A stretch of 64,000 nucleotides of DNA, taken from Gemmatimonadales bacterium (GTDB taxonomy: Bacteria; Gemmatimonadota; Gemmatimonadetes; Gemmatimonadales; GWC2-71-9). A program made the translations under genes and the position numbers. How positions within the stretch are numbered: position 1 is the first letter of the stretch; each line of letters starts with the position of its first letter. This document shows positions 1-64,000 of the stretch, in pieces. The stretch spans positions 696 through 64,695 of the forward strand of contig JBGSKF010000151.1 in the NCBI GenBank assembly GCA_041741375.1, written 5' to 3'. Below the pieces are notes generated by a model. It saw only the letters and a list, made by a program, of their open reading frames with translations, made no database searches and was not told where the DNA came from.

Positions 1-2311
1 CCGCGATCCCGATCCCATCGGGCTTGACGAAACCGCGCGCCAGGAGCGACTGGACCCCGGGGACGATGGCCTTCTCGGCATCGGGACCGGGGTATCCGGT
101 GGTATAGGCGATGTCGGGCATGAACACCAGATACCCGTTCGACACGTACCAGGTCGGTTGGACGGTGTTCCGCGGGTGGGTCATGACGTAGCTGTGGAGG
201 TTGTCGCTCAGCTTCTCGTAGAAGTACACCACCATCGGGTACTGCTTCGAGGGATCGAAATCATCGGGCTTGAAGAGCATCCCCTGCAGCGGAACCCCAT
301 CGTCGCTGTTCCAGGACACGAGCTCCACGTCGCCCCAGCGGATTCCCGCCTGCTGGGGGTTCGCGTCGCTGATCCGGGTGAGGCGGTCCAGGCGCTCGCC
401 GGCCCAGAGATCGGGGAACTCGCGGAAGGTGGAGCGGGTGACGGTCATCATCGTGCCCTTCCGCGCGCGGGACGGCGCGCCCCAGGCATGGTCGGACATG
501 ACGATCGGGGAGGGAGGGGACGCGCGCCGGTCGATCCGGTCGGTCCAGAAGCCGCTCTGCTTCGAGATCTCCTGGAAGGCGCTCAGGAGCAGGTCCTCGT
601 CCTCGGCGATCCACGGGTCGTCGCGGTCGAGGTCGACGAGCCGAAAGGTGATCTGTCCGGTGCGGCCCGCCGAGTCGGTGACCACCCGAGGGGGCCGGGA
701 CCCCGAGGGATCGAACTCCCAGATGTCGTACCGGTCGTACAGGAGGACGCTCCCGTCGTTCCGGGTCCATCCGGCCACGCCCCAGGGAGCCGGCTCGCTC
801 GGCGTGTCCCAGGTTTCCCGGTCAAATCGGACGTCGGGGAGGGCGGCGTTGAGCGGTGCCGTGGTGCCGCGACGCACATCGTGGCTGAACCAGGTTCCCT
901 TGTCGAACCAGAGGGCGTAGCGGCCCCCGGGGCTCAGGGTGCCCCCGAAGCGGGCGCGGGTGGCCACCTGACGGTGGTCGCCGGTTTCTGTGTTGATCAC
1001 ATGGATGTCGTTCCCTCCCTCACCCCACATCGCCTCGATCCGGTAGGGCTCGCCCGTGACGCCGAGAGCGGTCCGGCCGTCGTTCGCCACCGTCACCTGG
1101 GGAAGATCGGGGCTTCCGAGCGGGATCACTCTCCGGAGCCGGGGCTGCCACACGGCGGCGTAGGTGGCGTTCCGGTCGCGCCGAGCCTCTACCTGCTGCT
1201 GCGGTTGAAGCCGGGCGTCGCGATAGTGCCAGAGGTCCACGACGGCCTTGTCCCGCAGGCTGTCGAGCGGGACCGAATCGGGGAGGATGGGGGCGAGGGA
1301 GAACACCAGGGCCGAGCCATCGCGCACGAACTCGAGCCGCCCTCGCTCCGCCACCGTCATCCCCCTCCCCGCACTGTCCGGGGTGGCCACCACCTGGGTG
1401 GTGGCTCCCCGCGGGGTGAGGGTGGTGACGTAGAGACTCATGCGGGGAGACGCCGTGGTATCCCCTCGGTCGGACACGAAAGCAACCTGGGTCCCGGAAC
1501 GGGCAAACACCGCCTGGCCATAGGTTCCTGGCCCCACGAGGAGCGGGGCGATGGTTCCGGAGGGGAGGGCGCGAAGGTACACCCCGTTGCTGTCGGCGCT
1601 GCGACTGCTGACGCTGTAGGCCAGGTAACGGGCGCTGTCCTCCAGGGCAAAGCTGCGGACATCGGGAATGCGGATCTCCGCGCCGGTGTCGAGGTCCCGA
1701 AGCACCAGCGTGGTGCCGGGCTCGGGTCCCCGCCGCCGTACGGGGGCCGTGCCATTGCTATCTGCGGGGGCTCGCGAGGCGCTGTCGGCCTCCAGCAGCC
1801 AGGCGAGGTAGCGCCCCGATTCCCGGGCCATGCGGAAGGACCGGACCCGGTCCACCGTCTCCAGTTCCCCCGTCCGGACCTGCCAGATGCCGAGCCGGTT
1901 CCGCGGGGCATTGGCTCGTCCGCGCCCCCGGGCGGGGAGACCCTCGACCGAGTCCCGCGGGGGGAAGATGGTGAAGGCGAGGGTGCGGCTGTTCGCGCTC
2001 CAGACCGCGGGAGGAACCCGGAAGCCCGAATCGGCGGAGGGACGGAGCTCCGGACGCCCCACGTACCCCCGGGAGAATCGGTGCTCCGTGGTACCGGTTG
2101 TGGCCCGGATGACCAGGTCCCCATTGCCCACCTGCGGCGCCAGGGTCCAGGCGGTCCACTGCCCGTCCGGCGAAAGGGCCGGGGCGGCGATCGACTTCCA
2201 GTGATCAAAATCGTTCTGGGTCAGGGGGCGGCGGGTTCCCGATTGGGCGGCGAGGGACGGCGCCAGGATCAGGGCCAGGAGGAGCGGCAACAGGGCGGGG
2301 TGCGATCTCAT
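1..2311 (-). CDS. S9 family (prolyl oligopeptidase-like) secreted peptidase, 3' end runs off the window
   Basis: Manual minus-strand translation from ATG 2311: signal peptide MRSHPALLPLLLALILAPSLAAQ, then 'LTQNDFDHWKSI..LSPDGQW'. Near the edge 'SNGYLVFMPDIAY..GYPG', typical of S9 catalytic domains. Absent from the ORF track because it has no stop in the window. Confidence 0.85.
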   Translation of the reverse strand, partial: MRSHPALLPLLLALILAPSLAAQSGTRRPLTQNDFDHWKSIAAPALSPDGQWTAWTLAPQVGNGDLVIRATTGTTEHRFSRGYVGRPELRPSADSGFRVPPAVWSANSRTLAFTIFPPRDSVEGLPARGRGRANAPRNRLGIWQVRTGELETVDRVRSFRMARESGRYLAWLLEADSASRAPADSNGTAPVRRRGPEPGTTLVLRDLDTGAEIRIPDVRSFALEDSARYLAYSVSSRSADSNGVYLRALPSGTIAPLLVGPGTYGQAVFARSGTQVAFVSDRGDTTASPRMSLYVTTLTPRGATTQVVATPDSAGRGMTVAERGRLEFVRDGSALVFSLAPILPDSVPLDSLRDKAVVDLWHYRDARLQPQQQVEARRDRNATYAAVWQPRLRRVIPLGSPDLPQVTVANDGRTALGVTGEPYRIEAMWGEGGNDIHVINTETGDHRQVATRARFGGTLSPGGRYALWFDKGTWFSHDVRRGTTAPLNAALPDVRFDRETWDTPSEPAPWGVAGWTRNDGSVLLYDRYDIWEFDPSGSRPPRVVTDSAGRTGQITFRLVDLDRDDPWIAEDEDLLLSAFQEISKQSGFWTDRIDRRASPPSPIVMSDHAWGAPSRARKGTMMTVTRSTFREFPDLWAGERLDRLTRISDANPQQAGIRWGDVELVSWNSDDGVPLQGMLFKPDDFDPSKQYPMVVYFYEKLSDNLHSYVMTHPRNTVQPTWYVSNGYLVFMPDIAYTTGYPGPDAEKAIVPGVQSLLARGFVKPDGIGIA

Positions 2312-2423
2312 GGGGTCACCAGGTGGCGGACGAGGTTGCCGGAAGTCGGCGTGTTGTCATAGCTTGGATGGCCCCCGCGACGATCCGGGGGGGGAAGGCC
2401 ACCCTGGGAGCGGGAGTTATCAC

Positions 2424-3113
2424 ATGACGGATATCGCACAATTTGTTGACGCGGTCAAGCGGGGTGACCTCGGAAAGGTGGAGCTGCTTCTGGCCCGGGA
2501 GCGGGATCTGGTTCGCGCCACGGATGACCATGGTGTCTCCGTCATTCTCCTCGCCCTCTATCATCGGCATCCCGCCGTGGCGGAGGCACTGGTTTCCCGG
2601 CGCACCCGGCTCTCGATGCCCGAAGCGTGCGCCCTCGGCCGGCTCGATGAGGCCCGGTCCATCATCGCCGCGAACAAGGAGCATGCCCGGATGCCCGCGC
2701 CGGACGGACACACGCCGCTCGGCCTCGCCTCCTTTTTCGGACATGTCGAGATGGTGGCCCTCCTGCTGGACAACGGGGCGGACCCGACGATTCCGTCGGC
2801 GAATTCGATGCATGTGACTCCGCTGCACAGTGCGGTGGCCGTGGCCGAGCCCGATCACGCACTCGCGAATGTGCGCCAGCTGCTGGCGCACGGGGCGGAC
2901 CCCGACGCGAAGCAGCAGGGGGGGTGGACGGCGCTGCACGCGGCGGCGCAACGCGGGCTGCGGGACGTTGTGGCCGCTCTGCTGGAGGCCGGGGCGAGCC
3001 CCGCGCCGGTTTCCGATGACGGGATCACCCCCGCCATGCTGGCGCGGAAGGGGGGACTGGAGAGCCTGGCCGCCTCCCTGGAGAGCCGGAAAACAGTGAA
3101 CAGTGAACAATGA
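2424..3113 (+). CDS. ankyrin repeat protein
   Basis: Repeated GxTPLH/GWTALHAAA..G..L..GADP ankyrin motifs; start MTDIAQF after a GGGAG RBS. Confidence 0.9.
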   Translation: MTDIAQFVDAVKRGDLGKVELLLARERDLVRATDDHGVSVILLALYHRHPAVAEALVSRRTRLSMPEACALGRLDEARSIIAANKEHARMPAPDGHTPLGLASFFGHVEMVALLLDNGADPTIPSANSMHVTPLHSAVAVAEPDHALANVRQLLAHGADPDAKQQGGWTALHAAAQRGLRDVVAALLEAGASPAPVSDDGITPAMLARKGGLESLAASLESRKTVNSEQ

Positions 3114-3163
3114 ACGTGAACAATGAACAGTGAACAATGAACAATGAACAATGAACAGTGAAC
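3092..3163 (+). repeat. heptamer tandem array (AACARTG)n, about 10 copies, overlapping the ankyrin stop
   Basis: aacagtg aacagtg aacaatg aacgtg aacaatg aacagtg aacaatg... read directly. Confidence 0.95.
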
Positions 3164-3200
3164 GCGGGTCCAGAAGGAAGCTCATGCGGCAGTCATCCGG

Positions 3201-3223
3201 AGGGCGAATGTAATTCGCCCTAC
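3201..3223 (-). repeat. GTAG-type REP-like palindrome (GTAGGGCGAATTACATTCGCCCT)
   Basis: GTAG followed by a GGGCGAAT/ATTCGCCC stem; near-identical copy at 60159-60182. Confidence 0.75.
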
Positions 3224-3225
3224 GA

Positions 3226-3317
3226 TTCCCTATTCCCTGTTCCCTATTCCCTATTCCCTATTCCCTATTCCCTATTCCCTATTCCCTATTCCATATTCCT
3301 GACACCCTACTCCCTGC
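3226..3317 (-). repeat. heptamer array (TTCCCTA)n, i.e. (TAGGGAA)n downstream of arginase
   Basis: About 10 near-perfect TTCCCTA copies followed by CCCTACT CCCTGCT. Confidence 0.95.
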
Positions 3318-3318
3318 T

Positions 3319-4227
3319 TCAGAGGATCCGCAGGCCAAACGCGCTGGTCACCAGGCCGACGGCGAGCTCCGCCGTCCGGTTGTGGGCATCGAGCACCGGG
3401 TTGATCTCCACGATGTCCATCGACACCAGTTTCTGGGAATCGGCGATCAACTCCATCGCCAGGTGACCCTCACGGTACGTGGCTCCTCCGCGAACCGGGG
3501 TTCCGACGCCGGGCGCCTCCCCCGGGTCGATCCAGTCGGCATCGCAGGACACATGGATCCCTCCCGTGTCGCGACCGGCGATCGCGATGGCGTCGGTCAT
3601 CACCGCCTTGAGCCCCCGTTCGTCGATCTCGCGCATGGTGAAGGTGCGGGCGCCGAATTCCTGGATGTGCCTCCTCTCCGCGGGATCGAGATCGCGGACC
3701 CCGACCAGCGCCACATTCTCGGAGCGGACGGCCGGGTAGACCGAGGCGAGGCGGGCCATGCGCGGGTCTCCATGACCGAGCAGATGGGCCACGGGCATGC
3801 CGTGGATGTTGCCGCTCAGGGAGCTCTCCGGCGTGTTGAGGTCGCCGTGGGCATCGAGCCAGATGAGGCCGAGCCGCTGGTCCCGCTCGGCGAGGGCGGT
3901 GGCGACGCCGGCCACGGAGCCGGCGCCGATTGAGTGGTCCCCGCCGAGCACCAGGGGCGAGCACCCGTCGCGGATGGCGGCGGCGGTGGCCTCGGCGAGG
4001 AGCCGGCACGCCTCGACGATGACGGGAAGGAGGTCGAGGCCCTCGGGGCCCGCAGGAATGGCGTCGCGGTCGGGGATCGGGATGTTGCCGATGTCCTCGA
4101 CGTCGTGCCCGATCTGCCGGAGACAACGGCCGAGCTGAGCGATGCGGAGCGCGGAAGGCCCCATGTCGACGCCGCGGCGGCTGGCGCCGAGATCGAGGGG
4201 GACACCGATGAGTCGAATGCGGGTCAT
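3319..4227 (-). CDS. rocF: arginase
   Basis: MTRIRLIGVPLDLGASRRGVDMGP; GGDHS, DAHGD, SCDADWIDP and GTPVRGG Mn-binding ureohydrolase motifs. Confidence 0.93.
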   Translation of the reverse strand: MTRIRLIGVPLDLGASRRGVDMGPSALRIAQLGRCLRQIGHDVEDIGNIPIPDRDAIPAGPEGLDLLPVIVEACRLLAEATAAAIRDGCSPLVLGGDHSIGAGSVAGVATALAERDQRLGLIWLDAHGDLNTPESSLSGNIHGMPVAHLLGHGDPRMARLASVYPAVRSENVALVGVRDLDPAERRHIQEFGARTFTMREIDERGLKAVMTDAIAIAGRDTGGIHVSCDADWIDPGEAPGVGTPVRGGATYREGHLAMELIADSQKLVSMDIVEINPVLDAHNRTAELAVGLVTSAFGLRIL

Positions 4228-4239
4228 GGAGGCTCCGGG

Positions 4240-4284
4240 ACAATGGACAATGAGCAATGAACAATGAACAATGAACCATGAACC
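4240..4284. repeat. heptamer array (ACAATGA)n, about 6 copies, immediately upstream of the arginase start
   Basis: acaatgg acaatga gcaatga acaatga acaatga accatga. Confidence 0.93.
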
Positions 4285-4429
4285 GGGGAGAATGAATAGC
4301 CCGATCGGACTCCGGGGCTGCAGGGGGGAAGGGTCCGTGGGTCCCCGGCCCTCGCCTTGCCGTGCGGTCGATTCGGCGCCAATTTCCCTTGTCCGCGATC
4401 CGCCGCTTCCCCCACGGAGACATCTCCCG

Positions 4430-7030
4430 ATGACACGACTTCCCGGTGCCCGGCTCGGGCTCCTCCGCCGGCTTGGGCTCCTTGCGCTCCTGCTCGTGGC
4501 TCTCGCTCCCGCTCCCGCTCCCATCCTGGCGCAGGAGCCCGGCTCTGCCGCCCTGAAGCAGGCTCCGGAGGCCAACTGGAGGCTCGCGGCGCGCTTTGCA
4601 CCGTACAAGATCCGCAAACTCGTCTACAGCACCTCCGTGACCCCCCGTTGGATCGAGGGGAGCGAGCGCTTCTGGTACGAGTGGGAAACCTCCGCCGGGA
4701 AGCGGTTCATGCTGGTGGACCCGGTGGCGGGAACCAAGCGTCAGTTCATTGACAACGATCGCCTCGCCGCCGAAATCACCCGCATCACCAGGGATCCGTG
4801 GGACGGACAGCATCTCCCGATCCGGAAGATCAAGTTCCTCGACGCCAACACGCTCCAGTTCGAGGTGGAGTCCTCCCAGGACGAGGAACGCGCCGACGCC
4901 GATTCGGCGCGCGGACAGCAGCAGGACCAGCGTCAGGGCGCCGCGCGCCGACCCCGCCCGAAGAAGAAGGTGTTCCACTTCGAGTACGATGTGCAGACCG
5001 GCGCCCTGCGCGAGCTGACCGACCGCCAGGCCCCGGACAACCATCCGTCGTGGGCCAGTGTGTCGCCCGACGGGGCCACGATCATCTTTGCCCGGAAGCA
5101 CAACCTCTTCCTGATGGACAGCGCCGCCTACCGCCAGGTGCTCGAGGCGCGCCGCGGAAAGGAAGGCGCCGCCGCGGACAGCGCGGACTGGAAGGTGGAG
5201 GTGGCGGAGGTGCAGCTCACCACCGACGGCGAGGAACACTTCAGCTACGCGGGGCGGGACTTCGGGGAGAAGGACGAGGACCGGGACAAGAGCGCCGACC
5301 GGCGCAAGCGGACCGTCATCTCCTGGTCGAAGGACTCCCGGCGGTTTGCCCTGGTGCGGCAGGACCAGCGGAAGGTGGGGGATCTCTGGGTCATCCACTC
5401 GACCGGCAACACCCGCCCGCAGCTCGAGACCTACAAGTACGACATGCCGGGGGAGAAGGACGTCACCCAGTCCCACCTCCTGATCTACGACCTGACGCAG
5501 CGGGGCATGGTGACGGTGAAGGCCGAGGCCTTCAAGGACCAGCGGATCGGCATCTTCAACGCCCGGCAGTTCCTCTATCCCGACAGCGACGAGCCCCGCC
5601 GCCAGCTCTGGCTCTCCGACGACTCCAACGAGCTCCATTTCTGGCGCCGGAGCCGCGACCAGCACCGGGTCGACGTGGTCGTGGCCAACGCCGCCACCGG
5701 CGACGTGCGGGTGTTGATCGAGGAGCGGCTCAACACCTACGTGGAGCACCAGACCCCGGAACGCCTCGCCTCGGGTGATCTCCTCTGGTGGTCGGAACGG
5801 GACGGCTGGGCCCACCTCTACCGGTACGGGCCGGATGGCACCCTCAAGGCGCGGTTGACCGAGGGCCCCTGGCATGTGGGTGGGATCGAGGGAGTCGATG
5901 AGGCGCGTGGTCTCGTGTATCTGACGGCCAACGGACGGGAGAGGGGAGAGGATCCCTACTATCAGCACCTCTACCGGGTGGGGCTCGACGGGCGGGGCCT
6001 CACCCTCCTCAACAGCGGCGACTTCGACCACCGCTCCGATCTGGGCGCCAGCCGCCGTTTCGCTGTGAACAACTACTCCCGCGTGAACACCACTCCCGCG
6101 GCCGCGTTGGTGGATGTCACCACGGGGCGGAAGGTTCTTGACCTGGAGGAGGCCGACTTCTCCAAACTGATGGAATCGGGGTACCGTTTCCCCGAGCCGT
6201 ACACGGTGAAGGCCGCGGATGGCATCACCGATCTCTATGGCGTCATCTACAAGCCCTTCGACTTCGACTCGACACGGCGGTATCCGCTCATCGAGTACGT
6301 CTACCCCGGTCCCCAGACCGAGGCGGTGAGCAAGTCGTTCTCCACCAACGCGCCGGAAACGGGGCTCGCCCAGTTCGGCTTCATCGTCGTGACGATCGGG
6401 AATCGGGGCGGACACCCCGACCGCTCCAAGTGGTACCACAACCAGGGGTACGGCGACCTGCGGGACTACGGCCTCGCCGACAAGAAGGTGACGGTGGAGC
6501 AGCTCGCCGACCGGCACTCCTGGATCGACCCCGACCGGGTGGGGATCTATGGCCACTCCGGCGGGGGATTCATGTCCACCGCCGCGATGCTGGTCTACCC
6601 CGATCTCTTCAAGGTGGCGGTCTCCTCCTCGGGGAACCACGAGAACAACATCTACAATCAGAACTGGTCGGAAAAGCACCACGGAGTGAAGGAAGTGGCC
6701 CGGGGGGACAGCATCACCTTCGAGTACGCCATCGAGAAGAACTCGGAACTGGCCCGCAACCTGAAGGGTCACCTGATGCTGACCACGGGGGACATCGACA
6801 ACAACGTCCATCCCGGCGGAACCTTCCGCATGGCCGAGGCGTTGATCAAGGCGAACAAGCGCTTCGACTTCTTCATCTTCCCGGGCCAGCGGCACGGCTA
6901 TGGCAACATGAGCGACTACTGGTTCTGGCTCCGCTCGGAGTACTTCGTCCGCCACCTGCTCGGCGACACGCGGGGGAACGTGAACATCGCGGAACTCGAC
7001 CTGGAGCGGGATCCGCCCCGCGGGAACTGA
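4430..7030 (+). CDS. S9 family dipeptidyl-peptidase IV-like peptidase
   Basis: Signal peptide, DPP-IV beta-propeller, nucleophile motif GHSGGG, DNNVH and QRHGY catalytic Asp/His. Confidence 0.92.
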   Translation: MTRLPGARLGLLRRLGLLALLLVALAPAPAPILAQEPGSAALKQAPEANWRLAARFAPYKIRKLVYSTSVTPRWIEGSERFWYEWETSAGKRFMLVDPVAGTKRQFIDNDRLAAEITRITRDPWDGQHLPIRKIKFLDANTLQFEVESSQDEERADADSARGQQQDQRQGAARRPRPKKKVFHFEYDVQTGALRELTDRQAPDNHPSWASVSPDGATIIFARKHNLFLMDSAAYRQVLEARRGKEGAAADSADWKVEVAEVQLTTDGEEHFSYAGRDFGEKDEDRDKSADRRKRTVISWSKDSRRFALVRQDQRKVGDLWVIHSTGNTRPQLETYKYDMPGEKDVTQSHLLIYDLTQRGMVTVKAEAFKDQRIGIFNARQFLYPDSDEPRRQLWLSDDSNELHFWRRSRDQHRVDVVVANAATGDVRVLIEERLNTYVEHQTPERLASGDLLWWSERDGWAHLYRYGPDGTLKARLTEGPWHVGGIEGVDEARGLVYLTANGRERGEDPYYQHLYRVGLDGRGLTLLNSGDFDHRSDLGASRRFAVNNYSRVNTTPAAALVDVTTGRKVLDLEEADFSKLMESGYRFPEPYTVKAADGITDLYGVIYKPFDFDSTRRYPLIEYVYPGPQTEAVSKSFSTNAPETGLAQFGFIVVTIGNRGGHPDRSKWYHNQGYGDLRDYGLADKKVTVEQLADRHSWIDPDRVGIYGHSGGGFMSTAAMLVYPDLFKVAVSSSGNHENNIYNQNWSEKHHGVKEVARGDSITFEYAIEKNSELARNLKGHLMLTTGDIDNNVHPGGTFRMAEALIKANKRFDFFIFPGQRHGYGNMSDYWFWLRSEYFVRHLLGDTRGNVNIAELDLERDPPRGN

Positions 7031-7032
7031 CC

Positions 7033-7707
7033 ATGGAGATCCTGGTGGTGGACATCGGGGGGACCAACGTGAAGGTCCGGAGGAGCGGGCAGGAGGCGCC
7101 GATCCGGATCCCCTCCGGGTCCACCATGACTCCGGACACCATGATGGAGCAGATCGCCGCGGAGATCACCGGGTGGACCCATGACGTGGTGGCGATCGGC
7201 TATCCCGGGATCGTCCGGGACGGAGCGCCGGTGGCGGAGCCGCAGAACCTGGGGCCCGGATGGGTCGGCTTCGACTTTGCCGCCGCGTTCGGCCGGCCGG
7301 TGCGCCTCGTCAACGATGCCGCGATGCAGGCCCTCGGCGGGTATGCCGGGGGCCGGATGCTCTATCTCGGCGTGGGCACCGGTCTCGGCTCGGCGCTGAT
7401 GGTGGAGGGCGTGCTCCAGCCGCTGGAGCTGGCCCATCTCCCCTACCGGAAGGGAAGAACCTTCGAGGAGGAGGTGGGCCGCGAGGGCCGGGAACGCCTC
7501 GGGAAGAAGAAGTGGCGCCGCCGGGTGATCGACGTGGTGCACCGGCTCGCCACCGCAATGCAGGCCGATTCGGTGCTGCTTGGGGGTGGCGAGGCAAAGC
7601 GTCTCGCCTCGCGGATCGACAAGCTGCCTCCGGGCACGCGCATCGGCTCGAACGAGGATGCCTTCACCGGCGGACTCCGGATGTGGGAGACGGCGCAGGC
7701 TCCCTGA
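7033..7707 (+). CDS. ROK family kinase (polyphosphate glucokinase-like)
   Basis: VDIGGTNVK, VNDAAMQA, GVGTGLGSA and ELAHL motifs; 2 bp after the peptidase stop. Confidence 0.85.
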   Translation: MEILVVDIGGTNVKVRRSGQEAPIRIPSGSTMTPDTMMEQIAAEITGWTHDVVAIGYPGIVRDGAPVAEPQNLGPGWVGFDFAAAFGRPVRLVNDAAMQALGGYAGGRMLYLGVGTGLGSALMVEGVLQPLELAHLPYRKGRTFEEEVGREGRERLGKKKWRRRVIDVVHRLATAMQADSVLLGGGEAKRLASRIDKLPPGTRIGSNEDAFTGGLRMWETAQAP

Positions 7708-8836
7708 GCGCTCGCTCGGCGGCCACGACCTCCCTCACGGCGAGCACGAGCCGCTCCAGGTCTCCGTCACCCAGATCCCCCATCATCGCCACCCGGAACA
7801 CCGCCCGCGCCAGCGCACCCTGCCCCGCATAGATCACGAACCCCCGTTTCTTGAGCCCGTCGTGCAGTGCGTCATACGACACACCGGCCGGAAGCTGCCA
7901 GGAGCGCAACGCCACCGAGGACTCCTCCGTCCGGAGAAGCGGTGCCATTCCCATCGCGTCGAACCCCCGGGCCACAATGCGAGCCCTCGTCTCGTAGCGT
8001 GCCCGGCGTGCCGCCACTCCCCCTTGTTCGGCATGTTCCCGCAGCGCCTCGACGCATGCCTGCATCGCGGTGACCGGCGGCGTGAAGGGTGTTCCCCGCA
8101 GGTCCTGCGCGCGGCACCAGGTGCCGAGATCGAGGGAGAGGGTGCGGGGCGTGACGGAGGGTGGGAGGAGCGCGTTCCGACGGACGATCACGAAGGCCAC
8201 CCCCGGAACACCGTGCAGACACTTGTTGGCGGTGCCGGCGCAGGCGGTGATTCCCCAGGCTTCGAAGTCGATCGGTTCCGCTCCGAAGCTGCTGACGGCG
8301 TCGAGGAGGATACCCGCGCCCCGGTCCCGGCAGGCGGCGCCAATCCGGGCGATCGGGTTGAGCCGACCGGTGGTGGTCTCGTGGTGGACCACCGCGAGAT
8401 GAGTCGGGCAGGGGCTGTGGTCGAGGAGGCCGGTGACCGCGTCGAGGGGAATGCCGGCGCCCCACGGGAGGGTCAGGCGGGTGTGGGTGATGCCGTGGAT
8501 CGTGGCGATCCGGGAGAGGCGCTCGCCGTAGACCCCGTTCTCCACCACGGCCAGGGATCCGGTGGCGGGCACGAGGCTGCTCACCATCGCTTCCATCGCC
8601 GTGGTGCCGGATCCTCCGAGGAGAACCGCGGCCCATGTCGCCGGGTCCAGGTTGTACACCTCGAGGAGACGGCGGCGCACTTCGTCCTGCAGGTCGGCGT
8701 ACTCCGTTTCCCGGTGGCAGAGATCAGGCCCGTTCAGCGCGGCACGCACCCGGGCCGAGAGGGTGACGGGACCCGGGTTGAGCAAAAGGGTCCGATCGGC
8801 TGCGTTGATGGGGTCGGGATTCATGGCGCGCGCCAC
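7664..8836 (-). CDS. aepZ: 2-aminoethylphosphonate aminotransferase (PLP, class V)
   Basis: LLNPGPVT, HHETTTG, DAVSSFG, ANKCLHGVPG (PLP Lys) and FVIYAGQG; downstream of ppd. Start may be 8824. Confidence 0.9.
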   Translation of the reverse strand: MARAMNPDPINAADRTLLLNPGPVTLSARVRAALNGPDLCHRETEYADLQDEVRRRLLEVYNLDPATWAAVLLGGSGTTAMEAMVSSLVPATGSLAVVENGVYGERLSRIATIHGITHTRLTLPWGAGIPLDAVTGLLDHSPCPTHLAVVHHETTTGRLNPIARIGAACRDRGAGILLDAVSSFGAEPIDFEAWGITACAGTANKCLHGVPGVAFVIVRRNALLPPSVTPRTLSLDLGTWCRAQDLRGTPFTPPVTAMQACVEALREHAEQGGVAARRARYETRARIVARGFDAMGMAPLLRTEESSVALRSWQLPAGVSYDALHDGLKKRGFVIYAGQGALARAVFRVAMMGDLGDGDLERLVLAVREVVAAERALREPAPSPTSGVRR

Positions 8837-9996
8837 AGGGTGGCTCCGATATGGGACATGAGGCGCTCTGTGACCTGAACCGGAGTGAGGTGGGGACGAG
8901 GGAGACGGCCGGCGATGCCGGGCCGGATGCGAAGGTGGAGGAAGCGGGGACCGGGGCGGGGTTCCGGGCTGGTGAGGAGAGCGTCGATGGCGTCGAGCCG
9001 GTGGGACGCGAATGCCTGATGGTAGCCGCAGGCTGCCGCGATGCCGGCAAAATGGACCCTGGAAGAGACGGTCGGTTGTCCCCCGGTGGACTCGTGCATC
9101 TGATTGTCCAGGAGGAGGTGGATCAGGTTGCCTCCCGCCTGTGCCCCGATGGTGGCGAAGGTGCCCATCCGCATCAGGGCGGCACCGTCTCCATCAACCA
9201 CCACGACCCGGAGGTCGGGCCGGGCCTGGGAGAGCCCGAGGCCCACGGCGGTGGCGCACCCCATGGAGCCGACCATGTAGAAGTGATTGGGCCGGTCCTC
9301 TCGGGCATAGAGCTCCCGACCGGTGTACCCCGTCGTGGCGATCACCACGGTGGCGCCATCGGGCCGTGTGTGCTCGAGAAGCCGGCCGAGGGCCTCGGCA
9401 CGGGTGGGCCACTGCGCGGGGTCACTCACCTCCTCTTCCGGCGTGGGGCTGACCGGCCTCGAGGGGGGAACACTCCGCACGATTCGCGGGGGACGCGGGG
9501 CGATGGTTCCCTTGCGCATCAGCAGCGCGAAGGGGCGGTGGCCGGTGCGCAGGTGCTGGAGTGCGCGCTGGAGAACGGAGGCCACGGTCGCGGATTCGTT
9601 CGGGAAGTACTCCCATGGCACCTGCATCGTGTCCAGCAGGGATCCGGTGATCCGCCCCATCAGCTCATGCTGGGGCTCGTCCTTCAGGTCCGGTGCCCCG
9701 CGCCAGGTGACGATCAGGAGAACCGGGAGCCGGAAGACCCAGGCGAGCGAGGTGAGGGGGCTCACCGCGTTGCCGAGGCCGGAGTTCTGCATCATCGCGA
9801 TGCCGGGGTGCCCGCCGAGGGCGGCGCCGGCCATGGCGGCCACGGCCTCACCTTCATTTGCGGCCGTGAGACAGGGAAGCCCGGCATCGTCGATCACGTG
9901 GTCGAGGAACGGGGTGAGAAAGGAGCAGGGCACCCCGGCGTACCGGGCAAGGCCGAGGTCGCGAGCCGGGGTGACGAACTCCGAGGCCTCGATCAC
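8821..9996 (-). CDS. aepY: phosphonopyruvate decarboxylase
   Basis: [36 protein letters not shown] and [11 protein letters not shown]-binding motif. Confidence 0.95.
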
Positions 9997-11654
9997 GCGA
10001 ACGCTCCCGCCTGGTGGAGGTCCTCCAGGTCGTTGACGTCGAGCCAGTGCCCGCTGATATAACAGACCGCGGGCGGGGTGCCGGTGGCCGCGAGGTGTGT
10101 GAGGAGGAACGGGAGATCGAGCCGGGGGAAATCGGGGCGGGACTGAAGCTCCGTCAGAGCCCGCCGGAGGCGCTGCGTGCCCTCACTGCGCGAGCGGACC
10201 ATTCCGACCCACCGGCCATGGGCGGAGACGCCGTTGGATCCCGGGGTCGCGGAGACCCGGAGCAGGGAGACCCGTTGGTCGAAGATCCCTCGATCGTCCG
10301 CGGCGCTGCAGTGGGCCAGATCGCGGTCGAGGTGGCGGTCTCCCGGGCGCACGGAGGAATCGACGACGGTGACCACGTCTCCCTCGGTCTGGAAGAGACG
10401 ATCGAGGATGTAGCTCCGGAAGAGGATGTCGCCATAGAGCAGGAGCACGTCTCCCTCCATGATCTCCAAGGTGCGGGCCAGGGAGGCGAGTTCGCCCGTG
10501 GTGTCATGGTCGGGATTGAGGAGGACGGTGACGCCCGGAATGTCGATGGCCTCGGCGCGCCACCCCCCCACCACGGTGAGGTCGTGCATTCCCTGGCCCT
10601 TCAGGGTGTCCACCATCCGGCGAAGAAGCGGGACACCCGCCACGGGGAGCATCACCTTGGGGCGGTCCTCCGTCACCGCCTCCAGTCCCGCGCCGCGGGT
10701 GGCTCCCAGGATGATGGCCCGGGTGTGTCCGTGTCCGGTGTCCGCATACCGTCGCTCGGCCTCGAGCAACTCGTCGGCGCCTTGCAGCCGGAACACCTCG
10801 TCCACCGGGGCGATGCGGTCCTCCACCGTCACCAGTGTCTCCCGGGCGTGGATTTCCCGCGCGGTCTCCTGCATGGCCCGGATGGAGGAACGCAGCAGAT
10901 GGTTGGCCCAGATGACCACGTTGATGCCGGCCCGGCGGAACACGTCGGTGGGGGTGGAGTAGTACTTGGTGGGCACGATGACGAGGGGAGCGCGACCCGC
11001 CCATTTCCGGGCAAAGTCGAGGATCTCGTCGGGTCGCGAGCTCTTGCTGTGGATGAGGATCGCATCGGCGCCCGCCTGGCGGTAGGCCTCGGCCCGGCGC
11101 AGCGCCTCCGACAGGCCCCACCCGGCGATCAGGGCCTCCACGCGCGCCACCAGGCAGAAGTCCGCGGTGCACTGGCTGTCCTTTCCCGCCTTGATCTTGC
11201 CGCAGAACTCGTCCACATCGGCGAGCGGTTGTCGCTCCCCCCGGATGAAGCTGTTGGTCTTGGGGAACTGCTTGTCCTCGATACAGACACCGGCGATGCC
11301 GCGCTGTTCCAGCTTGCCCACGAGCCGCCGGAGGTTGTTGAAGTTTCCATACCCGGTGTCGCCATCGAGCAGGATGGGGATGGTGGTGGTGTCGGCCATG
11401 AATTCCAGGACATCCACCACCTGGGTCCAGCTCGCCTCGTTGCTGTCCCGCACACCGAGCTGGGCCGAGATCGAGAGCCCGCTGCCCCAGAGGCCGGCAA
11501 AGCCCGCCTCCTCGGCGATCCGGGCGCTGAGTCCGTTGTGGGCCTCCATCAGGAAGTCCAGATCGGGGGAGGTCAGCAGGCGGCGCAGAGCGGCCGCCTT
11601 GCCGGGGGCCTGGCACCGCGGGGCCACGGGAAGGCGAGGCAGGCTGCTGATCAT
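9993..11654 (-). CDS. pepM: phosphoenolpyruvate mutase fused to a C-terminal nucleotidyltransferase (PntC-like) domain
   Basis: Diagnostic EDKxxxxxNS motif ([11 protein letters not shown]) and DGDTG; C-terminal [25 protein letters not shown]-transferase domain. Confidence 0.96.
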
Positions 11655-12466
11655 GGGGAACGCTCCAGCGTGAGGGGCACGATCTCCCGGGATGGCCCAG
11701 GGGTTCCGGGAAGCGAATCAAGGAGGGGGAGAATGGCGGTCCGGGCGCGGGAGACATCCTCCGGGAAATCGATCTCGATCCAGGGAAGACCGGTGATGTC
11801 CTCCGCGCCGAATTCGCCCGAGGGACTCTCGAGGATCAGGTCGCGGAGTACCTCCTCATGCGGCGCTTCTTGTCGGCCCTGGTTGAGGTATCGGCGGGCT
11901 CCCTCCGCCATCCGGCGCGCTCCCGCGGCGGACAATCGGAAAAATCCCACCGACTCTCCCACGGTGTCGTAGCGCAGGTCCGATGCGACCTGTTTGCGGA
12001 ACTCGACGACCTGCCCCTTTCTCTGGCAGACCTTGACCGGCTCCTCCCCCTCGGCGGACGACCGGTCGAACAGGAGGCGTTGCGGGGGGCCCGGTGTGAG
12101 CAGGGGCGCGAGGATGCGACCGTCGCAGAGGACGTCGGCATCCAGGAGGATCGTCTCCTCGCCCGCGGTGAGCCAGGGAGCCGCGGTGTCCAGGCTCACC
12201 ACGCTTCCCTCGCGGAAGCGGGGGTTCCACCGGGTCTCGGGTCGGGGGATGATGTCGAGATGGTCCAGCACCTCCTCAATGGCATGATCGTGCCACCCGG
12301 TCACGATGCCTATCCGGAAGATACCCGCATCGTGCAGCATCCGGAGCTGCCGTTCGAGCAGGGTGTGGCCCCCGAAGGGGAGCAGACACTTGGGGAGTCG
12401 GTCCGCTTCGTCGCCGCCGGAGGAGAGCCGGCGCCCGATGCCCGCGGCGAGGATCACCGCCCTCAC
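11651..12466 (-). CDS. phosphocholine/phosphonate cytidylyltransferase family protein
   Basis: [31 protein letters not shown] and WIEIDFPED; GTG start overlaps the upstream stop. Confidence 0.9.
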
Positions 12467-13485
12467 GACGGGACTCCCGGTTCGCCGGGTGTGACGGTGC
12501 ACGGTCGGGCCATCGGAGCGATGGGAGCACGCGTCAGGGCGCGGGCCTCCGTGAACTGCCACACCACGAGGCCCGGGACTCCGAGGGCAAGCTCGCGGAC
12601 CCGCTTGGCAAGCGAGAGGGCGAGGGCCACTCCGGGGTCGATGCCGAGGAGGGAGCCGAGAAAGATGTAGGCGCCCTCCTGGATGCCCAGGGCCCCGGGC
12701 ACGGCGAAGGCCGCGCCGCGCACCGCCTGCCCGAGGCTCTCGAGCACCAGCGCCTCGGTGAGGGAAACGGGGGCTCCCACCAGCCACATCACGAGCCAGA
12801 CCTCTCCCGCTCCGAAAATCCACGCCCCGAAGTGCCACACGCTCGACACGAGGACTCCCCGGCCCCGGCCGTAGACGGCCCGGAGCTCGCGGTCGAGCGA
12901 CTCGGCCCCCCCCAGAAGGCTGGTCCACGCCCGCCCGGTGACCGGAGCGAGGTGCCGCGCCAGGAAGCCGAAGAGACCTCGTCGCTGGACATGCCAGAAG
13001 AGGCCGATGACGAACGCCACGAGCCCGAGCCCCGCGAGAAGAACCGGCAGAGCCCCGGTCGGTCCGATCCGCGTGAGGAGGATCCCGAGGCCCAGGAGCC
13101 CGAAGAACATCTGGGTGCCGGCGGCGACGGTCATGTCCGCGATCACTGTGGCCGCGGCCACCGGTCCCGGGGTGCCCGTGCGGGTCACGAGACGCGCCTT
13201 GGCCACATCGCCCCCGATCTGCGCCACGGGTAGGAGCCCGTTCACCGATTCTCCGATCCAGCGGGTCCACACCAGGGTTCGAAGCGGAGGATGGGGTTGC
13301 GGGAAGAGGGGGCGCCAGGCGATGGCGTCGAGCACGACGATCACCCCATGCAGCACAATCACCAGGAGGAGGCCCCAGCCGGCAGCGCCCAGCGCGGTGA
13401 GCACGACGGTGGTTCCCTGCCACGCCAGGATCCCCGTGAAGAGGGCGAGGCCCAGGAGTCCGGTGGCGAGGGCTGCTTTCCTCAT
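12463..13485 (-). CDS. HpnL-like / lysylphosphatidylglycerol synthase TM (flippase-like) membrane protein
   Basis: Multi-TM protein; RWIGESVNGLLPVAQIGGD and ESLGQAVRGAAFAVPGALGIQEG match the HpnL (TIGR03476)/LPG_synthase_TM pattern. Confidence 0.85.
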   Translation of the reverse strand: MRKAALATGLLGLALFTGILAWQGTTVVLTALGAAGWGLLLVIVLHGVIVVLDAIAWRPLFPQPHPPLRTLVWTRWIGESVNGLLPVAQIGGDVAKARLVTRTGTPGPVAAATVIADMTVAAGTQMFFGLLGLGILLTRIGPTGALPVLLAGLGLVAFVIGLFWHVQRRGLFGFLARHLAPVTGRAWTSLLGGAESLDRELRAVYGRGRGVLVSSVWHFGAWIFGAGEVWLVMWLVGAPVSLTEALVLESLGQAVRGAAFAVPGALGIQEGAYIFLGSLLGIDPGVALALSLAKRVRELALGVPGLVVWQFTEARALTRAPIAPMARPCTVTPGEPGVPS

Positions 13486-14237
13486 GCGGTCTGCTTCCTC
13501 CCGTGGAACACCTGCCGGAATCCGAAATACGCGATGCTGTCCTTCATGTGCGACACGAACCGGTGCCAGGGCGTCATTCGTGGGTCGGTGACGAACTCCA
13601 TGGTGAGGGAGACCCGTCGTTCATCCGGTCCCAGCGGGGTCACCTGATGCCAGACCGTGTCGCCGTTGAAAAAGACCAGGGTGCCCGGGCGAAGGGGAAC
13701 CGAGAGGTCAATGGTGTCCCGGTCGGTGCGGGTGCGATGAAGCTGGCAGTCGAGGGTCGCGGCGGAGTCGTTGACCAGACCGAAGAGCAGGGTGTACCGC
13801 CGGCCGCGGTAGTAGGAGGTGTCGTAGTGCCAGGTGATGTAGTCGCCCGGTTCGGTGTAGTAGTACAGGGCGTAGGTGTGGGGGTCCGATGCGGGGCAGT
13901 CGAGCAGCGTGTCGCCGGTCAGCTCCTGGAGAAAGGCGCGCAGGGCGGGCGACCGGTACAGCTCCGGGATCAGGGGGAAGGCCCGGTCCAGCACATGACG
14001 CCCCACGCTTCCGCCCTTCTTGACCCGGGGGACGAAATTGCGGTGGACCAGGGGATCCAGATCCGGAAGCCGCTCCAGCAGGCGAGTGAGAACCGCAGGG
14101 GGGAGGAAGTCCTCCACCAGGAGAAACTCGCCCTGCTCGGCGAACTGGAGACGGAGGGCTTCGTGATCCAGGGCAGCGAGAGCGGCCCGCAGGTCGGAAT
14201 CGAGCGCAGGCACGGGGGAGGTCGCGGTCGCTGTCAT
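13482..14237 (-). CDS. 2OG-Fe(II) oxygenase (probable phosphonate headgroup hydroxylase)
   Basis: HxD...H facial triad (WHYD...WHQV) and RxS 2-oxoglutarate motif (RRVS). Confidence 0.85.
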   Translation of the reverse strand: MTATATSPVPALDSDLRAALAALDHEALRLQFAEQGEFLLVEDFLPPAVLTRLLERLPDLDPLVHRNFVPRVKKGGSVGRHVLDRAFPLIPELYRSPALRAFLQELTGDTLLDCPASDPHTYALYYYTEPGDYITWHYDTSYYRGRRYTLLFGLVNDSAATLDCQLHRTRTDRDTIDLSVPLRPGTLVFFNGDTVWHQVTPLGPDERRVSLTMEFVTDPRMTPWHRFVSHMKDSIAYFGFRQVFHGRKQTA

Positions 14238-14878
14238 GGATCTCTCGCCGGGGTGGAAGTGGTGCTCAAAGTGGAGGGGGATTCCGGGTGAGGCCGGAGG
14301 CCGAGATACCGGAAGACGAGCCACGCCGCGAAGAGCGGAGCCCCGACCACCGCGGCCAGGAGGAAGGGCTGGAGGGCTCCCCCGAGAACCACGAGGGGGA
14401 GCAGATAGAGGACGTCCTCGATCTCGAACCAGCCGGTGTGGGGGAGGGCGGCCCGCGCGGCTCCGATCCGGCGTTCGATCTCGATGCGGAGCCAGAAGAT
14501 GGCCGAGACCGAGAGCCCGGCCAGGAGTCCGAGCGGGGCCGCCCATTGGTGCAGCCACCCGGAGCGGAGGCCGATCCCGATTCCCAGGAAGACCAGGCCG
14601 TGGACCGCCGCATCGGAGGCCAGATCGTAGACATGGCCGAATCGTGTGATCCGCCCGGTCATCCGGGCCAGTTCCCCGTCCGTGTGGTCGAGCAGGTTGG
14701 AGAGAAAGAAGAGCCACCCGCCGGTCACGACCCAGTGGCCTCCGGCGGCGAAGGCCACGGCGGAGGCGAGCCCGACCACCAGGCGGAGGGTGGTGAGGTG
14801 ACTGGGCGTGACCGGCGTGTGTTGGAGCGGCCGCACCAGCCAGTGGGCCAACCGCGCGTCGAGGGGGCGGGTGCTCAT
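14234..14878 (-). CDS. CDP-alcohol phosphatidyltransferase family protein
   Basis: TPSHLT and DHTDGELAR..T.FGHVYDLASD signature. GAGGG RBS before ATG 14878; alternative start 14974. Confidence 0.9.
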   Translation of the reverse strand: MSTRPLDARLAHWLVRPLQHTPVTPSHLTTLRLVVGLASAVAFAAGGHWVVTGGWLFFLSNLLDHTDGELARMTGRITRFGHVYDLASDAAVHGLVFLGIGIGLRSGWLHQWAAPLGLLAGLSVSAIFWLRIEIERRIGAARAALPHTGWFEIEDVLYLLPLVVLGGALQPFLLAAVVGAPLFAAWLVFRYLGLRPHPESPSTLSTTSTPARDP

Positions 14879-15007
14879 CGCACCCTCGTCGGGAAGGGGA
14901 GGATGTCCGGGCGGCGTGGCCTCGCAGGTCTCATCGGCGGCACAGTCCTTCCGGGTTGTCGGTACACCTGCCATCTCGGTAACGACGGCAGCCCCCGGTT
15001 GGATGTC

Positions 15008-16213
15008 CTAGCGGATGGCGCGGTCCAGGTCCACGCCGGCCAGGGTACAGATGCGGGCGATCGTTTCCCCGATCTTGTTGTTGGGGGTGGAGGCCCCGGC
15101 GGTGACGCCGATGCGGTGCACTCCCCCGAGCCACCCGGTGGCGTCGCGGGTCCGGGTGTCCCCCACGGGCTGAAACTCGATCCGTCCCGTGTCCAGGTCG
15201 ACACATTCGGCGTCGTCGATATGGTAGGTGCGCACCCCGCGCAACTCCGCGAGCTCGGCGAGGTGGCTTGTGTTGGAACTGTTGTACCCCCCCACCACGA
15301 TCATCAGGTCGAGCGGCTCCCGCAGCAACGCCTCCATGGCGTCCTGACGCTCCTGGGTCGCGGAGCAGATGGTGTCGAAGGTGCGGACCCGGGTGCCGAG
15401 TTCCTCCGGCCCGTAAATCCGCCGCATGGTGCCCCGGAACGCGTCGGCGATGGCGAGGGATTCGCCGGACAGCATCGTGGTCTGGTTGGCCAGCCCGATG
15501 TGCTGGAGGTCGTGGGCAAAATCGAAACCGGCGGAAGTGGCTTGGGCAAAGTACTCCTGCAGGGGCGCCGGATCGCCCCTGAATTCCATGAACTCCATCA
15601 CCTGGCGGGCCTCGGCCATGTCCAGAACCACGAGATAGCGGCCCTCAGGGTACTTTTCGACCTGGCTCGCGGTGGCCTTGGTCTCCTCGTGCCAGTGCTT
15701 GCCATGGATGACCGAGGTGAAGCCGTCCCGGGCATAGGCATCCACCCGCTTCCAGACATTGAGAACCGAACCGCAGGTGGTGTCCACCAGAACGCACCCG
15801 ATCGATTGCAGCCGCTGAAAGTCCCGCATCGTCACGCCGAAGGCGGGCAGAATGACGACATCCTCCGCCGTGACGGGGCCAAAATCGAAATCCGCGCCCT
15901 CCGGACGATGCAGGAAATGGATTCCCATCGCCGCCAACCTCCGATTGACATGAGGGTTGTGGATGATCTCCCCCACCAGAAAGAGGCGGCGGTCCGGAAA
16001 CTTGGTGCGGGTCTCGTACGCGTAGTCCACGGCGCGATCCACACCGTAGCAGAACCCGAATTCCCGGGCGAGGTGGAAGGTCAGGTGATCCACGGAGAGG
16101 GTGTACTCGTTCGCTCGCAACGCATCAATGACAGCGCTGTGGTAGTCGGCGGCCAACTGGTCCTGAATGGTTCCCTTCAGGCCGAAGCCCCGGCGGAAGT
16201 AGGTGGTCCCCAT
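15008..16213 (-). CDS. ispH: 4-hydroxy-3-methylbut-2-enyl diphosphate reductase (long form)
   Basis: FGFCYGV, EIIHNP, DTTC, HEET, NQTT, DTICSAT, SSNT and TAGASTP motifs. Confidence 0.95.
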   Translation of the reverse strand: MGTTYFRRGFGLKGTIQDQLAADYHSAVIDALRANEYTLSVDHLTFHLAREFGFCYGVDRAVDYAYETRTKFPDRRLFLVGEIIHNPHVNRRLAAMGIHFLHRPEGADFDFGPVTAEDVVILPAFGVTMRDFQRLQSIGCVLVDTTCGSVLNVWKRVDAYARDGFTSVIHGKHWHEETKATASQVEKYPEGRYLVVLDMAEARQVMEFMEFRGDPAPLQEYFAQATSAGFDFAHDLQHIGLANQTTMLSGESLAIADAFRGTMRRIYGPEELGTRVRTFDTICSATQERQDAMEALLREPLDLMIVVGGYNSSNTSHLAELAELRGVRTYHIDDAECVDLDTGRIEFQPVGDTRTRDATGWLGGVHRIGVTAGASTPNNKIGETIARICTLAGVDLDRAIR

Positions 16214-16471
16214 GGATCGGAGCATATCGCTCTCCGGGTGAGGGCGAAAGGGGCGTAAGTTAAGCAGCAGACACACGGGGTAGGACCGGCGGATGTCGTG
16301 ACGCGACCTGCGGGCGCGGTCTGGACGCCGGATTGAACCGCGGTGTAATTTGCGACCCCCGCGAAGGGGAGGAAGGAACCCGCGCATGAGGAGGGATGGC
16401 CAGGTGATCCGTCGCACGAGCGTGTGGCATCCAACGGAACGGATCCTGCCCGGTCTCGGGAAGGGCTCCGG

Positions 16472-19279
16472 ATGATCTCCCGGCCACTGCGGCGGGGACT
16501 CGATGCCGCGATGCGCTGGCCCGGCCGCACGCTCCGGGGGGCCGCGGTGGTCACCGCCGTGGCCCTCGGCTTCGGCTCCCAAGTCGAACTCCGCACCAGC
16601 CGACAGGATCTGGCCCCGCCGGATGAACCCGCCGAACAACGGTGGCAGAGATTTCTGGCCGAGAAGCCGATCGCCAATGTGCTGGTGGCGGTCGTGGAAA
16701 CGGTGCCGGGAACGCCCTTCTCCGCCTCACACCTTCGGCGGGTCACGGATCAGCTGGCCTTGTCCTTCGCCGAGGACTCCCTGGCCGGGAGCGTCTTCCA
16801 CCGCACCGACCTCGCCTGGTTCGAGCGTCACGCGCTCCACGCCGCTCCTCCCGCCGCGATCACCGAGATCGTCTCGGCACTCGGGGAGGAGGGCATGCTC
16901 CGGCGCCTGGTCGAGGGAGGGGGACTCGTCGCGCTCAACGAGGGCCTGGCCGATGCCCTCGGCTCTGGGGCGCGCCACGCCGAGGCCCCCGACGACGACG
17001 CGGCTCGGTCGCTGGGCACCGTGGTGCAGATTCTGAGGTTTGAACAGCGCTTCCTGACCGACCCCGAATCGGTCACCCGGAGGATGGACTCGGACGCGCC
17101 TCTCCTCTCCCTGGTCAGCGCGGTGGCGCAAGGCGACGCGGGCGGGCTTCCCCCGGGCTATGTCGGCAGCCGCGACGGCACCCGGATGTTCCTCACCATC
17201 ACTCCGGCATCCTCGGCGGATGACCTCCCCGTGTTGATGCGCTTTGTCGGTGCCATGCGGGCTCGGGCTGATCGGGTGATGGCGGAGAATCCCGGGTTCC
17301 GGGTGGCCTTTACCGGTCAGGCCGCGCTCTCCGTGGACGAGATGGCCCTGGTCCAACGCGACGCGACGCGGTCATCGATTCTGGCCGCCGTCGGGGTGGC
17401 CCTCCTGATCCTCGTGGCCTTCCGATGGCGCACGCATGCCGTGCTGGCCTTCACCGCGCTGCTGGCGGGTCTGATCTGGACCTTCGGAGTCGTGTGGTTT
17501 GCCCCGGGGTACCTCAACCTGATCACCACTGCCGTGATTCCCACGCTCCTGGGCGTGGGCGTGGCCTTCGGAATTCATCCCGTCTCGGAGTATGAACTGG
17601 ATCCCGGGAGCGACACTGGATCAGAACAGGCTCTGCAGAGTGCCTTCCGTGCGACCCTGATTCCGGTGACCGTGTCCGCCCTCACCACGGCCGCGGCTTT
17701 CTTCGCCATCCTGCTGATCCCGTTCCGCGGGTTTGCGGAACTGGGGCTCGTGGCGGGTCTCGGCGTGCTGCTCTGCCTCCTGGCCGCGTTCACGGTGCTT
17801 CCCTCACTCATGATCGCCCATGGCCGACGGACTCGTTCCCGGGCAACCCGTCTCGCCGGGTCCCCGCCTGCGCCCACGGCACCCTTCGATCGGGTCTGGT
17901 CTCGGGGTGCCGCCGCAGCGGTGTCGCGCTACCCGCGCCTCGTGGTGCTGATGGCCGGGGGTGTCACCGCAGTGCTGGCATGGGGAGTGCTCCGTGTGCG
18001 GTTCGATCCCGACCTGATGGGGCTGCTGCCCCGGGAGGCGGAAGCCGTGAGGTACCAGGAGCTGATCGCACGGACCTCGGATCTCTCCCCCTTCTTTGCC
18101 GTGGTCGAGGCGGATTCCCTGACGGAATTGCGCACCCTGAGGACCCGGGCCGACGAGGATCCGGCCATCGGACGATTCGAGTCGATCCTCGATGTGATCC
18201 CCGCGGACACCTTGGCCGCCGCCGCCACGATGACAACTCTTCGGGACGCGCTCGGGACGGTTCGGGCCAATCCCTCCGCGCCATCCCTGGACAGGGAGGC
18301 GCTCCTCCGCTCGCTGGAACGGCTCGAAGGAGCACTCGATCGCGCGGCCGAGGATGCATTCGGGACCGGCAGGGCCGAGCTGGCTGCCGTGCTGGAGGAG
18401 GCTCGCGAGGCGGCGGCCGCTGCGGGGACCGAGATGCAGAACGGGCGACATTCCGAGGACGGTGTCCTGGAGACGGAGTGGGACACGCTGCACCGGTGGA
18501 TCGGGAGTGCGCTGGCAAGTGTGCGCGCCGCGGCGGAGAACGGTGCCCCCACGCTCGCCGGACTCCCCCCCGAACTGCGGGCACGCTATGTCATCGGAAA
18601 GGATCGTCTGCTGGCCTATCTCCATCCACGGCATGAGGAGGGGACCGGCACCTTCAGCGCGGATCAGGGGCCTCGGTTTGCCGAGGCGGCACTCGGCGTG
18701 TCCCCCGATGCCACCGGGTTTCCGATTGTTTTCCAACGGATGACGGCACGAATCACCGAGGGTTTCTATGAAGCCGTTGCGGTCGGTGGTCTGCTGGTGA
18801 TGGTGATCCTGTTGGCCCATTTTCGAAGCGTGTCCGCCTCCCTCCTGGCGGGCATGCCGCTCATGCTGGGCATCCTCTGGACCCTCGGTGTCCAGGGGTG
18901 GCTCGACATCCCGTTCAACTTCGCCAATCTGGTGGCGATCCCCCTGGTGATCGGGGTCGGCATCGATGATGGAGTCCATCTGGTGCATCGCGCTCGTCTT
19001 CCCGGTATGATGACCGTCCATGCCGCCCTGCTGAGTTCCGGCCGGGCCATTCTCATCACCTCCCTGGCCACGGTGGCGGGATTCGGAAGCCTCATCTTCT
19101 CTGCCCATCGGGGGATGGCCAGCCTCGGCACCCTCCTCGTCATCGGTGTCCTGGCCTGTCTGGTGGCCTCGATCGTTGTTCTGCCCAACCTGCTGGTGCT
19201 GACCCGCGGGTGGCGCCGCTCCGGGGAGACGGCCGGGCCCGGTGTGGTCCTGGACATGATGGAGGGGGTGGGGAAGTGA
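16472..19279 (+). CDS. hpnN: MMPL/RND family transporter, HpnN/BstA-like
   Basis: Two MMPL repeats with large periplasmic loops; FRGFAELG, NFANLVAIPLVIGVGIDDGVH and HRGMASLG; first gene of the shc operon. Confidence 0.85.
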   Translation: MISRPLRRGLDAAMRWPGRTLRGAAVVTAVALGFGSQVELRTSRQDLAPPDEPAEQRWQRFLAEKPIANVLVAVVETVPGTPFSASHLRRVTDQLALSFAEDSLAGSVFHRTDLAWFERHALHAAPPAAITEIVSALGEEGMLRRLVEGGGLVALNEGLADALGSGARHAEAPDDDAARSLGTVVQILRFEQRFLTDPESVTRRMDSDAPLLSLVSAVAQGDAGGLPPGYVGSRDGTRMFLTITPASSADDLPVLMRFVGAMRARADRVMAENPGFRVAFTGQAALSVDEMALVQRDATRSSILAAVGVALLILVAFRWRTHAVLAFTALLAGLIWTFGVVWFAPGYLNLITTAVIPTLLGVGVAFGIHPVSEYELDPGSDTGSEQALQSAFRATLIPVTVSALTTAAAFFAILLIPFRGFAELGLVAGLGVLLCLLAAFTVLPSLMIAHGRRTRSRATRLAGSPPAPTAPFDRVWSRGAAAAVSRYPRLVVLMAGGVTAVLAWGVLRVRFDPDLMGLLPREAEAVRYQELIARTSDLSPFFAVVEADSLTELRTLRTRADEDPAIGRFESILDVIPADTLAAAATMTTLRDALGTVRANPSAPSLDREALLRSLERLEGALDRAAEDAFGTGRAELAAVLEEAREAAAAAGTEMQNGRHSEDGVLETEWDTLHRWIGSALASVRAAAENGAPTLAGLPPELRARYVIGKDRLLAYLHPRHEEGTGTFSADQGPRFAEAALGVSPDATGFPIVFQRMTARITEGFYEAVAVGGLLVMVILLAHFRSVSASLLAGMPLMLGILWTLGVQGWLDIPFNFANLVAIPLVIGVGIDDGVHLVHRARLPGMMTVHAALLSSGRAILITSLATVAGFGSLIFSAHRGMASLGTLLVIGVLACLVASIVVLPNLLVLTRGWRRSGETAGPGVVLDMMEGVGK

Positions 19280-20151
19280 TGCTGATGAGATGTGGGGTTC
19301 TCGGGGCGATGCTCTGCCTCCCATGGACTGTCGGAGCGGCGCAAACCGCCGGCCCGCGCACACTCGTCGTGTGTGCACCGGGACATCCGGGCACCGCTCT
19401 GCAGGCCGAACCCACGCTCCGGGCATTGGCGCGAGCCCTTGCCGCCGTGGGTGCCTGGTCCGGTGACACGGTCCGGACAACCTTCTGTGAAAGCGCGGAG
19501 GAAGGAGTGCGTCAGGTGAGAGCGTCGACCGTGGCGGCCGCACTCGTCTCCCTGCCCTTCTATCTGGCCCATGCAGGGGAGTTGGGCCTCCGAGCCGTGG
19601 CGGTTCCGGTCACCTCCGTGGGGGCTCGGGCTCCGTGGGTTCTCGTGGCAGGTCAGGGTCGTGTGCGCCGTCCCGCGGACCTGGTTGGATGGACGGTGTC
19701 CAGCAGGGCAGGGTACGCCCCGAGTGTGGTGGAGGCCCTGGTGGCCACTGCGTGGGGGCGTCTCCCGGCGGGGGTCGGGGTCACCTTCATACCCCGGTCG
19801 TTGTCGGCACTGCGCCGGTCCGCGGCCGGCGACCCGGTGGCGGTTCTGCTCGACGGTGAGGAGGCGGCTGCCCTGAAGGCGCTCCCCTTCGCCAGTCGGT
19901 TGGAGGAGGTGTTCCGTTCCGATTCGCTTCCCCTCTCGGTTCTTGCCGTGGTCGATCGGAATGGTGTGGGTGACGCGGAAGCGAGCTGGGACCGGGACCT
20001 CGTGGAACCCCTGCTGAGGCTCCACCGATCCCCCGGGGGAGCCGCAGTTCTGAAGGAGATGCGGATCGAGCGCTTCGAACGTCTGAGCCCGCGAGACCAG
20101 GCGCAGCTCGAGCGGTGGCCCGGTTCTTCCTCGACTCCGCGCCCTCGATGA
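19279..20151 (+). CDS. periplasmic PhnD/transferrin-like substrate-binding protein (BstB-like, putative)
   Basis: Signal peptide, 'LVVCAPGHPGT..AEP' N-terminus and binding-protein-like size; coupled to the transporter and the TPR lipoprotein. Fold is inferred. Confidence 0.55.
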   Translation: MLMRCGVLGAMLCLPWTVGAAQTAGPRTLVVCAPGHPGTALQAEPTLRALARALAAVGAWSGDTVRTTFCESAEEGVRQVRASTVAAALVSLPFYLAHAGELGLRAVAVPVTSVGARAPWVLVAGQGRVRRPADLVGWTVSSRAGYAPSVVEALVATAWGRLPAGVGVTFIPRSLSALRRSAAGDPVAVLLDGEEAAALKALPFASRLEEVFRSDSLPLSVLAVVDRNGVGDAEASWDRDLVEPLLRLHRSPGGAAVLKEMRIERFERLSPRDQAQLERWPGSSSTPRPR

Positions 20152-20966
20152 GAAGGGCACGGTGGATGACGGCGTTTCCGGGACACCTGGTCCTCGCGCT
20201 CACTGCCACCGCATGTGCCTCGGCCCTCCCTCCCCCGCGGGACCTGAACAGCATTGTTCCCGAGCAGGCAGAGTGGGAGTCCCTTCCGGTCGACGAGTTG
20301 GCGAGAAGGGCCGAGGACCGGTTTGCGGAACGGACCGTGGCCGCGGTGCGGGAGGCCGCCGAGATCTGGACCCGGATCGCGGTCCGACGGCCTGGTGACT
20401 TCGAACCATTGACTGCGGCAGTTCGGGCACGGATCTGGTTGTCGGAAACCCTCGAGATCCCCGGGGATCGGAGCAGGGAGGCTGTGGACGCCGTTCGGAC
20501 TGCGCAATGGTGCGACATTCGGGCTCCGGGAAATCCGGAGTGTGCCTACTGGTTGGGAGCAGCCCTGGGGGTGCAGGCGCGGGAAAACCGCAGCACGGCG
20601 CTCGATGCCCTCGATCGCATGGAATCACTGTTCACACGGGCGGCAGCCGAGGCACCCCGGGTGGCCGACGGGGGTCCCGATCGGGCGCTGGCAAGCCTGT
20701 ATGCCCGGGCCCCGGCGTGGCCCGCCGGTCAGGGGGACCCCGACCGGGCCCTTGAGCATGCCTTCCGCGCCATCGAGCTCGCGCCGGAGCACCCCCCGAA
20801 CTACCTTGTCGCTGCCGAGGCCCTGCGGGCTGCGGGAGACAGGAGCCGGGCGATCACCTATCTTGATCGGGGGCTTGTGGCGGCCCGCCGCCGACTGGGG
20901 GCACGAGACCCGGACGCACCCCGGTGGATCCAGGAGATCGAAACGGAACGTTTGAAGTATCAGTAG
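20148..20966 (+). CDS. TPR lipoprotein, TatT/BstC-like
   Basis: Lipobox-like TATAC; helical repeats; 'CAYWLGAALG', 'GGPDRALASLYARAPAWP..GD...A..H..RAIELAPEHPPN' resembling TatT-type proteins. Confidence 0.7.
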   Translation: MRRARWMTAFPGHLVLALTATACASALPPPRDLNSIVPEQAEWESLPVDELARRAEDRFAERTVAAVREAAEIWTRIAVRRPGDFEPLTAAVRARIWLSETLEIPGDRSREAVDAVRTAQWCDIRAPGNPECAYWLGAALGVQARENRSTALDALDRMESLFTRAAAEAPRVADGGPDRALASLYARAPAWPAGQGDPDRALEHAFRAIELAPEHPPNYLVAAEALRAAGDRSRAITYLDRGLVAARRRLGARDPDAPRWIQEIETERLKYQ

Positions 20967-21001
20967 CCTATGCCCAGTCACGAGGGAGGATCGAGGACTT
21001 G

Positions 21002-22972
21002 ATGAACCGATTCCGTGCGACGAGCGAACCGCTCGGGGACGCGTCGATTCTCGAGGAATCTGCCCGGGGACCGGAGTCTGTCCGGATCGGGCATCTGGAA
21101 CGGGTGATGCACGCCGCCCAGGAATACCTTTTCGGCATTCAGCAGCCCGACGGCCATTGGCGCGCGCGGCTGGAAGGCGATTCCATCCTGGAGTCGGAAT
21201 ATGTCCTGCTGATGCACTTCCTGGGACGGGCGGGAGAGCCCAAAGTGCGCAAGGCCGCCGATTACCTCCGTCGCACCCAGATGGAGACGGGGGGCTGGGC
21301 CCACTATCACGGGGGCCCGGCCGAGGTCAGCGCGTCGGTGAAGGCGTACTTCGTCCTCAAGCTCATGGGCGACCGGCCCGAGGCCCCGCACATGGTGCGG
21401 GCCCGTGAGATGATCCTGCGCGCGGGGGGGATCGAGGCCTGCAACTCCTTCACCCGGATCTACCTGGCGATCTTTGGCCAGTATCCCTGGAGCCGGTGCC
21501 CCGCGGTGCCGCCCGAGATGATGCTGCTTCCGCGATGGTCCCCCCTGCACATCTACCGGATGTCGGCCTGGTCCCGCACGATCGTGGTCCCCCTCAGCAT
21601 GATCTGGGCGCATCGGCCGAGTGTTGCGGTGCCGGAGGACGCCTCGATCGCCGAACTCTTCGTCCCGGGGCGCGCACCCACCATGGATCTGCAGGCGGCG
21701 GCGCGGTTCTGGCGGCTTCTCTTTACCGGTCTCGATGTGGCCCTCAAGGGGATCGAGGAGCTTCCCGTGAAGCCGCTCCGCGAACGGGGCCTGCGGGAGG
21801 CCGAACGATGGATCCTGAAGCGGTTGGAGAAGAGTGACGGGCTGGGGGCGATCTTCCCACCCATCATCAACACGATTCTGGCCCTCCGGTGCCACGGGTA
21901 TGCTGTGGATCACCCGGTGATCCAGTCCCAGGTGGCGGAGCTCGAAAAGCTCGAGCTGGAGGACGAAAGGGATCTCCGGATCCAGCCCTGCCTCTCGCCG
22001 GTCTGGGACACGGCACTCACGATGAATGCCCTGCTCGGATCCGGAATCAGCGGGGAGGACCCTCGGCTCCTGTCCGGCGCCCGCTGGCTGCTCGAGAAGG
22101 AGGTGCGGGAGACGGGGGATTGGGCCATGACCTGCGAACCGGTGGCGCCCGGAGGGTGGTACTTCGAGTACGCCAACGAGTTCTACCCCGACCTCGACGA
22201 CACCACCCAGGTGCTCACGGTCCTCGGACGGATCCGATTCCCCGATCCGGCGGAGGACCGCCGCCGAACCGAGGCGATGCGGCGAGGGCTGGATTGGATG
22301 CGGGCCATGCAGAACGCCGACGGCGGGTGGGCCGCCTTCGACCGGGGGTGCGATTCCGAGTTCCTCACCCATGTGCCCTTCGCCGATCACAACGCCATGA
22401 TCGACCCGAGCTGCGAGGACATCACCGGCCGCGCGCTGGAAACGTTCAGTCTCCTCCGGCCGTCGGGCGGGGATGCGGAGGTACAGCGCGCCGGGCAGTT
22501 CCTGCTGCGGCGCCAGGAGGCGGACGGGACCTGGTATGGGCGGTGGGGATGCAACTACCTCTACGGAACCTGGCTCGCCGTGCATGGGCTCACCCGGGAA
22601 CTCCTTCCCCCCGCCGACGCCCGGATCCAGCGGGCTGTGGCGTGGGTCCGCGCCCGCCAGAATGCGGATGGGGGATGGGGAGAACTCCCCCGGTCCTACG
22701 ACGATCCCTCCACCAAGGGCGACGGCCCGAGCACAGCCGCACAGACCGCCTGGGCGGTGCTGACCCTGCTCGCCGCGGGGGACCACACCTCCGCGAGTCT
22801 GGTGCGGGGCATCACCTATCTGCTGGAAACCCAGCGGGCCGACGGGTCCTGGTACGACGAGGCCTGGACCGGAACCGGGTTCCCGCGCGTGTTCTATCTG
22901 AAGTATCACTTGTATGCCACATACTTTCCGCTCCTCGCTCTGGGGACGTACCGGGAGAAGGTGACCGCATGA
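21002..22972 (+). CDS. shc: squalene-hopene cyclase
   Basis: QW repeats (QQPDGHW, QNADGGW), catalytic DLDDT (DxDD), SPVWDT and TGTGFPRVFYL. Confidence 0.97.
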   Translation: MNRFRATSEPLGDASILEESARGPESVRIGHLERVMHAAQEYLFGIQQPDGHWRARLEGDSILESEYVLLMHFLGRAGEPKVRKAADYLRRTQMETGGWAHYHGGPAEVSASVKAYFVLKLMGDRPEAPHMVRAREMILRAGGIEACNSFTRIYLAIFGQYPWSRCPAVPPEMMLLPRWSPLHIYRMSAWSRTIVVPLSMIWAHRPSVAVPEDASIAELFVPGRAPTMDLQAAARFWRLLFTGLDVALKGIEELPVKPLRERGLREAERWILKRLEKSDGLGAIFPPIINTILALRCHGYAVDHPVIQSQVAELEKLELEDERDLRIQPCLSPVWDTALTMNALLGSGISGEDPRLLSGARWLLEKEVRETGDWAMTCEPVAPGGWYFEYANEFYPDLDDTTQVLTVLGRIRFPDPAEDRRRTEAMRRGLDWMRAMQNADGGWAAFDRGCDSEFLTHVPFADHNAMIDPSCEDITGRALETFSLLRPSGGDAEVQRAGQFLLRRQEADGTWYGRWGCNYLYGTWLAVHGLTRELLPPADARIQRAVAWVRARQNADGGWGELPRSYDDPSTKGDGPSTAAQTAWAVLTLLAAGDHTSASLVRGITYLLETQRADGSWYDEAWTGTGFPRVFYLKYHLYATYFPLLALGTYREKVTA

Positions 22973-24027
22973 GATTTCCGCTGCACATCACGCTCGACAC
23001 CGTGAACCACCAGGTGCGGAACGCGATCGCCGGCAACAAGCGATATCCGTTCGTCCTGATGCTGGAACCGCTCTACACCTGCAACCTGGCCTGCATCGGA
23101 TGCCTGCCCGAGCGCCACACCGGCAAGCTGGCGGACCGGCTTCCCCTGGAGGCGTGCCTCAAGGCGGTGGATGACTGCGGCGCGCCCTCCGTGTCGATCT
23201 GCGGTGGCGAACCGACCGTGTACCCCGAGCTCCCCGAGCTGGTGGCGGGGATCATCGCGCGGAAGCGGCACATCTACCTCTGCACCAACGCCCTGTTGCT
23301 CGACACCAAGGTGTTCGGCCGGATTCCGCCCCACAAGCGGTTGACCATCAACGTTCACCTCGACGGGATGCGAAAGACCCACGACTACGTGACCGCACGG
23401 GAGGGAGTGTTCGACAAGGCGATCGCGATGATCCGCGAGGCCAAGGCCCGCGGCTATCACGTGATCACCAACACCACGGTGTTCAAGGAGACCGACATCG
23501 ACGAGGTGGAGGAACTCTGTGAGTACATGACGCAACTCGGCGTGGACGGCATGCTGATCTCCCCGGGATATCACTACGAACACATCGAGCACGACATCTT
23601 CCTCACCCGGGAAGACATCGAGGAGAAATTCAAGCGCGTCCTCCGGTTCGCCGACCGGTTCCCCCTCATGTCCACCCCGCCGTTCCTGGAGTTTGCGGCG
23701 GGACTCCGCGAGTACCCGTGCTCGCCCTGGAGCACCGTGACCTTCACGCCGAAGGGGTGGAAGGGGCCCTGCTACCTGATCGGAAAGAAGTTCACCTTCG
23801 ACTGGAACGAGTTCTGGACCGGAACCGATTGGGCCTACTGGGAATCCCGGCAGGACCGCCTCTGCCAGAACTGCAAGATGCACTCGGGGTTCGAGGCCTC
23901 GGTGGTCCGGGAGCTGGCCCGCAATCCGGGTGACCTCATGCGCGTGATGAAGTGGAACTTTCTCGGCAACGGACGCCGCAAGGCACCGGAACGGGAGACG
24001 GTGGCCGTCGCGTCGAACGGACAGTAG
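22969..24027 (+). CDS. hpnH: adenosyl-hopene transferase (radical SAM)
   Basis: YPFVLMLEPLYTCNLACIGC (CxxxCxxC), GGEP and C-terminal CQNCKMHSGFE; ATGA overlap with shc. Confidence 0.93.
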   Translation: MRFPLHITLDTVNHQVRNAIAGNKRYPFVLMLEPLYTCNLACIGCLPERHTGKLADRLPLEACLKAVDDCGAPSVSICGGEPTVYPELPELVAGIIARKRHIYLCTNALLLDTKVFGRIPPHKRLTINVHLDGMRKTHDYVTAREGVFDKAIAMIREAKARGYHVITNTTVFKETDIDEVEELCEYMTQLGVDGMLISPGYHYEHIEHDIFLTREDIEEKFKRVLRFADRFPLMSTPPFLEFAAGLREYPCSPWSTVTFTPKGWKGPCYLIGKKFTFDWNEFWTGTDWAYWESRQDRLCQNCKMHSGFEASVVRELARNPGDLMRVMKWNFLGNGRRKAPERETVAVASNGQ

Positions 24028-25017
24028 ATGCACCTGGTCACCGGCGGAACCGGCTTCGTCGGAGCCCATGTGGTGCGCGCCCTGGTGGCTCGGGGAGAGG
24101 GAGTGCGATGTCTGGTCCGGCCCTCCAGCGACCGGGCCAACCTCGAAGGGCTTCCGGTGGAACTGGTGCAGGGAGTCCTCGACGACCCCCGGTCTCTCCA
24201 CGCGGCGATGGCGGGGTGTGAGATGGTCTACCACGTGGCCGCCGAGTATCGGCTGGGGGCCCGCAATCCCGCCTCGCTGTATCGGAGCAACGTGGAGGGA
24301 ACCCGGAACCTTCTGCAGGCCGCGGGGGACGCCGGGGTGTCCCGCATCGTCTACACCAGCACGGTGGGGGCCCTGGTTCCCAACCCGGCGGGAGGCCCGG
24401 CCGACGAGAGCCATTTTCCGCCGAACGGACAGGCGCTGATCGGGCACTACAAGCGTAGCAAGTTCCTCGCCGAGCAGGTGGCTCTCTCGTTCGTGAAGGA
24501 GGGACTCCCGGTCGTGGTGGTGAGCCCCTCCGCGCCGATCGGCGAGCTGGACCGAAAACCCACGCCCACCGGTCGGCTGATCGTCGACTTTCTGCGCGGA
24601 AAGATGCCGGCCTACATGGACGCCGGCCTCAATCTGGTCGACGTGCAGGACGTGGCCGCGGGGCATCTCCTGGCGGCGGAGCGAGGTGTCGTGGGAGAGC
24701 GTTACATTCTCGGCGGGCGCGACTTCACCCTTCGCGAAATCCTGGAGATGCTCGCGCGGCTCTCGGGCCGGCCCGCGCCCCGCCTTCGGATCCCCGCCTG
24801 GGTGGCGATGAGCGCCGCCGTCGTGAACACCGCCTGGTCGTGGAGCCTGGGGAGGGATCCCGGCATTCCGGTGGAAGGGGTGCGCATGGCCCTGAAACCA
24901 ATGTCCTTCACGCCGGCCCGGGCCGTGCGGGAGCTTGGGCTGCCCCAGAGTCCGATCGAGGACGCGCTGGGCCGGGCCGTGGAGTGGTTCCGGCAGCACG
25001 GTCATGTCCCCGCCTGA
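24028..25017 (+). CDS. hpnA: hopanoid-associated NAD-dependent epimerase/dehydratase
   Basis: VTGGTGFVG, HVAAEYRL, YKRSK and KPTPTG motifs. Confidence 0.9.
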   Translation: MHLVTGGTGFVGAHVVRALVARGEGVRCLVRPSSDRANLEGLPVELVQGVLDDPRSLHAAMAGCEMVYHVAAEYRLGARNPASLYRSNVEGTRNLLQAAGDAGVSRIVYTSTVGALVPNPAGGPADESHFPPNGQALIGHYKRSKFLAEQVALSFVKEGLPVVVVSPSAPIGELDRKPTPTGRLIVDFLRGKMPAYMDAGLNLVDVQDVAAGHLLAAERGVVGERYILGGRDFTLREILEMLARLSGRPAPRLRIPAWVAMSAAVVNTAWSWSLGRDPGIPVEGVRMALKPMSFTPARAVRELGLPQSPIEDALGRAVEWFRQHGHVPA

Positions 25018-25798
25018 ATCGGCCGGAATCGTGATGGTCATGGCCGCACTTCCGGAGGAAGTTGTCGTACTCCGACGGCGTTTCACCGACGGTCGAGGGT
25101 TGTCGAAGGGACCGGGGGCGTTGCGCCGCTGGGAAGGAAAGTTGGGACCCTGCCGCGTGCAGGTGGTGGTCACGGGAGACGGAGCCGACCGGGCCCGATC
25201 CGGAGCACGACTCGCCTTCGACGGGCTGTTGGGAGAGGGTGCTCGATGCCGGCATCTCATCGTCGCCGGCGTGGCGGGCGGAGCCGATCCCGCTCTCCGG
25301 GCGCACGATCTGGTGGTGGCGCGCGAAGTGGTCCGGGAGGGAGGTGTCGCACGCCGGGCGGACGAGGCGATGGTCGCTGAGGTGGTTCGGGAGACGGGTG
25401 CTGCGCCGGGTCGGGTGCTCACCCGGGAGACGTTGGCCGCCTCCGTGGCTCACAAGCGCCAGATCCACGACGAGTGGTCGAGGGTGGATGACGTCCCGAC
25501 GGTGGTGGATCTGGAGACCGCCTGGTACCTCGAGGAGGCGGAACGTCGCGGGGTGCCGTGGACGGTACTGCGCGTCGTGAGCGACGCGGCACATGAGCCC
25601 CTTCCCGCGTTTCTGGAAGGATGCCGGGATGAGGGAGGTGCCATCATCCGGGGGCGCGTGGCGCGGCATGCCCTGCGGCACCCGGGCACCATCCGGTCGC
25701 TCCTTCGGCTTGCCCGCCGGGTGCGGCGCTGCGCCGGGGTGCTCGCCGAGGCCGTCGCCCTGACCGTGGGCATGGATGTCAAGGAGAATGGTGGATGA
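25004..25798 (+). CDS. hpnG: adenosylhopane nucleosidase/phosphorylase
   Basis: PNP/MTAN fold: MAALPEE, AGVAGG, VDLET and LRVVSD; located in the hpn operon. Confidence 0.8.
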   Translation: MSPPESAGIVMVMAALPEEVVVLRRRFTDGRGLSKGPGALRRWEGKLGPCRVQVVVTGDGADRARSGARLAFDGLLGEGARCRHLIVAGVAGGADPALRAHDLVVAREVVREGGVARRADEAMVAEVVRETGAAPGRVLTRETLAASVAHKRQIHDEWSRVDDVPTVVDLETAWYLEEAERRGVPWTVLRVVSDAAHEPLPAFLEGCRDEGGAIIRGRVARHALRHPGTIRSLLRLARRVRRCAGVLAEAVALTVGMDVKENGG

Positions 25799-26703
25799 TG
25801 GCAGAGAGTGAACCGACCCGAGGGATGGAGGAACTCGACCGGCTGCTCCGGGACACGAGCCGCACGTTCGCGCTCGCCATCCCGCTCCTCCCCGGAGAGC
25901 TGCGGCGGTCGGTCACGGTGGCCTATCTGCTGTTCCGCATCGCCGACACCTTCGAGGACAGCGACTCCTGGTCCCCCGACGAGCGGATCATCGCCCTCAG
26001 CGAGTTCGCAGATCTCTTGCGCCACATTGATATCGACAAAGCGAACCTCCTGGGGCGCGACTGGGCCACGCGCTCTCCGGTGCATCACGCCGGATATCTC
26101 GAACTCCTCGAACGGACGGGCCAGGTTCTCGAGGCCCTCGCCGAGCTGCCGGAGCCGGTCCGGGAACGAATCGTCCATCACACCTGCCGGACCGCCGACC
26201 GGATGGCGTTCTTCGTTCGGCAGACCGGAACCGATGGCCAGCTCCGTCTCGGTTCCGTGGGGGAGCTTCGGGAGTACTGCTATGCGGTGGCGGGAATCGT
26301 GGGGGAGATGCTCACCGACCTCTACCTGTTGGAGTGCCCGGGACTCGAAACGCGCGCCGCTGACCTCCGTCGCTGGGCTCCCCTCTTCGGCGAGGCGCTG
26401 CAGCTCGTCAACATCCTCCGCGACGCCTCGGCGGACGGCTTGGAGGGACGGAGCTACGTCCCCGCCCGGGCCAACCGGGCCGAGCTCTTTGCCCTGGCCC
26501 ATGCCGACCTGGGCGTGGCCCGGGAGTACACCGACGCGCTTCGGGCCGGGGGTGCTCCGAGTGGGGTGATCGCGTTCAACGCCCTCCCGATCGAGCTGGC
26601 CGTGGCCACGCTGGAGGTGGTGGAACGGGAGGGACCGGGAGCCAAGATCTCCCGCGAGGCGGTCGGGGAGATTCTGATGCAGGTTCTGGGCTCATGCCCT
26701 TGA
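25795..26703 (+). CDS. squalene synthase (single-enzyme farnesyl-diphosphate farnesyltransferase type)
   Basis: SRTFAL, YLLFRIADTFED, YCYAVAGIVG and LQLVNILRD motifs. Confidence 0.85.
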   Translation: MMAESEPTRGMEELDRLLRDTSRTFALAIPLLPGELRRSVTVAYLLFRIADTFEDSDSWSPDERIIALSEFADLLRHIDIDKANLLGRDWATRSPVHHAGYLELLERTGQVLEALAELPEPVRERIVHHTCRTADRMAFFVRQTGTDGQLRLGSVGELREYCYAVAGIVGEMLTDLYLLECPGLETRAADLRRWAPLFGEALQLVNILRDASADGLEGRSYVPARANRAELFALAHADLGVAREYTDALRAGGAPSGVIAFNALPIELAVATLEVVEREGPGAKISREAVGEILMQVLGSCP

Positions 26704-26738
26704 CGCAACCCCTTGCACCATGCCATCTTCCGGGTTCT

Positions 26739-26810
<72 letters not shown>

Positions 26811-27064
26811 CTTCCCATCCCAACACTCCTTGATTGGCCCAAGTGCGTCGCTCGTCGGTGGAGCTGCGGCCCTGCGGGCCTCGCTCTCCTCCGCGCCGTG
26901 GGCGCTCCGGATCGATTCCGACCGGCGCCTCTCTCCCGTCCGTCCCTCCATGTGGGGTCCCGGTGCGTCGCTCGTCGGTGGAGCCCGGGCCCTGCGGGCC
27001 TCGCTCTCCTCCGCGCCTGCCGGCGCTCCGGACCGATTCCGACCGGCGCCTCTCTCCCGTCCGT
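26811..27064 (+). repeat. tRNA-linked tandem repeat, two units of about 120 bp, each ending in a copy of the tRNA-Cys 3' end
   Basis: accggcgcct at 26801, 26921 and 27042; units beginning gtgcgtcgctcgtcggtggagc at 26843 and 26963 are near-identical. Confidence 0.9.
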
Positions 27065-27472
27065 TCGTCCCTGTGGGCCCTTGGGGGCGTGCCGCATGAG
27101 GGGGTAGGGAAAGTGCTCCCGTGACCGGCCCGGGATCGTTCGGGCCGGGTGCGGAACCACCAGTCAATTCGGCGACGATCCTTGATGGCGAAGAACCTTG
27201 AGCTGAACATCAATTCATTGACGCTCAATGACATATCTGAGGGGAAGGTGCCTTTCTCCGGGTGTGGTGTGTGGCTCCGGTTGGGTCGATCGTCTCCGTC
27301 CTTGGGCGGGGCACCGTGCCTCCGGCCACTCATCCTCACCCGTCTCCAGGTACAGCATCCACCCCATGCAGGGGCTGCTCCCCGGAACGCAGCCCGAATG
27401 CACGCAAATGGCTCTTGTGAAATCCCGGCTCTCGTGACATTGTCAAGAGACGCCGGTTTCCGGAGGTTCCCC

Positions 27473-28309
27473 ATGCGCCGCACCCTCATTGTCGCCACCC
27501 TGACGCTCTCGGCTGCTCTGGCCCTGCCCGCCGATTCCCCCGCCCAGCAAAAGGGGAAGGCCCGGATCAGCGGTCTCATCCTCGCCGCCAGCGACCGCCA
27601 GCCGATCGAGGGGGCCCGGGTCCGGATCTTCATCCTCGACCGTCCCCTGGAGATCCTGAGTGACGCCGAGGGCCGGTTCGTCCTCAAGGATCTCCCGGCC
27701 GGGGACTACAAGGTCCAGATCGAGGCCGACGGGCTCACCTCCCAGGAAGCTCCCGTGACCCTCGGACCCCGGGACCGCTTCGACATGGAGTTTCTGGTCG
27801 GCGTTCCTCCCGCCGTGGTGCTCCCCGAACTCGAGGTCGTGGAGGCAGTTCCCAACTGGCCCAGGGGAACCCCGATATCGAGCGGGCGTCCGGAGTTCGA
27901 GCGCCGCCGGCAGGAAGGGAATGGACGCTACTTCGGACCCGAGGAGATTGCCAAGCGGAACGCCCCCACCCTCCAGGACCTCCTCCGCATGGTCCCAGGC
28001 GTGGTCGTGGATTGCAGAAACAACAACAATGTCTGTTCGATGCGATTCAACCGCTCGCCTCGCGGGTGCGGCCCCGGGTATTGGGTCGATGGCATTCCCG
28101 CCACCGATCCCTCGGTTCTCTATCTCACCCGCCCCACCGACCTCGCGGGCGTGGAGGTCTACTCGGGGTCGAGCCAGGTGCCGCCCGAGATGGAGGGACG
28201 GAATTCGCGCTGCGGTGCCGTGGCGATCTGGACCAAGGTCGGAGAGAAACCGAGTGAGCGGGAACGCGCCCGGCAGGACCCCGAGACGCGGCGGAACCCG
28301 TTGTACTGA
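27473..28309 (+). CDS. secreted carboxypeptidase-regulatory-like domain plus TonB plug domain protein (no barrel)
   Basis: Signal peptide; 'PIEGARV..SDAEGRFVL..LPAGDY'; plug-like 'LQDLLRMVPGV..YWVDG..GVEVY..CGAVAIWTK'. Confidence 0.75.
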   Translation: MRRTLIVATLTLSAALALPADSPAQQKGKARISGLILAASDRQPIEGARVRIFILDRPLEILSDAEGRFVLKDLPAGDYKVQIEADGLTSQEAPVTLGPRDRFDMEFLVGVPPAVVLPELEVVEAVPNWPRGTPISSGRPEFERRRQEGNGRYFGPEEIAKRNAPTLQDLLRMVPGVVVDCRNNNNVCSMRFNRSPRGCGPGYWVDGIPATDPSVLYLTRPTDLAGVEVYSGSSQVPPEMEGRNSRCGAVAIWTKVGEKPSERERARQDPETRRNPLY

Positions 28310-28339
28310 CCTTCCCTCCCGGAACCTCGACTTCAGCCT

Positions 28340-28376
28340 CCAGCCTCCCGTGTCCCGCGGGGGGCTGGTTTTTTTG
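28340..28376 (+). terminator. Rho-independent terminator
   Basis: CCAGCCTCCC..GGGGGGCTGG stem followed by T7. Confidence 0.8.
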
Positions 28377-28467
28377 TCCCCGGCTCCCCACCTTTCCCGC
28401 TTCCGAGTGACCTGCCCGCCGCGGCCGCGGTGCCGGCGGGAGATCCCATCCGAAGGAGCACCCCGTC

Positions 28468-29799
28468 ATGTCGGCGTCCGCCACAGGGAGGCCTCGCCTC
28501 CCCCTGCATACGCGCATCCTGCTCGGTCTCCTCGTGGGCGCCGTGGGGGGCATCGTTTCCAACATCCTCTGGCATGGTTCTCCGGCCCTCGGATGGTTCG
28601 TCGACAACGTGGCCAACACGGTGGGCCAGATCTTCCTGCGGATGCTCTTCATGGTGGTGGTCCCGCTGGTGTTCACCTCCGTGGCCCTCGGCGTGGCCTC
28701 CCTGGGAGACGTGCGACGCATCGGGCGGATCGGCACCAAGACCCTCCTCACCTTTCTGGGCACCACCGCCGTCGCGGCCGTCATCGGCCTCGTGCTCGTG
28801 AACGCGATCAAGCCCGGCGGCTCGATCGACCCCGAGGTCCGTACCGCGCTGATGGAGGAGTATTCGTCGCAGGCGGGCGAAAAGGTGACCGCGGCCGAAA
28901 CCAACCGATTCGGCATCAGCACCTTCGTGAACATCGTGCCACGCAACCCGGTGACCGCGGCGGCCGGCGGCGATATGCTCGGTCTCATCTTCTTCACCCT
29001 CATCTTCGGCATCGCCCTCACGATGATCCCGATCACGGCGTCGGAACCGGTGGTGAAGGTGCTGGAGGGGATCAGTCAGGCGGTGATGGTGATCATCGAT
29101 TTCGCGATGCGCCTGGCACCCCTGGGTGTGGCCGGGTTGCTCTTTTCGGTGACGGCCAAGTTCGGATTCGACGTGCTGCAATCCCTCCTCTGGTACGTCG
29201 TGACCGTCCTTCTCGGCCTCGCGGTCCATCAATTCCTCGTCATCCCGCTGCTGGCCCGCAGCCTGGTGGGGATCAGCCCGGCCACCTTCTTCCGGCGAGT
29301 GCGGGCCCTGATGGTCACGGCGATCTCGACCTCCAGCTCCAACGCGACGTTGCCCACCACGATCCGGACCGCCACCGACGAGTTCGGTGTCCCGCGCGAG
29401 GTGGCCGGCTTCGTGCTCCCCCTGGGCGCCACCATGAACATGAATGGCACCGCCCTTTTCGAGGGGATGACGGTGCTGTTCCTGGCCCAGGTGTTCGGGG
29501 TGCACCTCGATCTCCTCACCCAGGTGATCGTGGTGGTGATGGCCGTGATCACCGCGGTGGGAGTGGCCGGGGTGCCGAGCGGGTCGATTCCCCTCCTGGT
29601 GATGGTGCTCGGCATGGTCGGCGTGCCGGGGGAGGGGATCGCGCTGGTGCTGGGGGTCGATCGGATTCTCGACATGGCCCGGACGGTGCCCAACGTCACG
29701 GGAGACCTGCTGACCTCGCTGCTGATCACGAAGTCGGAAGGGCTCCCCTTCGGCCCCACCGCCGACGAGGGACGATGGACATTGGACAACGGGCAATAA
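28468..29799 (+). CDS. dicarboxylate/amino acid:cation symporter (GltP/DAACS)
   Basis: STSSSNATLP, LPLGATMNMNGT and GVDRILDMARTVPNVTGD. Confidence 0.93.
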   Translation: MSASATGRPRLPLHTRILLGLLVGAVGGIVSNILWHGSPALGWFVDNVANTVGQIFLRMLFMVVVPLVFTSVALGVASLGDVRRIGRIGTKTLLTFLGTTAVAAVIGLVLVNAIKPGGSIDPEVRTALMEEYSSQAGEKVTAAETNRFGISTFVNIVPRNPVTAAAGGDMLGLIFFTLIFGIALTMIPITASEPVVKVLEGISQAVMVIIDFAMRLAPLGVAGLLFSVTAKFGFDVLQSLLWYVVTVLLGLAVHQFLVIPLLARSLVGISPATFFRRVRALMVTAISTSSSNATLPTTIRTATDEFGVPREVAGFVLPLGATMNMNGTALFEGMTVLFLAQVFGVHLDLLTQVIVVVMAVITAVGVAGVPSGSIPLLVMVLGMVGVPGEGIALVLGVDRILDMARTVPNVTGDLLTSLLITKSEGLPFGPTADEGRWTLDNGQ

Positions 29800-29810
29800 C
29801 CAACGATTCA

Positions 29811-29855
29811 CCCTACTCCCCACTCCCTACTCCCTACTCCCTACTCCCTACTCCC
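29811..29855 (-). repeat. heptamer array (CCCTACT)x6, supplies the stop codon of the second symporter
   Basis: Read directly; the minus-strand TAG at 29841-29843 lies inside the array. Confidence 0.95.
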
Positions 29856-31196
29856 GGGGAGTGGGACTGCGGGGTGGCTACGGATCCGGTCCCCACTCTC
29901 GTCGAGATTGGGCGTTCCGAGCATTCCCTCCGACCCGGCCACGAGGGTGGCCACGGTCGCGTCACCCGTCACATTGGTGGCGGTGCGCATCATGTCGAGG
30001 ATCCGGTCCACGCCCAGAATCAGAGCGATCCCCTGGGTGGGGACATTGATCGCCTCGAGGATGATGACCAGCATGATGATCCCGGCCCCCGGCACCGCCG
30101 CGGTCCCGATCGAGGCGAGCACCGCGGTGAGGATGATCGTCAGCTGGGCCCCGATTCCCAGGGAGAGTCCCAGGGTCTGGGCGATGAACACCGCCGCCAC
30201 AGCCTGATAGAGCGCCGTGCCGTCCATGTTGATGGTGGCGCCGAGAGGAAGCACAAAGCTGCTGATCTCCTCGTGGATGCCGAGCTTCTCCTCGCACCGC
30301 TCCATGGTGACGGGGAGCGTGGCGGCGCTCGAACTGCTGCTGAAGGCCAGCAACTGGGCGGGAAAGATCCCCTTGAAGAACGTCACCACCGGCATGGGGG
30401 AGAACACTCGGAGCAGAAGCGGATAGGTGATGAAAGTCTGGATGAGGAGCCCGATCACCACCGCGAGGGCGTAGTAGCCCAGGGCCCCGATCAGCTCCAG
30501 GATCTGGGTCAGGTTGTCCCCCGCCACCGACGTGATCGTGCCGGCAATGAGCGCGAAGACTCCATACGGGGCCGCCAGCATGATGAGATCCACCAGCCGG
30601 ATGACCACGTCGTTCAGGCTTTCCATCACCCCAAGCAGGGGCCGGGCCTTCTCGGCGGGGAGCTGGATCAGTCCGATTCCCAGGAACAGCGCGATGAACA
30701 CCACCTGGAGCATCCGGCGGTTGTCGCCGAAGGAAACGACCGCGTTGTCGGACACGATGTCCACGAACATCTGGAGCGGCCCCCGGTCCCGGGCCAGCTC
30801 GGCCGCGGCCTCGCTGCCCGCCGCGTCGGCGGCGTAGGTTTCCTGAAGCTGGGTCCGCATCGACTCGGGCACCTGATGCCCCGGCTTGAGCACGTTGACC
30901 ACCACCAGCCCCAGCGTGACCGCCACCGCCGTCGTCGCGACGTAGATGCCGATGGTCTTCCCGCCGATCCGCGACAACTTCTTGAGATCGCTCAGACTCG
31001 CCACTCCCGTGACCAGCGAGGCGAGCACCAGCGGAACGGCGATCAGCTTGAGGGCGTTGACGAAGATCGTGCCCCAGGGCGTGATCCAGTCGTCGGTGAA
31101 GTCACCCCACCCCTGGGACGCCGCCAGCACCCCGTACGCCAGGCCGGCCACCAGGCCGAGAATGATCTGCCAGTGAAGCTTGCGATACCAGGGCAT
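29841..31196 (-). CDS. dicarboxylate/amino acid:cation symporter (second paralog)
   Basis: FSSSSSAATLP, LPLGATINMDGT and GVDRILDMMRTATNVTGD. Confidence 0.93.
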   Translation of the reverse strand: MPWYRKLHWQIILGLVAGLAYGVLAASQGWGDFTDDWITPWGTIFVNALKLIAVPLVLASLVTGVASLSDLKKLSRIGGKTIGIYVATTAVAVTLGLVVVNVLKPGHQVPESMRTQLQETYAADAAGSEAAAELARDRGPLQMFVDIVSDNAVVSFGDNRRMLQVVFIALFLGIGLIQLPAEKARPLLGVMESLNDVVIRLVDLIMLAAPYGVFALIAGTITSVAGDNLTQILELIGALGYYALAVVIGLLIQTFITYPLLLRVFSPMPVVTFFKGIFPAQLLAFSSSSSAATLPVTMERCEEKLGIHEEISSFVLPLGATINMDGTALYQAVAAVFIAQTLGLSLGIGAQLTIILTAVLASIGTAAVPGAGIIMLVIILEAINVPTQGIALILGVDRILDMMRTATNVTGDATVATLVAGSEGMLGTPNLDESGDRIRSHPAVPLPGSRE

Positions 31197-31256
31197 GCGC
31201 CCTCCCGGAAGAGGTTATCGGAGACGCACCCGCCGGGGCGGGCGCGTCCGGGGAGA

Positions 31257-32354
31257 TCAGGAGACGAGCGTGGAGGCCTTGGTTTCCACTCCGGTCACCA
31301 AGGAACGATACGAGGTGGCGAAGCTCTCGACTCCCGCCTCCTCCAGTGCGGCCGCCACCCGCTCCAGGTCGATGCCGTGCGAGGAGAGCACCGCGAGCTG
31401 CTCGGGCGCGCGCCGCACCGCTCCGGGCAGCCGGAGGGCGGGATTCCCATGATCCCGGTAGGCGTCGAAGGTGGCGGGAGGCAGCGTGTTGACCGTGTCC
31501 CGCCCGATCAGCGCCTCGACGTAGTAGATGTCGGGGTAGGCCGGGTCCTTGGTGCTGGTGGAGGCCCACAGGGGGCGCTGCACCCGGGCACCGGCGGCTG
31601 CCAGACTCTGCCACCGGGGCGAGGCCACCATCCGCTCAAAGGACGCGTAGGCGCGTGCCGCATTGGCGATCGCCGCCGTTCCCCGCAACTCGTCGGGGAG
31701 ACCTCCGGCTGCGATCTGCGCATCCACCGCGGTGTCCACCCGGCTCACGAAGAAACTGGCGACCGATGCGATCCGGTCCACCGGTTCCCCCAGTGCCAGG
31801 CGCCGTTCCAACCCTGCGAGCCAGGCCTCCAGCACCGATTGGTACCGGGTCACCGAAAAGAGCAGGGTGACGTTGATGTTGATCCCGCGGGCCAGCGCCG
31901 CTTCGATGGCACCGAGACCGGCCGCGGTGCCGGGGATCTTGATCATCGCATTGGGCCGGTCGACGGCGGCCCAGAGGCGCTGTGCCTCGGCGAGGGTCTC
32001 CTCTGTCTGATGGGCCAGGTCGGGGGAGACCTCGAGCGACACGAAGCCGTCGCGTCCCTCGGTGCGGTCGTACACCGCGCGGAACTGGTCACAGGCGGTC
32101 CGGACATCCGCCACCATGAGGCGTTCGGTGATGGCAGCCGGTGTGAGACCCTCCCCGGATGCGGCGCGGATGTCGGCATCGTACAGGGCGCTCCCCGCGA
32201 CCGCCTTCTCGAAGATGGTCGGGTTGCTGGTCATGCCCAGGAGACCGTCCTTGGCAATCAGCCGGGCCAGGCCACCCGAATCGAGCAGGTCCCGTGTGAT
32301 GTAATCGTACCAGGGGCTCTGACCGAGGGCGCCGAGCCGGACCAGGGGGTTCAT
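31257..32354 (-). CDS. tal: transaldolase
   Basis: [38 protein letters not shown] and LWASTSTK. Confidence 0.95.
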
Positions 32355-34393
32355 GACGAGACTCCTTCCCGGCAGCGGTGGACGGCGGCAACCACCCTCT
32401 CCGCCGTCAGGCCGAATTCGGTGAAGAGGCGATCCCCGGGGGCCGAGGCGCCGAAATGATCGAGGGCAATGATGGCGCCCTCGTCCGTGGTCCACCGGTC
32501 CCATCCGAGGGAGGATCCCGCCTCGATCGCCACCCGGATTCTGCAACCCGGCGGGAGGACCTCCTCGCGGTAGGAGGACGGTTGGGCCGCAAAGAGCTCC
32601 CACGACGCGAACGAGACCACGCGCGTCGGGATCCCGTCGCCGGTGAGCTGGACTCCGGCCTCGAGGGCGGTCGACACCTCCGACCCGGAGGCCAGGATGA
32701 TCGCCGCGGGCGGGACACCGGGGTCGTGAATCGTGTACGCACCGCGTTCCACCGCCGCCCCCGCTTCCCGGATGCTCGGCAGGGTGGGGAGCTTCTGGCG
32801 GGTCAGGATCAGGGCGGTGGGGCCATCAAGGCGGGCGAGGGCGGTGCGCCAGGCAGCTGCCGTCTCATTCGCATCGGCCGGGCGGATGGTGACCAGGTTC
32901 GGGATGGCGCGGAGCATGACGAGCTGATCGATCGGCTGATGCGTCGGGCCATCCTCGCCGACACCGATCGAATCGTGGGTGAAGATGTAGATGACGGGGA
33001 GACCCATCAGGGCGGCCAGACGGATGGCCGGCTTCATGTAGTCGGCAAACACGAAGAACGTACTGCACCAGGGACGAAGCCCCCCGTGGGCCAGGATGCC
33101 GTTGCAGCAGGCCCCCATGGCGTGCTCCCGGATGCCCCAATGGATCACCCGGCCCGGCGCTCCCGGCCCGTAGGATTCGTCGGCGCACAGGTCGGTGCCT
33201 GTGGATCCCGCGAGATCCGCCGATCCGCCCATGAGAGTGGGAACCGCCTTCATCAGGGCGTCCAGCGTCCTGGCCGATGCCTGTCGGGTGGCCAGGCTGC
33301 CATCCTCGAACGCCGGGAGCCCCTGATCCCACCCGGTGGGGAGCTGACCGGAGAGGGCGGCGGTCAGGGCGGCGGCCTCTGTGGGAGCAGCCGTTTGCCA
33401 GGCGTTCCATCGCTCCGTCCAGGCCTCGCGGCGGGCCGCGCCCGTCACCCGGCACGACTCCAGGAAATCCCGCGCCTCGTCGGGCACGGAGAAGGGAGCC
33501 TCGGGCCACCCCAGGATGGCCTTGGTGCGGGCCACCTCGTCGGAACCCAAAGGGGCACCGTGGGCTGCGGAGGTGTTGCGCTTGGTGGGGGCCGGGTCGC
33601 CGATCACCGTTCGCAGCACGATCAGCGTGGGGCGCCCGGTTTCGGCACGGGCCTGAGCACAGGCCGCGTCGATCGCCTCCAGGTCGGTCCCGTCCTCCAC
33701 CCGGAGAACATGCCACCCGTACCCGGCGAACCGGGCTCCGACGTCCTCGGAAAAGGCGAGATCGGTCGATCCGTCGATCGTGATCCGGTTGTCGTCGTAG
33801 ATCACGGTCAGCCGATCGAGTTGCAGATGCCCTGCCAGGGAGGCGGCTTCGGCCGACACCCCCTCCATCAGGTCCCCGTCGCTGGCCAGGACCCAGGTAC
33901 GATGATCGATCACCTCATGCTCTGGGCGGTTGTACCGACGGGCCAGGATCCTTTCCGCCATCGCCATGCCCACGGCATTGGCGATGCCCTGTCCCAGAGG
34001 CCCGGTGGTGGTCTCGACCCCCGGGGTGTGCCCTCGTTCCGGGTGCCCCGGGGTCCGCGACCCCCACTGGCGAAAGGCCCGGATGTCCTCGAGGGAGAGA
34101 TCGTATCCGGTGAGGTGCAGCAGACTGTACAGGAGCATCGACGCATGGCCGCAGGACAGCACAAACCGGTCCCGGTCGGGCCAGTCCGGCGCTGCGGGAT
34201 CGTGCGTGAGGTGCCGGGTCCAGAGGACGGTCGCCGCCGGTGCCAAGGCCATGGGTGTGCCGGGGTGGCCGCTGGAGGCCTGTTCCACCGCATCCATGGC
34301 CAGGACACGGATGCTGTTGATGGCGGCCCAGATACGGGGATCATCGAGCGAAGGGATGGTCACGGGATGTGCGGCCGGGGCGGTGGAGGTCAG
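32351..34393 (-). CDS. tkt: transketolase (start uncertain)
   Basis: [36 protein letters not shown] and [25 protein letters not shown] sits 7 nt before CTG 34393; alternative GTG 34363. Confidence 0.95.
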
Positions 34394-34476
34394 GGTGCTG
34401 CTCCTTGTGCGTGGGTCGGGATCGGGCCTGTTCTGGACGAAACTTAACCCCAACCCCCCTCTCCCTCCCCCCCTCC

Positions 34477-34560
34477 AGGGAATAGCGAGAAGGAATAGGG
34501 AGTAGGGGAAGGCGAAACCCTATTCCCTGCATTCCCTACTCCCCATTCCCTGCTCCCTAC
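34477..34560. repeat. inverted pair of heptamer arrays (GGAATAG/GGAGTAG ... CCCTATT/CCCTACT) between divergent tkt and HNH genes
   Basis: gggaatag..ggaatagggagtagggg followed by ccctattccctg..ttccctactccccattccctgctccctac. Confidence 0.85.
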
Positions 34561-34676
34561 GTCCCCCACCCTGCCCCCAACCCCGAGGAGGGGCTATTTT
34601 GCTTCCGTCGGCTCCGGGGACGTCAACGGGACGCCCCGGTGTGCACGATCATGGACATTCAGGGTCGAGAGGTGCC

Positions 34677-35105
34677 GTGGCACGTCGTTTCCGCAGTCGT
34701 TCGTCAACTTCCTCGTCATCGTCATCACCACCCGCCTCCGGGGGGACCGGACGCTCATCCGCCCTGCGGCGCTCCCCCGGTCGCTCGTATCATGCCCACC
34801 GGGAGTGGCTCCTGGAGCACCATGGATCGGTCTGTGCGTACTGCGGCCAGACGACGCCGCCCGACCTGATCACCCTGGATCACGTGCGCCCCCGCCGGGG
34901 ACAGTCGGCCTACGACCGCCCCGACAACCTGGTCCTGGCGTGTGGTCCCTGCAATGCGGCCAAGGCGGACATGCCCCTGCTGGCGTTTCTCCTGGCTCGC
35001 CGGTCCCGGGGGGTGTTCCTGCTGCACTACGGAGATCATCTGTCGGAGCCGCTCAAGGAACTGGCGCGGCAGGCATCGGAGCGTCCGCTCCTCCCGGCCG
35101 ACTGA
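34677..35105 (+). CDS. HNH endonuclease family protein
   Basis: CAYCG..TLDHVRP..DNLVLACGPCNAAK; GAGAGG RBS before GTG. Confidence 0.88.
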   Translation: MARRFRSRSSTSSSSSSPPASGGTGRSSALRRSPGRSYHAHREWLLEHHGSVCAYCGQTTPPDLITLDHVRPRRGQSAYDRPDNLVLACGPCNAAKADMPLLAFLLARRSRGVFLLHYGDHLSEPLKELARQASERPLLPAD

Positions 35106-35127
35106 CCGGAAGGAGCCCCCCGCAGAG

Positions 35128-38721
<3,594 letters not shown>

Positions 38722-38897
38722 GCGTGCTCCTCGATTTCGCCGGTCCCGGTGGGTGCGGGAGACCGGTCACCGCTCCAATCACGAAAGATAACCGGAACCG
38801 GACCTGTGAGGCCCGCGATCCCCCCGGGAACTTCCCTCGAGCGGTCACCCTGCAGGATCACTCCCCGAGAGGGCGGAACGGCGAGTGCCCATGGTCC

Positions 38898-38963
38898 GTC
38901 ATTCCGGCGAACGCCGGAATCCATGTCCGGGTGGGAATGGACCCCGGCATTCGCCGGGGTGAC
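38898..38963. repeat. paired REP/dRS3-like palindromes (GTCATTCCGGCGAACGCCGGAATCCA ... TGGACCCCGGCATTCGCCGGGGTGAC)
   Basis: Two inverted hairpin units; same family at 53520-53597 and 60251-60276. Confidence 0.85.
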
Positions 38964-39046
38964 GCTCCGATGTGGACTCGGGGCTGTTCGTCCTTCCCGC
39001 ATTCCTCCTTCAGAGTTCCCCGTCCATTCGAACTTCAAACTTCTTG

Positions 39047-40669
39047 TCAGGGCGCGTCGGATGATCCGATCAGCCGATAGTACCGCTCGACCTCCTCCCG
39101 GCGTCTCGTGTCACTCCAGCCCAGTGCCGTCCCCAGCAGGGCCGCCACCGGCTCCGCGGCGGCCGCACCGCGGTCTGCGGTGTCAAAAAAGAGATCCATG
39201 CGGCGAACCAGCACATCATCCAGACGGCGGACCATCTCTCGCTGAGCCAGAAAGGGAACCTCCGCGGCGAGCGTCGGGTGATCGGGGTGAACCCGGGCCG
39301 CCAGGGACCGGTCTCCATGGGCCATCCGCGCGATGGCCACCGCCTCGCTTCCGTATAGCTCCACCAGATGGGCGGCGGTGGCGGGGTCCTGGCCGAGGGC
39401 CACGACCTCATCCTGGAAAAGCCCCAGGGCGGGGCTCTCACCCCCAGGCAGGGGCTCCCGGTCGGTCGGCGGGTGCTTCCGCCACGCCCGCTCAGACCAG
39501 GGGCGAACCACGGTGTCGACCACCTCTGCGGCCATCCGGCGATAGGTGGTGAGCTTCCCGCCTGCCACGGTCACCATTCCACCCGGACCGCGGAGGATCC
39601 TGTGCTCGCGGGACACCGAGGACGCCGCGGCCCCGGGTTCTCCGGCAATCAACGGGCGGAGTCCCGCCCAGGTCGACCGGACGTCCTCCTCGGCCAGGTG
39701 CGCGGAGGGGAAGAGGGCATTCACCGATCGCAGGAGGTAGTGCACATCCTCCGTCGTGGTGCTGAGCGGGGCGTCGACGTCCCGAACGTCGGTGTCGGTG
39801 GTTCCCACATAGGAGAATCGCCGGGCGGGGATGATGAACATCACCCGCCCGTCGATCGGGCTGGTGAACGTGATGGCGTGACGATGCCCGATCCGATCCC
39901 GGGGAACCACGATGTGGACCCCCTTGGTCGGCCGGAGGATCGGGGTCGCCTCGGGATCCTCCATGCGGCGGAGCCGGTCGGACCAGGGGCCGGTGGCGTT
40001 CACCACCGCCCGGGCGGTGAGATCGGCTCGCGCCCCGGTGATCTGGTCGGCGCAACGCGCGCCCGTGATCTGGCCACCGGGGCCCCGGATCAGCTCCTGA
40101 ACGGCCACGTACGGCGCCACCCGGGCGCCGTGCGCCACGGCGGACCGCAAGGTGGCCGTCACCAGCCGCGCATCGTCGCACTGCGCATCCCAGTACAGAG
40201 CGCCTCCCCGGAGCCCGTCGGACCGGATCGCCGGCTCCTGGCGCAAAAAACCCCGCTTGCCGAACAGCCGATGACGCCCCACATTGCCTCCCAGCGCCAG
40301 CAGATCGTACAGCAGCAGGCCGGCGCCCAGTTTCCAGAGCGGTACCCGGTCGGTACGGTGGTTCGGAAAGGCGAAGGCGAGGGGGCGCACGAGGTGGGGC
40401 GCTATTTTCAGAAGAACCCGCCGCTCCGCCAGGGCTTCGAAAACGAGCCCGAAGTGGTATTGTTCGAGGTAGCGCAGGCCACCATGGATGAGACGGCTCG
40501 AGCGGGAACTGGTGCCGGCGGCACAATCCCCCCGGTCCACCACGACCACCGTCATTCCGCGCATCGCGGCATCCCGGGCAACTCCGGCGCCGGTGATCCC
40601 CGCCCCGACGACCAGCAGGTCCGGACGGGAGCCGGTCAGTTCCGGCAACGAAGCAGAGAGCGAGGCCAT
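39047..40669 (-). CDS. glpD: FAD-dependent glycerol-3-phosphate dehydrogenase
   Basis: VVGAGITG, GTSSRSSRLIHGGLRYL, DDARL, GTTD and GGKLTTYR. Confidence 0.93.
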   Translation of the reverse strand: MASLSASLPELTGSRPDLLVVGAGITGAGVARDAAMRGMTVVVVDRGDCAAGTSSRSSRLIHGGLRYLEQYHFGLVFEALAERRVLLKIAPHLVRPLAFAFPNHRTDRVPLWKLGAGLLLYDLLALGGNVGRHRLFGKRGFLRQEPAIRSDGLRGGALYWDAQCDDARLVTATLRSAVAHGARVAPYVAVQELIRGPGGQITGARCADQITGARADLTARAVVNATGPWSDRLRRMEDPEATPILRPTKGVHIVVPRDRIGHRHAITFTSPIDGRVMFIIPARRFSYVGTTDTDVRDVDAPLSTTTEDVHYLLRSVNALFPSAHLAEEDVRSTWAGLRPLIAGEPGAAASSVSREHRILRGPGGMVTVAGGKLTTYRRMAAEVVDTVVRPWSERAWRKHPPTDREPLPGGESPALGLFQDEVVALGQDPATAAHLVELYGSEAVAIARMAHGDRSLAARVHPDHPTLAAEVPFLAQREMVRRLDDVLVRRMDLFFDTADRGAAAAEPVAALLGTALGWSDTRRREEVERYYRLIGSSDAP

Positions 40670-41230
40670 CTGAGTCTGTCGCACGAGCACGCTTCCGTTG
40701 GGGCGACCATCGATCGCCCGAGTACGTGGTTCTCCTGGCACGCGACCCTCATTCCGTCGGGGGCACGGGTGCTCGATCTGGCGTGCGGCACCGGCCGTCA
40801 CGGCTTGGCCGCGGCCGAGCTTGGCGCCCGCGTGACCGCCATCGATCGGGATCCCGCCCGGCTCCACACCGGAAAACAGGAGGCCGCGCGCCGACAGCTC
40901 GACATTACCTGGGTGGAGCATAATCTGGAACACCCTCTCCCCGTGACCGGACCCTTCGATCTGATCCTCTGCTTCAATTATCTCGACCGGGCCCGCCTGC
41001 CGGGGGTTCTCGAACTTCTCGCTCCCGGCGGCCTCCTGATCATGGAAACCTTTCTCGAGGCCCAGCGTCGCCTCGGATGGGGACCGGAGAATCCCGAGCA
41101 CCTCCTGGCGTCGGGGGAACTGGTTCGGCTGGTAAGTCCCCTGGTTCCGGTCTACGGGCGCGAGGTTCTGGAGCCCCTTCCGGGAGAACGGTGGCGAGCG
41201 GTCAGCAGCATCGTCGCCCGGCGGCTGTGA
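40670..41230 (+). CDS. class I SAM-dependent methyltransferase (TehB-like); start uncertain
   Basis: VLDLACGTGRH, FDLILCFNYL and LAPGGLLIMETF; no ATG/GTG upstream of the conserved-looking 'PSTWF' segment. Confidence 0.8.
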   Translation: MSLSHEHASVGATIDRPSTWFSWHATLIPSGARVLDLACGTGRHGLAAAELGARVTAIDRDPARLHTGKQEAARRQLDITWVEHNLEHPLPVTGPFDLILCFNYLDRARLPGVLELLAPGGLLIMETFLEAQRRLGWGPENPEHLLASGELVRLVSPLVPVYGREVLEPLPGERWRAVSSIVARRL

Positions 41231-41235
41231 CCCCG

Positions 41236-42546
41236 ATGCCATCCGCTGCTCCCCTGTCCGATCGAACCCCCGTGGTGGTGGCGGGACTCCGGACTCCCTT
41301 CGCCAAGGCGGGAACACTGTTCCGGGACGCCAACGGGTACGACCTCGCACGGACAGTCACCCGGGAGCTGATCTATCGGACCGAGATCCCTCCCGGCGAA
41401 GTGGATGAGGTGATCTTCGGTCAGGTGGTTCCGTCGCCCCTGGTGCCCAATGTGGCACGCGAGGTGAGTCTGCTCCCGCAGCTCCCCCGCACGATTCCCG
41501 CGTACTCCCTGAACCGGGCCTGTGCCTCCGCCGCCCAGGCCATCGCCAACGCGGCCGACCAGATTCGCTTCGGCCATGCCGATGTGATCCTCGCCGGTGG
41601 GGTCGAACTGCTGTCCGACGTGCCCATCCTCCACACCCGCCGCATGAGCCGCACCCTGGTCGCCCTGAGCCGGGCCCGCAGCCTGGGGGAGCGACTCCGG
41701 CTCATCGCCTCGATCCGGCCCCGGGATCTGGTCCCCGTCTCCCCCGCCATCGCCGAGCCCTCGACCGGGGAGACCATGGGACAGTCGGCGGAGAAGATGG
41801 CGAAGGAGAATGCCATCAGCCGCGAGGCCCAGGATCGGATCGCCCTGATGAGCCACCAACGAGCCGCCGCCGCCACCGCCAGTGGCCGGCTCAGCGAGGA
41901 GATCGCTCCCTGGTTCGCCGGACCGGCCCTGGACGAGGTCGTGACGAGCGACAACGGCATCCGGTCGGATACCTCGCTCGAGGCGCTTGCCGCGCTGCGC
42001 CCCGTCTTCGATCGCCGCTACGGCTCGGTCACCGCCGGCAACTCGTCGCCCCTCACCGACGGGGCGGCCGTGACCCTCGTCATGTCCCTCGGCAAGGCCC
42101 GGGCGCTCGGATACCGTCCCCTGACCACCATTCGCAGCTACGCGGTGGCCGCCGTGGATCCGGGGTGGCAGCTCCTGATGGGGCCGGTGTATGCCGTGGC
42201 CCAGGCCCTTGACCGGGCCGGTCTGGCCTGGAGCGATCTGGGGCTGGTGGAGATCCATGAGGCCTTCGCGTCCCAGGTCCTCTCCAACACCGAGGCGTGG
42301 GCCTCCCGCGCCTGGGCGGAGCGACTCGGGCGGTCGCAGCCGATCGGGGAGGTCGACTGGGATCGGACCAATGTGCTGGGCGGATCGATCGCCATCGGGC
42401 ACCCGTTCGGCGCCACGGGAGCGAGACTGGTCACCACCCTCTCGAACGAGTTGGTTCGCCGCAACCAGCAGTTCGGGCTCATCTCCATCTGTGCTCAGGG
42501 CGGAATGGGATTCGCGATGGTGCTCGAACAGGTCGGAGGCGGGTGA
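41236..42546 (+). CDS. fadI: acetyl-CoA C-acyltransferase (thiolase)
   Basis: GLRTPF, NRACAS, HEAFA, GHPFGATG and CAQGG. Confidence 0.92.
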   Translation: MPSAAPLSDRTPVVVAGLRTPFAKAGTLFRDANGYDLARTVTRELIYRTEIPPGEVDEVIFGQVVPSPLVPNVAREVSLLPQLPRTIPAYSLNRACASAAQAIANAADQIRFGHADVILAGGVELLSDVPILHTRRMSRTLVALSRARSLGERLRLIASIRPRDLVPVSPAIAEPSTGETMGQSAEKMAKENAISREAQDRIALMSHQRAAAATASGRLSEEIAPWFAGPALDEVVTSDNGIRSDTSLEALAALRPVFDRRYGSVTAGNSSPLTDGAAVTLVMSLGKARALGYRPLTTIRSYAVAAVDPGWQLLMGPVYAVAQALDRAGLAWSDLGLVEIHEAFASQVLSNTEAWASRAWAERLGRSQPIGEVDWDRTNVLGGSIAIGHPFGATGARLVTTLSNELVRRNQQFGLISICAQGGMGFAMVLEQVGGG

Positions 42547-42547
42547 C

Positions 42548-44692
42548 ATGACCGGCGCCCCCTCACCGGTGTTTCACCTCGCGATCGAGGACGGCATCGC
42601 CGTGCTCACCCTCGATCTCCCCGGCTCCCCGGTCAACACCCTGGGCCGGGCCACGGCCGCCGAGTTTGCCGGACACCTGGAGGCGTTGGCCGCCGATCCC
42701 GCCGTCCGCGCGATCGTGCTCCGCTCCGGCAAGGAGGACACCTTCGTGGCCGGGGCGGACATCGAGGAGTTCACCCTGTTGCGCACCGCGGCCGAGGCGG
42801 AGGCCATGAGCCGCGAGGGTCAGGCGATGATCGATCGGGTGGCGGCCTGTCCCAAGCCGGTCGTGGTCGCGATCCACGGCCCCTGCCTCGGCGCCGGTCT
42901 CGAACTCTCGCTCGCCTGTACCTGGCGTCTCGCCACCGATCACCCGAAAACCGTCCTCGGTCTTCCCGAGGTCCAGATCGGCCTTCTGCCGGGGGCCGGT
43001 GGATGCCAGCGACTGCCCCGGCTGATCGGGGTGCGCGCCGCCCTCGACATGATCCTCGCCGGGAAGAGCGAACGCGCCGCCAAGGCATTTCGGATCGGTC
43101 TCGTGGACGAGCTGGTCCACCCGGCCCAGCTTCGTGACCTGGCCCTCCGCGCCGCCGACCGCCTGGCCCGCTCGGGTCCCGTCCGGCGGGGGGGACGAGG
43201 GGGCGTGGTCGGCTGGTTTCTCGACCGGACTCGCGTGGGCCGGTGGATCGTCTACCGGCAGGCGGAACGGCAGGTGCGGCGCAGGACCGGCGGCCACTAC
43301 CCCGCGCCACTCGCGGCGATCACCGCGATCCGAACCGGGATGGAACGGGGCATGCGCGACGGGCTCCGGGTCGAGGCACGGGAGTTCGGACGACTGGCCG
43401 TGTCGGAGGTCTCCCGCGAACTGGTACGGATCTTCTTCGCCACCACGTCACTCAAGAAGGACGACGGGGTCCCCCGGGGCACCGGAACACCCCGCACGGT
43501 CACCCGTCTCGGCGTGGTGGGTGCCGGGTTCATGGGGGCGGGGATCGCCGGGACGGCGGTAACGACGGCGGGCGTGGAGGTCCGCCTCAAGGATGCCGAT
43601 CTCTCCCGGGTGGGGAAGGGGATGCATGCCGCGCTGGAGCAGGTCAACAAGAGAATGGCGCGGCGCCGCATCACCCGTCACGAGCACATGCGACTCACCG
43701 CCCTCATCAGCGGTGCGGCGGACTTTGGCGGCTTCGCCAACATGGACCTGGTGATCGAGGCGGTCTTCGAGGATCTCGAGATCAAACGGGGTGTGGTCGC
43801 CGATCTCGAGGCGGTGCTCGGGACCGGGGCCCTGATCGCCACCAACACGTCCACGATCCCGATCAGTCGAATCGCCGAGGGAGCCCGTCATCCCGAACGG
43901 ATCCTGGGGATGCACTTTTTCTCGCCGGTGGATCGGATGCCTCTGCTGGAGGTGATTCCCGGACCGGACACCGGACCCGATGCGATCGTCACCGCGGTGC
44001 GGTTCGGACGCCGGATGGGGAAGACCGTGATCGTCGTGGCCGACCACCCCGGGTTCTGGGTCAACCGGATCCTGTCGCCCTACCTCAACGAAGCGGGGCA
44101 CCTGCTCGCCGAGGGAGTGCGCATCGAGCAGATGGACCGGGTGATGACCGCGTGGGGGTTCCCGGTCGGGCCGATGACGCTGCTGGACGAGGTGGGATTC
44201 GACGTGGGGCTGAAAGCGGGAGCCGTGATGCACGACGCGTTCGGGGCGCGCCTGGCTCCGTCTCCGATTCTGGAGCGGCTGGTGGCCGACGGGAGAATGG
44301 GGCGGAAGAATGGCCGGGGTCTGTATCGCTATTCCCGGGGGAGGAAGGCCGGGGTGGACGATTCGGCCTATCGGGTGCTGGGTGTCTCTCCGCAGGCGTC
44401 GGCGGACCCGCGGCGGGTGGAGGAGCGCCTGCTCTACCTGATGCTCAACGAAGCGGCCCTCGCCTGCGCCGAGGGAGTGGTCCGGTCCCCCCGCGATGGA
44501 GACATCGGAGCGATCTTCGGCATCGGGTTCCCGCCCTTCCGGGGCGGTCCTCTCCGGCTCATCGACATGCTGGGCGCGGCACGCATCGTGGAGGCACTCG
44601 ACCGTCTCGCCGAGGCGCACGGCCCCCGGTTCACGCCGAGCGATTCGCTCCGGGACATGGCCCGAACCAACACCCGCTTCTACCCGGAGTAG
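42548..44692 (+). CDS. fadJ: fatty acid oxidation complex alpha subunit (enoyl-CoA hydratase/3-hydroxyacyl-CoA dehydrogenase)
   Basis: [37 protein letters not shown] and GFPPFRGGP. Confidence 0.93.
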
Positions 44693-47600
44693 GACACCTC
44701 GACCACCGCGGGAGCCGCGGCACGGAGGGAACCGGGAGGTGCCCACCGGTCGAGCAGGCGTCGCAGATCGTCCAGCCGGATCGGTTTGGAGACATAATCG
44801 TCCATGCCCGCCTCCAGGCATTTCTCCCGGTCTCCTGTCATCGCGTTGGCCGTCATGGCGATGATCGGGATGCGGGAGTCTTCTCCCTCCTCCTGCTGCC
44901 GGATCAAGCCGGTCGCCTCATAGCCATCCATCTCCGGCATCTGGCAGTCCATCACCACGAGGTCATAGGGGAATCCCCGCACCATGGAGACGGCCTCGAC
45001 CCCGTTGGCGGCCACGTCGGTATGGCATCCCAGCTTCTGGAACATGCGGACCGCCACCCGCTGGTTGACGATGTTGTCCTCCACCACCAGCACCCGGGCC
45101 CCGGGAGAAACCGGCTCCGCGGGAACCAGGGAAGCGGGGGAGGACGGGATCCCCGATTCGTCGGGAGGGGTTTCCGCCAGGCTGTGACGGGTGATGAGAT
45201 CTCCCGTCCGTCCGGTCCGGCGCCGCAGGCGGATTTCCAGTAGCGCATCGACGAGGGTGGAGGTCCGGATCGGACGGCTGAGGTACGCGGCGAACCCCGC
45301 CGCATGGAACATGGCGGCATCCCCGCGCCGACCACTCTGGGCCAGCACCACGAGAGAGGGGCTCCCGAAACGGGGGTCGGTGCCGATGGTGCGCGCCAGC
45401 CCCCGTGCGTCCAGATCGGGAAGCGAGGCGGAGAGGAAGGCGATCTGGAACGGCGAGGGACTGCGACAGGCCATCGCGAGCCGGTCGAGAGCGGCCGTCC
45501 CAGTGGCCACGGTGTCGACCTGAAGGCCCCACGACTCGAGCTGCTCTGCCAGCACATCGCGATAGATGGCCCGGTGTTCGACGATGAGCACCCGGGTTCC
45601 CGCCAGAGCGTCGGGGGTGCTCACCGGGGGGGCGTCCTGCTGAACGGGCAGGCGGAAGGTGGCCCAGAAGGTCGAGCCCTCGCCCACCACGCTCTCCACT
45701 CCCATGTCCCCCCCCATCAAGTGCGTGAGGTTGCGACTGATGGCGAGGCCGAGGCCGGTGCCACCGAACCGGCGGGTGGTGGAGGAGTCGGCCTGGGTGA
45801 AATGGGTGAACAGGAGAGCCTGCCCTTCCGGGGCAATCCCGATCCCCGTGTCCCGCACGGCCAGCCGGATCAGGGAACCCCGGGAATCGTGCTCCAGCTC
45901 CTCGACATCCACCAGAACATGCCCCGAGGCGGTGAACTTGATCGCATTGGAGAGGAGATTGGTCAGGATCTGGCGGATCCGTCCCGGGTCCCCCACCACG
46001 TACTGTGGGGTGCCCGGGGCGTAGCGCAGGGTGCAGGCGAGCCCCTTTTCATGGGCCTGCACCGCCAGCAGATCGACCACATCCTCGGCGGCCGACCGCA
46101 GATCGAACGGCAGCACCTCGAAGGAGAGCTTCCCCGCCTCCATCTTGGAAAAGTCGAGGATGTCGTTGAGGATGGTGAGCAGACTCTCCGCCGATTGCTT
46201 GATCGTGCCGACATACTCCCGCTGGACCGGCGTCAGACCCGTGTCCATGAGGAGGCCGGCCATGCCGAGAACCCCGTTCATCGGAGTGCGGATTTCGTGG
46301 CTCATGTTGGCCAGGAACTCGCTCTTGCTGCGGGCGGCTCCCTCGGCCCGCTCCCGGGCCTCCGCCGCCTCGGCCGAGGCGCGTTCAAGTTCCTGCGCCG
46401 ATTTTTCCAGGGCGGCCTTCGAGGATTCGAGAGTGTGGAGATGCTTCTGTCGCTCCGTTTCCAGGGCCACATGGGCGGTGACATCCTCCATGTTGCCGAT
46501 GAAGCTCGGCGGGAACCCAGGTCCGGCGAGCGGCCGGGCCCGCACGCGCACCTGCATGACGTCACCGGCGGGAAGGACCAATCGGAAGGTTTCGTCGAAG
46601 TCCCCCTGCTGTCCTGCGGTGAATCGGGACCATGCGTGCAGGACGTCGTTCGCATCGGCGGGATGGACCGCGCGCTGCCAGCCCGACCCGCGCGCCTCGT
46701 CCGCCGAGAGTCCGGTCATCCGGCTCCACTCGGCGTTGGTGTACCGGCAATCGCCGGAGGCGTCCGCGACGAAGATCCCGAGGGGAAGCGCCTCCTGGAT
46801 GGTGAGGAGCCGTTCCTCGCTCCGCTGCACCGCAAGTTCCGCGCGGCGGCGCTCGCCGATCTCCTCGTGCATCGTGTCCAGGGCCACGTTCATGACCGTG
46901 GCGAGACGAGCCAGTTCGTCGGTGCCGGTCACCGGAAGGCGCAGATCCCACTCTCCCCGCGCGATCCGCTGGGCCGTGGGCATCAGATCAAAGAGGGATT
47001 CCCGCAGGCGGCGAGCCAGACGGGCAAAGACCCAGACCAACATCACAAGGAGAGGCCCCACAACCGTCGCGAGGAGGAGGAAGCACCAGCGGACCAGCGT
47101 CATGCTCCGGTCGATGGCGGCTTCCCCTCGCCGTGTCACCAGGTCTTCGAAACGGGTCAACCGGTCGTTGAGCCGCGACTTGAGGAGGGTGAAATCGTCG
47201 TCTGCCACGAGGCTGACGGCACGGTCCCTGTCGGGAGGGCCGGTGCGGGTGAAGGCGCCCGTGCTGTCGGGAAAGAGACCCTGGGCGGCCCGCACTGCTT
47301 CGGTTTCCGTGCGGGCCAACTCGGTGGCGGTGGCCCACGCGTCCACCAGCACCTGGCGCTCCTCGAGAGGGAGTGCATCGACCAGGGCCCGCCGGCCTCC
47401 GAGATCCCGGCCGCTTCCGGAGAGAAAACCCGCGACCACCGTGTCGAATTCAGCGCTCCAGCGCGAATCCTCCGTCCGGATCCAGGCCCGGGTCAACCGG
47501 GTCAGTTCCTCCGATACGTGGAAGAGATGATCCGACACCCGCAGGGCAGCAGCCATCTCACTGCGCGTCTGGACAATGGTATTCCGGTTGGCCGAGAGAA

Positions 47601-47700
47601 TGGCGAGGCCACCCGCGAGGAGCCCGATGACAACAACCATGCCGACGATGCCGGCTCGGATGAGCCACCGGACGGTGGGGCGTGGAGAGAGAGCCTTCAT
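44680..47700 (-). CDS. hybrid sensor histidine kinase/response regulator (TM-HAMP-PAS-HisKA-HATPase-REC-REC)
   Basis: [32 protein letters not shown] and [10 protein letters not shown]. Confidence 0.93.
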
Positions 47701-47782
47701 CGACAACCTCGGTGCCTGGCCCTCCCGGGGGAGGGCGGAATGGGTGATACCGTCAGTGTCGGCTGGTCTCCGGGGATCTTGA

Positions 47783-47814
47783 GAAGTTTGAAGTTCGAAG
47801 TTTGAAGTTCGAAG
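47783..47814. repeat. heptamer array (GAAGTTY)x4.5
   Basis: gaagttt gaagttc gaagttt gaagttc gaag; same family at 39027-39043 (minus strand) and 60139-60157. Confidence 0.9.
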
Positions 47815-47933
47815 GGAACTGGTGTCTGCCTGGGGTCATCTGCTTGGACAGGTTTTGTTCTCTTGCGCTTGTGAAATATTTCACAATGTGTCGGGCTGCT
47901 CTTCGGGGCCAGTCGCGCGGAGCGCGCCGAGCC

Positions 47934-48180
47934 GTCATCGCGAGGACCCCGCAGGGGTCCGTGGCGATCTCGTGAGCGACCGCTCGCTGTGTTTCGGGAT
48001 GGCTGGCCTTCCGACCGGATCCCCGTCCTGTCGAGCGTCGGCATGAAGGCCTGTCTGCCGTGGTGCCGAGCGGGCACGGGCTCACGAGATTGCGCCGTCG
48101 GCCCTGTTGCGAGGGCCTGCAGGGCCCGTGGCAATCTCCTGCGCCTTCTACAATGCCGGCATCCAGTCACAGACTGCCAC
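47934..48180. repeat. cluster of RPE-like palindromes (GTCATCGCGAG..GTGGCGATCTC family)
   Basis: gcgaggacccc-gcag-gggtccgtggcgatctc; ttgcgagggcctgcagggcccgtggcaatctc; inverted GATCTCGTGAGC/GCTCACGAGAT. Confidence 0.65.
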
Positions 48181-48213
48181 CTCCACCTGGAGCTCGGGCG
48201 ACGCATGCGTCGC

Positions 48214-48254
48214 CCCTACTCCCTACTCCCTACTCCCTACTCCCTACTCCCTAC
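48214..48254 (-). repeat. heptamer array (CCCTACT)x6, supplies the rho stop codon
   Basis: Five perfect copies plus one partial; minus-strand TAG at 48251-48253. Confidence 0.95.
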
Positions 48255-49492
48255 CTGAGTCCCCGCGCCACCTCTTCCAGCAGGGCCGGTGTCGACTGCA
48301 TCACCGGCACGTGCGCAAGATCCTTGCGTAAGGTCGCCGCACGCTCCAACTCTTCGGGGGTGAGGAGGAGTTCCTCGCGCCGAGTCCCGCTGGCCGCCAG
48401 GTCGATCGCGGGGTAGATCCGGCGCTCCGCGAGCCCGCGATTGAGCACCACCTCGCTGTTGCCTGTCCCCTTGAACTCCTCGAAGATGACCTGGTCGAGC
48501 CGGGAACCGGTGTCGATCAGGGCGGTGGCGATGATCGTCAGCGAGCCGCCGCCGGTCTGCGGGTCCACTGCCCGGGCGCTTCCGAAGAACCGCTTCGGCG
48601 CCTCCATGGCCTCGGCGTCGAGACCGCCCGACAGGGTCCGGCCCGATCCCCGTTCCGTGGTGTTGTAGGCCCGGGCCAGCCGGGTGAGGGAGTCGAGCAC
48701 CAGCACCACGTTCCCCCCGCATTCGACCTCGCGCCGTGCCCGCTCCAAGGTCATTTCCGCCAGCAACGTGTGCTGCTCGGGGGGGGAATCGAAGCTCGAC
48801 GCGACGACCTCGCCCACGCCGACCGTCTCCATGTCGGTGACTTCCTCCGGGCGTTCGTCCACCAGGAGGATGAACAAACGGGTATCGGGATAGTTGGCCG
48901 CCACGCCGGAGGCGATCGACTGGAGGATGGTGGTCTTTCCCGCCTTGGCCGGCGCCACGATGAGGGTGCGCTGGCCCCAGCCCACCGGCGCAAAGAGATC
49001 GATGGCGCGATTGATCATCCGGAAGGGCTTGGGGAGCGACTCATGGTCCAGACGCATCCGTTCCCGCGGGGCCACGGCGCGAAGCTTGGTGAAGTCGGGG
49101 CGCCTCTCGATGGAGGAGGGGTCCCGCCCGTTCACGGTCAGCACCTCGGTCACGACCGTCCCCTGTCTCCCGCTCCCCCCCCCCCCATTGCCGCCACCGT
49201 TGGGACGACCCCGACCCTGTCTCCCCCGCCCGCGGTTCCTCCGTCCCCGACCCGCCCGGCCGTTGCCGTCCGCACCACCCGGTTCGGATGGGGAAGGCGG
49301 CCCCCCGATCCTCCCGGTCACTTCGTCGCCGGCCCGGAGTCCGAGGCGCCGAATCAAGGCACCCGGAATGACCGGGTCGGAGGGAGTCGGGAGATACCCC
49401 GCTTCCCGGGTCCGCAACACACCATCGCCACTATTTCCCCGCGACCCGAACGCCAGCCATCCCTGGACCGCATTGCCTTCTTGAGTGGTCAC
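48251..49492 (-). CDS. rho: transcription termination factor Rho, atypical (no N-terminal helical bundle, Gly/Arg-rich insert)
   Basis: [26 protein letters not shown]-loop [16 protein letters not shown] and SGTRREELL; GTG start after AAAGGA. Confidence 0.9.
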
Positions 49493-49574
49493 CGACAGAC
49501 TTCCTTTCTCCGTTGTTTCACGATGGGGCGCGCAGTGCGCCCGGTTCCCATCCCGTACCGTGGAGGATGTTTTG

Positions 49575-51140
49575 ATGCGCTCTCTGGTTCCGCTCTGTGC
49601 CCTCGTGGTCGGCCTCTTACCCGTCCCCGCCGTGGCCCAGACTCTCCCGGTCGAGAGTCCGGTCCTGCGCCGGATCTGGGAGGTGGGAATGCAATCCTCC
49701 CAGGTCGACCCCCTGATCCAGACCCTCACCGATTCGATCGGTCCCCGGCTCACCGGCACGCCGGGGATGGAACGCGGCCAGGCCTGGCTCCAGGCCATGT
49801 ACCGCCAGTGGGGCATCCCCGCCCGGGCCGAGCAGTATGGCACCTGGCTGGGCTGGCGGCGCGGCACGACCCATGTGGACCTGATCGCTCCCCGGGTCCG
49901 CTCCCTGGAGGGCATGATGCTCGCCTGGAGCGCCGGCACCGGGGGCCGTCCGGTTCAGGGGGCGGTGGTGCTCCTCCCTGATCTTCCCGACTCGGCGGCC
50001 TACGCCGCGTGGCTCCCGACGGTTCGCGGCAAGTTCGTGGCCCTCAGTGCTCCCGAGCCCACCTGCCGCCCCGAGGGAAATCTCCGGGAGTTCGGGCGAC
50101 CGGAAACGGTGACGGCTCTCCTCGACCAGCGGACCCGCATCCGGAACGACTGGACCGGCCGCGCCACCCGCACCGGATTCAACGCACGCACCCTCCCGGT
50201 TCACCTGGAAACCGCCGGCGCGGCGGGGGTGATCACGTCGCTCTGGTCCGGAGGATGGGGTACCACGCGCATCTTCCAGGCCCGGACCACCCGGGTTCCC
50301 ACCGTGGAGCTCAGTTGTGAGGACTACGGCCTGGTGACGCGACTCGCCGAGCGGGGCCAGTCCCCCACGATCCGGGTCACCGCCGATGCCGAGTTTCTGG
50401 GGGACGTCCCCGTCTACAACGTCATCGGGGAGATCCGCGGTTCCGAGCGTCCCGACGAGTATGTCATGCTCTCGGCCCACTTCGATTCGTGGGATGGCTC
50501 CAGTGGCGCCACGGACAACGGAACCGGCACGGTGACGATGCTCGAAGCGATGCGGATCCTCCGAGAGGTCTACCCAGCGCCCCGACGGACCATTCTGGTC
50601 GGGCACTGGAGTGGAGAAGAGCAGGGGCTCAACGGCTCACGAGCCTTCGCCGAGGACCACCCCGAGGTGGTGCGCGGACTCCAGGCGCTCTTCAATCAGG
50701 ACAACGGGACCGGACGGGTCGTCAACATGTCTGCGTCCGGTTTTGCCGGCGCCGCGCCCCGGATCGCCGGGTGGGTCAGCCGACTGCCCACAGAACTCTC
50801 GCAGCAGATCAATCTGTCCCTGCCCGGCGGGCCTGCGGGAGGGGGATCGGACCACGCGGCGTTCGTCTGCCACGGTGCCCCTGGGTTTTCGCTCGGTGCG
50901 CTGGGCTGGGACTATGGAACTTACACCTGGCACACCAATCGCGACACCTACGACAAGGTGATCCTGGATGAATTGAAATCGAATGCCACTCTGACCGCAA
51001 TGCTTGTCTACATGGCGAGCGAGGAGCCGGGGGAGACCTCCCGGGTCCAGCGCGTGGTGCCACCCACCCGTTCGGGGGCCCCCGGGACATGGCCCGCCTG
51101 CCAGAAGCCGGCGCGGTCCTTCGCCGAATCCACCCGCTGA
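49575..51140 (+). CDS. M28 family metallopeptidase (carboxypeptidase Q-like)
   Basis: Signal peptide; DSIGPRLTG, SAHFDSW, GATDNGTG, GEEQGL, GSDH and WHT..DT.DK. Confidence 0.9.
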   Translation: MRSLVPLCALVVGLLPVPAVAQTLPVESPVLRRIWEVGMQSSQVDPLIQTLTDSIGPRLTGTPGMERGQAWLQAMYRQWGIPARAEQYGTWLGWRRGTTHVDLIAPRVRSLEGMMLAWSAGTGGRPVQGAVVLLPDLPDSAAYAAWLPTVRGKFVALSAPEPTCRPEGNLREFGRPETVTALLDQRTRIRNDWTGRATRTGFNARTLPVHLETAGAAGVITSLWSGGWGTTRIFQARTTRVPTVELSCEDYGLVTRLAERGQSPTIRVTADAEFLGDVPVYNVIGEIRGSERPDEYVMLSAHFDSWDGSSGATDNGTGTVTMLEAMRILREVYPAPRRTILVGHWSGEEQGLNGSRAFAEDHPEVVRGLQALFNQDNGTGRVVNMSASGFAGAAPRIAGWVSRLPTELSQQINLSLPGGPAGGGSDHAAFVCHGAPGFSLGALGWDYGTYTWHTNRDTYDKVILDELKSNATLTAMLVYMASEEPGETSRVQRVVPPTRSGAPGTWPACQKPARSFAESTR

Positions 51141-51145
51141 TGGGA

Positions 51146-51190
51146 GGAGCAGGGAGCAGGGAGGAGGGAGTAGGGAATAGGGAGTAGGGG
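51146..51190 (+). repeat. heptamer array (GGAGNAG)x6 after the M28 stop
   Basis: ggagcag ggagcag ggaggag ggagtag ggaatag ggagtag. Confidence 0.9.
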
Positions 51191-51314
51191 GTCGTCTCCC
51201 TCATGTCCATTCCCTTGATGTAGTTCTGCGGTTCCCGGAGCGTGGGCGAGCGGGGCATCCCAGTGGGGTGCCCCGCTTCATGCAACTAAACCGACGATCC
51301 GGCAGTCAAACCAC

Positions 51315-51444
51315 TGTCCGATTGTGGGACGGGGAATCCCGGATGCGGACAAGCCGTCCGGGTGACCCGAGGCACACTGTTCATCCCAACCTGTTCATTG
51401 ACAACAGTTTGCGACGGCGTGAATGGTGCGGCACGCAACTTCCT
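51315..51444 (+). promoter_or_regulatory. putative sigma54 promoter with upstream activator sites
   Basis: Dyads TGTCCG..GGGACG and TCCCG..CGGACA (51315-51351), AT-rich spacer, then CGGCACG-CAAC-TTCC (-24 match, -12 variant); NtrC-type regulator in the same locus. Confidence 0.45.
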
Positions 51445-51491
51445 CTATGGGTCCGGTGGCACGGAGAGTCTGAACCATCGAGGAGTGAGCC

Positions 51492-52739
51492 TTGGACATA
51501 CAGCGCGACCCGCCGAAAAAGACCAAACGCTGGGTCTATCTGGGTGCCGTCCTCGGGGTGGTGGTGATCGGGACGGTGGCACTCGCCCGCCTGGAACCGG
51601 CCGCGCCCTCCGTCGACCGTGGCATCCTCTTCGTCGATTCCGTCATGCGGGGGGAGATGGTGCGCGAGGTGCGCGGCCCCGGCACTCTCGTCCCCGAAAA
51701 TCTCCGCTTCATCTCGGCGGTCACCGCCGGACGGGTGGAACGGATCCAGCTCCTCCCGGGCGCGGAGGTGGAGGAGAACACCGTGCTGATGGAACTCAGC
51801 AATCCGGATGTCCAGATCCAGGCCCTCAATGCGGAGCGCCAGCTCACCGACGCCCAGGCGGCGGTGGTGACGCTCCGAACCAATCTGGAGAATGGGCGAC
51901 TCAGCCAGGCCTCCCTGGTGGCGGACCTGAAGCAGCAGGCGGCCGATGCGAAGCGCCGGGCGGAGGCGGGGGCGGAGTTGTTGAAGAAGGGTTTGATCAT
52001 TCCCCTGGACCAGATGCAGGCCCAGGACAAGGCGGAGGCACTGGAGAGTCGGCTGCGCATCGAGAAGGAGCGACTGGAACTCCTCTCCTCCACGATCGAC
52101 AGCCAGCTGAGTGTGCAGCAGGAACAGGTGGAGCGACTCAAGGCGATCACGCGCTTCCAGCAGCAGCAGGTGGTGTCGATGGTGGTGCGGGCAGGGGCCT
52201 CGGGCGTGCTGCAGGAGGTCCCCTTGCAAGTGGGACAGTGGGCCAACCCAGGGGCGGTCCTGGCGCGGATCGTCCCGGTGCCCCAGCGGCTCAAGGCGGT
52301 GCTGCGCATTCCCGAAGTCCAGGCCAAGGACATCCAGATCGGCCAGAGCGCCACCATCGACACCCGGAACGGAATGGCGCCGGGCCATGTGACCCGGGTG
52401 GACCCCTCGGTGATCAATGGAACGGTCACGGTCGACGTGGCGCTCGACGGGGAACCCCCGAGCGGCGCCCGTCCCGATCTGAGCGTCGACGGCGTCATCG
52501 AAATCGAGCGCCTGAGCGATGTGTTGTACACCGGACGTCCCGCGTACGGACAGGCCAACGCCACCGTGGGGATCTTCCGCATCGAACCCGATGGATCCCA
52601 CGCCGTGCGCGTCCCCGTGCAGCTCGGCCGGACCTCGGTCAATCATGTCGAGATCCAGAGCGGATTGTCCGTGGGCGACAAGGTGATCCTCTCCGACATG
52701 TCCCGGTGGGATGCCGTGGACCGGGTCCGCCTCAAGTAG
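51492..52739 (+). CDS. efflux periplasmic adaptor subunit (HlyD/MacA family)
   Basis: AGGAG RBS with TTG start; N-terminal TM, 'VRGPGTLVP', coiled coil and 'RPDLSVDGVIE'. Confidence 0.9.
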   Translation: MDIQRDPPKKTKRWVYLGAVLGVVVIGTVALARLEPAAPSVDRGILFVDSVMRGEMVREVRGPGTLVPENLRFISAVTAGRVERIQLLPGAEVEENTVLMELSNPDVQIQALNAERQLTDAQAAVVTLRTNLENGRLSQASLVADLKQQAADAKRRAEAGAELLKKGLIIPLDQMQAQDKAEALESRLRIEKERLELLSSTIDSQLSVQQEQVERLKAITRFQQQQVVSMVVRAGASGVLQEVPLQVGQWANPGAVLARIVPVPQRLKAVLRIPEVQAKDIQIGQSATIDTRNGMAPGHVTRVDPSVINGTVTVDVALDGEPPSGARPDLSVDGVIEIERLSDVLYTGRPAYGQANATVGIFRIEPDGSHAVRVPVQLGRTSVNHVEIQSGLSVGDKVILSDMSRWDAVDRVRLK

Positions 52740-52774
52740 TTCCCTACTCCCTATCGCCTACTCCCTATCGCCTA
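52740..52774 (+). repeat. heptamer array (YTCCCTA/TCGCCTA)x5 before the ABC ATPase RBS
   Basis: ttcccta ctcccta tcgccta ctcccta tcgccta. Confidence 0.9.
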
Positions 52775-52788
52775 CCTTGGAGCTCCCC

Positions 52789-53499
52789 ATGACCACCCCG
52801 GACACCCTGATCCGACTCGAGAGCATGAAGAAGGTGTTCTACACCGACGAACTGGAAACGCATGCCCTCGCGGACATCCATTTGGAAATCCGCAAGGGGG
52901 AGTACATCGCGATCAGCGGGCCCTCGGGGTGCGGCAAGACCACCCTGCTCTCCATTCTCGGCCTGCTCGACACCCCGACCAGCGGGACGTACATGCTTGC
53001 GGGCCAGCCGGTGTCGAGTCTCACGCCGAGCGAGCGGGCCCGGGTCCGGAACCGGCAGATCGGGTTCATCTTTCAGGCGTTCAACCTGATCGGTGATCTC
53101 ACCGTGTATGAAAACGTGGAGCTGCCGCTCACCTACCGCGGAATGCCCTCGGCGGAACGCGCCCAGCGGGTGCAGAGCGCGCTGGAGAGGGTGGGAATGG
53201 CCCACCGGATGAAGCACTATCCCTCCCAGTTGAGCGGCGGCCAGCAGCAACGCGTGGCCGTGGCCCGGGCCGTGGCGGGGGATCCGGCCATCCTCCTCGC
53301 CGACGAGCCGACCGGAAACCTCGACTCCCAGAACGGCGAGGCGGTCATGGAGCTGCTGCGCGAACTGCACCGCGGCGGAGCCACTATCTGCATGGTGACC
53401 CACGATCCCCGCTATGCCCGCCACGCCGACCGTGAGGTCCACCTCTTCGACGGCAAGGTGGTGGAGGAGGATCACCTGGTGGAGGTTCTCGCGCACTGA
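52789..53499 (+). CDS. ABC transporter ATP-binding protein (MacB/LolD-like)
   Basis: GPSGCGKT, LSGGQQQR, ADEPTGNLD and VTHD. Confidence 0.95.
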   Translation: MTTPDTLIRLESMKKVFYTDELETHALADIHLEIRKGEYIAISGPSGCGKTTLLSILGLLDTPTSGTYMLAGQPVSSLTPSERARVRNRQIGFIFQAFNLIGDLTVYENVELPLTYRGMPSAERAQRVQSALERVGMAHRMKHYPSQLSGGQQQRVAVARAVAGDPAILLADEPTGNLDSQNGEAVMELLRELHRGGATICMVTHDPRYARHADREVHLFDGKVVEEDHLVEVLAH

Positions 53500-53519
53500 A
53501 CGCCCCCGGGAGGTCAATC

Positions 53520-53597
53520 GTCATCCCCGCGCACGCGGGGATCCATTTCCATGAGGGCGTGGGGAGGAGAATGGATTCCCGCTTACGCGGGAATGAC
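53520..53597. repeat. paired REP/dRS3-like palindromes
   Basis: GTCATCCCCGCGCACGCGGGGATCCA ... TGGATTCCCGCTTACGCGGGAATGAC. Confidence 0.88.
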
Positions 53598-53652
53598 GGA
53601 CGTTGCTGATCTCGTCAAGTGATCAGAGTTTCCCTGAAACGCGGAGGACACC

Positions 53653-56067
53653 ATGCTGGGTTCGTGGGCCACTGATCTGCGACATGCCGTGAGGAACCTC
53701 GGACGTTCCCCCGGCCTCGCCCTGGTCATCGTCCTCTCGGTGGGGCTCGGCATTGGAGCCAACACCCTGGTGTTCACCTGGATGGACGCGCTGGTGCTCC
53801 GGCCGCTGCCCGGCGTGCCCGACGCCGACCGTCTCGTGCGGGTCAACACCCGGGGTACCGGTGGGGTGGTCTGGTCGATTTCCTGGCCCGCCTATCGGGA
53901 CTGGCGAACCGAGAACACGGGGCTCGACGAACTGGCCGTGTATGACGCAACACAATTCGGCCTGCGCACCGGCACCGGGATTGAACGGGTGTGGGGAAAC
54001 TATGTCTCGGGCAATTTTTTCGACGTGCTGCGCGTCTCCATGCGCATGGGCCGGGGGTTCCACCAGGATGAGGAGGACCACGGCGCGCCGGTGGCCGTCA
54101 TCTCCCACGCGTTCTGGCAACGCCATTTCCACGCCGATCCCGCTGTCCTCGGCCAGCATGTCGAGCTGAACGGGATCGATGTGTCGGTCATCGGGGTCGC
54201 CGCGCCGCGCTTCGGCGGGCCGGAGGTCGGCCTGGGGTTCGATCTCTACGTGCCCGCCACGCTACGGGCCCGGTTCGGGAATCCCGCGATCTTCGAACGG
54301 CGGGGCAGCCAGTGGCTCTCCGGCATCGCGCGGCTCACGCCCGGCGTGACGACCGAGCAGGCCAACGCGAACCTCGACGCCGTGGCCCGGCGGATCGCGG
54401 AGGCCAACGGACGGGTGGATGAAGGGGCCATGGTGCGATCGCTCGATGCCGTCGGTGCCGCTGCCACGCTCAAGCCGGTGTTCCTCGCCCTGTTCGGCGT
54501 CACCGCGCTGGTGCTGCTCATCGCCTGTGCCAATGTGGCCAATCTCCTCCTGGCCCGCGCCTCGTCCCGGCAGAGGGAGATCGGGATTCGTCTCGCCATC
54601 GGCGCGGGACGAGGGCGCATCATTCGGCAACTTCTGGCCGAGAGCACGGTCCTCGCCGTCGTGGGCGGAGGAGTGGCCCTGCTGCTGGTGGCCTGGGGAC
54701 GGGACCTGCTCGCGGCACTGATCCCGGCGGGTCCCTTCCCCCTCAATCTCGACGTGCGGGTGGACGGTCCCATTCTCGCCTTCGCCTCGGTAGTCACCGG
54801 GGCCACGATCCTGCTCTTTGGTCTGGTGCCCGCCCTGCGGGCGTCGCGCCCCGATCTGGTTCCGGTGCTGAAGGATGAGATGGGAGGCCCGCTCGGACGG
54901 TCCCGGCTCCGCAATGCCATGGTGATCGGTCAGGTGGCGCTGGCCTCGGTGACCCTGGTCGCCGCGGGTCTCTTTCTGCGGGGGCTCTCCCGGGCCAGCG
55001 AGGTGAACCTCGGGTTCACCGATCCCGATCGGGTGCTTCTGGTCTCCACCGATCTCTCGCTCGCGGGGATGAACGACTCGATGGCCCTGATCACCATGAC
55101 GCAGGCACTGGAACGGGTGCGGCAGGTGCCCGGCGTGGTGTCCGCCGCCTGGTCCACCTTCACGCCGCTCGGGTTCGGCGGCTCCAGTTCCAGCACGATC
55201 GAGGTCGCCGGCTATGAAGCGGCCCCGGGGGAAAACATGTCGATCCAGTACGCCATCGTCTCCGACGGCTACATGGAGACGATGGGGATGACACTGCGTG
55301 AGGGAAGAGTGCTCGGCAGCGAGGATCGCTTGGGGGTCGAACCGGTGGTGGTGGTGAACGAGACCTTTGCCCGGCGGTTCTTCGACGGGCAGGCGCTGGG
55401 GCAGGTCTTCAACCAGGGCGGTCCGGACCTGCGCATCGTCGGGGTTGTGGAGGACGTCAAGGTCGGATCCCTGACGGAGGCACCACTCCCCTTCCTCTAC
55501 CGGGCCCTGGCGCAGTCACCGGACGGTCAGGCCACCCTGCATGTGCGCGGCACGGCCGACAACGCGATGGCCCTTGCTGAGCCCCTGCGCCGGGAACTGG
55601 CCCAGGTCACCCCCGACCTCCCCTTCCTCGACCTGCGGACCATGGCGGAGCAGATCGAGCCGGCCACCATTGGACAGCGGATCGGGTCGCGCATGCTCGG
55701 CGTCTTCGGGTTTCTCGCCCTGCTGCTCGCCGGGATCGGCATCTATGCCGTGATGGCGCAATCGGTGACGCAGCGGACCCGGGAGATCGGAGTGCGAGTG
55801 GCCCTGGGCGCCAATCGCCGAGTCCTGCTCCGGATGGTCGTGGGGCAGGCAATGAGGCTGACCTCGATGGGGCTGGTGATGGGGGGCATCCTGGGGGCCG
55901 GCGCGGGAGTCCTTCTCCGAAGCCTGATCTTCGGCGTGAGCCCGCTCGATCCGGTGACCTTCGGGGTGATGATCGCGATCTTCGGGGTGGTCGCGGTCGC
56001 GGCCAGCGCCCTCCCCGCCCGGCGCGCGGCATCGATCGATCCGGTGGAGGCCCTGCGGGCGCAGTAG
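53653..56067 (+). CDS. ABC transporter permease, duplicated MacB/FtsX (ADOP-type)
   Basis: DLRHAVRNL, LGIGANT, LLIACANVANLLLAR, REIGIRLAIGA and RRAASIDPVEALR. Confidence 0.92.
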   Translation: MLGSWATDLRHAVRNLGRSPGLALVIVLSVGLGIGANTLVFTWMDALVLRPLPGVPDADRLVRVNTRGTGGVVWSISWPAYRDWRTENTGLDELAVYDATQFGLRTGTGIERVWGNYVSGNFFDVLRVSMRMGRGFHQDEEDHGAPVAVISHAFWQRHFHADPAVLGQHVELNGIDVSVIGVAAPRFGGPEVGLGFDLYVPATLRARFGNPAIFERRGSQWLSGIARLTPGVTTEQANANLDAVARRIAEANGRVDEGAMVRSLDAVGAAATLKPVFLALFGVTALVLLIACANVANLLLARASSRQREIGIRLAIGAGRGRIIRQLLAESTVLAVVGGGVALLLVAWGRDLLAALIPAGPFPLNLDVRVDGPILAFASVVTGATILLFGLVPALRASRPDLVPVLKDEMGGPLGRSRLRNAMVIGQVALASVTLVAAGLFLRGLSRASEVNLGFTDPDRVLLVSTDLSLAGMNDSMALITMTQALERVRQVPGVVSAAWSTFTPLGFGGSSSSTIEVAGYEAAPGENMSIQYAIVSDGYMETMGMTLREGRVLGSEDRLGVEPVVVVNETFARRFFDGQALGQVFNQGGPDLRIVGVVEDVKVGSLTEAPLPFLYRALAQSPDGQATLHVRGTADNAMALAEPLRRELAQVTPDLPFLDLRTMAEQIEPATIGQRIGSRMLGVFGFLALLLAGIGIYAVMAQSVTQRTREIGVRVALGANRRVLLRMVVGQAMRLTSMGLVMGGILGAGAGVLLRSLIFGVSPLDPVTFGVMIAIFGVVAVAASALPARRAASIDPVEALRAQ

Positions 56068-56144
56068 ATTCCTCCCCTGGGACGCCGCCGGTGCCGCAAA
56101 GGGCCCGACGGTGTCCCCCGGGGCCTCCAACGGAAACACACACC

Positions 56145-56807
56145 ATGATCCGCCTGATCAACATCGAAAAGTCCTATCCCACCGGACCCTCCCGGACCTG
56201 GGTGCTCCGGCAGGTCTCGATCGAGATCGCCGCGGGGGAGTTCGTCACCATCATGGGTCCCTCGGGTGCCGGCAAGTCCACCCTGCTCGGCATCCTCGGG
56301 ATGCTCGACGCCGAGTGGAGCGGGGAGTACCACCTGGACGACCACCCCGTCCACGCGATGAAGCAGCGTCAGCGGGCCGAACTGAACAAGGCGATGATCG
56401 GATTCGTCTTCCAGCAATACCACCTCCTCGACAGCCTCACCGTCTACGAAAACCTCGAGACTCCCCTCTCCTACCGCAATTACAGCCGGGCCGAGCGCCA
56501 GTCCCGCGTGGCGGACGTGCTCGACCGCTTCCGGATCGTCGGAAAGAAGGACCTCTTTCCCTCGCAGCTCTCCGGCGGGCAGCAACAGCTCGTGGGGGTG
56601 GCCCGGGCCGTCATGGCCGAGCCCAAGATCATCCTGGCCGACGAACCGACCGGAAACCTGCACTCCACCCAGGCCCGGGAGATCATGGAACTCTTCCGGG
56701 AACTGAACCAGGGCGGCACCACGATCGTGCAGGTAACCCACAGCGAGGAAAACGCCCGGTACGGCACCCGGGTGATCCAATTGAAGGATGGATGGGTGGT
56801 GGCGTAG
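56145..56807 (+). CDS. ABC transporter ATP-binding protein (second)
   Basis: GPSGAGKST, LSGGQQQ and ADEPTGNLH. Confidence 0.93.
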   Translation: MIRLINIEKSYPTGPSRTWVLRQVSIEIAAGEFVTIMGPSGAGKSTLLGILGMLDAEWSGEYHLDDHPVHAMKQRQRAELNKAMIGFVFQQYHLLDSLTVYENLETPLSYRNYSRAERQSRVADVLDRFRIVGKKDLFPSQLSGGQQQLVGVARAVMAEPKIILADEPTGNLHSTQAREIMELFRELNQGGTTIVQVTHSEENARYGTRVIQLKDGWVVA

Positions 56808-56875
56808 GCGGTAGGCGATAGGCGGTGGGCGGTAGGGGAACGTAGGCGGTAGGTGACGGGTGGGAGGCACAGGGG
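56805..56875 (+). repeat. left arm (TAGGCGG)n of an inverted repeat flanking the four-helix-bundle gene
   Basis: taggcgg taggcga taggcgg tgggcgg ... taggcgg; the first TAG is the ATPase stop. Confidence 0.92.
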
Positions 56876-56946
56876 CTGCGACAAGAGGATGGTGGTCGCG
56901 CGATTGTGGTCCTTCCACGAAGGGCCGGTGGTGATAGCATTCCCTG

Positions 56947-57339
56947 ATGGGGAATCAGGCGACGTCCTTCCGGGACCTGTTGGTGTGGCAGCGTGCCATG
57001 GATGCATCGGTGGAGGTGCTCCGGCTCGCCCGGATCCTCCCACGGGAGCTCCGGGATAGTCTCGGGGACCAGATGCGCCGGGCGGCGATCTCGGTCGTGA
57101 GCAATATTGCCGAGGGGCACGGCAGGCGGCACCGGAAGGAGTATATTCATCATGTTGCCATTGCCAGCGGCTCGCTGAAGGAAATGGAAACTCAGTTGCT
57201 GTTGCTGCGGAGACATGACTCGCGATTCGCGGAGGATGTCGATCGGATTCTGGCCATCACTGACGAAACGGGCAGGATGCTGACAGGACTGTATCGGGCG
57301 CTCAAAAGTCCACGATCAACTCCCGACACCCGTGGATGA
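56947..57339 (+). CDS. four helix bundle protein (23S rRNA IVS protein / Avd-like, TIGR02436 family)
   Basis: FRDLLVWQRAM, DQMRRAAISVVSNIAEG and IASGSLKEMETQL family motifs. Confidence 0.92.
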   Translation: MGNQATSFRDLLVWQRAMDASVEVLRLARILPRELRDSLGDQMRRAAISVVSNIAEGHGRRHRKEYIHHVAIASGSLKEMETQLLLLRRHDSRFAEDVDRILAITDETGRMLTGLYRALKSPRSTPDTRG

Positions 57340-57360
57340 TCAGGCTATCCTGTGGTTGAC

Positions 57361-57443
57361 CCCCGTCGCCTCTCGCGTCCTCTATGGCCCACCGCCTACC
57401 ACCTTCTCTATCGCCGACCGCCTACCGCCAACCGCCTATTCCT
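57361..57443 (+). repeat. right arm (CCGCCTA)n of the inverted repeat, ending at the regulator ATG
   Basis: ccgccta..tcgccga ccgccta ccgccaa ccgccta ttcct-ATG. Confidence 0.9.
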
Positions 57444-58802
57444 ATGCTCCCCACGATCTTGATTGCTGAGGATCAGCCCGACGTCCTCGAGGCCCTCCGG
57501 CTCCTCCTCAAGTCGGAAGGGTATCGAACCGTCACGGCGCATGTGCCCGAGGGGGTCCTGGCCCTCCTCGAACGGGAGCAGGTGGACGCGGCCCTGATCG
57601 ATCTCAACTACACCCGGGACACCACCTCGGGCCGGGAGGGGCTCGATCTTCTGTCGCGGATTCAGGCCGCCGATGCGACTCTTCCCGTCATCGTCATGAC
57701 CGCGTGGGGCAGCGTGGACAAGGCGGTGCAGGCCATGCAACTCGGCGCCCGCGACTTCGTCGAGAAGCCGTGGGACAACGCCCGTCTCCTCGCCACCGTG
57801 CGCACCCAGGTCGAACTCTCCCGCGCCCTCCGGCTCGGCCAGCGCCTGGCCTCCGAGAACCGGATGCTGCGGCAGGAGGGCCTTCCCGATCTGGTCGCCG
57901 AGTCGGGCGCCATGCGTCCGGTGGTGGAGATCATGAAGCAGGTGGCGCCGAGTGACGCCAATGTGCTCATCACCGGGGAGCATGGGACCGGGAAGGAGGT
58001 GGTGGCCCGCTGGCTCCACGCCACGAGCGGCCGCGCCGAGAAACCCCTGGTGATAGTGAACGCCGGAGGACTCTCCGAGGGGGTGTTCGAGAGTGAACTC
58101 TTCGGGCATGTGAAGGGCGCCTTCACCGACGCCAAGACCGACCGGATCGGCCGCTTCGAAATGGCCGATGGGGGAACCCTCTTCCTCGACGAAATCGCGA
58201 ATATTGGCCTGGCGCAGCAGGCTCGGCTCCTCCGGGTGCTCCAGGAGGGGGAGCTGGAGCGGGTCGGCTCGTCCCGGACCCGTCATGTGGACGTGCGCGT
58301 GATCGCGGCGACCAACGCCGATCTCCCTGCCGAGGTGGCATCGGGCCGGTTCCGGGAAGATCTCCTCTTCCGGCTGAACACGATCGAGATCGCGCTCCCT
58401 CCGCTTCGGGCTCGCGGAGCCGATCTCCTGCCCCTGGCCGAGGGGTTCCTGGCACGGTTTCGCCGGAAGTATGGCAAGGCCCTCACCGGGTTTGCCGACG
58501 ATGCGGTGGCGGCCCTTCGACGCCACCCTTGGCCCGGCAACGTGCGCGAACTCGAGCATGCGGTGGAACGGGGAGTGCTGATGGCGCGGGGGACGACGAT
58601 GACCGCACCCGACCTCGCCCTACCCGGGACGTCCGCGGCGGAGGTGCCGTCCCCCTCCGGCGGACGGACCCTGGAGGAGACCGAGCGCGAAGTGATCCGC
58701 GCGGCCCTCACCCGGCATGACGGAAACGTGAGTTCCGCCGCCGCCGAGCTCGGCCTGAGCCGGAGTGCGCTCTACCGGCGTTTGCAGCGTCTCGGCCTGT
58801 GA
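57444..58802 (+). CDS. sigma54-dependent response regulator (NtrC family)
   Basis: REC domain, GEHGTGKE, ESELFGH, GAFTDA, LFLDEI, WPGNVREL and Fis-type HTH. Confidence 0.95.
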   Translation: MLPTILIAEDQPDVLEALRLLLKSEGYRTVTAHVPEGVLALLEREQVDAALIDLNYTRDTTSGREGLDLLSRIQAADATLPVIVMTAWGSVDKAVQAMQLGARDFVEKPWDNARLLATVRTQVELSRALRLGQRLASENRMLRQEGLPDLVAESGAMRPVVEIMKQVAPSDANVLITGEHGTGKEVVARWLHATSGRAEKPLVIVNAGGLSEGVFESELFGHVKGAFTDAKTDRIGRFEMADGGTLFLDEIANIGLAQQARLLRVLQEGELERVGSSRTRHVDVRVIAATNADLPAEVASGRFREDLLFRLNTIEIALPPLRARGADLLPLAEGFLARFRRKYGKALTGFADDAVAALRRHPWPGNVRELEHAVERGVLMARGTTMTAPDLALPGTSAAEVPSPSGGRTLEETEREVIRAALTRHDGNVSSAAAELGLSRSALYRRLQRLGL

Positions 58803-58809
58803 CCCTTCC

Positions 58810-60147
58810 GTGACCGCCCGCTTCGATCGGCGACTGCTCGGGCTCGTCCTGCTGGCGGGGGCGCCGGCTCTCGTGACCGTGACCATTCTGCTGTGGGTCG
58901 CGTCGTACAGCACCCTCCTCACGTTCACCGTCCTCCTCTTTCTGGCGCTGGGGTGGCTCTGGGTTGCCTTTGCCGCTCGGCGTCTCGTGGTACGGCCTCT
59001 CCGCACCATCGGCAACCTTCTCGCCGGGCTCCGGGAGGGGCACTTCACCCTCCGGGCCCGTGGGACCACCGACGGGGATCCCCTCTCCGATGTTTTCCGC
59101 GAAGTCAATGCTCTCGGTGGCATGCTGCAGGAGCAGCGGCTCGGCGCCGTCGAGGCCGACGCCCTGTTGCGGCGAGTGATGGAGGAGATCGACGTCGCCG
59201 TCTTCGCCTTTGCCGGGGACCACACGCTGCAACTCGCCAATCGGGCCGGTGAACAGCTCCTCGGCCAGCCGGTGGAGCGTCTGCTCGGGCGGACGGCGGA
59301 GTACCTCGGCCTCGATGGCTGCCTGAGGGGAAACACCCCCCGCATGATGGAGCAGACGTTCCTGGGGGGGATCGGTCGCTGGGAAGTCCGGAGGCGGAGC
59401 TTCCGTCAGGGAGGGCTTCCGATGGAGATGGTCGTGCTGGCCGATGTGAGCCGCGTGGTGCGGGAGGAGGAACGGCAAGCCTGGCGCCGGTTGATCCGGG
59501 TGCTGAGTCACGAGATCAACAACTCCCTGGCACCGATCAAGTCGCTGGCCGGCACCCTGGCTGCGTTGCTGGAGCGCTCCCCTCGTCCCGACGATTGCGA
59601 AGAGGATCTGGCCCGGGGGCTCGAGGTCATCGCGGCGCGCGCCGAATCGCTCGATCGGTTCATGGCGGCGTATGCCCGGCTCGCCAAATTGCCGGCGCCG
59701 GTTTTGGGAGACGTGGAGGTGGAGACGTGGGTGCGGCGCGTGGCCGCCCTGGAGGCCCGGATTCCTGTGAGGGTGGAACCGGGCCCGCCTCTCACCATTC
59801 GCGCCGATGGGGATCAGCTCGACCAGGTGCTCATCAACCTGGTCAAGAACGCTGCCGACGCCGCCCTCGAAACCGGCGGCGAGGTGACGATCGGATGGAG
59901 CGGGGACGGGGACGGGGACGTCGCGGAGCTGGAGGTCTGGGTCCGGGACTCAGGCCCCGGCATCGCGTCTCCCACCAACATCTTCGTCCCGTTCTTTACC
60001 ACGAAGCGGAACGGATCGGGGATCGGGTTGACCCTGAGCCGACAGGTGGCCGAGGCGCACGGAGGAACGTTGACGCTGCAGAACCGTCCCGCCGAGGAGG
60101 GGTCGGGCTGCATCGCGAACCTTCGGTTGCCCACGAACGAAGTTTGA
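58810..60147 (+). CDS. sensor histidine kinase
   Basis: Two TM segments, SHEINNSL, NLVKNA, DSGPG and FFTTK..GSGIGL. Confidence 0.92.
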   Translation: MTARFDRRLLGLVLLAGAPALVTVTILLWVASYSTLLTFTVLLFLALGWLWVAFAARRLVVRPLRTIGNLLAGLREGHFTLRARGTTDGDPLSDVFREVNALGGMLQEQRLGAVEADALLRRVMEEIDVAVFAFAGDHTLQLANRAGEQLLGQPVERLLGRTAEYLGLDGCLRGNTPRMMEQTFLGGIGRWEVRRRSFRQGGLPMEMVVLADVSRVVREEERQAWRRLIRVLSHEINNSLAPIKSLAGTLAALLERSPRPDDCEEDLARGLEVIAARAESLDRFMAAYARLAKLPAPVLGDVEVETWVRRVAALEARIPVRVEPGPPLTIRADGDQLDQVLINLVKNAADAALETGGEVTIGWSGDGDGDVAELEVWVRDSGPGIASPTNIFVPFFTTKRNGSGIGLTLSRQVAEAHGGTLTLQNRPAEEGSGCIANLRLPTNEV

Positions 60148-60325
60148 AGTGTGAAGTCGTAGGGGCGAATTGCATTCGCCCTGCTCAAACGCCAAGGCGC
60201 CAGGACGCAGTGACGCGAGGTGTATGGAGGCCACGAAAGGCTCCCAGTCGTGGATTCCCGCGTGCGCGGGAATGACGGGCATTACTCCCCACTCCCCATT
60301 CCCCACTCCCTACTCCCTTTCCCTG
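60139..60325. repeat. composite intergenic repeat mosaic: GAAGTKT heptamers, GTAG-REP, ACGCNAGG-like octamers, dRS3-like palindrome, CTCCCMA heptamers
   Basis: Units at 60139-60157, 60159-60182, 60189-60220, 60251-60276 and 60285-60325 respectively. Confidence 0.85.
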
Positions 60326-60327
60326 CT

Positions 60328-62526
60328 TTAGAACTCCCATCGCAGGGTAAACGACGGCACCGCCGGCAGGTTGAACAGGCGTTCGTACTCGACCCCATTG
60401 GGGAAGAGTGGACCGGTTCGGCTCCGCAGCTTGGGCTCGCTCGGCGCCACCGGACCGAACCCGGCGTTGATCAGGGAGAATCCCAGATCGAAATGGGACT
60501 TGCCCGGTCCCCCGAATCGCTTGCGCGCCGAGAGGTCGAACCGGAGAGTCCCGGCTCCCCGACCCGATGACTCCTCGCCGAACTGCAAGGTGGGGCCAAA
60601 GGGCTCGACGGTGACCACCGCGATGACCGGGGTGATCGGCTGGCCACTCTGGAACTCTCCCACACCACCGAACCGCCATCCGCGCCCCAGCGAGAGGTCG
60701 GTCTGGAACCGAAGGAGGTGACGGCGGTCGAGGGTCCACGCGCGCCACTTCCCATCCTCCCATTGGCGATCGGACCAGGACACCACATACGAGAGGGCGG
60801 CGTTGGCTCCTCCCGGCGTTGCGGAGGCTCAACTGGTGCGGAGTTCCACGCCGTGCGTGCGGCTCTTTCCGTACCGGATCCCGGTGGGATCATCCCGAAG
60901 GAGGTCAGTTGACGGTCGGAGCTCTCCCAACCCTCGGCCTCGGGAGAGGAACGCGGCGCCGGCCAGCCGAACGGGGCCCGCGTCGTGGTCCACGTCCAGC
61001 GAGAGATGATCGATGCGCGGCGTCGGCACGCCATCGCGTCCCGCCGTGAGCCAGAGGTCGAAAAACGCCAGATCGGGCTCGGCCTGCACGTCGGTGATCT
61101 GCTGATAGAGCCTGGTGGACCGGCCGGCCCGCAGCGTGGCGCGGGTGTCCTCGCCGAGATCCCGGCCGAGGGTGATCGAGGGCCCGAAGACCGCCTGAGC
61201 GGCATTGGCATCCACCCGGCCTCCCACCACCAGGTCGGTTCCGCCGATCCGGCCCGAGATCTCCACGAATCCGTTCCCTTCCAGGAAACGGTCGTGCTGG
61301 TTGAAAATCTGGTCGGGTCGCCGGCGGGGTGTCAGGGTGCTTGTGGTCCGCCGCGCTCCCGCTCCGGCCCCGAACCGGAGGAGGGCGGAACCGAGGGAGC
61401 GATCCCCCTGCAGCGTGGCGGAGAGCTGGTCGAACCGGTTTCGGAGGTCCACCTCCTGCCCCCGGGAGGGAACCTCCCTCCCCGTGGCGCGAAACGCGTT
61501 CCAGAAGGTGGTCAACTCGAGGGAACCCCGCGGGCTCTCCTGGAGACGAATCCTGTTGCCCAGAAGCACGTTGGACCATCGCATGAAGAGGCCGCTAAGG
61601 GAATGGCCGAGACGATCGCGGGACAGGAACAGGGTCAGCTCGGAGGACCGGTCCCCGCCCAAGGGAAGGGAGGAGCGGAGATATCCGTCCGCGAACGAGT
61701 AGGGGAGGGGCGCGCCGATGAGTTTGGATGCCCCCTCGATCGTGGCCACGCGGCCCGCTCCGAAGGTCGGGATGGCCTGGTTGGTGCCCACCCAGCCGGT
61801 GAGGGACGTCAACGCCAGGTCCGCGCCCCCCTCCACCGGGTTCACGGCCCTCCGGCCGGTGACATCCACGACGCCGGCCAGAGACCCGCCCTGGTCCGAC
61901 CCGGGCGTCCCCGGGGTCACACTGATCGCATCCACCGCGTTGGCCGGGAAGGTGGAGAAGATGCGACCGATGTGATAGGGGTTGAGGATCTCGTATCCGT
62001 CGATCCGCACCGTGGTCATCGACGCATCATAACCCCGGACGATGGGCCGTGAGGATAGCGGGGAGGAGAAGGTCACCGAGGGAACCGTCTGCAAGGCTCG
62101 GAGGGGGTCCGGTTCCACCGCGGCCGGGAGGGCGCGGATCACACTGCGCGGCACGGTCCACGATCCCGCCCGGGCCAGGCCGGTTCCGCCGCCCCGGGCG
62201 CTCAAGTCGCTGAGAACCACCGGCACGGGGGGGAGGCGCACCAGCAGGATCGCCGTCGTCTGCGACACGGTGACGGTATCGGGCGCGAACCCGATCGCCG
62301 ACACCGCCAGCACGGCGCCGGTCCCGAGGTTCGGTATCCGGACCCTCCCGATCCGGTCCGAGGTGAAGGTGCGCGGGGTGCCGATCGGAGTCACCAGGGC
62401 GCCCGTCACTGGAACGTCACCCAGCGTGGAGCGAACCTCGACAACGACCCCCTGGGCCGATGTCGTGCCGGGCACCAGAAGGGGCACCATGATGCCGGCC
62501 CACAGAACGAGAGTCGCGCGCCTCAT
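60328..62526 (-). pseudogene. TonB-dependent receptor interrupted by an in-frame TGA at 60829-60831
   Basis: N-terminal part has a signal peptide and plug (EPDPLRALQTVPSV, VRG, IDG..NPYH). The same frame continues past the TGA into barrel strands and a C-terminal Phe (LRWEF). Confidence 0.75.
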
Positions 62527-63206
62527 GGTACCACGATGAATCGAAGTTCGATCACCCCGCCGATCACCCCGGTACCCTCCCTGAGGGGCGACACCAGCCG
62601 GAAGAACGAGGTGGCCCAATCGGTCATCTCTCGGTTCCGGCCCCGGAGCACGACACTATCGGAGAGCCCCCCCCCGACGACGATCAACATTTGATCCGGC
62701 GGATGAAACCTGGCGAAATCGATCGACTCGATGCCGCTGGCCTCGATGGGGGCACGAAAACTGGAAAGGCCGGGCCCAAGGAACTCAGGCACCAGCGTTG
62801 AGAGCGAGACCGTGTCCTGGCGGGGTGTTGCCAGCGCGAACTTCAGGGGAAGCACGGTGGTCCCCTCAAAGGGCTGGCCGGCCACGGTGCCGCGGAGGGA
62901 ATAGGCTCCCCCGGGTATCCCCTGCAGATCGACGCGGAACTCCCCGGGGGCGCCATCCGGAAGAAGGGGTGCGGCACCTCCCGGTCCCGTCACGATCAGG
63001 TCCACCAGGGCAGGATCAACCGGCAGGGCCGGCTGGGGAATCGTGCTGTCCGGAGTGGCGCTCCAGGTGATCGTGGCCCGGTGGGTGGAGTCCCCCACGA
63101 CAAGCACCAGTTGCACCACCGGGGCTGGTGGTGGTGGTTCTCCAGGGGAAACGCCACAGCCAACGAGGTAGATCGGGATCGCGATAATGACGCCAAGGTG
63201 ATGCAT
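62523..63206 (-). CDS. lipoprotein (TonB receptor partner, DUF4249-like position)
   Basis: Lipobox LVGC after a hydrophobic stretch; stop overlaps the receptor ATG. Confidence 0.7.
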   Translation of the reverse strand: MHHLGVIIAIPIYLVGCGVSPGEPPPPAPVVQLVLVVGDSTHRATITWSATPDSTIPQPALPVDPALVDLIVTGPGGAAPLLPDGAPGEFRVDLQGIPGGAYSLRGTVAGQPFEGTTVLPLKFALATPRQDTVSLSTLVPEFLGPGLSSFRAPIEASGIESIDFARFHPPDQMLIVVGGGLSDSVVLRGRNREMTDWATSFFRLVSPLREGTGVIGGVIELRFIVVP

Positions 63207-63307
63207 TGGGTTGCCGGTGCTCTCGAAAAAACAGGTGATAAAACGCCCCAAGGCCATCTGCTTTCGATTCCTCAAAGAAGCTGTCTCCGGATCACTTGAA
63301 ACGGGGG

Positions 63308-63366
63308 TGTCCCCGTGTAGGGGTGGGAGGCAAGCCTCCCAACCCCAGTATGCCGCACGGGGGACA
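63308..63366. other. long imperfect intergenic hairpin
   Basis: TGTCCCCGTG/CACGGGGGACA outer stem and GGGGTGGGAGGC/GCCTCCCAACCCC inner stem. Confidence 0.6.
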
Positions 63367-63367
63367 T

Positions 63368-64000
63368 CTAATTTTTGAACTGGACCAACAAGTCAGAAGG
63401 TGCGTGTGCACACGTCGTGATGAAGTCTTCGCACAGCGGAAACAGGACCGTCGTCCACCCAAACGGAACAGGCCCGATTCTGGGATCGCCGTTCGGGGAG
63501 CACAGGGGCGCACCCCCGTTCAGGCAGAAGAAGTTGTCGTCAGGGTTCGGGAACCCGTCGGTTTCGAAGGTGTGGACATCGATCCATTGGGTTGTCGCGA
63601 ACTGTGTCGAGACCAGCATGCTCCCCTGCCAGTCGTCGAAGGGGCTGATTCCCGTCAACCGAAGAATTGTCTCCGATCCCCCTGACTGTGGCATCGCCCT
63701 CATTTCGAACTCGAGGCTCTCGAACGGCGTCCCATCCTCCACTCCATTGTTTACTAGGCGGACGAGCTTCAGCCCGCCGCCGCCGCCACCCCCCGGGTCG
63801 GTATTGCAGAACTCGAGCGCAACCTCCGGGTCACACTCCCCTTCGGACAATGTTCCCACAGTGCCATCTATGAAGACGGAGTCCGCGAAGGGATCTCGCG
63901 TGCCGCGTCGGAGCAGCACCGCGCCCATATCCCGTTCTCCGGGCTCTTGGATGGTGGAGCCCGATCCGCGCTGGACGGACAGGCGCCGAGCCATCGGCTC
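63368..64000 (-). CDS. hypothetical protein, probably 5'-truncated by the window edge
   Basis: Frame stays open to the edge; Cys pairs and a poly-Gly linker (CNTDPGGGGGGG) followed by a beta-rich domain. Confidence 0.6.
   Translation of the reverse strand, partial: EPMARRLSVQRGSGSTIQEPGERDMGAVLLRRGTRDPFADSVFIDGTVGTLSEGECDPEVALEFCNTDPGGGGGGGLKLVRLVNNGVEDGTPFESLEFEMRAMPQSGGSETILRLTGISPFDDWQGSMLVSTQFATTQWIDVHTFETDGFPNPDDNFFCLNGGAPLCSPNGDPRIGPVPFGWTTVLFPLCEDFITTCAHAPSDLLVQFKN

Follow-up and report, generated by a model that had tools for sequence, protein, structure and literature searches.

Cyanobacterial STRR sequences, reportedly named and first described by Mazel et al. in 1990, and the intervening sequences of 23S rRNA, which may carry a PF05635 four-helix-bundle ORF, are among the systems with which the arrays described here can be compared. 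The closest described counterparts are the G-rich heptameric simple-sequence repeats (SSRs) found in Xanthomonas, with the unit GGGAATC, and in Nostoc/Anabaena PCC 7120, with the unit GGGGAYT. According to the sections drawn on here of Rehm et al. (2015, PLoS One, PMC4692102), the nearer ORF of such a repeat is the one that the 5' end of its G-rich strand faces, "irrespective of the ORFs orientation". Like our arrays, these SSRs have period 7 and an intergenic excess, show the same nearest-ORF polarity, occur on the coding strand no more than 50 bp past stops (often over the stop itself) and on the non-coding one upstream of starts, form convergent inverted pairs (70-75 per genome there), are under-represented between divergent genes, and vary in copy number at conserved sites with no replication strand bias (PMC4692102). 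They differ in having one unit family per genome and in being read as G-quadruplexes, with 4 units preferred (PMC4692102), whereas the arrays described here, from a different phylum, comprise 98 unit types in four groups, half of them without G-runs yet polar, with more than half of their pairs built from unrelated arms and with polarity extending to tRNA genes.

Other repeat classes share part of this behavior. In GTAG-tagged REPs and their head-to-head dimers, as the sections cited describe them (Di Nocera et al. 2013, BMC Genomics, PMC3733652), one inverted handedness predominates, with the GTAG termini outside; the elements lie less than 20 bp from ORF 3' ends and prefer convergent or co-directional spacers, and the TAG of the tag is often the stop codon, just as (G)TAG occurs in many of the heptamer units here. 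REPs are, however, single, short, fixed-sequence stem-loops linked to RAYT transposases, whereas our arrays are tandem, of many sequences and individually not palindromes. The TAACTGA heptamer repeats of Beggiatoaceae are likewise intergenic direct heptamers with three-frame stops on one strand, with 7-nt-step indels between strains and with some copies covering upstream stop codons, but their orientation, in the part of that work cited here, is opposite to the start-side orientation seen in our arrays (MacGregor 2015, Front Microbiol, PMC4679880). The resemblance to cyanobacterial STRR proposed in the initial annotation is upheld: STRR are also tandem intergenic heptamers, exact TAGGGAG x4 is found mostly in filamentous cyanobacteria (62/80 among the loci listed, by record titles), and its close pairs keep the same order (46:10 for cyanobacterial loci, 7:0 for other phyla), although the host here is a high-GC non-cyanobacterium. 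As in 23S rRNA intervening sequences, a PF05635 gene lies between complementary arms with a long predicted stem (56801-57438), but the cassette here sits between protein genes and its arms are tandem heptamers whose unit varies with each copy of the cassette.

The 64,000-nt stretch of Gemmatimonadales DNA analysed here (the window) contains 15 arms of heptamer arrays, compared with a mean of 0.48 and a maximum of 2 period-7 arrays in 50 Markov-1 simulated windows. TRF locates period-7 arrays of at least 3 copies at 3092, 3225, 4240, 29811, 34533, 47783, 48214, 51146, 52741/52750, 56804, 57408 and 60284. The original observation of intergenic heptamer arrays is confirmed; one more array, within a gene at 10725, had not been listed. 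Gene names assigned from the sequence are borne out by Pfam (ankyrin, arginase, two SDF symporters, transketolase, HNH, GlpD-like DAO, hybrid kinase, Rho, M28, two ABC ATPases, sigma-54 regulator, kinase and TonB plug), with two corrections: the gene whose stop just precedes array 52741 encodes an HlyD-type protein, and the small gene that separates arrays 56801 and 57408 belongs to PF05635, the four-helix-bundle family (Table 1).

Table 1. Heptamer arrays and the PF05635 gene in the window. For arrays, strand is that bearing the purine-rich unit; G002 is a genome of the same genus.
Feature	Position	Strand	Gene context	Remarks
AACARTG array, 10.4 copies	3092..3163	+	ankyrin stop inside (gene end 3113)	purine>pyrimidine pair with 3225..3299; arms unrelated, convergent spacer
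TAGGGAA array (ATTCCCT on +), 10.7 copies	3225..3299	-	19 bp past arginase stop	
AACAATG array, 6.3 copies	4240..4283	+	12 bp upstream of arginase start	arginase sense strand reads CATTGTT because arginase is on the - strand
TAGGGAG array (CCCTACT on +), 6.4 copies	29811..29855	-	symporter 2 stop inside	11 bp from symporter 1 stop
Left arm of hairpin pair, GGAATAG/GGAGTAG units	34479..34512	+	divergent transketolase/HNH spacer	TRF assigns period 13
Right arm of hairpin pair, CCCTAYT units (pyrimidine-top)	34518..34578	-		predicted fold of the pair -42.6 kcal/mol (+), -54.7 (-); z -4.6 and -4.1
GAAGTTY remnant, two units	39030..39046	-	directly past glpD stop	the two units span 39030-39043; initially given as glpD 39027; absent from TRF listing; 4.4 copies in G002
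GAAGTTY array, 4.6 copies	47783..47814	+	76 bp upstream of hybrid-kinase start	2.6 copies in G002
TAGGGAG array, 5.9 perfect copies	48214..48254	-	rho stop inside	
GGAGYAG/TAGGGAG array, 6.3 copies	51146..51189	+	5 bp past M28 stop	two units longer in G002
Mixed TAGGGAG/TAGGCGA array	52741..52775	-	fills 37-bp HlyD-stop/ABC-ATPase-start spacer	tie between two neighbors in nearest-gene scoring; other unit family in G002 (CCCAACA/CCTAGGA), polarity unchanged
TAGGCGG array	56801..56853	+	ABC ATPase 2 stop inside	left arm of four-helix-bundle cassette; ~18 units in G002
PF05635 gene (23S rRNA intervening-sequence protein, four-helix bundle)	56947..57339	+	between two TAGGCGG arms	Pfam E 3.2e-30
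TAGGCGG array (CTACCGC on +), 4.4 copies	57408..57438	-	5 bp before sigma-54 regulator start	right arm of PF05635 cassette; pairs with 56801-56853 in predicted fold
GAAGTKT array, 2.7 copies	60139..60157	+	kinase stop inside	
GGGGAGT/TAGGGAG array (ACTCCCC on +), 4.9 copies	60284..60317	-	10 bp past TonB-receptor reading-frame stop	

The genome as a whole contains 724 merged heptamer arrays, with a median length of ~37 nt, or 5.3 units. The excess of period 7 over periods 6 and 8 and the non-random orientation, on both of which the proposed polarity depended, hold genome-wide, with 723 period-7 repeat clusters vs 160 at period 6 and 102 at period 8, and 471 polar arrays among 596 intergenic ones. 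In a single-substitution network of units, AACARTG and GAAGTTY each stand apart, as had been proposed, and TAGGGAR and TAGGCGR are joined, which brings the four sequence families described for the window closer to three.

As first worded, the polarity rule had the purine-rich strand following or containing a stop and the pyrimidine-rich strand preceding a start. Every intergenic array fits that literal, either-neighbor wording, which is unfalsifiable for a single array because one of its clauses always applies to one of the neighbors; only the nearest-gene and pair-order forms are testable. In these forms the strong bias stands: read 5' to 3', the purine-rich strand (mostly G>C) leads out of the adjacent gene into the spacer and, because of this direction, a two-array spacer reads purine array then pyrimidine array on either strand. 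The original rule is this same spacer-edge geometry viewed from the flanking genes.

All 14 scorable arms of the window follow nearest-gene polarity. The genome-wide fit is 79%, where gene borders come from a crude ORF caller with imprecise start sites and the purine-rich label is a weak one where a unit has 4 purines of 7; with high-scoring neighbor genes only, 301/376 arrays fit. Lone purine-top arrays adjoin the left gene in 82 cases vs 22, and lone pyrimidine-top arrays the right gene in 79 vs 27 (odds ratio 10.9, p 3.5e-15), with a median gene distance of 7 bp on the near side and ~180 bp on the far side. Array pairs less than 300 bp apart show the purine>pyrimidine order in 140 cases vs 8 in reverse, and same-spacer pairs less than 700 bp apart do so in convergent (58:5), co-directional (65:4) and divergent (21:1) spacers alike. 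Array orientation and local GC skew are not linked (odds ratio 1.2, p 0.28), and array-free spacers have no comparable purine skew past stops. The initial proposal that sequence-unrelated heptamers share one polarity is likewise confirmed, as the 98 unit types fall into four unconnected superfamilies that fit at 85, 79, 74 and 71%; plain symmetric slippage is therefore not the whole story.

What did not hold up is the framing by stops and starts. The rule fits 329/410 arrays at stops (80%) and 142/186 at starts (76%), and it also holds for all 8 arrays that have a tRNA gene no more than 30 bp away, at tRNA 5' and 3' ends both, though these are only 8 cases. Units free of stop codons on both strands fit in 113/165 cases (68%), units without GGG in 240/312 and units with GGG in 231/284. 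Moreover, in 88 of the 165 purine>pyrimidine pairs the two arms are unrelated, and across pairs the copy numbers of the two arms show no correlation (rho 0.02). Polarity is thus a property of the array relative to the spacer edge, not of stop or start codons, and is independent of codons, G-quadruplexes and hairpins. A rival reading is selection on translation signals, in which the purine strand, with its three-frame stops and start-like or ribosome-binding-like motifs, would be tolerated or useful past a gene end and harmful in sense before a start, the pyrimidine strand being inert. In 340 arrays stops are indeed confined to the strand that leads out of the nearest gene, and in 70 to the strand that leads into it; where an array turns its purine 5' side to a stop (384 arrays), that stop lies inside the array in 47% of cases (median distance 2 bp); the somewhat weaker polarity of stop-less units points the same way, as do the stop-codon arguments made, in the sections cited, for TAACTGA (MacGregor 2015, PMC4679880) and GTAG REPs (Di Nocera et al. 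2013, PMC3733652). Even so, stop-less units are polar, starts are as polar as stops, codons are irrelevant at the tRNA genes, and the 21:1 pair order arises in divergent spacers, which have no stops, so that we hold this explanation to be improbable.

Sites shared with G002 keep their polarity in 17/18 cases, and the length or the unit is different in 16/16 aligned arrays between these genomes, which are about 93% identical; arrays are few in a same-order relative, G020. Such turnover and scarcity count against selection at the RNA level, a long shot in our estimation, in which the arrays would act as directional insulators or terminators. Transcription leaving a gene would then yield purine-rich RNA and transcription approaching one from outside a C-rich, G-poor RNA immediately ahead of it that might be a Rho loading site, and complementary pairs would fold into RNase III or terminator-like stems. 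Arrays are concentrated in convergent spacers, of which 136/333 carry one, compared with 197/2189 co-directional and 61/340 divergent spacers (1.9 arrays per kb vs 0.94 and 0.67 in the other spacer classes), and since this is where transcription should end it counts for an RNA-level role, although any tolerated junk would show the same preference. The median array length of the genome is also short for a Rho loading site. In Xanthomonas and Anabaena, according to the passages cited, transcript starts and stops are commoner at G4-capable than at control repeats, but no regulatory role was found (Rehm et al. 2015, PMC4692102).

The four-helix-bundle genes raise a further explanation. All four PF05635 genes in the genome lie between a purine-top and a pyrimidine-top array, with complementary arms of a different unit each time, and pairs whose arms match in unit, exactly or with a single mismatch, show a 2.5-fold excess over expectation (77/165 pairs vs 31.3 +/- 4.5); a process that forms cassettes is therefore at work as well, and the polarity could come from it. 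On this account, which we find rather unlikely, an inserted or duplicative element with a built-in handedness would have its centre flanked by a purine-rich arm on the 5' side and a pyrimidine-rich one on the 3' side, on the model of GTAG-REP head-to-head dimers, REPINs or rRNA intervening sequences with a four-helix-bundle gene, and lone arrays or unrelated arms would be decayed cassettes with one arm lost or remodelled. Same-unit inverted pairs are of one handedness in 80/84 cases, arms pair in predicted folds, the genome contains five PF01797 Y1-transposase genes and GTAG-type REP hairpins, and GTAG-outside REP dimers are described as predominating and adjoining ORF 3' ends in other bacteria (PMC3733652). 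Against this, more than half of the pairs have unrelated arms, arm lengths are uncorrelated and the centres are diverse, without a common core; 146 rule-fitting lone arrays have no hidden inverted partner elsewhere in the spacer (inverted unit 1.07 vs direct unit 1.42 hits per 100 nt of lone-array spacer). The many unconnected unit types speak against a sequence-specific transposase, arrays at orthologous sites change in place, and a search for an empty-site/filled-site pair with clean borders for a heptamer cassette found none. Nor can four-helix-bundle genes set array number, which had been suggested to track theirs: the genome has 4 such genes vs 724 arrays, their cassettes are only 4 of the 165 pairs, and the four genomes for which both figures were obtained, with 4, 7, 2 and 4 PF05635 genes, have densities of ~38, 42, 17 and 12 arrays per 200 kb.

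The polarity, put forward as a new observation in the initial annotation, had already been stated for Xanthomonas and Anabaena (Rehm et al. 2015, PMC4692102); the rule, which nearly all arrays here follow, is not new. We assign a probability of about 0.5 to a DNA-level origin, in which strand-asymmetric repeat turnover and purifying selection at gene borders together produce the polarity. Slippage or template switching would handle the purine and pyrimidine strands differently, for example through deletions that reach the flanking DNA 5' of the purine strand, and selection at gene borders would leave only those arrays whose unstable side lies against the gene, so that orientation would be set at the DNA level. 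Complementary arms would be a frequent secondary product and, in a transcript, may form long stems, four of which enclose four-helix-bundle genes, as rRNA intervening sequences do. The purine-5' half of the arrays is slightly more uniform (0.70 vs 0.86 mismatches per unit; 153 vs 104 arrays). Points counted against a DNA-level origin are the lack of end bias in the changes at orthologous arrays (5 vs 6), the slightness of the asymmetry between halves, the incomplete 79% fit, the mixed order of GGGTGTT pairs (2:3), the complementary-arm excess with its PF05635 cassettes, the weak purine label and the crude gene borders.

In conclusion, the arrays of the window are ordinary members of a ~724-strong, fast-changing, non-coding population of heptamer simple-sequence repeats, and they belong to the class known from cyanobacteria and Xanthomonas as STRR or "heptameric SSR".

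Thirteen period-7 loci were recovered by TRF in the window, against a mean of 0.48 (maximum 2) in 50 Markov-1 simulations of it, so the heptamer arrays described in the initial annotation are real. The gene names assigned there agree with Pfam, which also identifies the gene ending at 52739 as HlyD-like, while the array listed at glpD (39027) stands only as a pair of GAAGTTY units, short of a full array. With Pfam-checked genes, 14 of 14 arms in the window have the purine-rich strand running 5' to 3' away from the nearest gene, array 52741 being a tie. As a separate observation on this stretch, the RNA-binding domain of Rho begins only at residue 170 of its frame, which implies a long N-terminal extension.

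Coordinates of arrays and associated features (window positions unless a contig, C, is named; G002 is a same-genus genome)
Position	Feature	Detail
3092	Period-7 array	At least three copies (TRF)
3199-3224	GTAG/CTAC-tagged small hairpin	GGGCGAAT..ATTCGCCC core; directly adjoins heptamer array
3225	Period-7 array	At least three copies (TRF)
4240	Period-7 array	At least three copies (TRF)
4271-7030	Longest DPP-IV/S9 peptidase ORF	Would start at an ATG inside an AACAATG array; ORF caller prefers 4430
10725	Period-7 array	Intragenic (TRF)
26843-27077	121-bp unit, two tandem copies	91% match, TRF score 400; unrelated to heptamers
29811	Period-7 array	At least three copies (TRF)
34479	Left arm	Period 13 per TRF
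34533	Period-7 array	At least three copies (TRF)
39030-39043	Two GAAGTTY units	Directly past glpD stop
47783	Period-7 array	At least three copies (TRF)
48214	Period-7 array	At least three copies (TRF)
48251-49939	Rho frame	562 aa; shortened by crude ORF caller
51146	Period-7 array	At least three copies (TRF)
52741/52750	Period-7 array	At least three copies (TRF)
53519-53599	REPIN-like doublet, ABC-ATPase/MacB spacer	Two inverted GC-rich hairpin repeats (53519-53544, 53573-53599)
56795-57445	Predicted fold	Heptamer arms pair as outer stem around PF05635 gene
56801-57438	PF05635 locus	
56804	Period-7 array	At least three copies (TRF)
56947-57339	PF05635 gene	E 3.2e-30; between arrays 56801 and 57408
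57408	Period-7 array	At least three copies (TRF)
60139	Array	2.7 copies (TRF)
60158-60184	GTAG/CTAC-tagged small hairpin	GGGCGAAT..ATTCGCCC core; directly adjoins heptamer array
60284	Period-7 array	At least three copies (TRF)
C40:138-635	PF05635 locus	
C140:3976-4291	PF05635 locus	Internal TGA in gene copy
C241:6446-7041	PF05635 locus	
C50:1700-2420	Four tRNA genes (Arg, Pro, Arg, Val)	Arrays in 2 of 3 internal spacers and in flank before first gene
G002:C18 ~23549-23758	Orthologue of window PF05635 gene (L014)	Only profile positions 37-106 matched

The window is typical of its own genome, an assembly of 3.86 Mb in 250 contigs with approximately 68% GC; the public runs in which it occurs carry hot-spring and biofilm metagenome labels. 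When clusters of at least three copies were counted genome-wide by smallest period with TRF, period 7 was in clear excess (723) over periods 6 (160) and 8 (102), with 93 clusters of period 9 and 34 of period 5. Merging gave 724 arrays of 98 unit types, with a median of 5.3 and a maximum of 27.9 copies. The commonest units are TAGGGAG (148 arrays), TAGGACA (61), GGGTGTT (46), TAGGCGG (44), TAGGGAA (37), AACAATG (36), GAAGTTT (34), GAAGTGT (30), and GAAGTTC (28). These arrays disrupt assemblies: 96 lie at contig ends, public unitigs from 4 DNA runs break at arrays, with the listed joints connecting arrays that share one unit, and much of the fragmentation into 250 contigs is probably due to the heptamer repeats.

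Gene borders were drawn with a crude ORF caller (codon log-odds with greedy non-overlap; 3111 genes, 82% coding) whose stops are exact by construction and whose starts are approximate. By these borders, 212 arrays lie in convergent, 290 in co-directional, and 94 in divergent spacers, with 96 at contig ends and 32 inside genes; the latter two classes were excluded from all neighbor tests, which took as input TRF rows of period 7 with at least three copies. One or more arrays occupy 136 of 333 convergent spacers (41%), against 61 of 340 divergent (18%) and 197 of 2189 co-directional ones (9%, rising to 20% among those of at least 40 bp). A preference for convergent spacers would be expected of any tolerated non-coding insert and also of something acting at transcript ends. 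A selected, putative RNA-level role of the arrays as insulators or terminators is, in our judgment, very unlikely. Among the 20 public runs listed, the one RNA run contains just 0.09 of the words sampled.

Taken literally, the rule proposed in the initial annotation, by which the purine-rich strand follows a stop or the pyrimidine-rich strand precedes a start, cannot fail for a single array, because with either neighbor admitted one clause is always satisfied whatever the orientation and gene arrangement. Two testable forms of it do hold. In the first, the strand leaving the nearest gene should be the purine-rich one, and this is the case for 471 of 596 intergenic arrays (79%), at stops (329/410) as at starts (142/186), and for 301 of 376 when only neighbor genes scoring >60 are used; orientation relative to flanking genes is thus not random across the genome. 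In the second, a spacer with two arrays should carry first the one with the purine-rich unit on the + strand (purine-top) and then the one with the pyrimidine-rich unit there (pyrimidine-top), an order that is identical when read on either strand and whose mirror image is equally possible a priori. Adjacent arrays <300 bp apart follow this order 140 times and the reverse 8 times, with 27 + 23 same-sense pairs. The reverse order predominates beyond 700 bp, as would be expected where the right arm of one spacer precedes the left arm of the next. Among same-spacer pairs <700 bp apart, the ratio is 58:5 in convergent, 65:4 in co-directional, and 21:1 in divergent spacers.

Arrays that are alone in their spacer (n = 210) behave in the same way: purine-top arrays adjoin the gene on their left rather than on their right 82 to 22, and pyrimidine-top arrays favor the gene on their right 79 to 27 (Fisher odds ratio 10.9, p 3.5e-15), with a median distance of 7 bp on the near side and approximately 180 bp on the far side. 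A search for hidden partners of 146 lone arrays that fit the rule found none. Nearest-gene polarity is common to the 71 intergenic arrays of period 8 (54:16), which may be heptamer derivatives, and is absent from intergenic arrays of period 6 (15:19), 9 (26:17), and 12 (5:12).

Two general causes of polarity were considered and rejected. Background composition is ruled out by array-free spacers, in which purines are not skewed downstream of stops and reach only 0.54-0.56 on the antisense strand ahead of starts. As for replication orientation, the way an array points is unrelated to local GC skew (odds ratio 1.2, p 0.28), and the totals are 367 purine-top and 357 pyrimidine-top.

Where the purine 5' side faces a stop (n = 384), the median distance is 2 bp and the stop codon lies inside the array in 47%, so that arrays supply the stop codons of a share of genes; the corresponding medians are 81 bp where the purine 5' side faces a start (n = 212) and 168 bp where the purine 3' side faces a stop (n = 330). 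Selection on translation signals might be read from such figures, but units with no stop codon on either strand are still polar (113 of 165 fit), start sides are polar too, and so are the flanks of tRNA genes, which together make this reading quite unlikely. All 8 arrays lying no more than 30 bp from a tRNA gene follow the rule, with 5' and 3' tRNA ends both represented, in what is a small sample. One purine-then-pyrimidine pair fills the spacer separating two tRNA genes; in the tRNA cluster on contig C50, this order is seen in the pair between tRNA-Pro and tRNA-Arg, and a zero-loop palindromic pair lies beside tRNA-Arg.

Unit sequence does not set polarity either. A loose network joined all units, as one evolving family would, but it was inflated by chimeric junction 7-mers; a strict single-substitution network, restricted to units with two perfect copies in each of two or more arrays, gives four separate groups. 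The polar fraction is 85% in the G-rich group (TAGGGAG, TAGGCGG, GGGTGTT, and others), 74% in the TAGGACA group, 71% in the AACAATG group, and 79% in the GAAGTTY group. Among units that lack stop codons, pairs built from the same unit keep the purine-then-pyrimidine order for ATTGGGT (5:0) and GAAGTTC (3:0), with GGGTGTT mixed (2:3).

The observation of heptamer polarity is therefore confirmed, and the effect is real; it is not new, as the initial annotation had supposed, since the same rule appears in Rehm et al. 2015 (PMC4692102), and the arrays belong to an already known phenomenon. Where it deals with orientation, that paper describes 70-75 convergent inverted pairs per genome, sees no bias between leading and lagging strands, finds no function, and reads repeat orientation through G-quadruplexes. 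Our arrays likewise consist of head-to-tail 7-nt tandem units, are mostly intergenic (32/724 intragenic), and share with the repeats described there a gene-proximal polarity whatever the ORF direction, convergent inverted pairs, and copy-number variation between relatives. They differ in the G-run that units of the described class carry: 312 of the 596 scored arrays, including those of AACAATG, GAAGTTY, TAGGACA, and TAGGCGG, have no GGG/CCC in their unit, so that, as judged from unit sequence, part of the population only would be G-quadruplex-capable. Polarity is found in both parts, fitting 240 of 312 arrays without GGG and 231 of 284 with it.

A further explanation is that arrays travel as hairpin cassettes with built-in handedness. 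In its favor, complementary arms are in 2.5-fold excess: in 77 of the 165 purine-then-pyrimidine pairs, the arms are of one unit within one mismatch, where random pairing gives 31.3 ± 4.5 (maximum 44 in 1000 shuffles). Also consistent with it, 4 of 4 four-helix-bundle (PF05635) genes in the genome lie inside complementary pairs, each flanked by a purine-top and a pyrimidine-top array whose unit differs from locus to locus (AGGACAT/ACAGAGG, TAGGCGG, TGAACAA, and GAGTGAG). The arms are unrelated in the remaining 88 of 165 pairs, arm copy numbers are uncorrelated over the 165 (rho 0.02), and pair centers are diverse, with no shared core among them and with common k-mers that are REPIN-like repeats dispersed genome-wide. 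The PF05635 cassettes explain 4 of the 165 pairs, and we consider cassettes an unlikely basis for the polarity. The copy in the window has the stop of an ABC ATPase gene on one side and the start of a sigma-54 regulator gene on the other, and is not inserted in a 23S rRNA helix; rRNA intervening sequences are alike in carrying a PF05635 ORF within complementary stem arms, but the genes here are sited between protein genes. Across 31 related genomes (a tally including the unpublished G016), PF05635 matches number from 0 to 13. In four genomes, 4, 7, 2, and 4 such genes stand against approximately 38, 42, 17, and 12 arrays per 200 kb, too few points to correlate, and gene and array numbers are two orders of magnitude apart. 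Aligned by eye, the same-genus orthologue of the window gene has a 1-base length difference, perhaps a frameshift, perhaps an assembly error.

Other small repeats border these arrays. In the part of their account that concerns placement, Di Nocera et al. 2013 (PMC3733652) describe GTAG-REP dimers with the GTAG termini outside, <20 bp from ORF 3' ends, where the TAG supplies stops, and the handedness of these dimers is the same as that of the heptamer pairs here. The units differ: GTAG-REP/REPIN elements are built of short palindromic stem-loops bearing a GTAG tail, whereas the heptamer arrays are direct tandem repeats and not palindromes. The genome has five Y1-transposase (PF01797) matches. 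The GTAG/CTAC hairpin pattern has 67 genome-wide matches with double counting, or roughly 35-45 sites, and among arrays within 40 bp of such a hairpin, those on the left side are purine-top 12:0 and those on the right side pyrimidine-top 8:4. Words related to the REPIN-like doublet of the ABC-ATPase/MacB spacer occur 57-209 times genome-wide, and the doublet is absent from the orthologous site in the same-genus genome G002, where the spacer is 23 bp vs 134 bp here. The TAACTGA heptamers that MacGregor 2015 (PMC4679880) reports, in the passages on their position, as lying mostly in stop-bearing orientation just before start codons are arranged differently from the arrays in this genome.

Comparison with relatives shows that polarity persists at a site while the array units turn over. 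We sampled 233 kb of G002, 200 kb each of the same-order genomes G019 and G020, and smaller amounts of two further relatives (45 kb of G010 and 12 kb of G018). G002 is 90-95% identical over window positions 34559-60132, with arrays at matching sites and different copy numbers; in its HlyD/ATPase spacer, the array is of another unit family, the stop codon has changed from TAG to TGA, and polarity is kept. Of 49 G002 arrays in the 233 kb, 27 had both flanks in our genome, with 3 of these too far apart to score and 6 below threshold; polarity is kept in 17 of 18 scored sites, with the unit changed in 8 of 17. The six arrays seemingly absent were entertained as empty sites and proved to be mostly threshold effects or complex loci. 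Every array alignable base by base between the two genomes differs (16/16). Polar growth was also considered: the conserved end is purine-5' in 5 and 3' in 6 of the 16 comparisons, and within arrays the purine-5' half is slightly more uniform; given no conserved-end bias and only this slight uniformity, growth at one end is unsupported. Farther afield, there are 17 arrays per 200 kb in G019, where the units are different and pair order is 5:0, and 12 per 200 kb in G020, where period 7 is not in excess.

Polarity thus depends on neither the direction nor the kind of the neighbor, nor on unit sequence or arm complementarity; arrays are oriented with respect to the edge of the spacer. As a cause, we propose DNA-level, strand-asymmetric turnover of the arrays combined with purifying selection at gene borders, a reading to which we give a probability of about 0.5. 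In one version of this proposal, synthesis copying the purine-rich strand would always move toward that strand's 5' flank, and stalling with realignment there would delete flank DNA, so that arrays would creep until they lay against selected sequence. In a two-array spacer, purine-then-pyrimidine would be the sole stable arrangement, since arrays in the mirror arrangement would erode each other. The two end-bias tests, of within-array uniformity and of conserved ends between G002 and our genome, are neutral for the flank-erosion step.

The likeness to cyanobacterial STRR heptamers drawn in the initial annotation is borne out by TAGGGAG tandem arrays in cyanobacterial genomes, a likeness judged by the kind of tandem unit and not by the STRR1-3 consensus sequences in print. 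At least 120 stretches from other species contain exact TAGGGAG x4 arrays; among the 80 loci listed, 62 belong to filamentous cyanobacteria by record title, and the remainder include Planctomycetota, Gemmatimonadales, Chloroflexota, and Acidobacteriota. Close pairs among these 80 are purine-then-pyrimidine rather than the reverse by 46:10 in cyanobacteria and 7:0 in other phyla, counts that are not independent since several loci come from one genome. It is conceivable, if doubtful, that one dedicated strand-polar DNA process, needing no G-quadruplex, codon, or hairpin, gave rise to the heptamer arrays seen in distant phyla (Gemmatimonadota-like, cyanobacteria, Xanthomonas, Planctomycetota, and others), always with the purine strand running 5' to 3' from the flank to the spacer center. 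A candidate would be directional repeat turnover eroding the purine-5' flank; a bolder one would be synthesis of repeats onto 3' ends where the DNA is broken, in which case the spacer would resemble a head-to-head fusion of two repeat tracts. Either process, if true, would have implications for the long-standing puzzle of the 7-nt period.

To our knowledge, the surplus of 7-base repeats that has been remarked on in bacteria over decades still lacks an agreed cause, and Rehm et al. 2015 is the only detailed study of heptamer repeat orientation we know of. With 724 arrays that span 98 unit types and four unconnected unit groups, this genome amounts to a natural experiment, in which the same orientation rule operates without G-runs, stop codons, or complementary arms, and beside tRNA genes. 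What it adds is breadth (unrelated units, unrelated arms, and tRNA flanks), which we do not claim to be absent from print and which argues against the G-quadruplex and stop-codon readings of the known phenomenon. The question accordingly moves from what G-quadruplex repeats regulate to which strand-asymmetric process or constraint orients any heptamer array at a gene border.

Follow-up and report, generated by a model that had tools for sequence, protein, structure and literature searches.

Among the phosphonate gene-cluster families of bacterial genomes, the most abundant is the one catalogued as 'Group 1 phosphonolipid' or 'Burkholderiales_CDP-OH'. Its seven-gene core was described by Yu et al. 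2013, as cited in Li & Horsman 2022 (PMC8942020). Despite this abundance, the available text of PMC8942020 records no phosphonolipid characterised from the group; it assigns both membrane genes to 'phospholipid biosynthesis' and draws no link between Group 1 and hopanoids. Many ppm clusters carry a PF12804 domain fused to Ppm and a second copy nearby, according to the available text of Rice et al. 2019 (PMC6697681). 'Terpene-phosphonate' hybrids have been the subject of speculation in Roseomonas (PMC8776678) and Nitrosococcus (PMC8942020, PMC7285500). The sequence-only reading from which this study started knew of no characterised phosphono-hopanoid, and our literature search found no report of a phosphorus-containing hopanoid, although those earlier speculations mean that the general idea is not without precedent. 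A term search for 'phosphon' in the accessible text of hopanoid surveys returned nothing; that text names Roseomonas and Belnapia nowhere but in a genome table and the references. We know of no CDP-alcohol transferase that accepts a triterpenoid polyol.

Results

The window analysed here is a 64,000-nucleotide stretch of a Gemmatimonadales MAG. Pfam and NCBIfam profile searches recovered, at its expected place between positions 7664 and 26703, every gene that the sequence-only reading had named, with the correction that there are two cytidylyltransferase domains, one of them fused to PepM, instead of one. The phosphonate cassette, on the minus strand, comprises a CDP-alcohol transferase, a 2OG hydroxylase, HpnL, a PntC-like cytidylyltransferase, a PepM-cytidylyltransferase fusion, Ppd and an AEP transaminase. 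The seven genes are translationally coupled, five of their six junctions being start/stop overlaps of the ATGA or GTGA type and the sixth, between ppd and aepT, an overlap of 16 bases, and the operon is thus as tightly overlapping as had been claimed. The cassette sits behind a second copy of ispH, and together they diverge from a plus-strand arm of hpnN-like, bstB-like, bstC-like, shc, hpnH, hpnA, hpnG-like and sqs genes. PepM, Ppd, AEPT, HpnL, Shc, HpnH and HpnA score over their curated cut-offs. On either side lie housekeeping genes without relation to the cluster, for an S9 peptidase, an arginase, a TonB receptor and DAACS transporters.

The CDP-alcohol phosphotransferase (14234..14878, minus strand, as are all cassette genes; PF01066, 51 bits) has 214 aa, as does database cluster P0001, which is 100% identical to it; an alternative start at 14974 would extend it to 246 aa. 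Enzymes of this family have the signature D(x)2DG(x)2AR...G(x)3D(x)3D, which reads DHTDGELARMTGRITRFGHVYDLASD here, at residue 96 in the 246-aa reading. The nearest solved relatives are PI and PIP synthases, at an E-value of about 6e-5 only. The Fe(II)/2OG oxygenase (13482..14237; PF23169 HalD, PF13640) aligns to the halogenases HalB and HalD and possesses the HxD triad. Identity as a BesD/Hal radical halogenase was considered and rejected: the protein has H-Y-D where 7u6i and 7u6h have H-W-G and, not being of the halogenase HxG/A type, was therefore filed as a hydroxylase. Beyond HpnL lies the stand-alone NTP_transf_3 cytidylyltransferase (11651..12466; PF12804), a second PntC-like protein whose gene shares a GTGA overlap with the HpnL stop and whose nearest solved chain is 6pd1 (nucleotidyl transferase/aminotransferase class V; E 1e-6). 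The PEP mutase (9993..11654; TIGR02320, 395 bits; 428 bits against PDB 1m1b PEP mutase) carries the EDKxxxxxNS motif at residue 126 and a fused C-terminal NTP_transf_3 (PntC-type) cytidylyltransferase domain (PF12804, residues 315-436). Phosphonopyruvate decarboxylase (Ppd; 8821..9996; TIGR03297, 428 bits, cut-off 313; TPP_enzyme_N/C) and, last, a 2-aminoethylphosphonate (AEP) aminotransferase of the PhnW/AepZ type (7664..8836; TIGR03301, 372 bits, cut-off 361; Aminotran_5) complete the cassette.

Judged by its gene content, the phosphonate arm is not new and corresponds to the catalogued Group 1 core. It contains the Ppm motif with the PF12804 fusion, Ppd, the AEP transaminase, the 2OG oxygenase, the second PntC, the CDP-OH transferase and the second membrane gene, and so has the same seven functions, including an LPG_synthase_TM protein. 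Amino-acid identity to the loci of Pandoraea, Pararobbsia, Nevskia and others, whose gene order it shares, is 45-65%; what differs is that here, and in several other lineages, a hopanoid cluster surrounds the core. The locus also resembles PntC systems (PMC6697681) in its Ppm-PF12804 fusion, in the second copy and in the closeness of the stand-alone enzyme to 6pd1, but the match to 6pd1 is a weak one (E 1e-6 and 8e-4) and the transferase that follows is of the CDP-OH type rather than LicD. A further parallel is the bifunctional IPCT/DIPPS (model NF041135), whose two halves are matched by the stand-alone cytidylyltransferase and the transferase (E 1e-10 and 1e-8) and in which a soluble CMP/CDP-activated head group is likewise passed to an alcohol. 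However, the scores fall far below the NF041135 cut-off of 580 bits, and the donor and acceptor proposed here are a CMP-phosphonate and a membrane triterpenoid polyol.

What is new here, on profile score, is that the cassette's membrane gene, catalogued as 'phospholipid', scores as HpnL (12463..13485; TIGR03476, 322 bits, cut-off 196). This stand-alone MprF-flippase-like TM domain of 340 aa also matches PF03706 (100 bits) and stands in the hopanoid context by which its family is defined, with shc 7.4 kb away. When its AF2 model (pLDDT 82) was compared with the PDB by Foldseek, the top five matches were all MprF (TMq 0.46-0.57, E 6e-3 to 7e-2), and that search gave no match at E ≤ 0.001. Unlike MprF, HpnL has no C-terminal aminoacyl-PG synthase domain, and aminoacylation by HpnL therefore cannot be assumed; this domain content runs contrary to one suggestion in the available text of 10.1101/2025.07.29.667474. 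As a family, HpnL belongs to hopanoid clusters even apart from the phosphonate transferase: in our gammaproteobacterial sample it was over cut-off in 17 of the 37 shc-positive, transferase-negative genomes, often about 10 kb or less from shc, and the family lies near shc in PepM-less genomes as well.

On the hopanoid side, the long-form ispH (15008..16213, minus strand; NF009911, 498 bits; start at 16213 or 16225) has its other genomic copy on contig C139. The divergent plus-strand arm opens with an HpnN/BstA-like RND (MMPL) lipid transporter (16424..19279), whose best match is TIGR03480 (387 bits, cut-off 752), yet which stays below the curated cut-offs of both the HpnN and the BstA models (BstA 307 bits, cut-off 1400). 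This arm had been read correctly except that genes for a BstB-like periplasmic lipid-binding protein (19210..20151; NF045601, 55 bits, E 6e-15, below cut-off) and a BstC-like TPR protein (20115..20966; NF045602, 95 bits, E 5e-27, below cut-off; TPR_19) separate the hpnN-like gene from shc. The squalene-hopene cyclase gene (20924..22972; TIGR01507, 690 bits, cut-off 431) has its stop in an ATGA overlap with the gene of adenosylhopane synthase HpnH (22969..24027; TIGR03470, 353 bits, cut-off 225). HpnA, a hopanoid-associated SDR/epimerase (24028..25017; TIGR03466, 454 bits, cut-off 368), is followed by an HpnG-like nucleoside phosphorylase of uncertain start (24935..25798; PNP_UDP_1, 48 bits; TIGR03468, 82 bits, below the cut-off of 187) and a single squalene synthase-type enzyme (SQS_PSY; 25795..26703; PF00494, 125 bits), with TIGR01559 squalene synthase as its best NCBIfam match (80 bits, below cut-off).

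Classical hopanoid tailoring proceeds by hpnH and hpnG, then hpnI/hpnK/hpnJ or hpnO. The locus shares with it the clustering of shc, hpnH, hpnA, hpnG-like and hpnN-like genes, but squalene would come from the single SQS-type enzyme and not from HpnCDE. The reported lack of hpnI, hpnJ and hpnK at the locus held, and none was over cut-off anywhere in the whole 95%-complete genome; no other known side-chain decoration is therefore left, and the phosphonate cassette provides the only candidate tailoring genes here. The scope of this replacement idea is the Gemmatimonadales genome of the window alone.

Transferase-family loci from other genomes were examined as the best 80 of 545 confirmed, 37 of them non-cyanobacterial and 43 cyanobacterial. 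Among these best 80, all seven cassette genes are colinear on one strand in 21 of the 37 non-cyanobacterial loci, and shc, hpnH or hpnA lies within 10 kb in 11 of the 37. Interleaving of cassette and hopanoid genes is seen in Gemmatimonadota, Salinisphaera, Steroidobacteraceae, Pandoraea, Pararobbsia and others. Four loci (L032, L077, L068, L071) read sqs-shc-hpnG-hpnN-CDPOH-hpnA-DUF2147-2OG-HpnL-NT-PepM-ppd-aepT-hpnH on one strand, two (L081, L086) read shc-hpnG-hpnA-CDPOH-...-aepT, and a second Gemmatimonadota lineage (L011, L089) has hpnN-cassette-sqs with shc-hpnH-hpnA-hpnG beyond it. In L035, L040, L045 and L058 the transferase stands between hpnN and hpnA; in the first three of these, PepM is elsewhere in the genome, away from the transferase. 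Pandoraea and Pararobbsia show the order shc..hpnA-hpnH-ispH..hpnN..aepT-ppd. The sequence-only reading had cautioned that a similar cassette forms a separate phosphonolipid locus in Burkholderia; the arm is indeed the known Group 1 core, but in these two genera the supposedly separate locus forms one contiguous stretch with shc-hpnA-hpnH-ispH-hpnN. Mapped on the transferase tree, the linkage to hopanoid genes takes 4 to 7 changes and is therefore not one clade's accident. Among the cyanobacterial loci of the best 80, hopanoid genes lie near the cassette in 1 of 43, and none of the 43 has HpnL within 10 kb; in two complete cyanobacterial genomes, shc is 60-380 kb from the cassette. G159 and G397 have the genes scattered over large contigs.

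All 30 further genomes holding transferase loci have shc over cut-off. In the gammaproteobacterial sample (400/401 genomes), shc is present in 27 of 28 transferase-positive versus 37 of 372 transferase-negative genomes (Fisher p 3e-23, related genomes not being independent), and in 23 of 24 positives without the unpublished genomes G110, G212, G367 and G379. One scoring step considered only 7 candidates per genome, so some 'negatives' may be false. The sole shc-negative carrier (G202, 1.8 Mb) has hpnH and HpnL. PepM accompanies the transferase in 27 of the 28 positives, and the negative control, PepM-positive genomes of this sample without the transferase, shows no shc enrichment (2/12). hpnH does not discriminate (25/28 transferase-positive versus 34/37 shc-positive, transferase-negative genomes). 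Across 201 Gemmatimonadota, the transferase occurs in three, all among the six with shc (3/3 versus a baseline of 6/201). The association between transferase and shc is a correlation. Conservation of the pepM-shc linkage in close relatives, which had also been raised, leaves little to compare: among 41 genomes of the window's order (its own and 40 relatives), PepM occurs only in the window's genome and a congener, and shc only in these two and one other.

Discussion

We found a phosphonate cassette that lies inside a hopanoid cluster and is almost confined to bacteria that make hopanoids. These two features suggest a phosphonate-capped hopanoid as its product. Near-exclusive co-occurrence with shc, interleaving in distant lineages and a bona fide HpnL support the earlier proposal that the two arms are functionally coupled and not mere neighbours. 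The 19-kb region may form one lipid-building unit. In its plus-strand arm, SQS would make squalene, Shc would convert it to hopene, and HpnH, the HpnG-like enzyme and HpnA would build the C35 ribosyl/polyol side chain, while the second ispH copy may boost precursor supply. PepM, Ppd and the transaminase would yield AEP, on which, we infer, the 2OG hydroxylase probably acts, and one or both PntC-type cytidylyltransferases would activate (hydroxy)AEP to CMP-(hydroxy)AEP. The CDP-alcohol phosphotransferase would then place the phosphonyl head group on a bacteriohopanepolyol hydroxyl, releasing CMP; the simplest acceptor site would be the terminal C35-OH of bacteriohopanetetrol. HpnL would act as the flippase that brings the zwitterionic product to the outer leaflet, and the HpnN-like RND protein with its BstB- and BstC-like partners would export it. 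We assign this reading, from transfer to export, a probability of roughly 60%.

The main alternative, possible but in our view rather unlikely, is a non-hopanoid phosphonolipid, in which CMP-(hydroxy)AEP would go to diacylglycerol, ceramide or some other alcohol of the membrane and the pathway co-selected or co-regulated with hopanoids because the lipids cooperate in the outer membrane or share an HpnL/HpnN export route. A 1-hydroxy-AEP sphingolipid in Bacteriovorax stolpii (PMC8942020) offers a precedent, the nearest characterised relatives of the transferase act on glycerolipid donors, and in cyanobacteria the cassette lacks linkage to hopanoid genes. However, every bacterium has glycerolipids, yet shc is missing from a single one of the 28 transferase-positive genomes, and that one has hpnH; moreover, the transferase keeps its place between hpnN and hpnA where PepM lies elsewhere, and the abundant Group 1 has yielded no characterised phosphonolipid in the available text of PMC8942020.

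Improbable to a greater degree is that the phosphonate decorates some other envelope molecule particular to hopanoid producers, such as lipid A, a glycan, or a composite hopanoid through its sugar or cyclitol head group. Besides lipids, AEP commonly ends up in phosphonoglycans (PMC6697681, PMC8942020), and HpnL-type flippase-like domains accompany glycosyltransferases too (InterPro AglD note in 10.1101/2025.07.29.667474). Nevertheless, Pfam and NCBIfam searches found no glycosyltransferase or LicD-type transferase in the window cluster, hpnI, hpnJ and hpnK were not found in the genome, and the conserved core's only transferase is an integral-membrane CDP-alcohol phosphotransferase. Accidental adjacency or island assembly of unrelated pathways, without a common product or function, is disfavoured as very improbable: the distribution of PepM and shc within the order is compatible with joint horizontal arrival, but the transferase tree shows differing interleaved arrangements at no fewer than four to seven points, and the near-exclusive co-occurrence holds in two phyla against a negative control.

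Extending the phosphonate-capped hopanoid to the whole Group 1 family, including the Burkholderiales cores, we see an even chance that it makes (1-hydroxy-)2-aminoethylphosphonate esters of bacteriohopanepolyols and not a glycerophosphonolipid. If true, phosphonohopanoids would constitute a new lipid class, the CDP-alcohol transferase would be the first known enzyme to add a charged hopanoid head group by CMP chemistry, and functions would be assigned both to HpnL, as a flippase, and to the transferase family.

Organization of the phosphonate and hopanoid genes

We examined a cluster at positions 7664-26703 of the window, in a Gemmatimonadales MAG (3.86 Mb, 250 contigs, 95% complete). GC content is ~68% all along the window and does not shift at the cluster, which is flanked by housekeeping genes. 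Gene calling by third-position GC and ORF analysis, followed by Pfam and NCBIfam profiles, identified 16 genes. The minus strand carries, as transcribed, first ispH (15008-~16213; long ~400-aa form, NF009911 498 bits) and then a seven-gene cassette encoding a CDP-alcohol phosphotransferase (14234-14878; hereafter the transferase), a 2OG/Fe(II) oxygenase (13482-14237), HpnL (12463-13485), a stand-alone NTP_transf_3 cytidylyltransferase (NT; 11651-12466), the PEP mutase PepM fused to a second NTP_transf_3 domain (9993-11654), Ppd (8821-9996), and a PhnW/AepZ-type 2-aminoethylphosphonate (AEP) transaminase (aepT; 7664-8836). The gap between the end of ispH and the transferase start is 33-130 bases, and the cassette genes are joined by ATGA/GTGA overlaps at five junctions and a 16-base overlap at the sixth. 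The plus-strand hopanoid arm begins ~200 bases from ispH and encodes, in order, an HpnN/BstA-like RND protein, BstB-like and BstC-like proteins, shc, hpnH, hpnA, an hpnG-like phosphorylase, and one SQS-type synthase.

The sequence-only reading had described a phosphonate operon behind ispH, divergent from hopanoid genes, and the profile and ORF analyses, with overlaps at all six cassette junctions, show that it was correct. The genes it named were all present, but its list was incomplete, lacking the second, PepM-fused cytidylyltransferase and the BstB/BstC-like pair. It reported hpnI, hpnJ and hpnK as absent from the locus, and none of the three scored over cut-off anywhere in the 95%-complete genome. 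A second ispH lies on another contig (C139:4118-5149), so the clustered ispH is an extra copy.

In place of a lone HpnN, the hopanoid arm carries an RND protein, a periplasmic binder, and a TPR outer-membrane protein (16424-20966, plus strand) that resemble the Methylococcus sterol transporter BstA/BstB/BstC, all below curated cut-offs. This trio may be a hopanoid version of the sterol transporter in Gemmatimonadota. Elsewhere in the window, a 1197-aa protein (35128-38721, minus strand) combines the catalytic domain of a 2-oxoacid acyltransferase (E2) with a 2-oxoglutarate dehydrogenase E1, a fusion type known from actinobacterial OdhA/Kgd.

Sequence features of the individual enzymes

PepM contains the Ppm-specific EDKxxxxxNS motif and matches the solved PEP mutase of Mytilus at 428 bits. 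The transferase has a complete CDP-alcohol phosphotransferase signature; its nearest solved relatives, matched weakly, are PI/PIP synthases. The IPCT/DIPPS model is matched in its two halves by the stand-alone cytidylyltransferase and the transferase. The closest solved chain to the stand-alone cytidylyltransferase is 6pd1, a nucleotidyltransferase/class-V aminotransferase fusion, which we take to be the PntC of Rice et al. 2019. We rejected a catabolic role for the PhnW-type transaminase on account of its position at the operon end, behind PepM and Ppd, and its passing the cut-off of the biosynthetic-type TIGR03301.

The aligned oxygenase carries His-Tyr-Asp where the amino-acid halogenases HalB and HalD carry His-Trp-Gly. 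This HxD triad rules out a halogenase and marks the enzyme as a hydroxylase of a family acting on free amino acids, with which AEP as a predicted substrate fits. HpnL of the window is an all-helical protein of 340 aa. A PDB sequence search with it returned no meaningful match, and the top five PDB matches of its AlphaFold model (pLDDT 82) were all MprF, with modest scores. Unlike MprF, HpnL lacks the synthase domain, and we set aside lysyl-PG-synthase-like chemistry for it because the membrane domain alone is present.

Linkage of the cassette to hopanoid genes across lineages

Among 41 genomes (the source MAG and 40 others of its order), true PepM was found only in the source MAG and one congener, and shc only in these two and one further genome. 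Gene order in the congener is unchanged for every one of the 19 genes compared, which are 85-99% identical. Conservation of the pepM-shc linkage in relatives, which the initial reading had proposed as a check, is uninformative here, since few genomes of the order have either arm. We therefore used the transferase family for a wider survey. This family has 3061 database relatives, with 50-60% identity in Nostoc, Gemmatimonadota, Nevskia, Salinisphaera, and others. With an alignment of 23 relatives, we selected the best 80 of 545 confirmed loci (one genome per species, 10-kb flanks), a set of 43 cyanobacterial and 37 other loci.

Of the 37 loci outside the cyanobacteria in these best 80, the full cassette is colinear on one strand in 21, HpnL is present in 30, and shc, hpnH or hpnA lies within 10 kb in 11. 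Cultured, non-pathogenic strains that carry the cassette include Nevskia soli DSM 19509, Salinisphaera hydrothermalis EPR70, and S. aquimarina KCTC 52640. The arrangements of cassette and hopanoid genes vary, yet they always interleave both pathways. Two Salinisphaera, one Lysobacterales, and one gammaproteobacterial MAG share the order sqs-shc-hpnG-hpnN-transferase-hpnA-DUF2147-oxygenase-HpnL-NT-PepM-ppd-aepT-hpnH, and Steroidobacteraceae loci read shc-hpnG-hpnA-transferase-...-aepT. A second Gemmatimonadota lineage (L011, L089) has hpnN-cassette-sqs with mevalonate-pathway genes upstream and shc-hpnH-hpnA-hpnG just beyond. The sequence-only reading had cited a similar Burkholderia cassette described as a separate phosphonolipid locus. 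Such separateness does not hold for Pandoraea pneumonica and Pararobbsia alpina, where an extended view shows shc..hpnA-hpnH-ispH..hpnN..aepT-ppd, contiguous with the hopanoid cluster including ispH. In a quick ML tree of the transferase, hopanoid linkage amounts to seven changes, at least four of them forced by well-supported branches.

Other loci carry only part of the cassette in range. In four gammaproteobacterial loci the transferase lies between hpnN and hpnA and PepM is absent from the range of the loci; in the three of these genomes searched, PepM was over cut-off elsewhere in two and present as two contig-end fragments in the third. A Desulfobacteraceae MAG (L054, 354-10576) shows hpnA-HpnL-shc-hpnG-hpnN-NT-like-transferase, and PepM was not detected in its genome, whose completeness is not established. 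There, the NT, transferase, and HpnL may serve to equip hopanoids with a head group other than a phosphonate.

The loci also differ in accessory genes. The mevalonate-pathway genes of L011 (522-7120) and L089 (G539:C5), encoding a polyprenyl synthase, an FMN_dh/IDI2-like protein, HMG-CoA reductase, a GHMP kinase, and an AA_kinase, lie between shc-hpnH-hpnA-hpnG and hpnN-cassette-sqs, at the place of ispH in the window. The Salinisphaera superclusters have a DUF2147 gene between hpnA and the oxygenase (L032:11756-12262, L077:11608-12132); the available text of a recent survey proposes this family as the hopanoid carrier 'HpnT' (10.1101/2025.07.29.667474). At three Paraburkholderia loci (L073, L074, L080), transferase-oxygenase-HpnL-NT is followed by other genes, with no match to PepM, ppd or aepT in 10 kb downstream.

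The 43 cyanobacterial loci among the best 80 count against a conserved cassette-hopanoid linkage: within 10-kb flanks, hopanoid genes were near only one (L076, hpnH/hpnA), and HpnL was near none (Nostoc and others). In many of them, the transferase stands by itself or has the oxygenase as its sole cassette partner.

Co-occurrence of the transferase with shc

The presence of shc was checked in 61 distinct transferase-positive genomes in all. It scored over cut-off in 30/30 genomes with transferase loci, picked mostly for shc missing from the flanks. We also drew an even sample of 401 genomes from the class of Salinisphaera, scoring transferase (E <= 1e-30, only seven candidates per genome) and PepM in 400. 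In this sample, shc was found in 64/401 genomes, the transferase family in 28/400, and PepM over cut-off in 39/400. shc was present in 27/28 transferase-positive versus 37/372 transferase-negative genomes (Fisher p 3e-23, with kin not independent), and in 23/24 positives when four unpublished genomes were left out. The single exception is a 1.8-Mb assembly with hpnH and HpnL. PepM was present in 27 of the 28 positives. As a control, 12 genomes had PepM without a transferase match, and shc occurred in two of them, equal to baseline; one of the two has PepM and HpnL 8 kb from shc. In 11 of the 28 positives, the distance from PepM or the transferase to shc or hpnH is at most 12 kb, and most others are on short contigs. 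Among 201 Gemmatimonadota, the three transferase-positive genomes (two families) all fall within the six that have shc.

Using hpnH to discriminate a C35-polyol from a C30 acceptor had no power, as its frequency was near-equal in transferase-positive (25/28) and transferase-negative (34/37) shc genomes. Four genomes of the class sample (G169, G232, G086, G200) have two or three transferase paralogues, in a high set of 250-325 bits and a lower set of ~170-200 bits; in G169, an HpnL-like gene situated between shc and PepM has a transferase copy on either side.

Discussion

The phosphonate-hopanoid supercluster is real, and its type is already known. In the available text of Li & Horsman 2022 (PMC8942020), the phosphonate arm corresponds to the 'Burkholderiales_CDP-OH' core of seven genes, which the authors identify with the Group 1 phosphonolipids of Yu et al. 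2013; of 882 RefSeq ppm (pepM) neighbourhoods, 318 belong to Group 1 'phosphonolipid' clusters, none of which has a characterised product. The window cluster therefore belongs to a known family whose product is uncharacterised. Phosphonate-hopanoid adjacency was also previously noticed in two taxa. The same text, citing Wang et al. 2020, mentions a ppm adjoining squalene synthase and cyclases in Nitrosococcus as 'a possible phosphonoterpene', which in the accessible part of Wang et al. (PMC7285500) is an antiSMASH hybrid call only. For Roseomonas, the corresponding part of an Acetobacteraceae genome-mining paper (PMC8776678) proposes 'an undiscovered terpene-phosphonate' from shc-ppm linkage. 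In the literature searched, we found no description of an aminoethylphosphonate-bearing hopanoid or of a general hopanoid-phosphonate gene link. The available text of PMC12583986 gives 35-ethenolamine-bacteriohopanetetrol, tentatively identified, as 23% of the bacteriohopanepolyol derivatives of Methylocella palustris and names no gene for it; we dropped the cassette as its source, as no simple chemistry was apparent.

HpnL offers independent evidence. Its function is stated as unknown in the accessible text of two 2025-26 hopanoid surveys (10.1101/2025.07.29.667474, PMC12583986), from which the string 'phosphon' is absent. Of the 65 genomes in the class sample with shc or hpnH, 37 had HpnL over cut-off: 20 of the 28 transferase-positive ones, with a 140-170-bit relative in five more, and 17 of the 37 transferase-negative ones, often ~9 kb from shc. 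Being frequent in both groups, it is a protein of hopanoid clusters whether or not phosphonate genes are there, and from its fixed position in the cassette we argue that the cassette product is handled like a hopanoid.

The established functions of the enzyme families lead from PEP through phosphonopyruvate and phosphonoacetaldehyde to AEP, and PntC-type activation yields CMP-AEP (available text of PMC6697681). We propose that the hydroxylase would convert AEP to hydroxy-AEP (position 1 is the literature's prediction), that the transferase would take the phosphonyl group of the CMP conjugate and attach it to a hydroxyl of a hopanoid polyol, and that HpnL would flip the phosphonylated hopanoid for export by the RND/BstB/BstC-like system. 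We put the probability of this whole pathway at roughly 0.6. The main rival, a non-hopanoid phosphonolipid that is co-selected with hopanoids, appears rather unlikely to us; it does not account for the fact that shc-negative genomes almost entirely lack the transferase. The idea of phosphonate-decorated hopanoids, raised from the window alone, is much strengthened by the comparative data and has partial precedent in print, although it is not proven.

Two questions meet at this locus, namely the product of the Group 1 'phosphonolipid' clusters and the role of HpnL, and the comparative data make both testable with one lipid extraction. The calculated [M+H]+ is 654.4857 for bacteriohopanetetrol bearing AEP, C37H68NO6P, and 670.4806 for bacteriohopanetetrol bearing hydroxy-AEP. 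If the proposal is true, such lipids would constitute a new class of hopanoids, one that contains a C-P bond. It would bear on membrane biology, on hopanoid biomarkers missed by standard work-ups, and on the environmental phosphonate pool.

Follow-up and report, generated by a model that had tools for sequence, protein, structure and literature searches.

A BstABC-like transport module upstream of a squalene-hopene cyclase in a Gemmatimonadales bacterium: a candidate hopanoid relay

Results

Gene organisation at the locus

The window, by which we mean the whole 64,000 nucleotide stretch of DNA analysed here, contains three genes encoding an RND/MMPL transporter, a BstB-like protein and a BstC-like protein, which stand directly upstream of shc-hpnH-hpnA-hpnG (Table 1). 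The open reading frames and translations confirmed the MMPL transporter, secreted protein of about 290 aa and TPR lipoprotein named in a preliminary description of this DNA. The source organism is a hot-spring Gemmatimonadales bacterium; no RNA datasets containing the sequence are listed among the sequencing runs and the DNA runs are hot-spring and biofilm metagenomes.

Table 1 Features of the module and its surroundings in the window
Feature	Position	Strand	Evidence
AEP gene set, complete (PEP mutase, phosphonopyruvate decarboxylase, AEP transaminase)	7664-11654	-	Pfam, NCBIfam
HpnL, a flippase-like hopanoid-cluster membrane protein (opposite strand, upstream of module)	12463-13485	-	TIGR03476 321.8 bits vs 195.65; Pfam LPG_synthase_TM
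HpnL + 2OG oxygenase + CDP-alcohol phosphatidyltransferase (after AEP set, directly upstream of module)	12463-14974		Pfam, NCBIfam
RND/MMPL inner-membrane transporter, HpnN/BstA clade, 935 aa counted from ATG	16472-19279	+	Pfam MMPL, NCBIfam, PDB HpnN 6WU0
BstB-like protein with a periplasmic substrate-binding fold, 290 aa, N-terminus resembling a signal peptide	19279-20151	+	PDB 7T1M, NCBIfam BstB model, Foldseek
BstC-like TPR lipoprotein of the TatT superfamily, all-helical, 272 aa, with Cys23 in the lipobox	20148-20966	+	PDB 7T1S, NCBIfam BstC model, Foldseek
Squalene-hopene cyclase (shc/hpnF)	21002-22972	+	TIGR01507 689.9 bits vs 431.1; both SQHop_cyclase Pfam domains; DLDDTT
Adenosyl-hopene transferase HpnH	22969-24027	+	TIGR03470 355.4 bits vs 225.05; Pfam Radical_SAM + DUF3463
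HpnA, hopanoid-associated sugar epimerase family	24028-25017	+	TIGR03466 454 bits vs 367.65
HpnG-like phosphorylase, start uncertain	24935-25798	+	Pfam PNP_UDP_1; TIGR03468 82.1 bits, under cut-off 187.1
Squalene/phytoene synthase family protein	25795-26703	+	Pfam SQS_PSY E 4.6e-36; squalene synthase NCBIfam models under cut-offs
Plug-domain protein, 386 aa	27149-28309		Pfam

At the DNA level the TGA of the RND gene (19277-19279) shares 1 nt with the ATG of the BstB-like gene, which has a GGAGG 14 nt upstream, and the BstB-like and BstC-like genes overlap by 4 nt in an ATGA (ATG at 20148, TGA at 20149-20151). The BstC-like gene ends in a TAG (20964-20966) and is followed by a 35-nt gap that contains a GGGAGG and leads to the likely ATG of shc at 21002, and shc in turn overlaps hpnH through an ATGA at 22969. 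The claim that three translationally coupled genes head the shc operon is thus upheld for the two junctions within the module, while the third junction, to shc, is close and without overlap.

Sequence and fold of the two small proteins

Methylococcus capsulatus BstABC is described as a sterol transporter, with structures 7T1M (BstB) and 7T1S (BstC) (Zhai et al., eLife 2024, PMC10942540). In phmmer searches against PDB sequences these were the first matches of the BstB-like (7T1M, E 1.8e-11) and BstC-like (7T1S, E 2e-20) proteins, and the sole NCBIfam matches were the BstB model NF045601 (55.5 bits, E 4.9e-15) and the BstC model NF045602 (95.1 bits, E 4.4e-27), each below its cut-off of 350. 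Judged by these scores the likeness is far beyond chance. Comparison of predicted structures using Foldseek gave the same answer, with 7T1M at rank 1 for the AlphaFold2 model of the BstB-like protein (pLDDT 86.8; E 2.6e-17, TM 0.72/0.80, 25% identity) and 7T1S at ranks 1-2 for the BstC-like model (pLDDT 90.4; E ~5e-8, TM 0.69/0.79, 28% identity). The preliminary description had proposed homology to BstABC, with a fold comparison with BstB, BstC, PhnD and TatT as a check, and the homology is borne out. The BstB-like fold is common to PhnD, PtxB and AioX (TM 0.55-0.68) and the TatT structures rank lower for the BstC-like protein (8G52 at rank 4, 3U64 at rank 45), which scores 24.5 bits against the Pfam TAtT family PF16811 (gathering score 26.5). 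By inspection the BstB-like protein begins with a signal-like segment and the BstC-like protein has a lipobox-like LTATAC; in an alignment of 39 relatives its Cys23 is conserved in at least 90%.

When the 16 sterol-cavity residues listed for BstC (PMC10942540) were mapped on the alignment, 9 were identical, 5 conservative or smaller and 2 changed. A Cys pair invariant in the BstC-like family is missing from BstC, and Tyr120 of BstB corresponds to an invariant Trp in the BstB-like family. A predicted complex of the two small proteins scored 0.55 as compared with 0.01 for the best of 3 controls, its runs sharing at least 91% of contacts with a partner pLDDT of at least 89. In the benchmark 116 of 157 solved complexes scored at or above 0.55, as did 2 of 215 mismatched pairs, and scores of 0.60 or less were seen in only 18 of those 157 solved complexes and in both mismatches; the predicted complex would therefore back a relay between the two proteins weakly.

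The RND pump and distance from methanotroph BstABC

The RND pump (Pfam MMPL, E 6.4e-28) has as its top NCBIfam model the HpnN model TIGR03480 (386.7 bits, cut-off 751.85) and also scores below cut-off against the second HpnN model NF052374 (234.7 vs 1100) and the BstA equivalog NF045600 (307 vs 1400). Its best match among solved structures is HpnN (6WU0, E 3e-43), over the full length. The real methanotroph bstABC operon used as positive control (L114) passes the BstA, BstB and BstC cut-offs with 1585, 465.5 and 381.9 bits, and because the scores of the present module fall far under them we regard it as a separate subfamily rather than as orthologues of BstABC. Identity to the control operon is 25-27% for the pump, ~27% for BstB and ~40% over half its length for BstC (alignment, tblastn), and in the tree long branches with full support lie between the window's clade and true BstB. 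The window's own branch is also long, and the closest BstB-like relatives outside the genus are at most 48% identical; at these distances a recent joint transfer of the module and the hopanoid genes was considered but not adopted. By homology, then, the three proteins are true but distant relatives of BstA, BstB and BstC.

A BstABC-type system can be recognised by its architecture, by a context of osc and sdmA/sdmB in a sterol producer and by binding of C-4 methylated sterols. The architecture is present, with co-directional genes for an RND protein, a PhnD-fold periplasmic protein and a TatT-like lipoprotein and folds matching 7T1M and 7T1S, whereas the neighbour of the module is an SHC in place of osc and sdmA/sdmB. 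Against the SdmB model the HpnA product scores 242 bits, under the cut-off of 600.

The cyclase and other candidate carriers in the genome

That the cyclase is an SHC with a DxDD motif, as first proposed, is supported by its passing TIGR01507 with the motif present as DLDDTT, and it is the one triterpene cyclase found in the 95%-complete genome, in which no oxidosqualene cyclase was found. The only published candidates for hopanoid carriers are, as presented by Lawrence et al. (bioRxiv 2025, PMC12324291), the MlaC-like HpnM, the MlaA-like HpnS and the lipocalin-like HpnT of Proteobacteria. The window lacks hpnM/MlaC-type genes as claimed, but the genome does not: a Pfam search of the whole genome gave MlaC matches on contig C213 only, where two MlaC-type genes lie with a second MMPL and a TolC-like gene. 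This cluster could be the real hopanoid exporter. The HpnM model reaches 57 bits in the genome, under its cut-off of 160, and no MlaA or DUF2147 genes were found in the 95%-complete assembly.

A proposed hopanoid relay

We propose, with a probability of roughly 0.55, that the module is an inner-to-outer-membrane relay built like BstABC for the cell's own hopanoids. As regards cargo, direction of transport, hand-over from protein to protein and the placing of the lipoprotein at the outer membrane, we infer that the proton-driven RND protein would extract from the inner membrane the hopanoids produced by the presumably co-transcribed SHC, HpnH, HpnG and HpnA, and pass them to the soluble BstB-like carrier, which would deliver them to a BstC-like lipoprotein anchored in the outer membrane. 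The observations behind this proposal are the gene order and overlapping operon structure, the homology and fold shared with Bst proteins, the cavity residues, the identity of the cyclase as the sole SHC, the below-cut-off HpnM match, the missing MlaA and DUF2147 genes and the recurrent synteny with hopanoid genes described below.

Family distribution and recurrent synteny

The BstB/BstC-like family was found in 235 species-level genomes, chiefly of Acidobacteriota, Steroidobacteraceae and Myxococcota, and also as 549 clusters at 50% identity (E up to 1e-10); the annotation of most members reads hypothetical, TPR or phosphonate-binding protein. The published Bst clusters are small, with 13-16 sequences that come mostly from methanotrophs, and on the basis of these searches the Bst proteins are one branch of a much larger family. 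At least four lineages have modules of pump, BstB-like and BstC-like genes within a hopanoid cluster or directly beside one, in four different gene orders. Besides the sister genome (L006), these include two Steroidobacteraceae loci (L042, L071) in which MMPL-NUDIX-hpnH-ispA-SQS-shc diverges from the BstB/C pair, an Anaeromyxobacteraceae locus (L027) with the order BstB-BstC-hpnA-hpnH-...-shc, where no pump was found by tblastn in a contig with just ~1.7 kb upstream, and a locus from another Gemmatimonadota family (L106) with a divergent RND-PBP-TPR version convergent with hpnA-like/idi/hpnG/hpnH/shc. In the 41 carrier genomes with a cyclase, shc is found no more than 10 kb from the module at 4 loci, against a random expectation of ~0.2, itself a rough estimate from 20 kb of ~4.5 Mb per genome. 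Locus counts rest on tblastn and Pfam, as a GC3-based gene caller in several loci preferred shadow ORFs to the BstB/BstC genes. With the pump of the window as query, tblastn gave no match in 28 of 80 loci and misses diverged short MMPLs, Pfam having found an MMPL in both of the two pump-negative loci checked (L019, L062).

No full-length cyclase was found in 39 of 79 carrier genomes, assemblies that may be incomplete; in one of them (G021) a contig breaks off within a partial shc. By taxon, as given in the record titles, this applies to 28 of 32 Acidobacteriota but to only 6 of the 33 genomes from Steroidobacteraceae and other Pseudomonadota. Taken as a whole, the family is therefore not hopanoid-specific, and its cargo cannot be read from homology alone. 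Nor is the module needed for hopanoid production, since 6 of the 7 other Gemmatimonadota shc loci fetched are without it.

The cyclase-less half of the carriers would fit a module that moves some other envelope lipid, or hydrophobic lipids broadly, and that stands before shc through co-regulated envelope remodelling with no common substrate. Most of the 80 loci are also without a lipid-synthesis neighbour, and relatives of BstC differ in cargo, sterols being bound by BstC and long-chain fatty acids by Es_TatT and Tp0956 according to an Acc Chem Res review. We nevertheless consider this rather unlikely given the overlapping reading frames within the hopanoid operon, the independent recruitment to hopanoid clusters in four lineages with differing gene orders and the ranking, in both sequence and fold, of the sterol-binding 7T1S above the fatty-acid-binding 8G52 for the BstC-like protein.

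Neighbouring genes and the direction and nature of transport

The genes adjoining the module also bear on an inward function, namely the uptake or retrieval of exogenous sterols or hopanoids, or of mislocalised outer-membrane lipid, to the inner membrane. TonB-dependent-receptor-like barrels adjoin the module in 6 of 16 Pfam-annotated loci (L009, L019, L021, L024, L035, L058), steroid-reductase and 3-beta-HSD-like genes lie next to the BstB/C pair in L062, and carriers with no cyclase could handle only foreign triterpenoids. The families of both small proteins, PhnD-type binding proteins and the TatT of TRAP systems, are otherwise described as serving import. In the window, however, the module presumably shares a transcript with the genes for de novo synthesis of hopanoids, Pfam shows no intact TonB-dependent receptor beside it, just the 386-aa plug-domain protein, and HpnN-type RND proteins are known exporters, so that we hold import to be improbable and outward transfer of hopanoids to be the better reading of this locus.

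The genes upstream of the module could point to a phosphonate-bearing cargo, a kind of cargo that the preliminary description had considered suited to a PhnD-like fold. Such a cargo would be a phosphonolipid or a hopanoid with 2-aminoethylphosphonate; neighbouring genes for PEP mutase, phosphonopyruvate decarboxylase, AEP transaminase, CDP-alcohol transferase and HpnL would supply it, and the PhnD-derived BstB-like protein would recognise its head group. The AEP set is followed by HpnL, the 2OG oxygenase and the CDP-alcohol phosphatidyltransferase directly upstream of the module, HpnL and 2OG genes recur near it in four further loci (L037, L068, L070, L078), two of them (L068, L070) with the CDP-alcohol transferase too, and the BstC-like family has an Arg at the place of BstC cavity residue Met135. 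This evidence is circumstantial. PEP mutase and decarboxylase accompany the module in this genus only (L006, 1 of 80 loci), the BstB-like protein scores just 16.5 bits (E 0.0058) against Pfam Phosphonate-bd PF12974 (gathering score 27), and in BstB, the nearest structure, the sterol is described as sitting in hydrophobic lobe cavities and not at the anion site (PMC10942540; Acc Chem Res review). We consider a phosphonate cargo, and these genes as its makers, highly improbable. If true, an AEP-hopanoid or AEP-lipid would add a novel class to the membrane lipids of bacteria, one exported by a dedicated route, and the PhnD-derived carrier would have kept its ancestral phosphonate recognition, now on a lipid.

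Discussion

How hopanoids reach the outer membrane beyond HpnN is an open question, and the module points to an undescribed route. Set against the hopanoid relay are the Ala of the RND pump at the place of HpnN Asp344, the alternative cluster on C213, the cyclase-less carriers, the shc loci with no module and the sterol preference of Bst proteins. When offered a mixed lipid extract, those of M. capsulatus are reported to have pulled down methylsterols and no hopanoids (PMC10942540), so a BstB/BstC fold does not imply hopanoid binding. Our literature searches found no paper describing Bst-type genes within hopanoid clusters, HpnN with BstB/BstC-type partners or the squalene-hopene cyclase of Gemmatimonadetes. 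The BstB-like and BstC-like proteins are concrete candidates for hopanoid binding, and the cargo of the module in the many cyclase-less Acidobacteriota is a question that this family raises.

Comparison with known systems

The module shares with BstABC its gene order, co-directional arrangement and position beside a triterpenoid cyclase pathway, and differs in having shc/hpnH as neighbours where BstABC has osc/sdmAB. An Asp-Tyr pair occurs in TM4 and again in TM10 of BstA, whereas by alignment the pump of the window shows Ala-Phe in TM4 (GVGVAFGIH, with no Asp) and Asp-Asp in TM10 (GVGIDDGVH). HpnN of Burkholderia multivorans (5KHS/5KHN, 6WU0) and Rhodopseudomonas palustris belongs to the same full-length RND clade and is likewise a hopanoid-cluster gene, and in R. 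palustris it is reportedly needed for outer-membrane hopanoids. The TM4 Asp344 of B. multivorans HpnN, which we take to be a proton-relay residue, is an Ala in the window's pump, where the acidic pair is found in TM10.

TatT proteins (Tp0956 of Treponema pallidum, 3U64; Es_TatT, 8G52) are of the same helical TPR superfamily as the BstC-like protein. They are described as partners of TRAP importers with long-chain fatty acids as ligands, whereas the BstC-like protein is paired with an RND pump and Pfam and NCBIfam searches of the window gave no TRAP genes adjoining the module. HpnM, HpnS and HpnT, found via shc/hpnN synteny, have the same proposed job, to assist an HpnN-type pump in the periplasm and at the outer membrane, but their folds are unrelated to those of the BstB-like and BstC-like proteins and they are assigned to Alpha- and Gammaproteobacteria; the text of that preprint (PMC12324291) makes no mention of Bst, TPR, TatT or phosphonate-binding proteins. 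This suggests that the BstB-like and BstC-like proteins are a third, unrelated pair of hopanoid carriers.

Organisation of the shc operon and neighbouring genes

The preliminary description placed a three-gene module, consisting of an RND/MMPL pump, a BstB-like binding protein and a BstC-like TPR lipoprotein, at the head of the shc operon, and the reading frames, coordinates and junctions in the DNA confirm this arrangement. As read from the DNA, the pump gene overlaps the BstB-like gene by 1 nt and the BstB-like gene overlaps the BstC-like gene by 4 nt, with a gap of 35 nt containing GGGAGG before shc, whose reading frame in turn overlaps that of hpnH. The assembly (3.86 Mb, 95%-complete) has a Gemmatimonadales MAG as its nearest named relative, at 90% protein identity.

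The cyclase had been described as a squalene-hopene cyclase (SHC) with a DxDD motif, and this was borne out by a score of 689.9 bits on the SHC equivalog (cut-off 431.1) and the motif DLDDTT. Since the cyclase Pfam model found no second cyclase across the whole genome, hopanoids rather than sterols are the predicted products, and because HpnH passes its model extended hopanoids are predicted too.

Upstream, on the minus strand, the window holds a complete 2-aminoethylphosphonate pathway followed by genes for HpnL, a 2OG oxygenase and a CDP-alcohol phosphatidyltransferase. HpnL-like and 2OG-oxygenase genes also lie close to the module in L037, L068, L070 and L078, joined in L068 and L070 by the CDP-alcohol transferase. 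Going by gene content, the set suggests that a phosphonate-bearing lipid or glycan may be made beside the hopanoid operon; the earlier remark that the module could carry a phosphonate-headed cargo is speculative.

Features of the window and of other loci (L, fetched locus; G, its genome)
Feature	Locus	Position	Strand	Remark
AEP transaminase	window	7664-8836	-	over NCBIfam cut-off
Phosphonopyruvate decarboxylase	window	8821-9996	-	over NCBIfam cut-off
PEP mutase-nucleotidyltransferase fusion	window	9993-11654	-	over NCBIfam cut-off
HpnL	window	12463-13485	-	
HalD-like 2OG oxygenase	window	13482 to about 14240	-	
CDP-alcohol phosphatidyltransferase	window	14234-14974	-	
ispH	window	upstream of module	-	
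MMPL/RND protein	window	16472-19279	+	935 aa
BstB-like protein	window	19279-20151	+	290 aa; signal-peptide-like N-terminus
BstC-like TPR protein	window	20148-20966	+	272 aa; lipobox-like LTATAC
shc	window	21002-22972	+	TIGR01507
hpnH	window	22969-24027	+	passes its model
hpnA	window	24028-25017	+	
hpnG-like phosphorylase, then squalene-synthase-family gene	window	downstream of hpnA	+	
Outer-membrane barrel	L009	13112-16966		no cyclase in genome
Outer-membrane barrel	L019	5049-6812		no cyclase in genome
Outer-membrane barrel	L021	14047-17019		cyclase in genome
Outer-membrane barrel	L024	10152-13304		no cyclase in genome
Outer-membrane barrel	L035	5051-7792		no cyclase in genome
Outer-membrane barrel	L058	5008-7431		no cyclase in genome
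Diverged module trio	L106 (G237)	849-5445		
OSC-type cyclase	L107 (G150:C1)	8445-10535		DCTAE
Lipid-transport cluster	L108 (C213)	2527-8311		own genome
Intermediate BstB/BstC-like pair	L115 (G774)	6428-7967		contig end

Relationship to the Bst sterol transporter

In a phmmer search of all PDB sequences the top matches were the BstB structure 7T1M for the 290-aa protein (E 1.8e-11), the BstC structure 7T1S for the 272-aa lipoprotein (E 2e-20) and the hopanoid transporter HpnN (6WU0, E 3e-43) for the pump. The BstB and BstC models were the sole NCBIfam matches of the two small proteins, and the pump scored 386.7 bits on HpnN (TIGR03480), 307 on BstA and 234.7 on the strict HpnN model. AlphaFold2 models built from alignments of 29 (BstB-like) and 39 (BstC-like) relatives reached pLDDT values of 86.8 and 90.4. 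Searched against the PDB with Foldseek, the BstB-like model again ranked 7T1M first (E 2.6e-17, TM 0.72/0.80, 25% identity), followed by arsenate, phosphite and phosphonate binders at ~14% identity. The BstC-like model ranked 7T1S first (E about 5e-8, TM 0.69/0.79, 28%), with the TatT-superfamily proteins Es_TatT (8G52) at rank 4 and Tp0956 (3U64) at rank 45. The proposed homology to the Bst system holds, the two small proteins matching by both phmmer and Foldseek.

A predicted complex of the BstB-like and BstC-like proteins scored 0.55, against 0.01 for the best of 3 controls, with at least 91% of contacts agreeing between runs and partner pLDDT of at least 89. Of 157 solved complexes, 116 attain that level, as do 2 of 215 mismatched pairs, but just 18 of those 157, and both mismatches, score 0.60 or less. 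The prediction lends weak support to direct contact between the two proteins. We know of no solved BstB-BstC complex.

All three window proteins score far under the NCBIfam equivalog cut-offs for BstA (1400 bits), BstB (350) and BstC (350). A bstA-bstB-bstC-sdmB operon from a sampled gammaproteobacterial genome (L114), used as a positive control, passed every cut-off (1585, 465.5, 381.9 and 676 bits), and the BstB cut-off was passed by 3 of the 401 genomes of that sample, a count that includes the unpublished genome G418, which entered this count alone. Identity to the L114 proteins is 25-27% for the pump (alignment; tblastn), about 27% for the BstB-like protein and about 40% for the BstC-like protein, the last over half of BstC only. 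A 50-row maximum-likelihood tree unites 46 rows, the window protein among them, in one clade (support 100/99), which long branches part from true BstB, the intermediate L115 and the divergent Gemmatimonadota form L106. Judged by sequence, the window proteins are relatives of BstA, BstB and BstC and not orthologues.

In the L115 pair, from a gammaproteobacterial genome, the BstB-like protein scores 90.6 bits on the BstB model and the BstC-like protein 49.8 bits. The tree places it as an intermediate of the window's clade and true BstB, and kdpD/kdpE are encoded on the other strand at a distance of ~4 kb.

Distribution and architecture of the family

The clusters described in the Bst study comprise 16 BstB and 13 BstC sequences, mostly from Methylococcaceae (BstC also from Deltaproteobacteria) and always adjoining sterol genes (PMC10942540). 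In our word-indexed search we found 58 BstB-like and 118 BstC-like clusters at 90% identity, with source names such as 'hypothetical', 'TPR repeat' and 'phosphonate ABC transporter substrate-binding protein'. When 1.84 billion representatives were searched with a profile, 779 proteins matched at E<=1e-3, 549 at E<=1e-10 and 157 at E<=1e-30. Some are much longer than 290 aa (P0316, 871 aa, with its BstB-like part at residues 599-864; P0291, 545 aa; P0319, 459 aa) and may be fusions with another domain.

With one genome per species across 185,579 species, a relative was confirmed in 235 genomes among 301 pattern matches, and locus-level counts rest on the best 80 loci of this set. These comprise 33 loci from Acidobacteriota (32 genomes), 33 from Steroidobacteraceae and other Pseudomonadota and 7-8 from Myxococcota, the remainder being single Gemmatimonadales, Methylomirabilota, Binatia and unclassified bins. 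By tblastn a BstC-like gene lies downstream of the BstB-like gene in 72/80; six of the other eight loci are at or near contig ends, and in the other two, the isolates Anaeromyxobacter terrae SG22 and A. soli SG29, none was detected within 10 kb.

The pump takes two forms. A long HpnN/BstA-type RND protein is encoded upstream and co-directionally in the window, its sister genome (L006), L007, L009, L014, L021 and L024; a shorter HAE3-like MMPL protein (about 770-830 aa) is transcribed divergently in 46 loci by tblastn, with MMPL confirmed by Pfam in 9/9 ORFs submitted. The window groups with the long-RND loci in the tree, L009 being the exception.

Association with hopanoid clusters

Four of the best 80 loci (L006, L027, L042 and L071) have shc no more than 10 kb from the module. 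In L042 and L071 the BstB/BstC-like pair diverges from an operon MMPL-NUDIX-hpnH-polyprenyl synthase-SQS-shc(-hpnG), and in L027 it is followed by hpnA-hpnH-(FMN-dependent dehydrogenase family gene)-amine oxidase-SQS-shc.

Of 301 Gemmatimonadota genomes sampled, 12 carry cyclases and 2, both of the window's genus, carry close BstB-like genes. Eight other Gemmatimonadota cyclase loci were fetched, seven of SHC type, and a strongly diverged module occurs in L106 alone, directly adjoining hpnA-like, idi, hpnG, hpnH and shc. Its RND protein scores 402 bits on TIGR03480, its TPR lipoprotein matches the BstC model (E 2.8e-22), and its binding protein matches the BstB model (E 2.5e-12) while remaining above the threshold of Pfam Phosphonate-bd (57.6 bits). 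Judging from L006, L027, L042/L071 and L106, the module has become part of hopanoid clusters in four or more lineages, with four different layouts.

In the remaining locus, L107, the cyclase carries the OSC-type motif DCTAE. Its genus (G150, G289 and G323; 3/301) has cyclases with weak SHC-model scores (E about 1e-54 to 1e-57) and, given the motif read in L107, may make sterols.

Cargo of the module

A full-length cyclase (E<=1e-48) was found in 40/79 carrier genomes: 27/33 Pseudomonadota, 4/32 Acidobacteriota, 5/8 Myxococcota/'delta' (including G024, of OSC type with DCTSE) and 4/6 others. One further genome (L027) carries shc as a fragment at the end of a contig. Though MAG completeness is unknown, this phylum contrast is too strong for an assembly artefact and argues against a hopanoid-specific family; in cyclase-less genomes the module must carry another cargo. 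Large outer-membrane barrels with CarboxypepD_reg plus OMP_b-brl_4 or TonB-dependent receptor domains adjoin the module in 6/16 Pfam-annotated loci, five in cyclase-less genomes and one (L021) in a genome with a cyclase, and may represent an outer-membrane partner or a sign of uptake. The L021 and L024 barrels are accompanied by fn3 and HEAT-repeat proteins. In L062 the neighbours of the module include steroid-reductase-like and 3-beta-HSD-like genes.

HpnM, HpnS and HpnT have been proposed as hopanoid carriers, and the main text of that study leaves Bst-type proteins unmentioned, although its supplementary tables may list domain families (Lawrence et al. 2025, PMC12324291). In the window's genome the HpnM model reaches 57 bits against a cut-off of 160, and neither MlaA nor DUF2147 genes were found in the 95%-complete assembly. 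Another contig (C213) encodes an 804-aa MMPL protein with a sterol-sensing-domain-like region, together with an MlaC-DUF3047 fusion, a TolC-like OEP and a further MlaC protein; this lipid-transport cluster could be a competing candidate for the hopanoid exporter, and no hopanoid genes adjoin it.

A hopanoid relay is the best-supported reading of the window's module, to which we would give a probability of roughly 0.55. In our literature searches hopanoids and BstA occurred together only in the Bst papers themselves, and TatT with hopanoids gave nothing relevant among the matches listed; PMC12414744 was rejected, its term matches being BSTFA and an author name. We found no published description of a Bst-type module in hopanoid clusters in the literature searched. 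The finding matters to the hopanoid and sterol trafficking field, and is of interest because it greatly widens the Bst family and offers testable candidate hopanoid carriers.

Comparison with BstABC, TatT and HpnN

TatT binds fatty acids, as a 2024 review states (Acc Chem Res). With 7T1S chain numbering shifted by 14 to fit the residue list in the Bst study (PMC10942540), 9/16 of the BstC cavity/contact residues listed are identical in the window protein (E86, G128, R132, A138, L139, L142, L171, A175, P176), five are conservative or smaller (V131A, L145M, L167A, K174R, F208V) and two are changed (M135R, M170S), Arg at the Met135 position being also the consensus of the BstC-like family. This family has invariant cysteines (C122 and C132 in the 272-aa numbering) that BstC lacks, and BstB Tyr120 is replaced by a Trp invariant across the BstB-like family.

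HpnN has an Asp in TM4 only. In BstA, TM4 and TM10 each carry Asp-Tyr, and the L106 pump has an Asp in both helices. The window pump reads GVGVAFGIH in TM4 and GVGIDDGVH in TM10, and across its subfamily (window, L006, L009, L014, L021, L024) the TM4 acidic residue is lost (GVG[VI]A[FY]) and TM10 GVGID[DN]GVH is kept. Being unlike HpnN, and unlike BstA and L106, this is a third TM4/TM10 pattern, the mirror image of HpnN in its acidic residues.

Follow-up and report, generated by a model that had tools for sequence, protein, structure and literature searches.

Why should a small protein gene stand inside a bacterial operon between two arrays of complementary heptamers? The locus lies in a 64,000-nt stretch of DNA from a Gemmatimonadales bacterium (hereafter the window), and the original prediction took the segment from 56805 to 57443 for an mRNA counterpart of the intervening sequences (IVSs) of 23S rRNA. 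The segment and the genes on either side of it contain the following features.

56091–56807, + strand: ABC-transporter ATPase gene (PF00005, E 1.9e-31; sequence)
56805–56873, no strand assigned: left (5′) arm, G-rich (TRF array, inverted pairs, paired in predicted MFE and centroid structures)
56874–56946, + strand: leader, from the left arm to the ORF (sequence)
56947–57339, + strand: gene for a 130-aa four-helix-bundle protein of PF05635/TIGR02436, the S23p or 'IVP' family (profile matches)
57349–57438, no strand assigned: right (3′) arm, C-rich and complementary to the left arm, with CCGCCTA-type heptamers (TRF, inverted pairs, predicted fold)
57444–58802, + strand: sigma-54-dependent response regulator gene (Response_reg, Sigma54_activat, HTH_8)

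The PF05635/TIGR02436 gene occupies the gap between the ATPase and regulator genes. The left arm opens with the TAG stop of the ATPase gene (56805–56807), which doubles as the TAG of its first TAGGCGG unit, and continues through TAGGCGG-type heptamers, an ACG interruption and further heptamer-like units to GAGGCAC. At the other end, the final heptamer of the right arm stops at 57438, 5 nt short of the regulator ATG at 57444, and the Response_reg domain begins at residue 5 of that ORF. TRF reports a period-7 array in each arm (56804–56836, 4.7 copies of GTAGGCG; 57408–57438, 4.4 copies of CTACCGC). A repeat search matches an outer inverted pair of 31 nt (56805–56835 with 57408–57438, 87% complementary) and an inner one of 28 nt (56846–56873 with 57349–57376, 71%). 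Tandem-repeat analysis, inverted pairs and folding thus agree that the gene is enclosed by complementary heptamer arms within an operon, as first described. Promoter prediction called no sigma-70-like site for the + strand between 56000 and 58000, and comparison by eye of the leaders of 33 related cassettes revealed no common motif. AT-rich patches are present in some of these leaders. Contigs from the source runs end exactly at the arms.

The encoded protein matches PF05635 over profile positions 1–106 of 106 (E 3.2e-30, 104.9 bits against a cut-off of 33.8) and TIGR02436 with 102.9 bits against a cut-off of 24, which, together with the S23p literature, bears out its assignment to the four-helix-bundle family of the 23S rRNA IVSs. 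The family has a conserved RxxxSxxxNxxE motif, given as GxxRxxxSxxxNxxE in the accessible text of PMC3936711. In the window protein this region reads QMRRAAISVVSNIAEG; the R, S, N and E are present in register, and Q replaces the published G. Q42, E56 and E79 are invariant across 30 relatives. The closest solved chain is 2gsc (XCC0516; E 1.3e-14). This entry and 2rld, both identified as solved relatives by sequence similarity, contain 5 chains apiece as deposited, and a toroidal homopentamer has been described for XCC0516 (PMC4990558, accessible part). Similarity to 2gsc and 2rld suggests that the window protein may likewise adopt a four-helix-bundle fold and assemble into a pentameric ring. 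Avd, the DGR accessory protein, forms pentamers. The proposed relation to Avd, also a four-helix-bundle protein, holds as a weak one, based on the literature and an NF033474 score of 21.8 bits. This score is below the cut-off of 80 for the Avd equivalog, and, in contrast to a DGR, no reverse transcriptase was found (PF00078, 0 matches in the whole genome).

Heptamer arrays are not peculiar to the cassette site: the genome contains about 725 merged arrays in 3.86 Mb, in 111 unit classes, and about ten lie in the window besides the cassette arms (TRF). These arrays resemble STRRs, as the short tandemly repeated heptamers of cyanobacteria are named, in that tandem 7-nt units form dispersed intergenic arrays of few unit families. 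With arrays this common in intergenic DNA, a gene could fall between two of them by accident. We assign this coincidence a vanishingly small probability. Complementary heptamer arrays flank 4/4 PF05635 loci of the genome, with a different unit at each, versus 12 of 20,000 random 360-nt genome segments having such arrays within 200 nt. The packaging also occurs in array-poor genomes and in more than 10 bacterial phyla, and these observations already contradict an accidental origin. The association of PF05635 genes with complementary arrays is not due to chance.

If the architecture is a property of the family, as the original prediction implied, it should recur at other family loci, and it does. 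Among order-level relatives, the arms beat the maximum of 300 mismatched-locus controls (score 31) at 24/33 loci and were no better than these controls at 9/33. Scores of at least 37, above the control maximum, were obtained at 18 of 25 loci in two paralog-rich relatives, 6 of the 25 being counted also among the 33. For a cross-phylum set, we searched with an 8-row alignment query and used the best 80 of 593 species genomes encoding a relative. The 113 loci come from Gemmatimonadota, Acidobacteriota, Planctomycetota, Chloroflexota, Pseudomonadota, Bacteroidota, Bacillota, Cyanobacteriota, Verrucomicrobiota and others. Arrays are present on both sides at 60/113 of these loci and absent at 17/113; complementary 7- or 8-nt units (at most 1 mismatch), specific to each locus, occur at 50/113 (50–57/113 overall). 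Arm units are usually 7 nt long, 8–9 nt in some clades, and give way to unique sequence in others, where non-tandem arms of 56–80 nt with 88–94% identity were seen at some loci. The feature in common is pairing, not the heptamer itself.

The arms also obey a rule of arrangement. In this genome, pairs less than 700 nt apart are G-first in 84 cases versus C-first in 7, while those 700–2500 nt apart are divided 14 versus 13. The G-rich, AG-bearing arm is 5′ on both strands. Because a G-first pair remains G-first whichever strand is read, the rule describes topology and implies no strand preference; coupling of the AG-rich upstream arm to gene orientation was considered and rejected for this reason. 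Among 57 units from 5′ arms, AG is conserved in 48 and CT is found in 9, and the remaining positions vary.

Conservation of AG amid otherwise variable units is what one would expect if the arms were binding arrays for the encoded protein, with a pentamer ring binding phased AG heptamers in ssRNA or ssDNA in the way that TRAP binds spaced triplets. In such a scheme each paralog may have its specific unit, autoregulate and exert trans effects on the hundreds of arrays that lack a gene, and the stem may be secondary. The five-chain structures and the XCC0516 toroid are in line with this idea, and so are array lengths, which peak at 31–32 nt, or about 4.5 units (105/889 arrays), cassette arms being concentrated at 4.3–4.9 copies. 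Every paralog within one genome bears its own unit, again as specific binding would require. We nevertheless regard protein binding as a rather unlikely basis for the arms. A sharp length of five units was rejected, as in-phase AG runs show a broad mode at 4–5 (100 and 107 of 545 arrays), and the arms of some cassettes are non-repetitive. Nor does array density bear a simple relation to gene count in eight relatives, each represented by a small sample of 54–100 kb: per 100 kb, we counted 36 arrays in G017 (12 genes), 10 in G009 (13 genes), 2 in G025 (8 genes) and 3–10 in four genomes that lack it altogether.

Units and their periods follow the phylogeny of the protein. A single protein clade of 10 contains all seven 8-mer cassettes (SH-aLRT 87), and in one protein clade similar units recur across phyla. 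Unit distance is correlated with protein identity (Spearman −0.18; a value as low arose in 3/2000 permutations), and a unit is common to loci L194 and L196 of G009, as another is to L203 and L207 of G017. By this comparison, the arms are evidently inherited with the gene. Tracking of this sort would also follow from specific binding, but co-inheritance alone accounts for it.

Comparison of the ATPase–regulator junction among relatives reveals polymorphism. In G002 the left arm of this cassette runs to 19.7 copies, versus 4.7 here, and the gene is frameshifted; a cassette from a different protein clade occupies the site in the opposite orientation in G009, G014 and G017; G006 retains a 5′-truncated remnant and G001 degenerate arms only. 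A contig from an independent run carries one additional ACCGCCT unit and the same 1-nt deletion at 57078. A second intact cassette is present in G002 as well, and G001 matches one of its flanks only. The original prediction called for empty sites, with the ATPase gene directly next to the regulator gene. No clean one was found among the relatives, because those that appear empty (G001, G006) retain degenerate arms or part of the gene. That the cassette is variously present, absent, decayed or in either orientation at one junction fits a selfish, occasionally mobile unit. As anticipated, a scan of ten large ORFs from 42 to 64 kb detected neither transposase nor reverse transcriptase families. 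Inspection by eye showed no target-site duplication at the cassette borders, and near-identical copies were not seen, the nearest within-genome paralogs being 72% identical. Since these marks of a transposon or MITE were not seen, mobility is argued from distribution.

The same polymorphism raises the possibility that the arms act at the level of DNA, where they would serve a mobile or recombining cassette as its terminal inverted repeats, with RNA pairing a by-product. They may, for example, be targets in hairpin or cruciform form, or let dispersed arrays with a common unit recombine by double crossover. One junction hosting two protein lineages in opposite orientations, related cassettes in distant phyla, and array changes in whole units all fit this proposal. 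So does the occurrence of same-unit arrays at many dispersed loci: the three largest unit classes account for 152, 65 and 50 TRF array rows, and the AGGACAT array has about 90 matches in G002. A role in DNA is, however, unlikely in our estimation. Besides the missing target-site duplication and recent copies, neither a recombinase nor a transposase turned up inside the cassette or next to it, and the protein is small, with no catalytic motif to our knowledge.

What, then, can be said of RNA? Folding of 56795–57455 as RNA pairs the arms with each other in the MFE structure and in the centroid alike (MFE −318.8 kcal/mol versus a shuffle mean of −286.5, n = 20; z −4.3). The S23p ORF is thus surrounded by complementary termini predicted to form a stem, as in an IVS and as the original prediction had proposed. 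Mismatches between arms show no excess of G·U, with 94 G·U-type versus 101 A·C-type in 2575 aligned positions from 56 loci. This symmetry leaves selection at the RNA rather than the DNA level unsupported, and it counts in favour of a DNA-level role, as does maintenance of the architecture in an order with no detectable RNase III. An RNase III gene was found neither in this genome (G000) by PF14622, PF00636 or TIGR02191 nor, by PF14622, in any of 31/31 genomes of the order, several of them 99–100% complete.

These data bear directly on whether RNase III excises the cassette from the operon transcript, as it does an rRNA IVS, to give a separate RNA and two stem-capped mRNAs. The architecture is identical to that of rRNA IVSs and the predicted stem is long. 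In the accessible part of PMC4990558, RNase III is demonstrated to cut the Coxiella IVS stem at the first repeat, and cleavage in IVS stems is cited for Leptospira and Salmonella. However, with no RNase III gene found in 31/31 genomes, excision of this kind is doubtful in the lineage and, in our view, very improbable as the explanation of the cassette. The stem more likely persists as structure or goes to another nuclease. The original interpretation of a small mobile or excisable unit is hence partly supported: junction polymorphism speaks for a selfish, occasionally mobile element, and the RNase III result speaks against excision. It further proposed that the stem may limit polarity and that the protein may bind or spread the arrays. 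On the sequence side, we encountered none of the three findings that were to count against it, namely a gene conserved at this position in relatives without arms, a lack of flanking arrays at the other family members, and the absence of a stem or processing.

We favour, with moderate confidence, the reading that this is a selfish cassette of the intervening-sequence type in an mRNA operon, whose arms pair in the transcript. The segment would belong to a widely distributed class of cassette in which two complementary arms enclose a PF05635/TIGR02436 gene, built like an ORF-bearing 23S rRNA IVS but placed between the genes of an mRNA operon. Such an insertion would rarely duplicate or move, would be inherited with its arms and would decay to gene-less paired arrays. 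In transcripts crossing it in either direction, the arms could pair to form an imperfect stem of roughly 100 nt, with the gene excluded as a loop and the ATPase stop placed beside the regulator start. The C-rich arm, being transcribed last, would be paired immediately and not left exposed, and it is presumably through this immediate pairing that an operon can tolerate the insert. The sequences themselves show the anatomy, the complementarity of the arms, covariation of their units from locus to locus, co-inheritance with the protein, phyletic spread and polymorphism at the orthologous site; that the arms pair in vivo, that the insert is tolerated or insulated, and that it moves, we infer. Where RNase III exists, the stem would probably be cut, as in rRNA.

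ORF-bearing 23S rRNA IVSs were reportedly described by Ralph and McClelland in 1993. They occur in Leptospira, Coxiella and Brucella, and in the Coxiella IVS (GACAGAT)2–3, strain-variable in copy number, precedes S23p (Warrier et al. 2016, PMC4990558, accessible part). They share with the cassette the protein family (S23p = PF05635), complementary termini, a long stem and an ORF prone to decay, and they are regarded as selfish elements. The cassette differs in standing between protein-coding genes of an operon and not in an rRNA helix; an Rfam scan of the window matched tRNA only, and the site between an ABC ATPase and a response-regulator gene is no 23S rRNA helix. In addition, unlike the Coxiella IVS, it has heptamer arrays as both arms, and unlike 23S rRNA IVSs it resides in a lineage with no detectable RNase III. 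MITEs and REP/BIME palindromes are short, intergenic and dispersed, with inverted ends; they lie sometimes in operons and are thought to shape mRNA stability. The cassette is likewise a short intergenic unit with inverted ends, but it contains a conserved protein gene, its tandem-array ends differ from copy to copy, and near-identical copies were not found.

Bacterial heptamer repeats form a second point of comparison. GGGAATC heptamers, with 70–75 convergent (inverted) pairs, have been reported in Xanthomonas and GGGGA(C/T)T in Nostoc (Rehm et al. 2015, PMC4692102), and TAACTGA heptamers in Beggiatoaceae (MacGregor 2015, PMC4679880). As far as the accessible texts go, these repeats resemble the arrays here in being intergenic, present in hundreds of copies, variable in copy number and preferentially about four units long. 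The terms 'S23', 'intervening', 'four helix' and 'helix bundle' do not occur in the accessible main texts of the two papers, which accordingly draw no link between heptamers and a PF05635 gene, nor do these texts describe paired, locus-specific units around a gene. Known already, from partly accessible sources, are the IVS with an S23p ORF and the Coxiella heptamers. In the literature covered, with most subscription journals and supplements outside it, Coxiella is the sole case in which the family is linked to flanking heptamer arrays, and the general paired-arm rule, with its many phyla, locus-specific units and G-first topology, was not found in print.

One caveat here is that just 4 of about 725 arrays in the genome enclose a family gene or remnant, so most paired arrays require a different explanation or very old decay. 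A whole-genome search for remnants in other paired arrays (30-relative profile, filters off, six frames) found none; it matched the 4 known loci alone, the following match having E = 17. A broader conjecture, which we hold to be distinctly improbable, makes PF05635 the missing partner of the heptamer repeats, in orthogonal protein–repeat pairs. Recognition of an AG-phased 7-nt (or 8-nt) unit would be specific to each pentameric paralog, and the cassette with G-first arms would be the founder of the hundreds of gene-less paired arrays, that is, of the STRR-like repeats seen in this lineage and in cyanobacteria, Xanthomonas and Beggiatoa. G-first topology would be expected if G-rich repeats were added at both 3′ ends of a break, which hints at templated repeat addition involving an Avd-like protein.

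For annotators and assemblers the locus carries a caution, as contig breaks fall at the arms in the source runs. More generally, two old puzzles, the role of the S23p ORF in rRNA IVSs and the littering of bacterial genomes with heptamers, may perhaps be one. If the cassette rule holds, family members and their cognate repeat could be predicted directly from sequence, and experiments on binding, processing and polarity would become straightforward. It would also explain how genes of this family can reside in operons, CRISPR-cas loci and rRNA without disrupting them.

The operon that holds the cassette encodes, in order, an HlyD-like adaptor, an ABC ATPase, a MacB-type permease, an ABC ATPase, the cassette itself, a sigma-54 regulator and a histidine kinase. 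The elements around the insertion are as follows.

56091-56807, + strand: ABC ATPase gene, ending in a TAG stop (56805-56807) that opens the first TAGGCGG unit
56804-56836: left period-7 array (TRF, 4.7 copies)
56947-57339, + strand: cassette ORF, encoding a 130-aa protein between the arms
57408-57438: right array, complement of the left (TRF, 4.4 copies)
57444 (start), + strand: sigma-54 response regulator, 5 nt past the last heptamer unit

An inverted-repeat search returned arms of 31 nt with 87% complementarity and an inner pair of 28 nt with 71%. The 130-aa protein matches PF05635 (104.9 bits, cut-off 33.8) and TIGR02436 (102.9, cut-off 24), and the closest relative with a solved structure is XCC0516 (2gsc; E 1.3e-14); the match to Avd is sub-threshold (21.8 versus a cut-off of 80). 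The arrays, the ORF, the profile matches and the positions of stop and start show the original prediction to be base-accurate in its description of the cassette. The stem it proposed also appears in silico: when 56795-57455 is folded as RNA, the arms pair in the MFE structure and in the centroid alike, with z = -4.3 relative to 20 shuffles. G+C content is 66.9% for the window and identical for the whole genome (G000; 3.86 Mb, 250 contigs).

That no transposase or reverse transcriptase lies nearby was borne out, as these families were missing from the ten large ORFs scanned at 42-64 kb of the window and PF00078 had no match in the whole genome. An Rfam scan of the window gave a tRNA as the sole match. 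Several other features of the window are recorded here. Positions 48251-49939 encode a Rho homologue. The HlyD-like adaptor gene of the cassette's operon itself lies between complementary GGAGTAG/TCCCTAC arrays (51146-51189 and 52741-52775), a G-first pair (the left arm being the G-rich one) separated by 1551 nt. Directly downstream of the tRNA gene (26739-26810), a 121-nt direct repeat occurs twice (26843-27077, 91% match). Contigs of sequencing runs covering this DNA begin or end within the left heptamer array, at 56807-56832; these arms disrupt short-read assembly at that point.

Period-7 arrays are abundant in G000. Counting at least three copies of a period-7 unit and merging rows, we obtained 725 arrays that fall into 111 classes of unit, the largest three comprising 152, 65 and 50 TRF rows; examples within the window are 3092-3163, 3225-3299, 4240-4283, 29811-29855, 34518-34578, 47783-47814, 48214-48254, 51146-51189, 52741-52775 and 60284-60317. 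Array lengths peak clearly at 31-32 nt, which echoes the 'four units' preference described for heptamers of Xanthomonas and Nostoc (PMC4692102), and the in-phase AG run per array is broad, at 4-5. Neighbouring arrays that share a unit and are separated by less than 700 nt form 34 inverted and 9 direct pairs. Only 4 of the ∼725 arrays enclose a family gene. Many other paired arrays enclose a non-coding palindromic core of ∼190 nt (fold -112.5 kcal/mol; e.g. G000:C105:18619-18812), present at 41 loci, 25 of them with a heptamer array within 150 nt; one match (G000:C151:65477-65547) falls just past the window's end. The core resembles a MITE-like family embedded in the arrays. In eight sampled relatives, array density did not track the number of PF05635 genes.

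Against this background, the genome-wide test for family genes flanked by inverted arrays was positive. The four PF05635 loci of G000, of which two are intact and two truncated, all lie between complementary arrays with a different unit at each (AGGACAT/CCTCTGT, GTAGGCG/CTACCGC, TGAACAA/TTGTTCA and GAGTGAG/TCTCACT), versus 12 of 20000 random 360-nt segments. Arrays are common genome-wide, yet the packaging of the PF05635 gene is specific.

Within the order, 26 of 31 genomes carry PF05635, G000 being one of them. To score arms, we aligned each upstream flank to the reverse-complemented downstream flank and used 300 mismatched-locus pairings as control; 24 of 33 loci fetched from the order exceeded the control maximum (one of the 33, L023, belongs to an unpublished genome, G016, and our claims are independent of it). 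The upstream arm usually ends 60-130 nt 5' of the ORF and the downstream arm begins 1-50 nt past the stop, with units of 7 or 8 nt that vary by locus. A few loci have non-repetitive arms (56-80 nt, 88-94% identity); therefore, complementarity is the constant feature and tandem repeats the usual means. Two paralog-rich genomes contributed 25 loci (six also in the 33-locus set), of which 18 scored at least 37, above the 33-locus control maximum of 31; paralogs there are at most 72% identical, and most differ in unit, one being 9 nt. Two loci of the related genome G009 (L194 and L196) have a unit in common, as do two of another, G017 (L203 and L207).

Scanning one genome per species for the pattern gave at least 600 stretches; 593 of those listed encode a relative, and the best 80 of these come from Gemmatimonadota, Acidobacteriota, Planctomycetota, Chloroflexota, Pseudomonadota, Bacteroidota, Bacillota, Cyanobacteriota, Verrucomicrobiota, Nitrospirota and others. 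Together with the 33 order loci this makes 113, of which 60 carry short-period arrays at both ends, 23 upstream only, 13 downstream only and 17 at neither end. Units are complementary at 50 of the 113 loci with at most one mismatch and at 57 with at most two; 50 of these 57 have a period of 7 and the other 7 a period of 8. Of 79 scored loci among the best 80, 19 beat the 99th percentile of mismatched controls, a control inflated by the similarity of units between loci. Gene-less inverted or adjacent heptamer pairs (e.g. GGGATTG/CCCCAAT, CGGGTGT/GACACCT) were also seen in short permease-ATPase gaps of three related genomes (L041 in G028, L044 in G012 and L047 in the unpublished G016).

The 5' arm unit contains AG at 48 of the 57 complementary loci and CT at 9; G outnumbers C in 45, with parity in 6 and a C excess in the remaining 6. 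Coupling of an AG-rich 5' arm to gene orientation was considered and rejected, as a G-first pair is G-first on both strands. In G000, G-first pairs outnumber C-first ones by 84 to 7 at separations under 700 nt, compared to 14 versus 13 at 700-2500 nt. The G-rich arm is thus met first by anything crossing a true pair, in either direction. Our literature search, incomplete in coverage, found no published statement of this rule.

At the orthologous ATPase-regulator junction, G002, of the same genus (ATPase 97% identical), carries the same cassette and unit, with 19.7 copies in the left arm and a 1-nt deletion in the gene. A run contig from another study has G002's deletion (at 57078), one more right-hand ACCGCCT and a longer left array. 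In G009, G014 and G017 the cassette at this junction runs the other way and has other units. The three proteins share 45-47% identity; those of G009 and G014 are 33-36% identical to the window protein, and that of G017 gave no tblastn match to it at E 1e-5. The window protein's closest relative is a Gemmatimonadales protein (52%). The original prediction proposed a comparison for empty sites, with ATPase directly next to regulator; no clean one was seen: G006 keeps a 5'-truncated gene remnant (GSLAELETH...VGRML...) between degenerate arms, and G001, of the same genus, only a few degenerate complementary heptamers. The opposite-orientation cassettes and remnants therefore indicate at least two occupations, with decay in place. 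At another G002 locus (L011, G002:C34:8408-11719, ∼1840-2350), an intact family gene is followed 3' by four partial profile matches (profile positions ∼21-60, a stop in each), three of which recur at 133-nt intervals; the same 133-nt spacing separates two TCTCACT arrays (2063-2098 and 2196-2231). These repeats look like tandem duplication of a cassette fragment.

Arms and proteins were compared using a tree of 99 proteins, leaving out the two truncated G000 loci and rows with a stop or fewer than 90 aa. All seven 8-mer cassettes fall inside one clade of 10 proteins (SH-aLRT 87), and G020 carries one 7-mer and one 8-mer cassette. The units AGGGA[G/A]T, AGGAT[C/T]N and AGGG[G/A]CT each recur in one protein clade, across phyla. 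Protein identity correlates weakly with unit distance (Spearman -0.18; 3 of 2000 permutations as low), also for pairs labelled as different phyla, with the window's order handled as a separate group (-0.16; 19 of 2000). Therefore, the arms are not merely borrowed from the host site. Recognition of the arm repeats by the encoded protein is a live explanation, compatible with a selfish-cassette account; shared descent alone suffices to explain the correlation.

RNase III cleaves the stem of rRNA intervening sequences; in Coxiella it does so at the first of two to three GACAGAT heptamers upstream of S23p, as described in PMC4990558. Searches of G000 for an RNase III gene (PF14622, PF00636, TIGR02191) were negative, and PF14622 matched 0 of 31 genomes of the order versus 8 of 14 control genomes. 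Completeness is 95% for G000 and 99-100% for several relatives in 3-10 contigs, which still falls short of proof that the gene is absent. Arm mismatches at 56 loci show no G·U-compatible excess (94 versus 101). The undetected RNase III and the lack of G·U excess argue against a simple intervening-sequence reading. DNA-level roles of the arms are likewise live, and compatible with a selfish cassette.

Prior knowledge covers the PF05635 family, its rRNA context and inverted termini, and the heptamers of Coxiella. Published accounts also describe the family's siting within cas operons (PMC3936711) and genome-wide heptamer arrays, inverted pairs included (PMC4692102, PMC4679880). Our search, with incomplete coverage, returned no statement that non-rRNA members generally sit in complementary, locus-specific heptamer arrays. 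The best-supported interpretation is a selfish cassette of the intervening-sequence type, co-inherited with its arms, in an mRNA operon. The arms could pair within any transcript crossing the cassette, and the C-rich arm, transcribed last, would be hidden at once by pairing, which may render the insert harmless to the operon.
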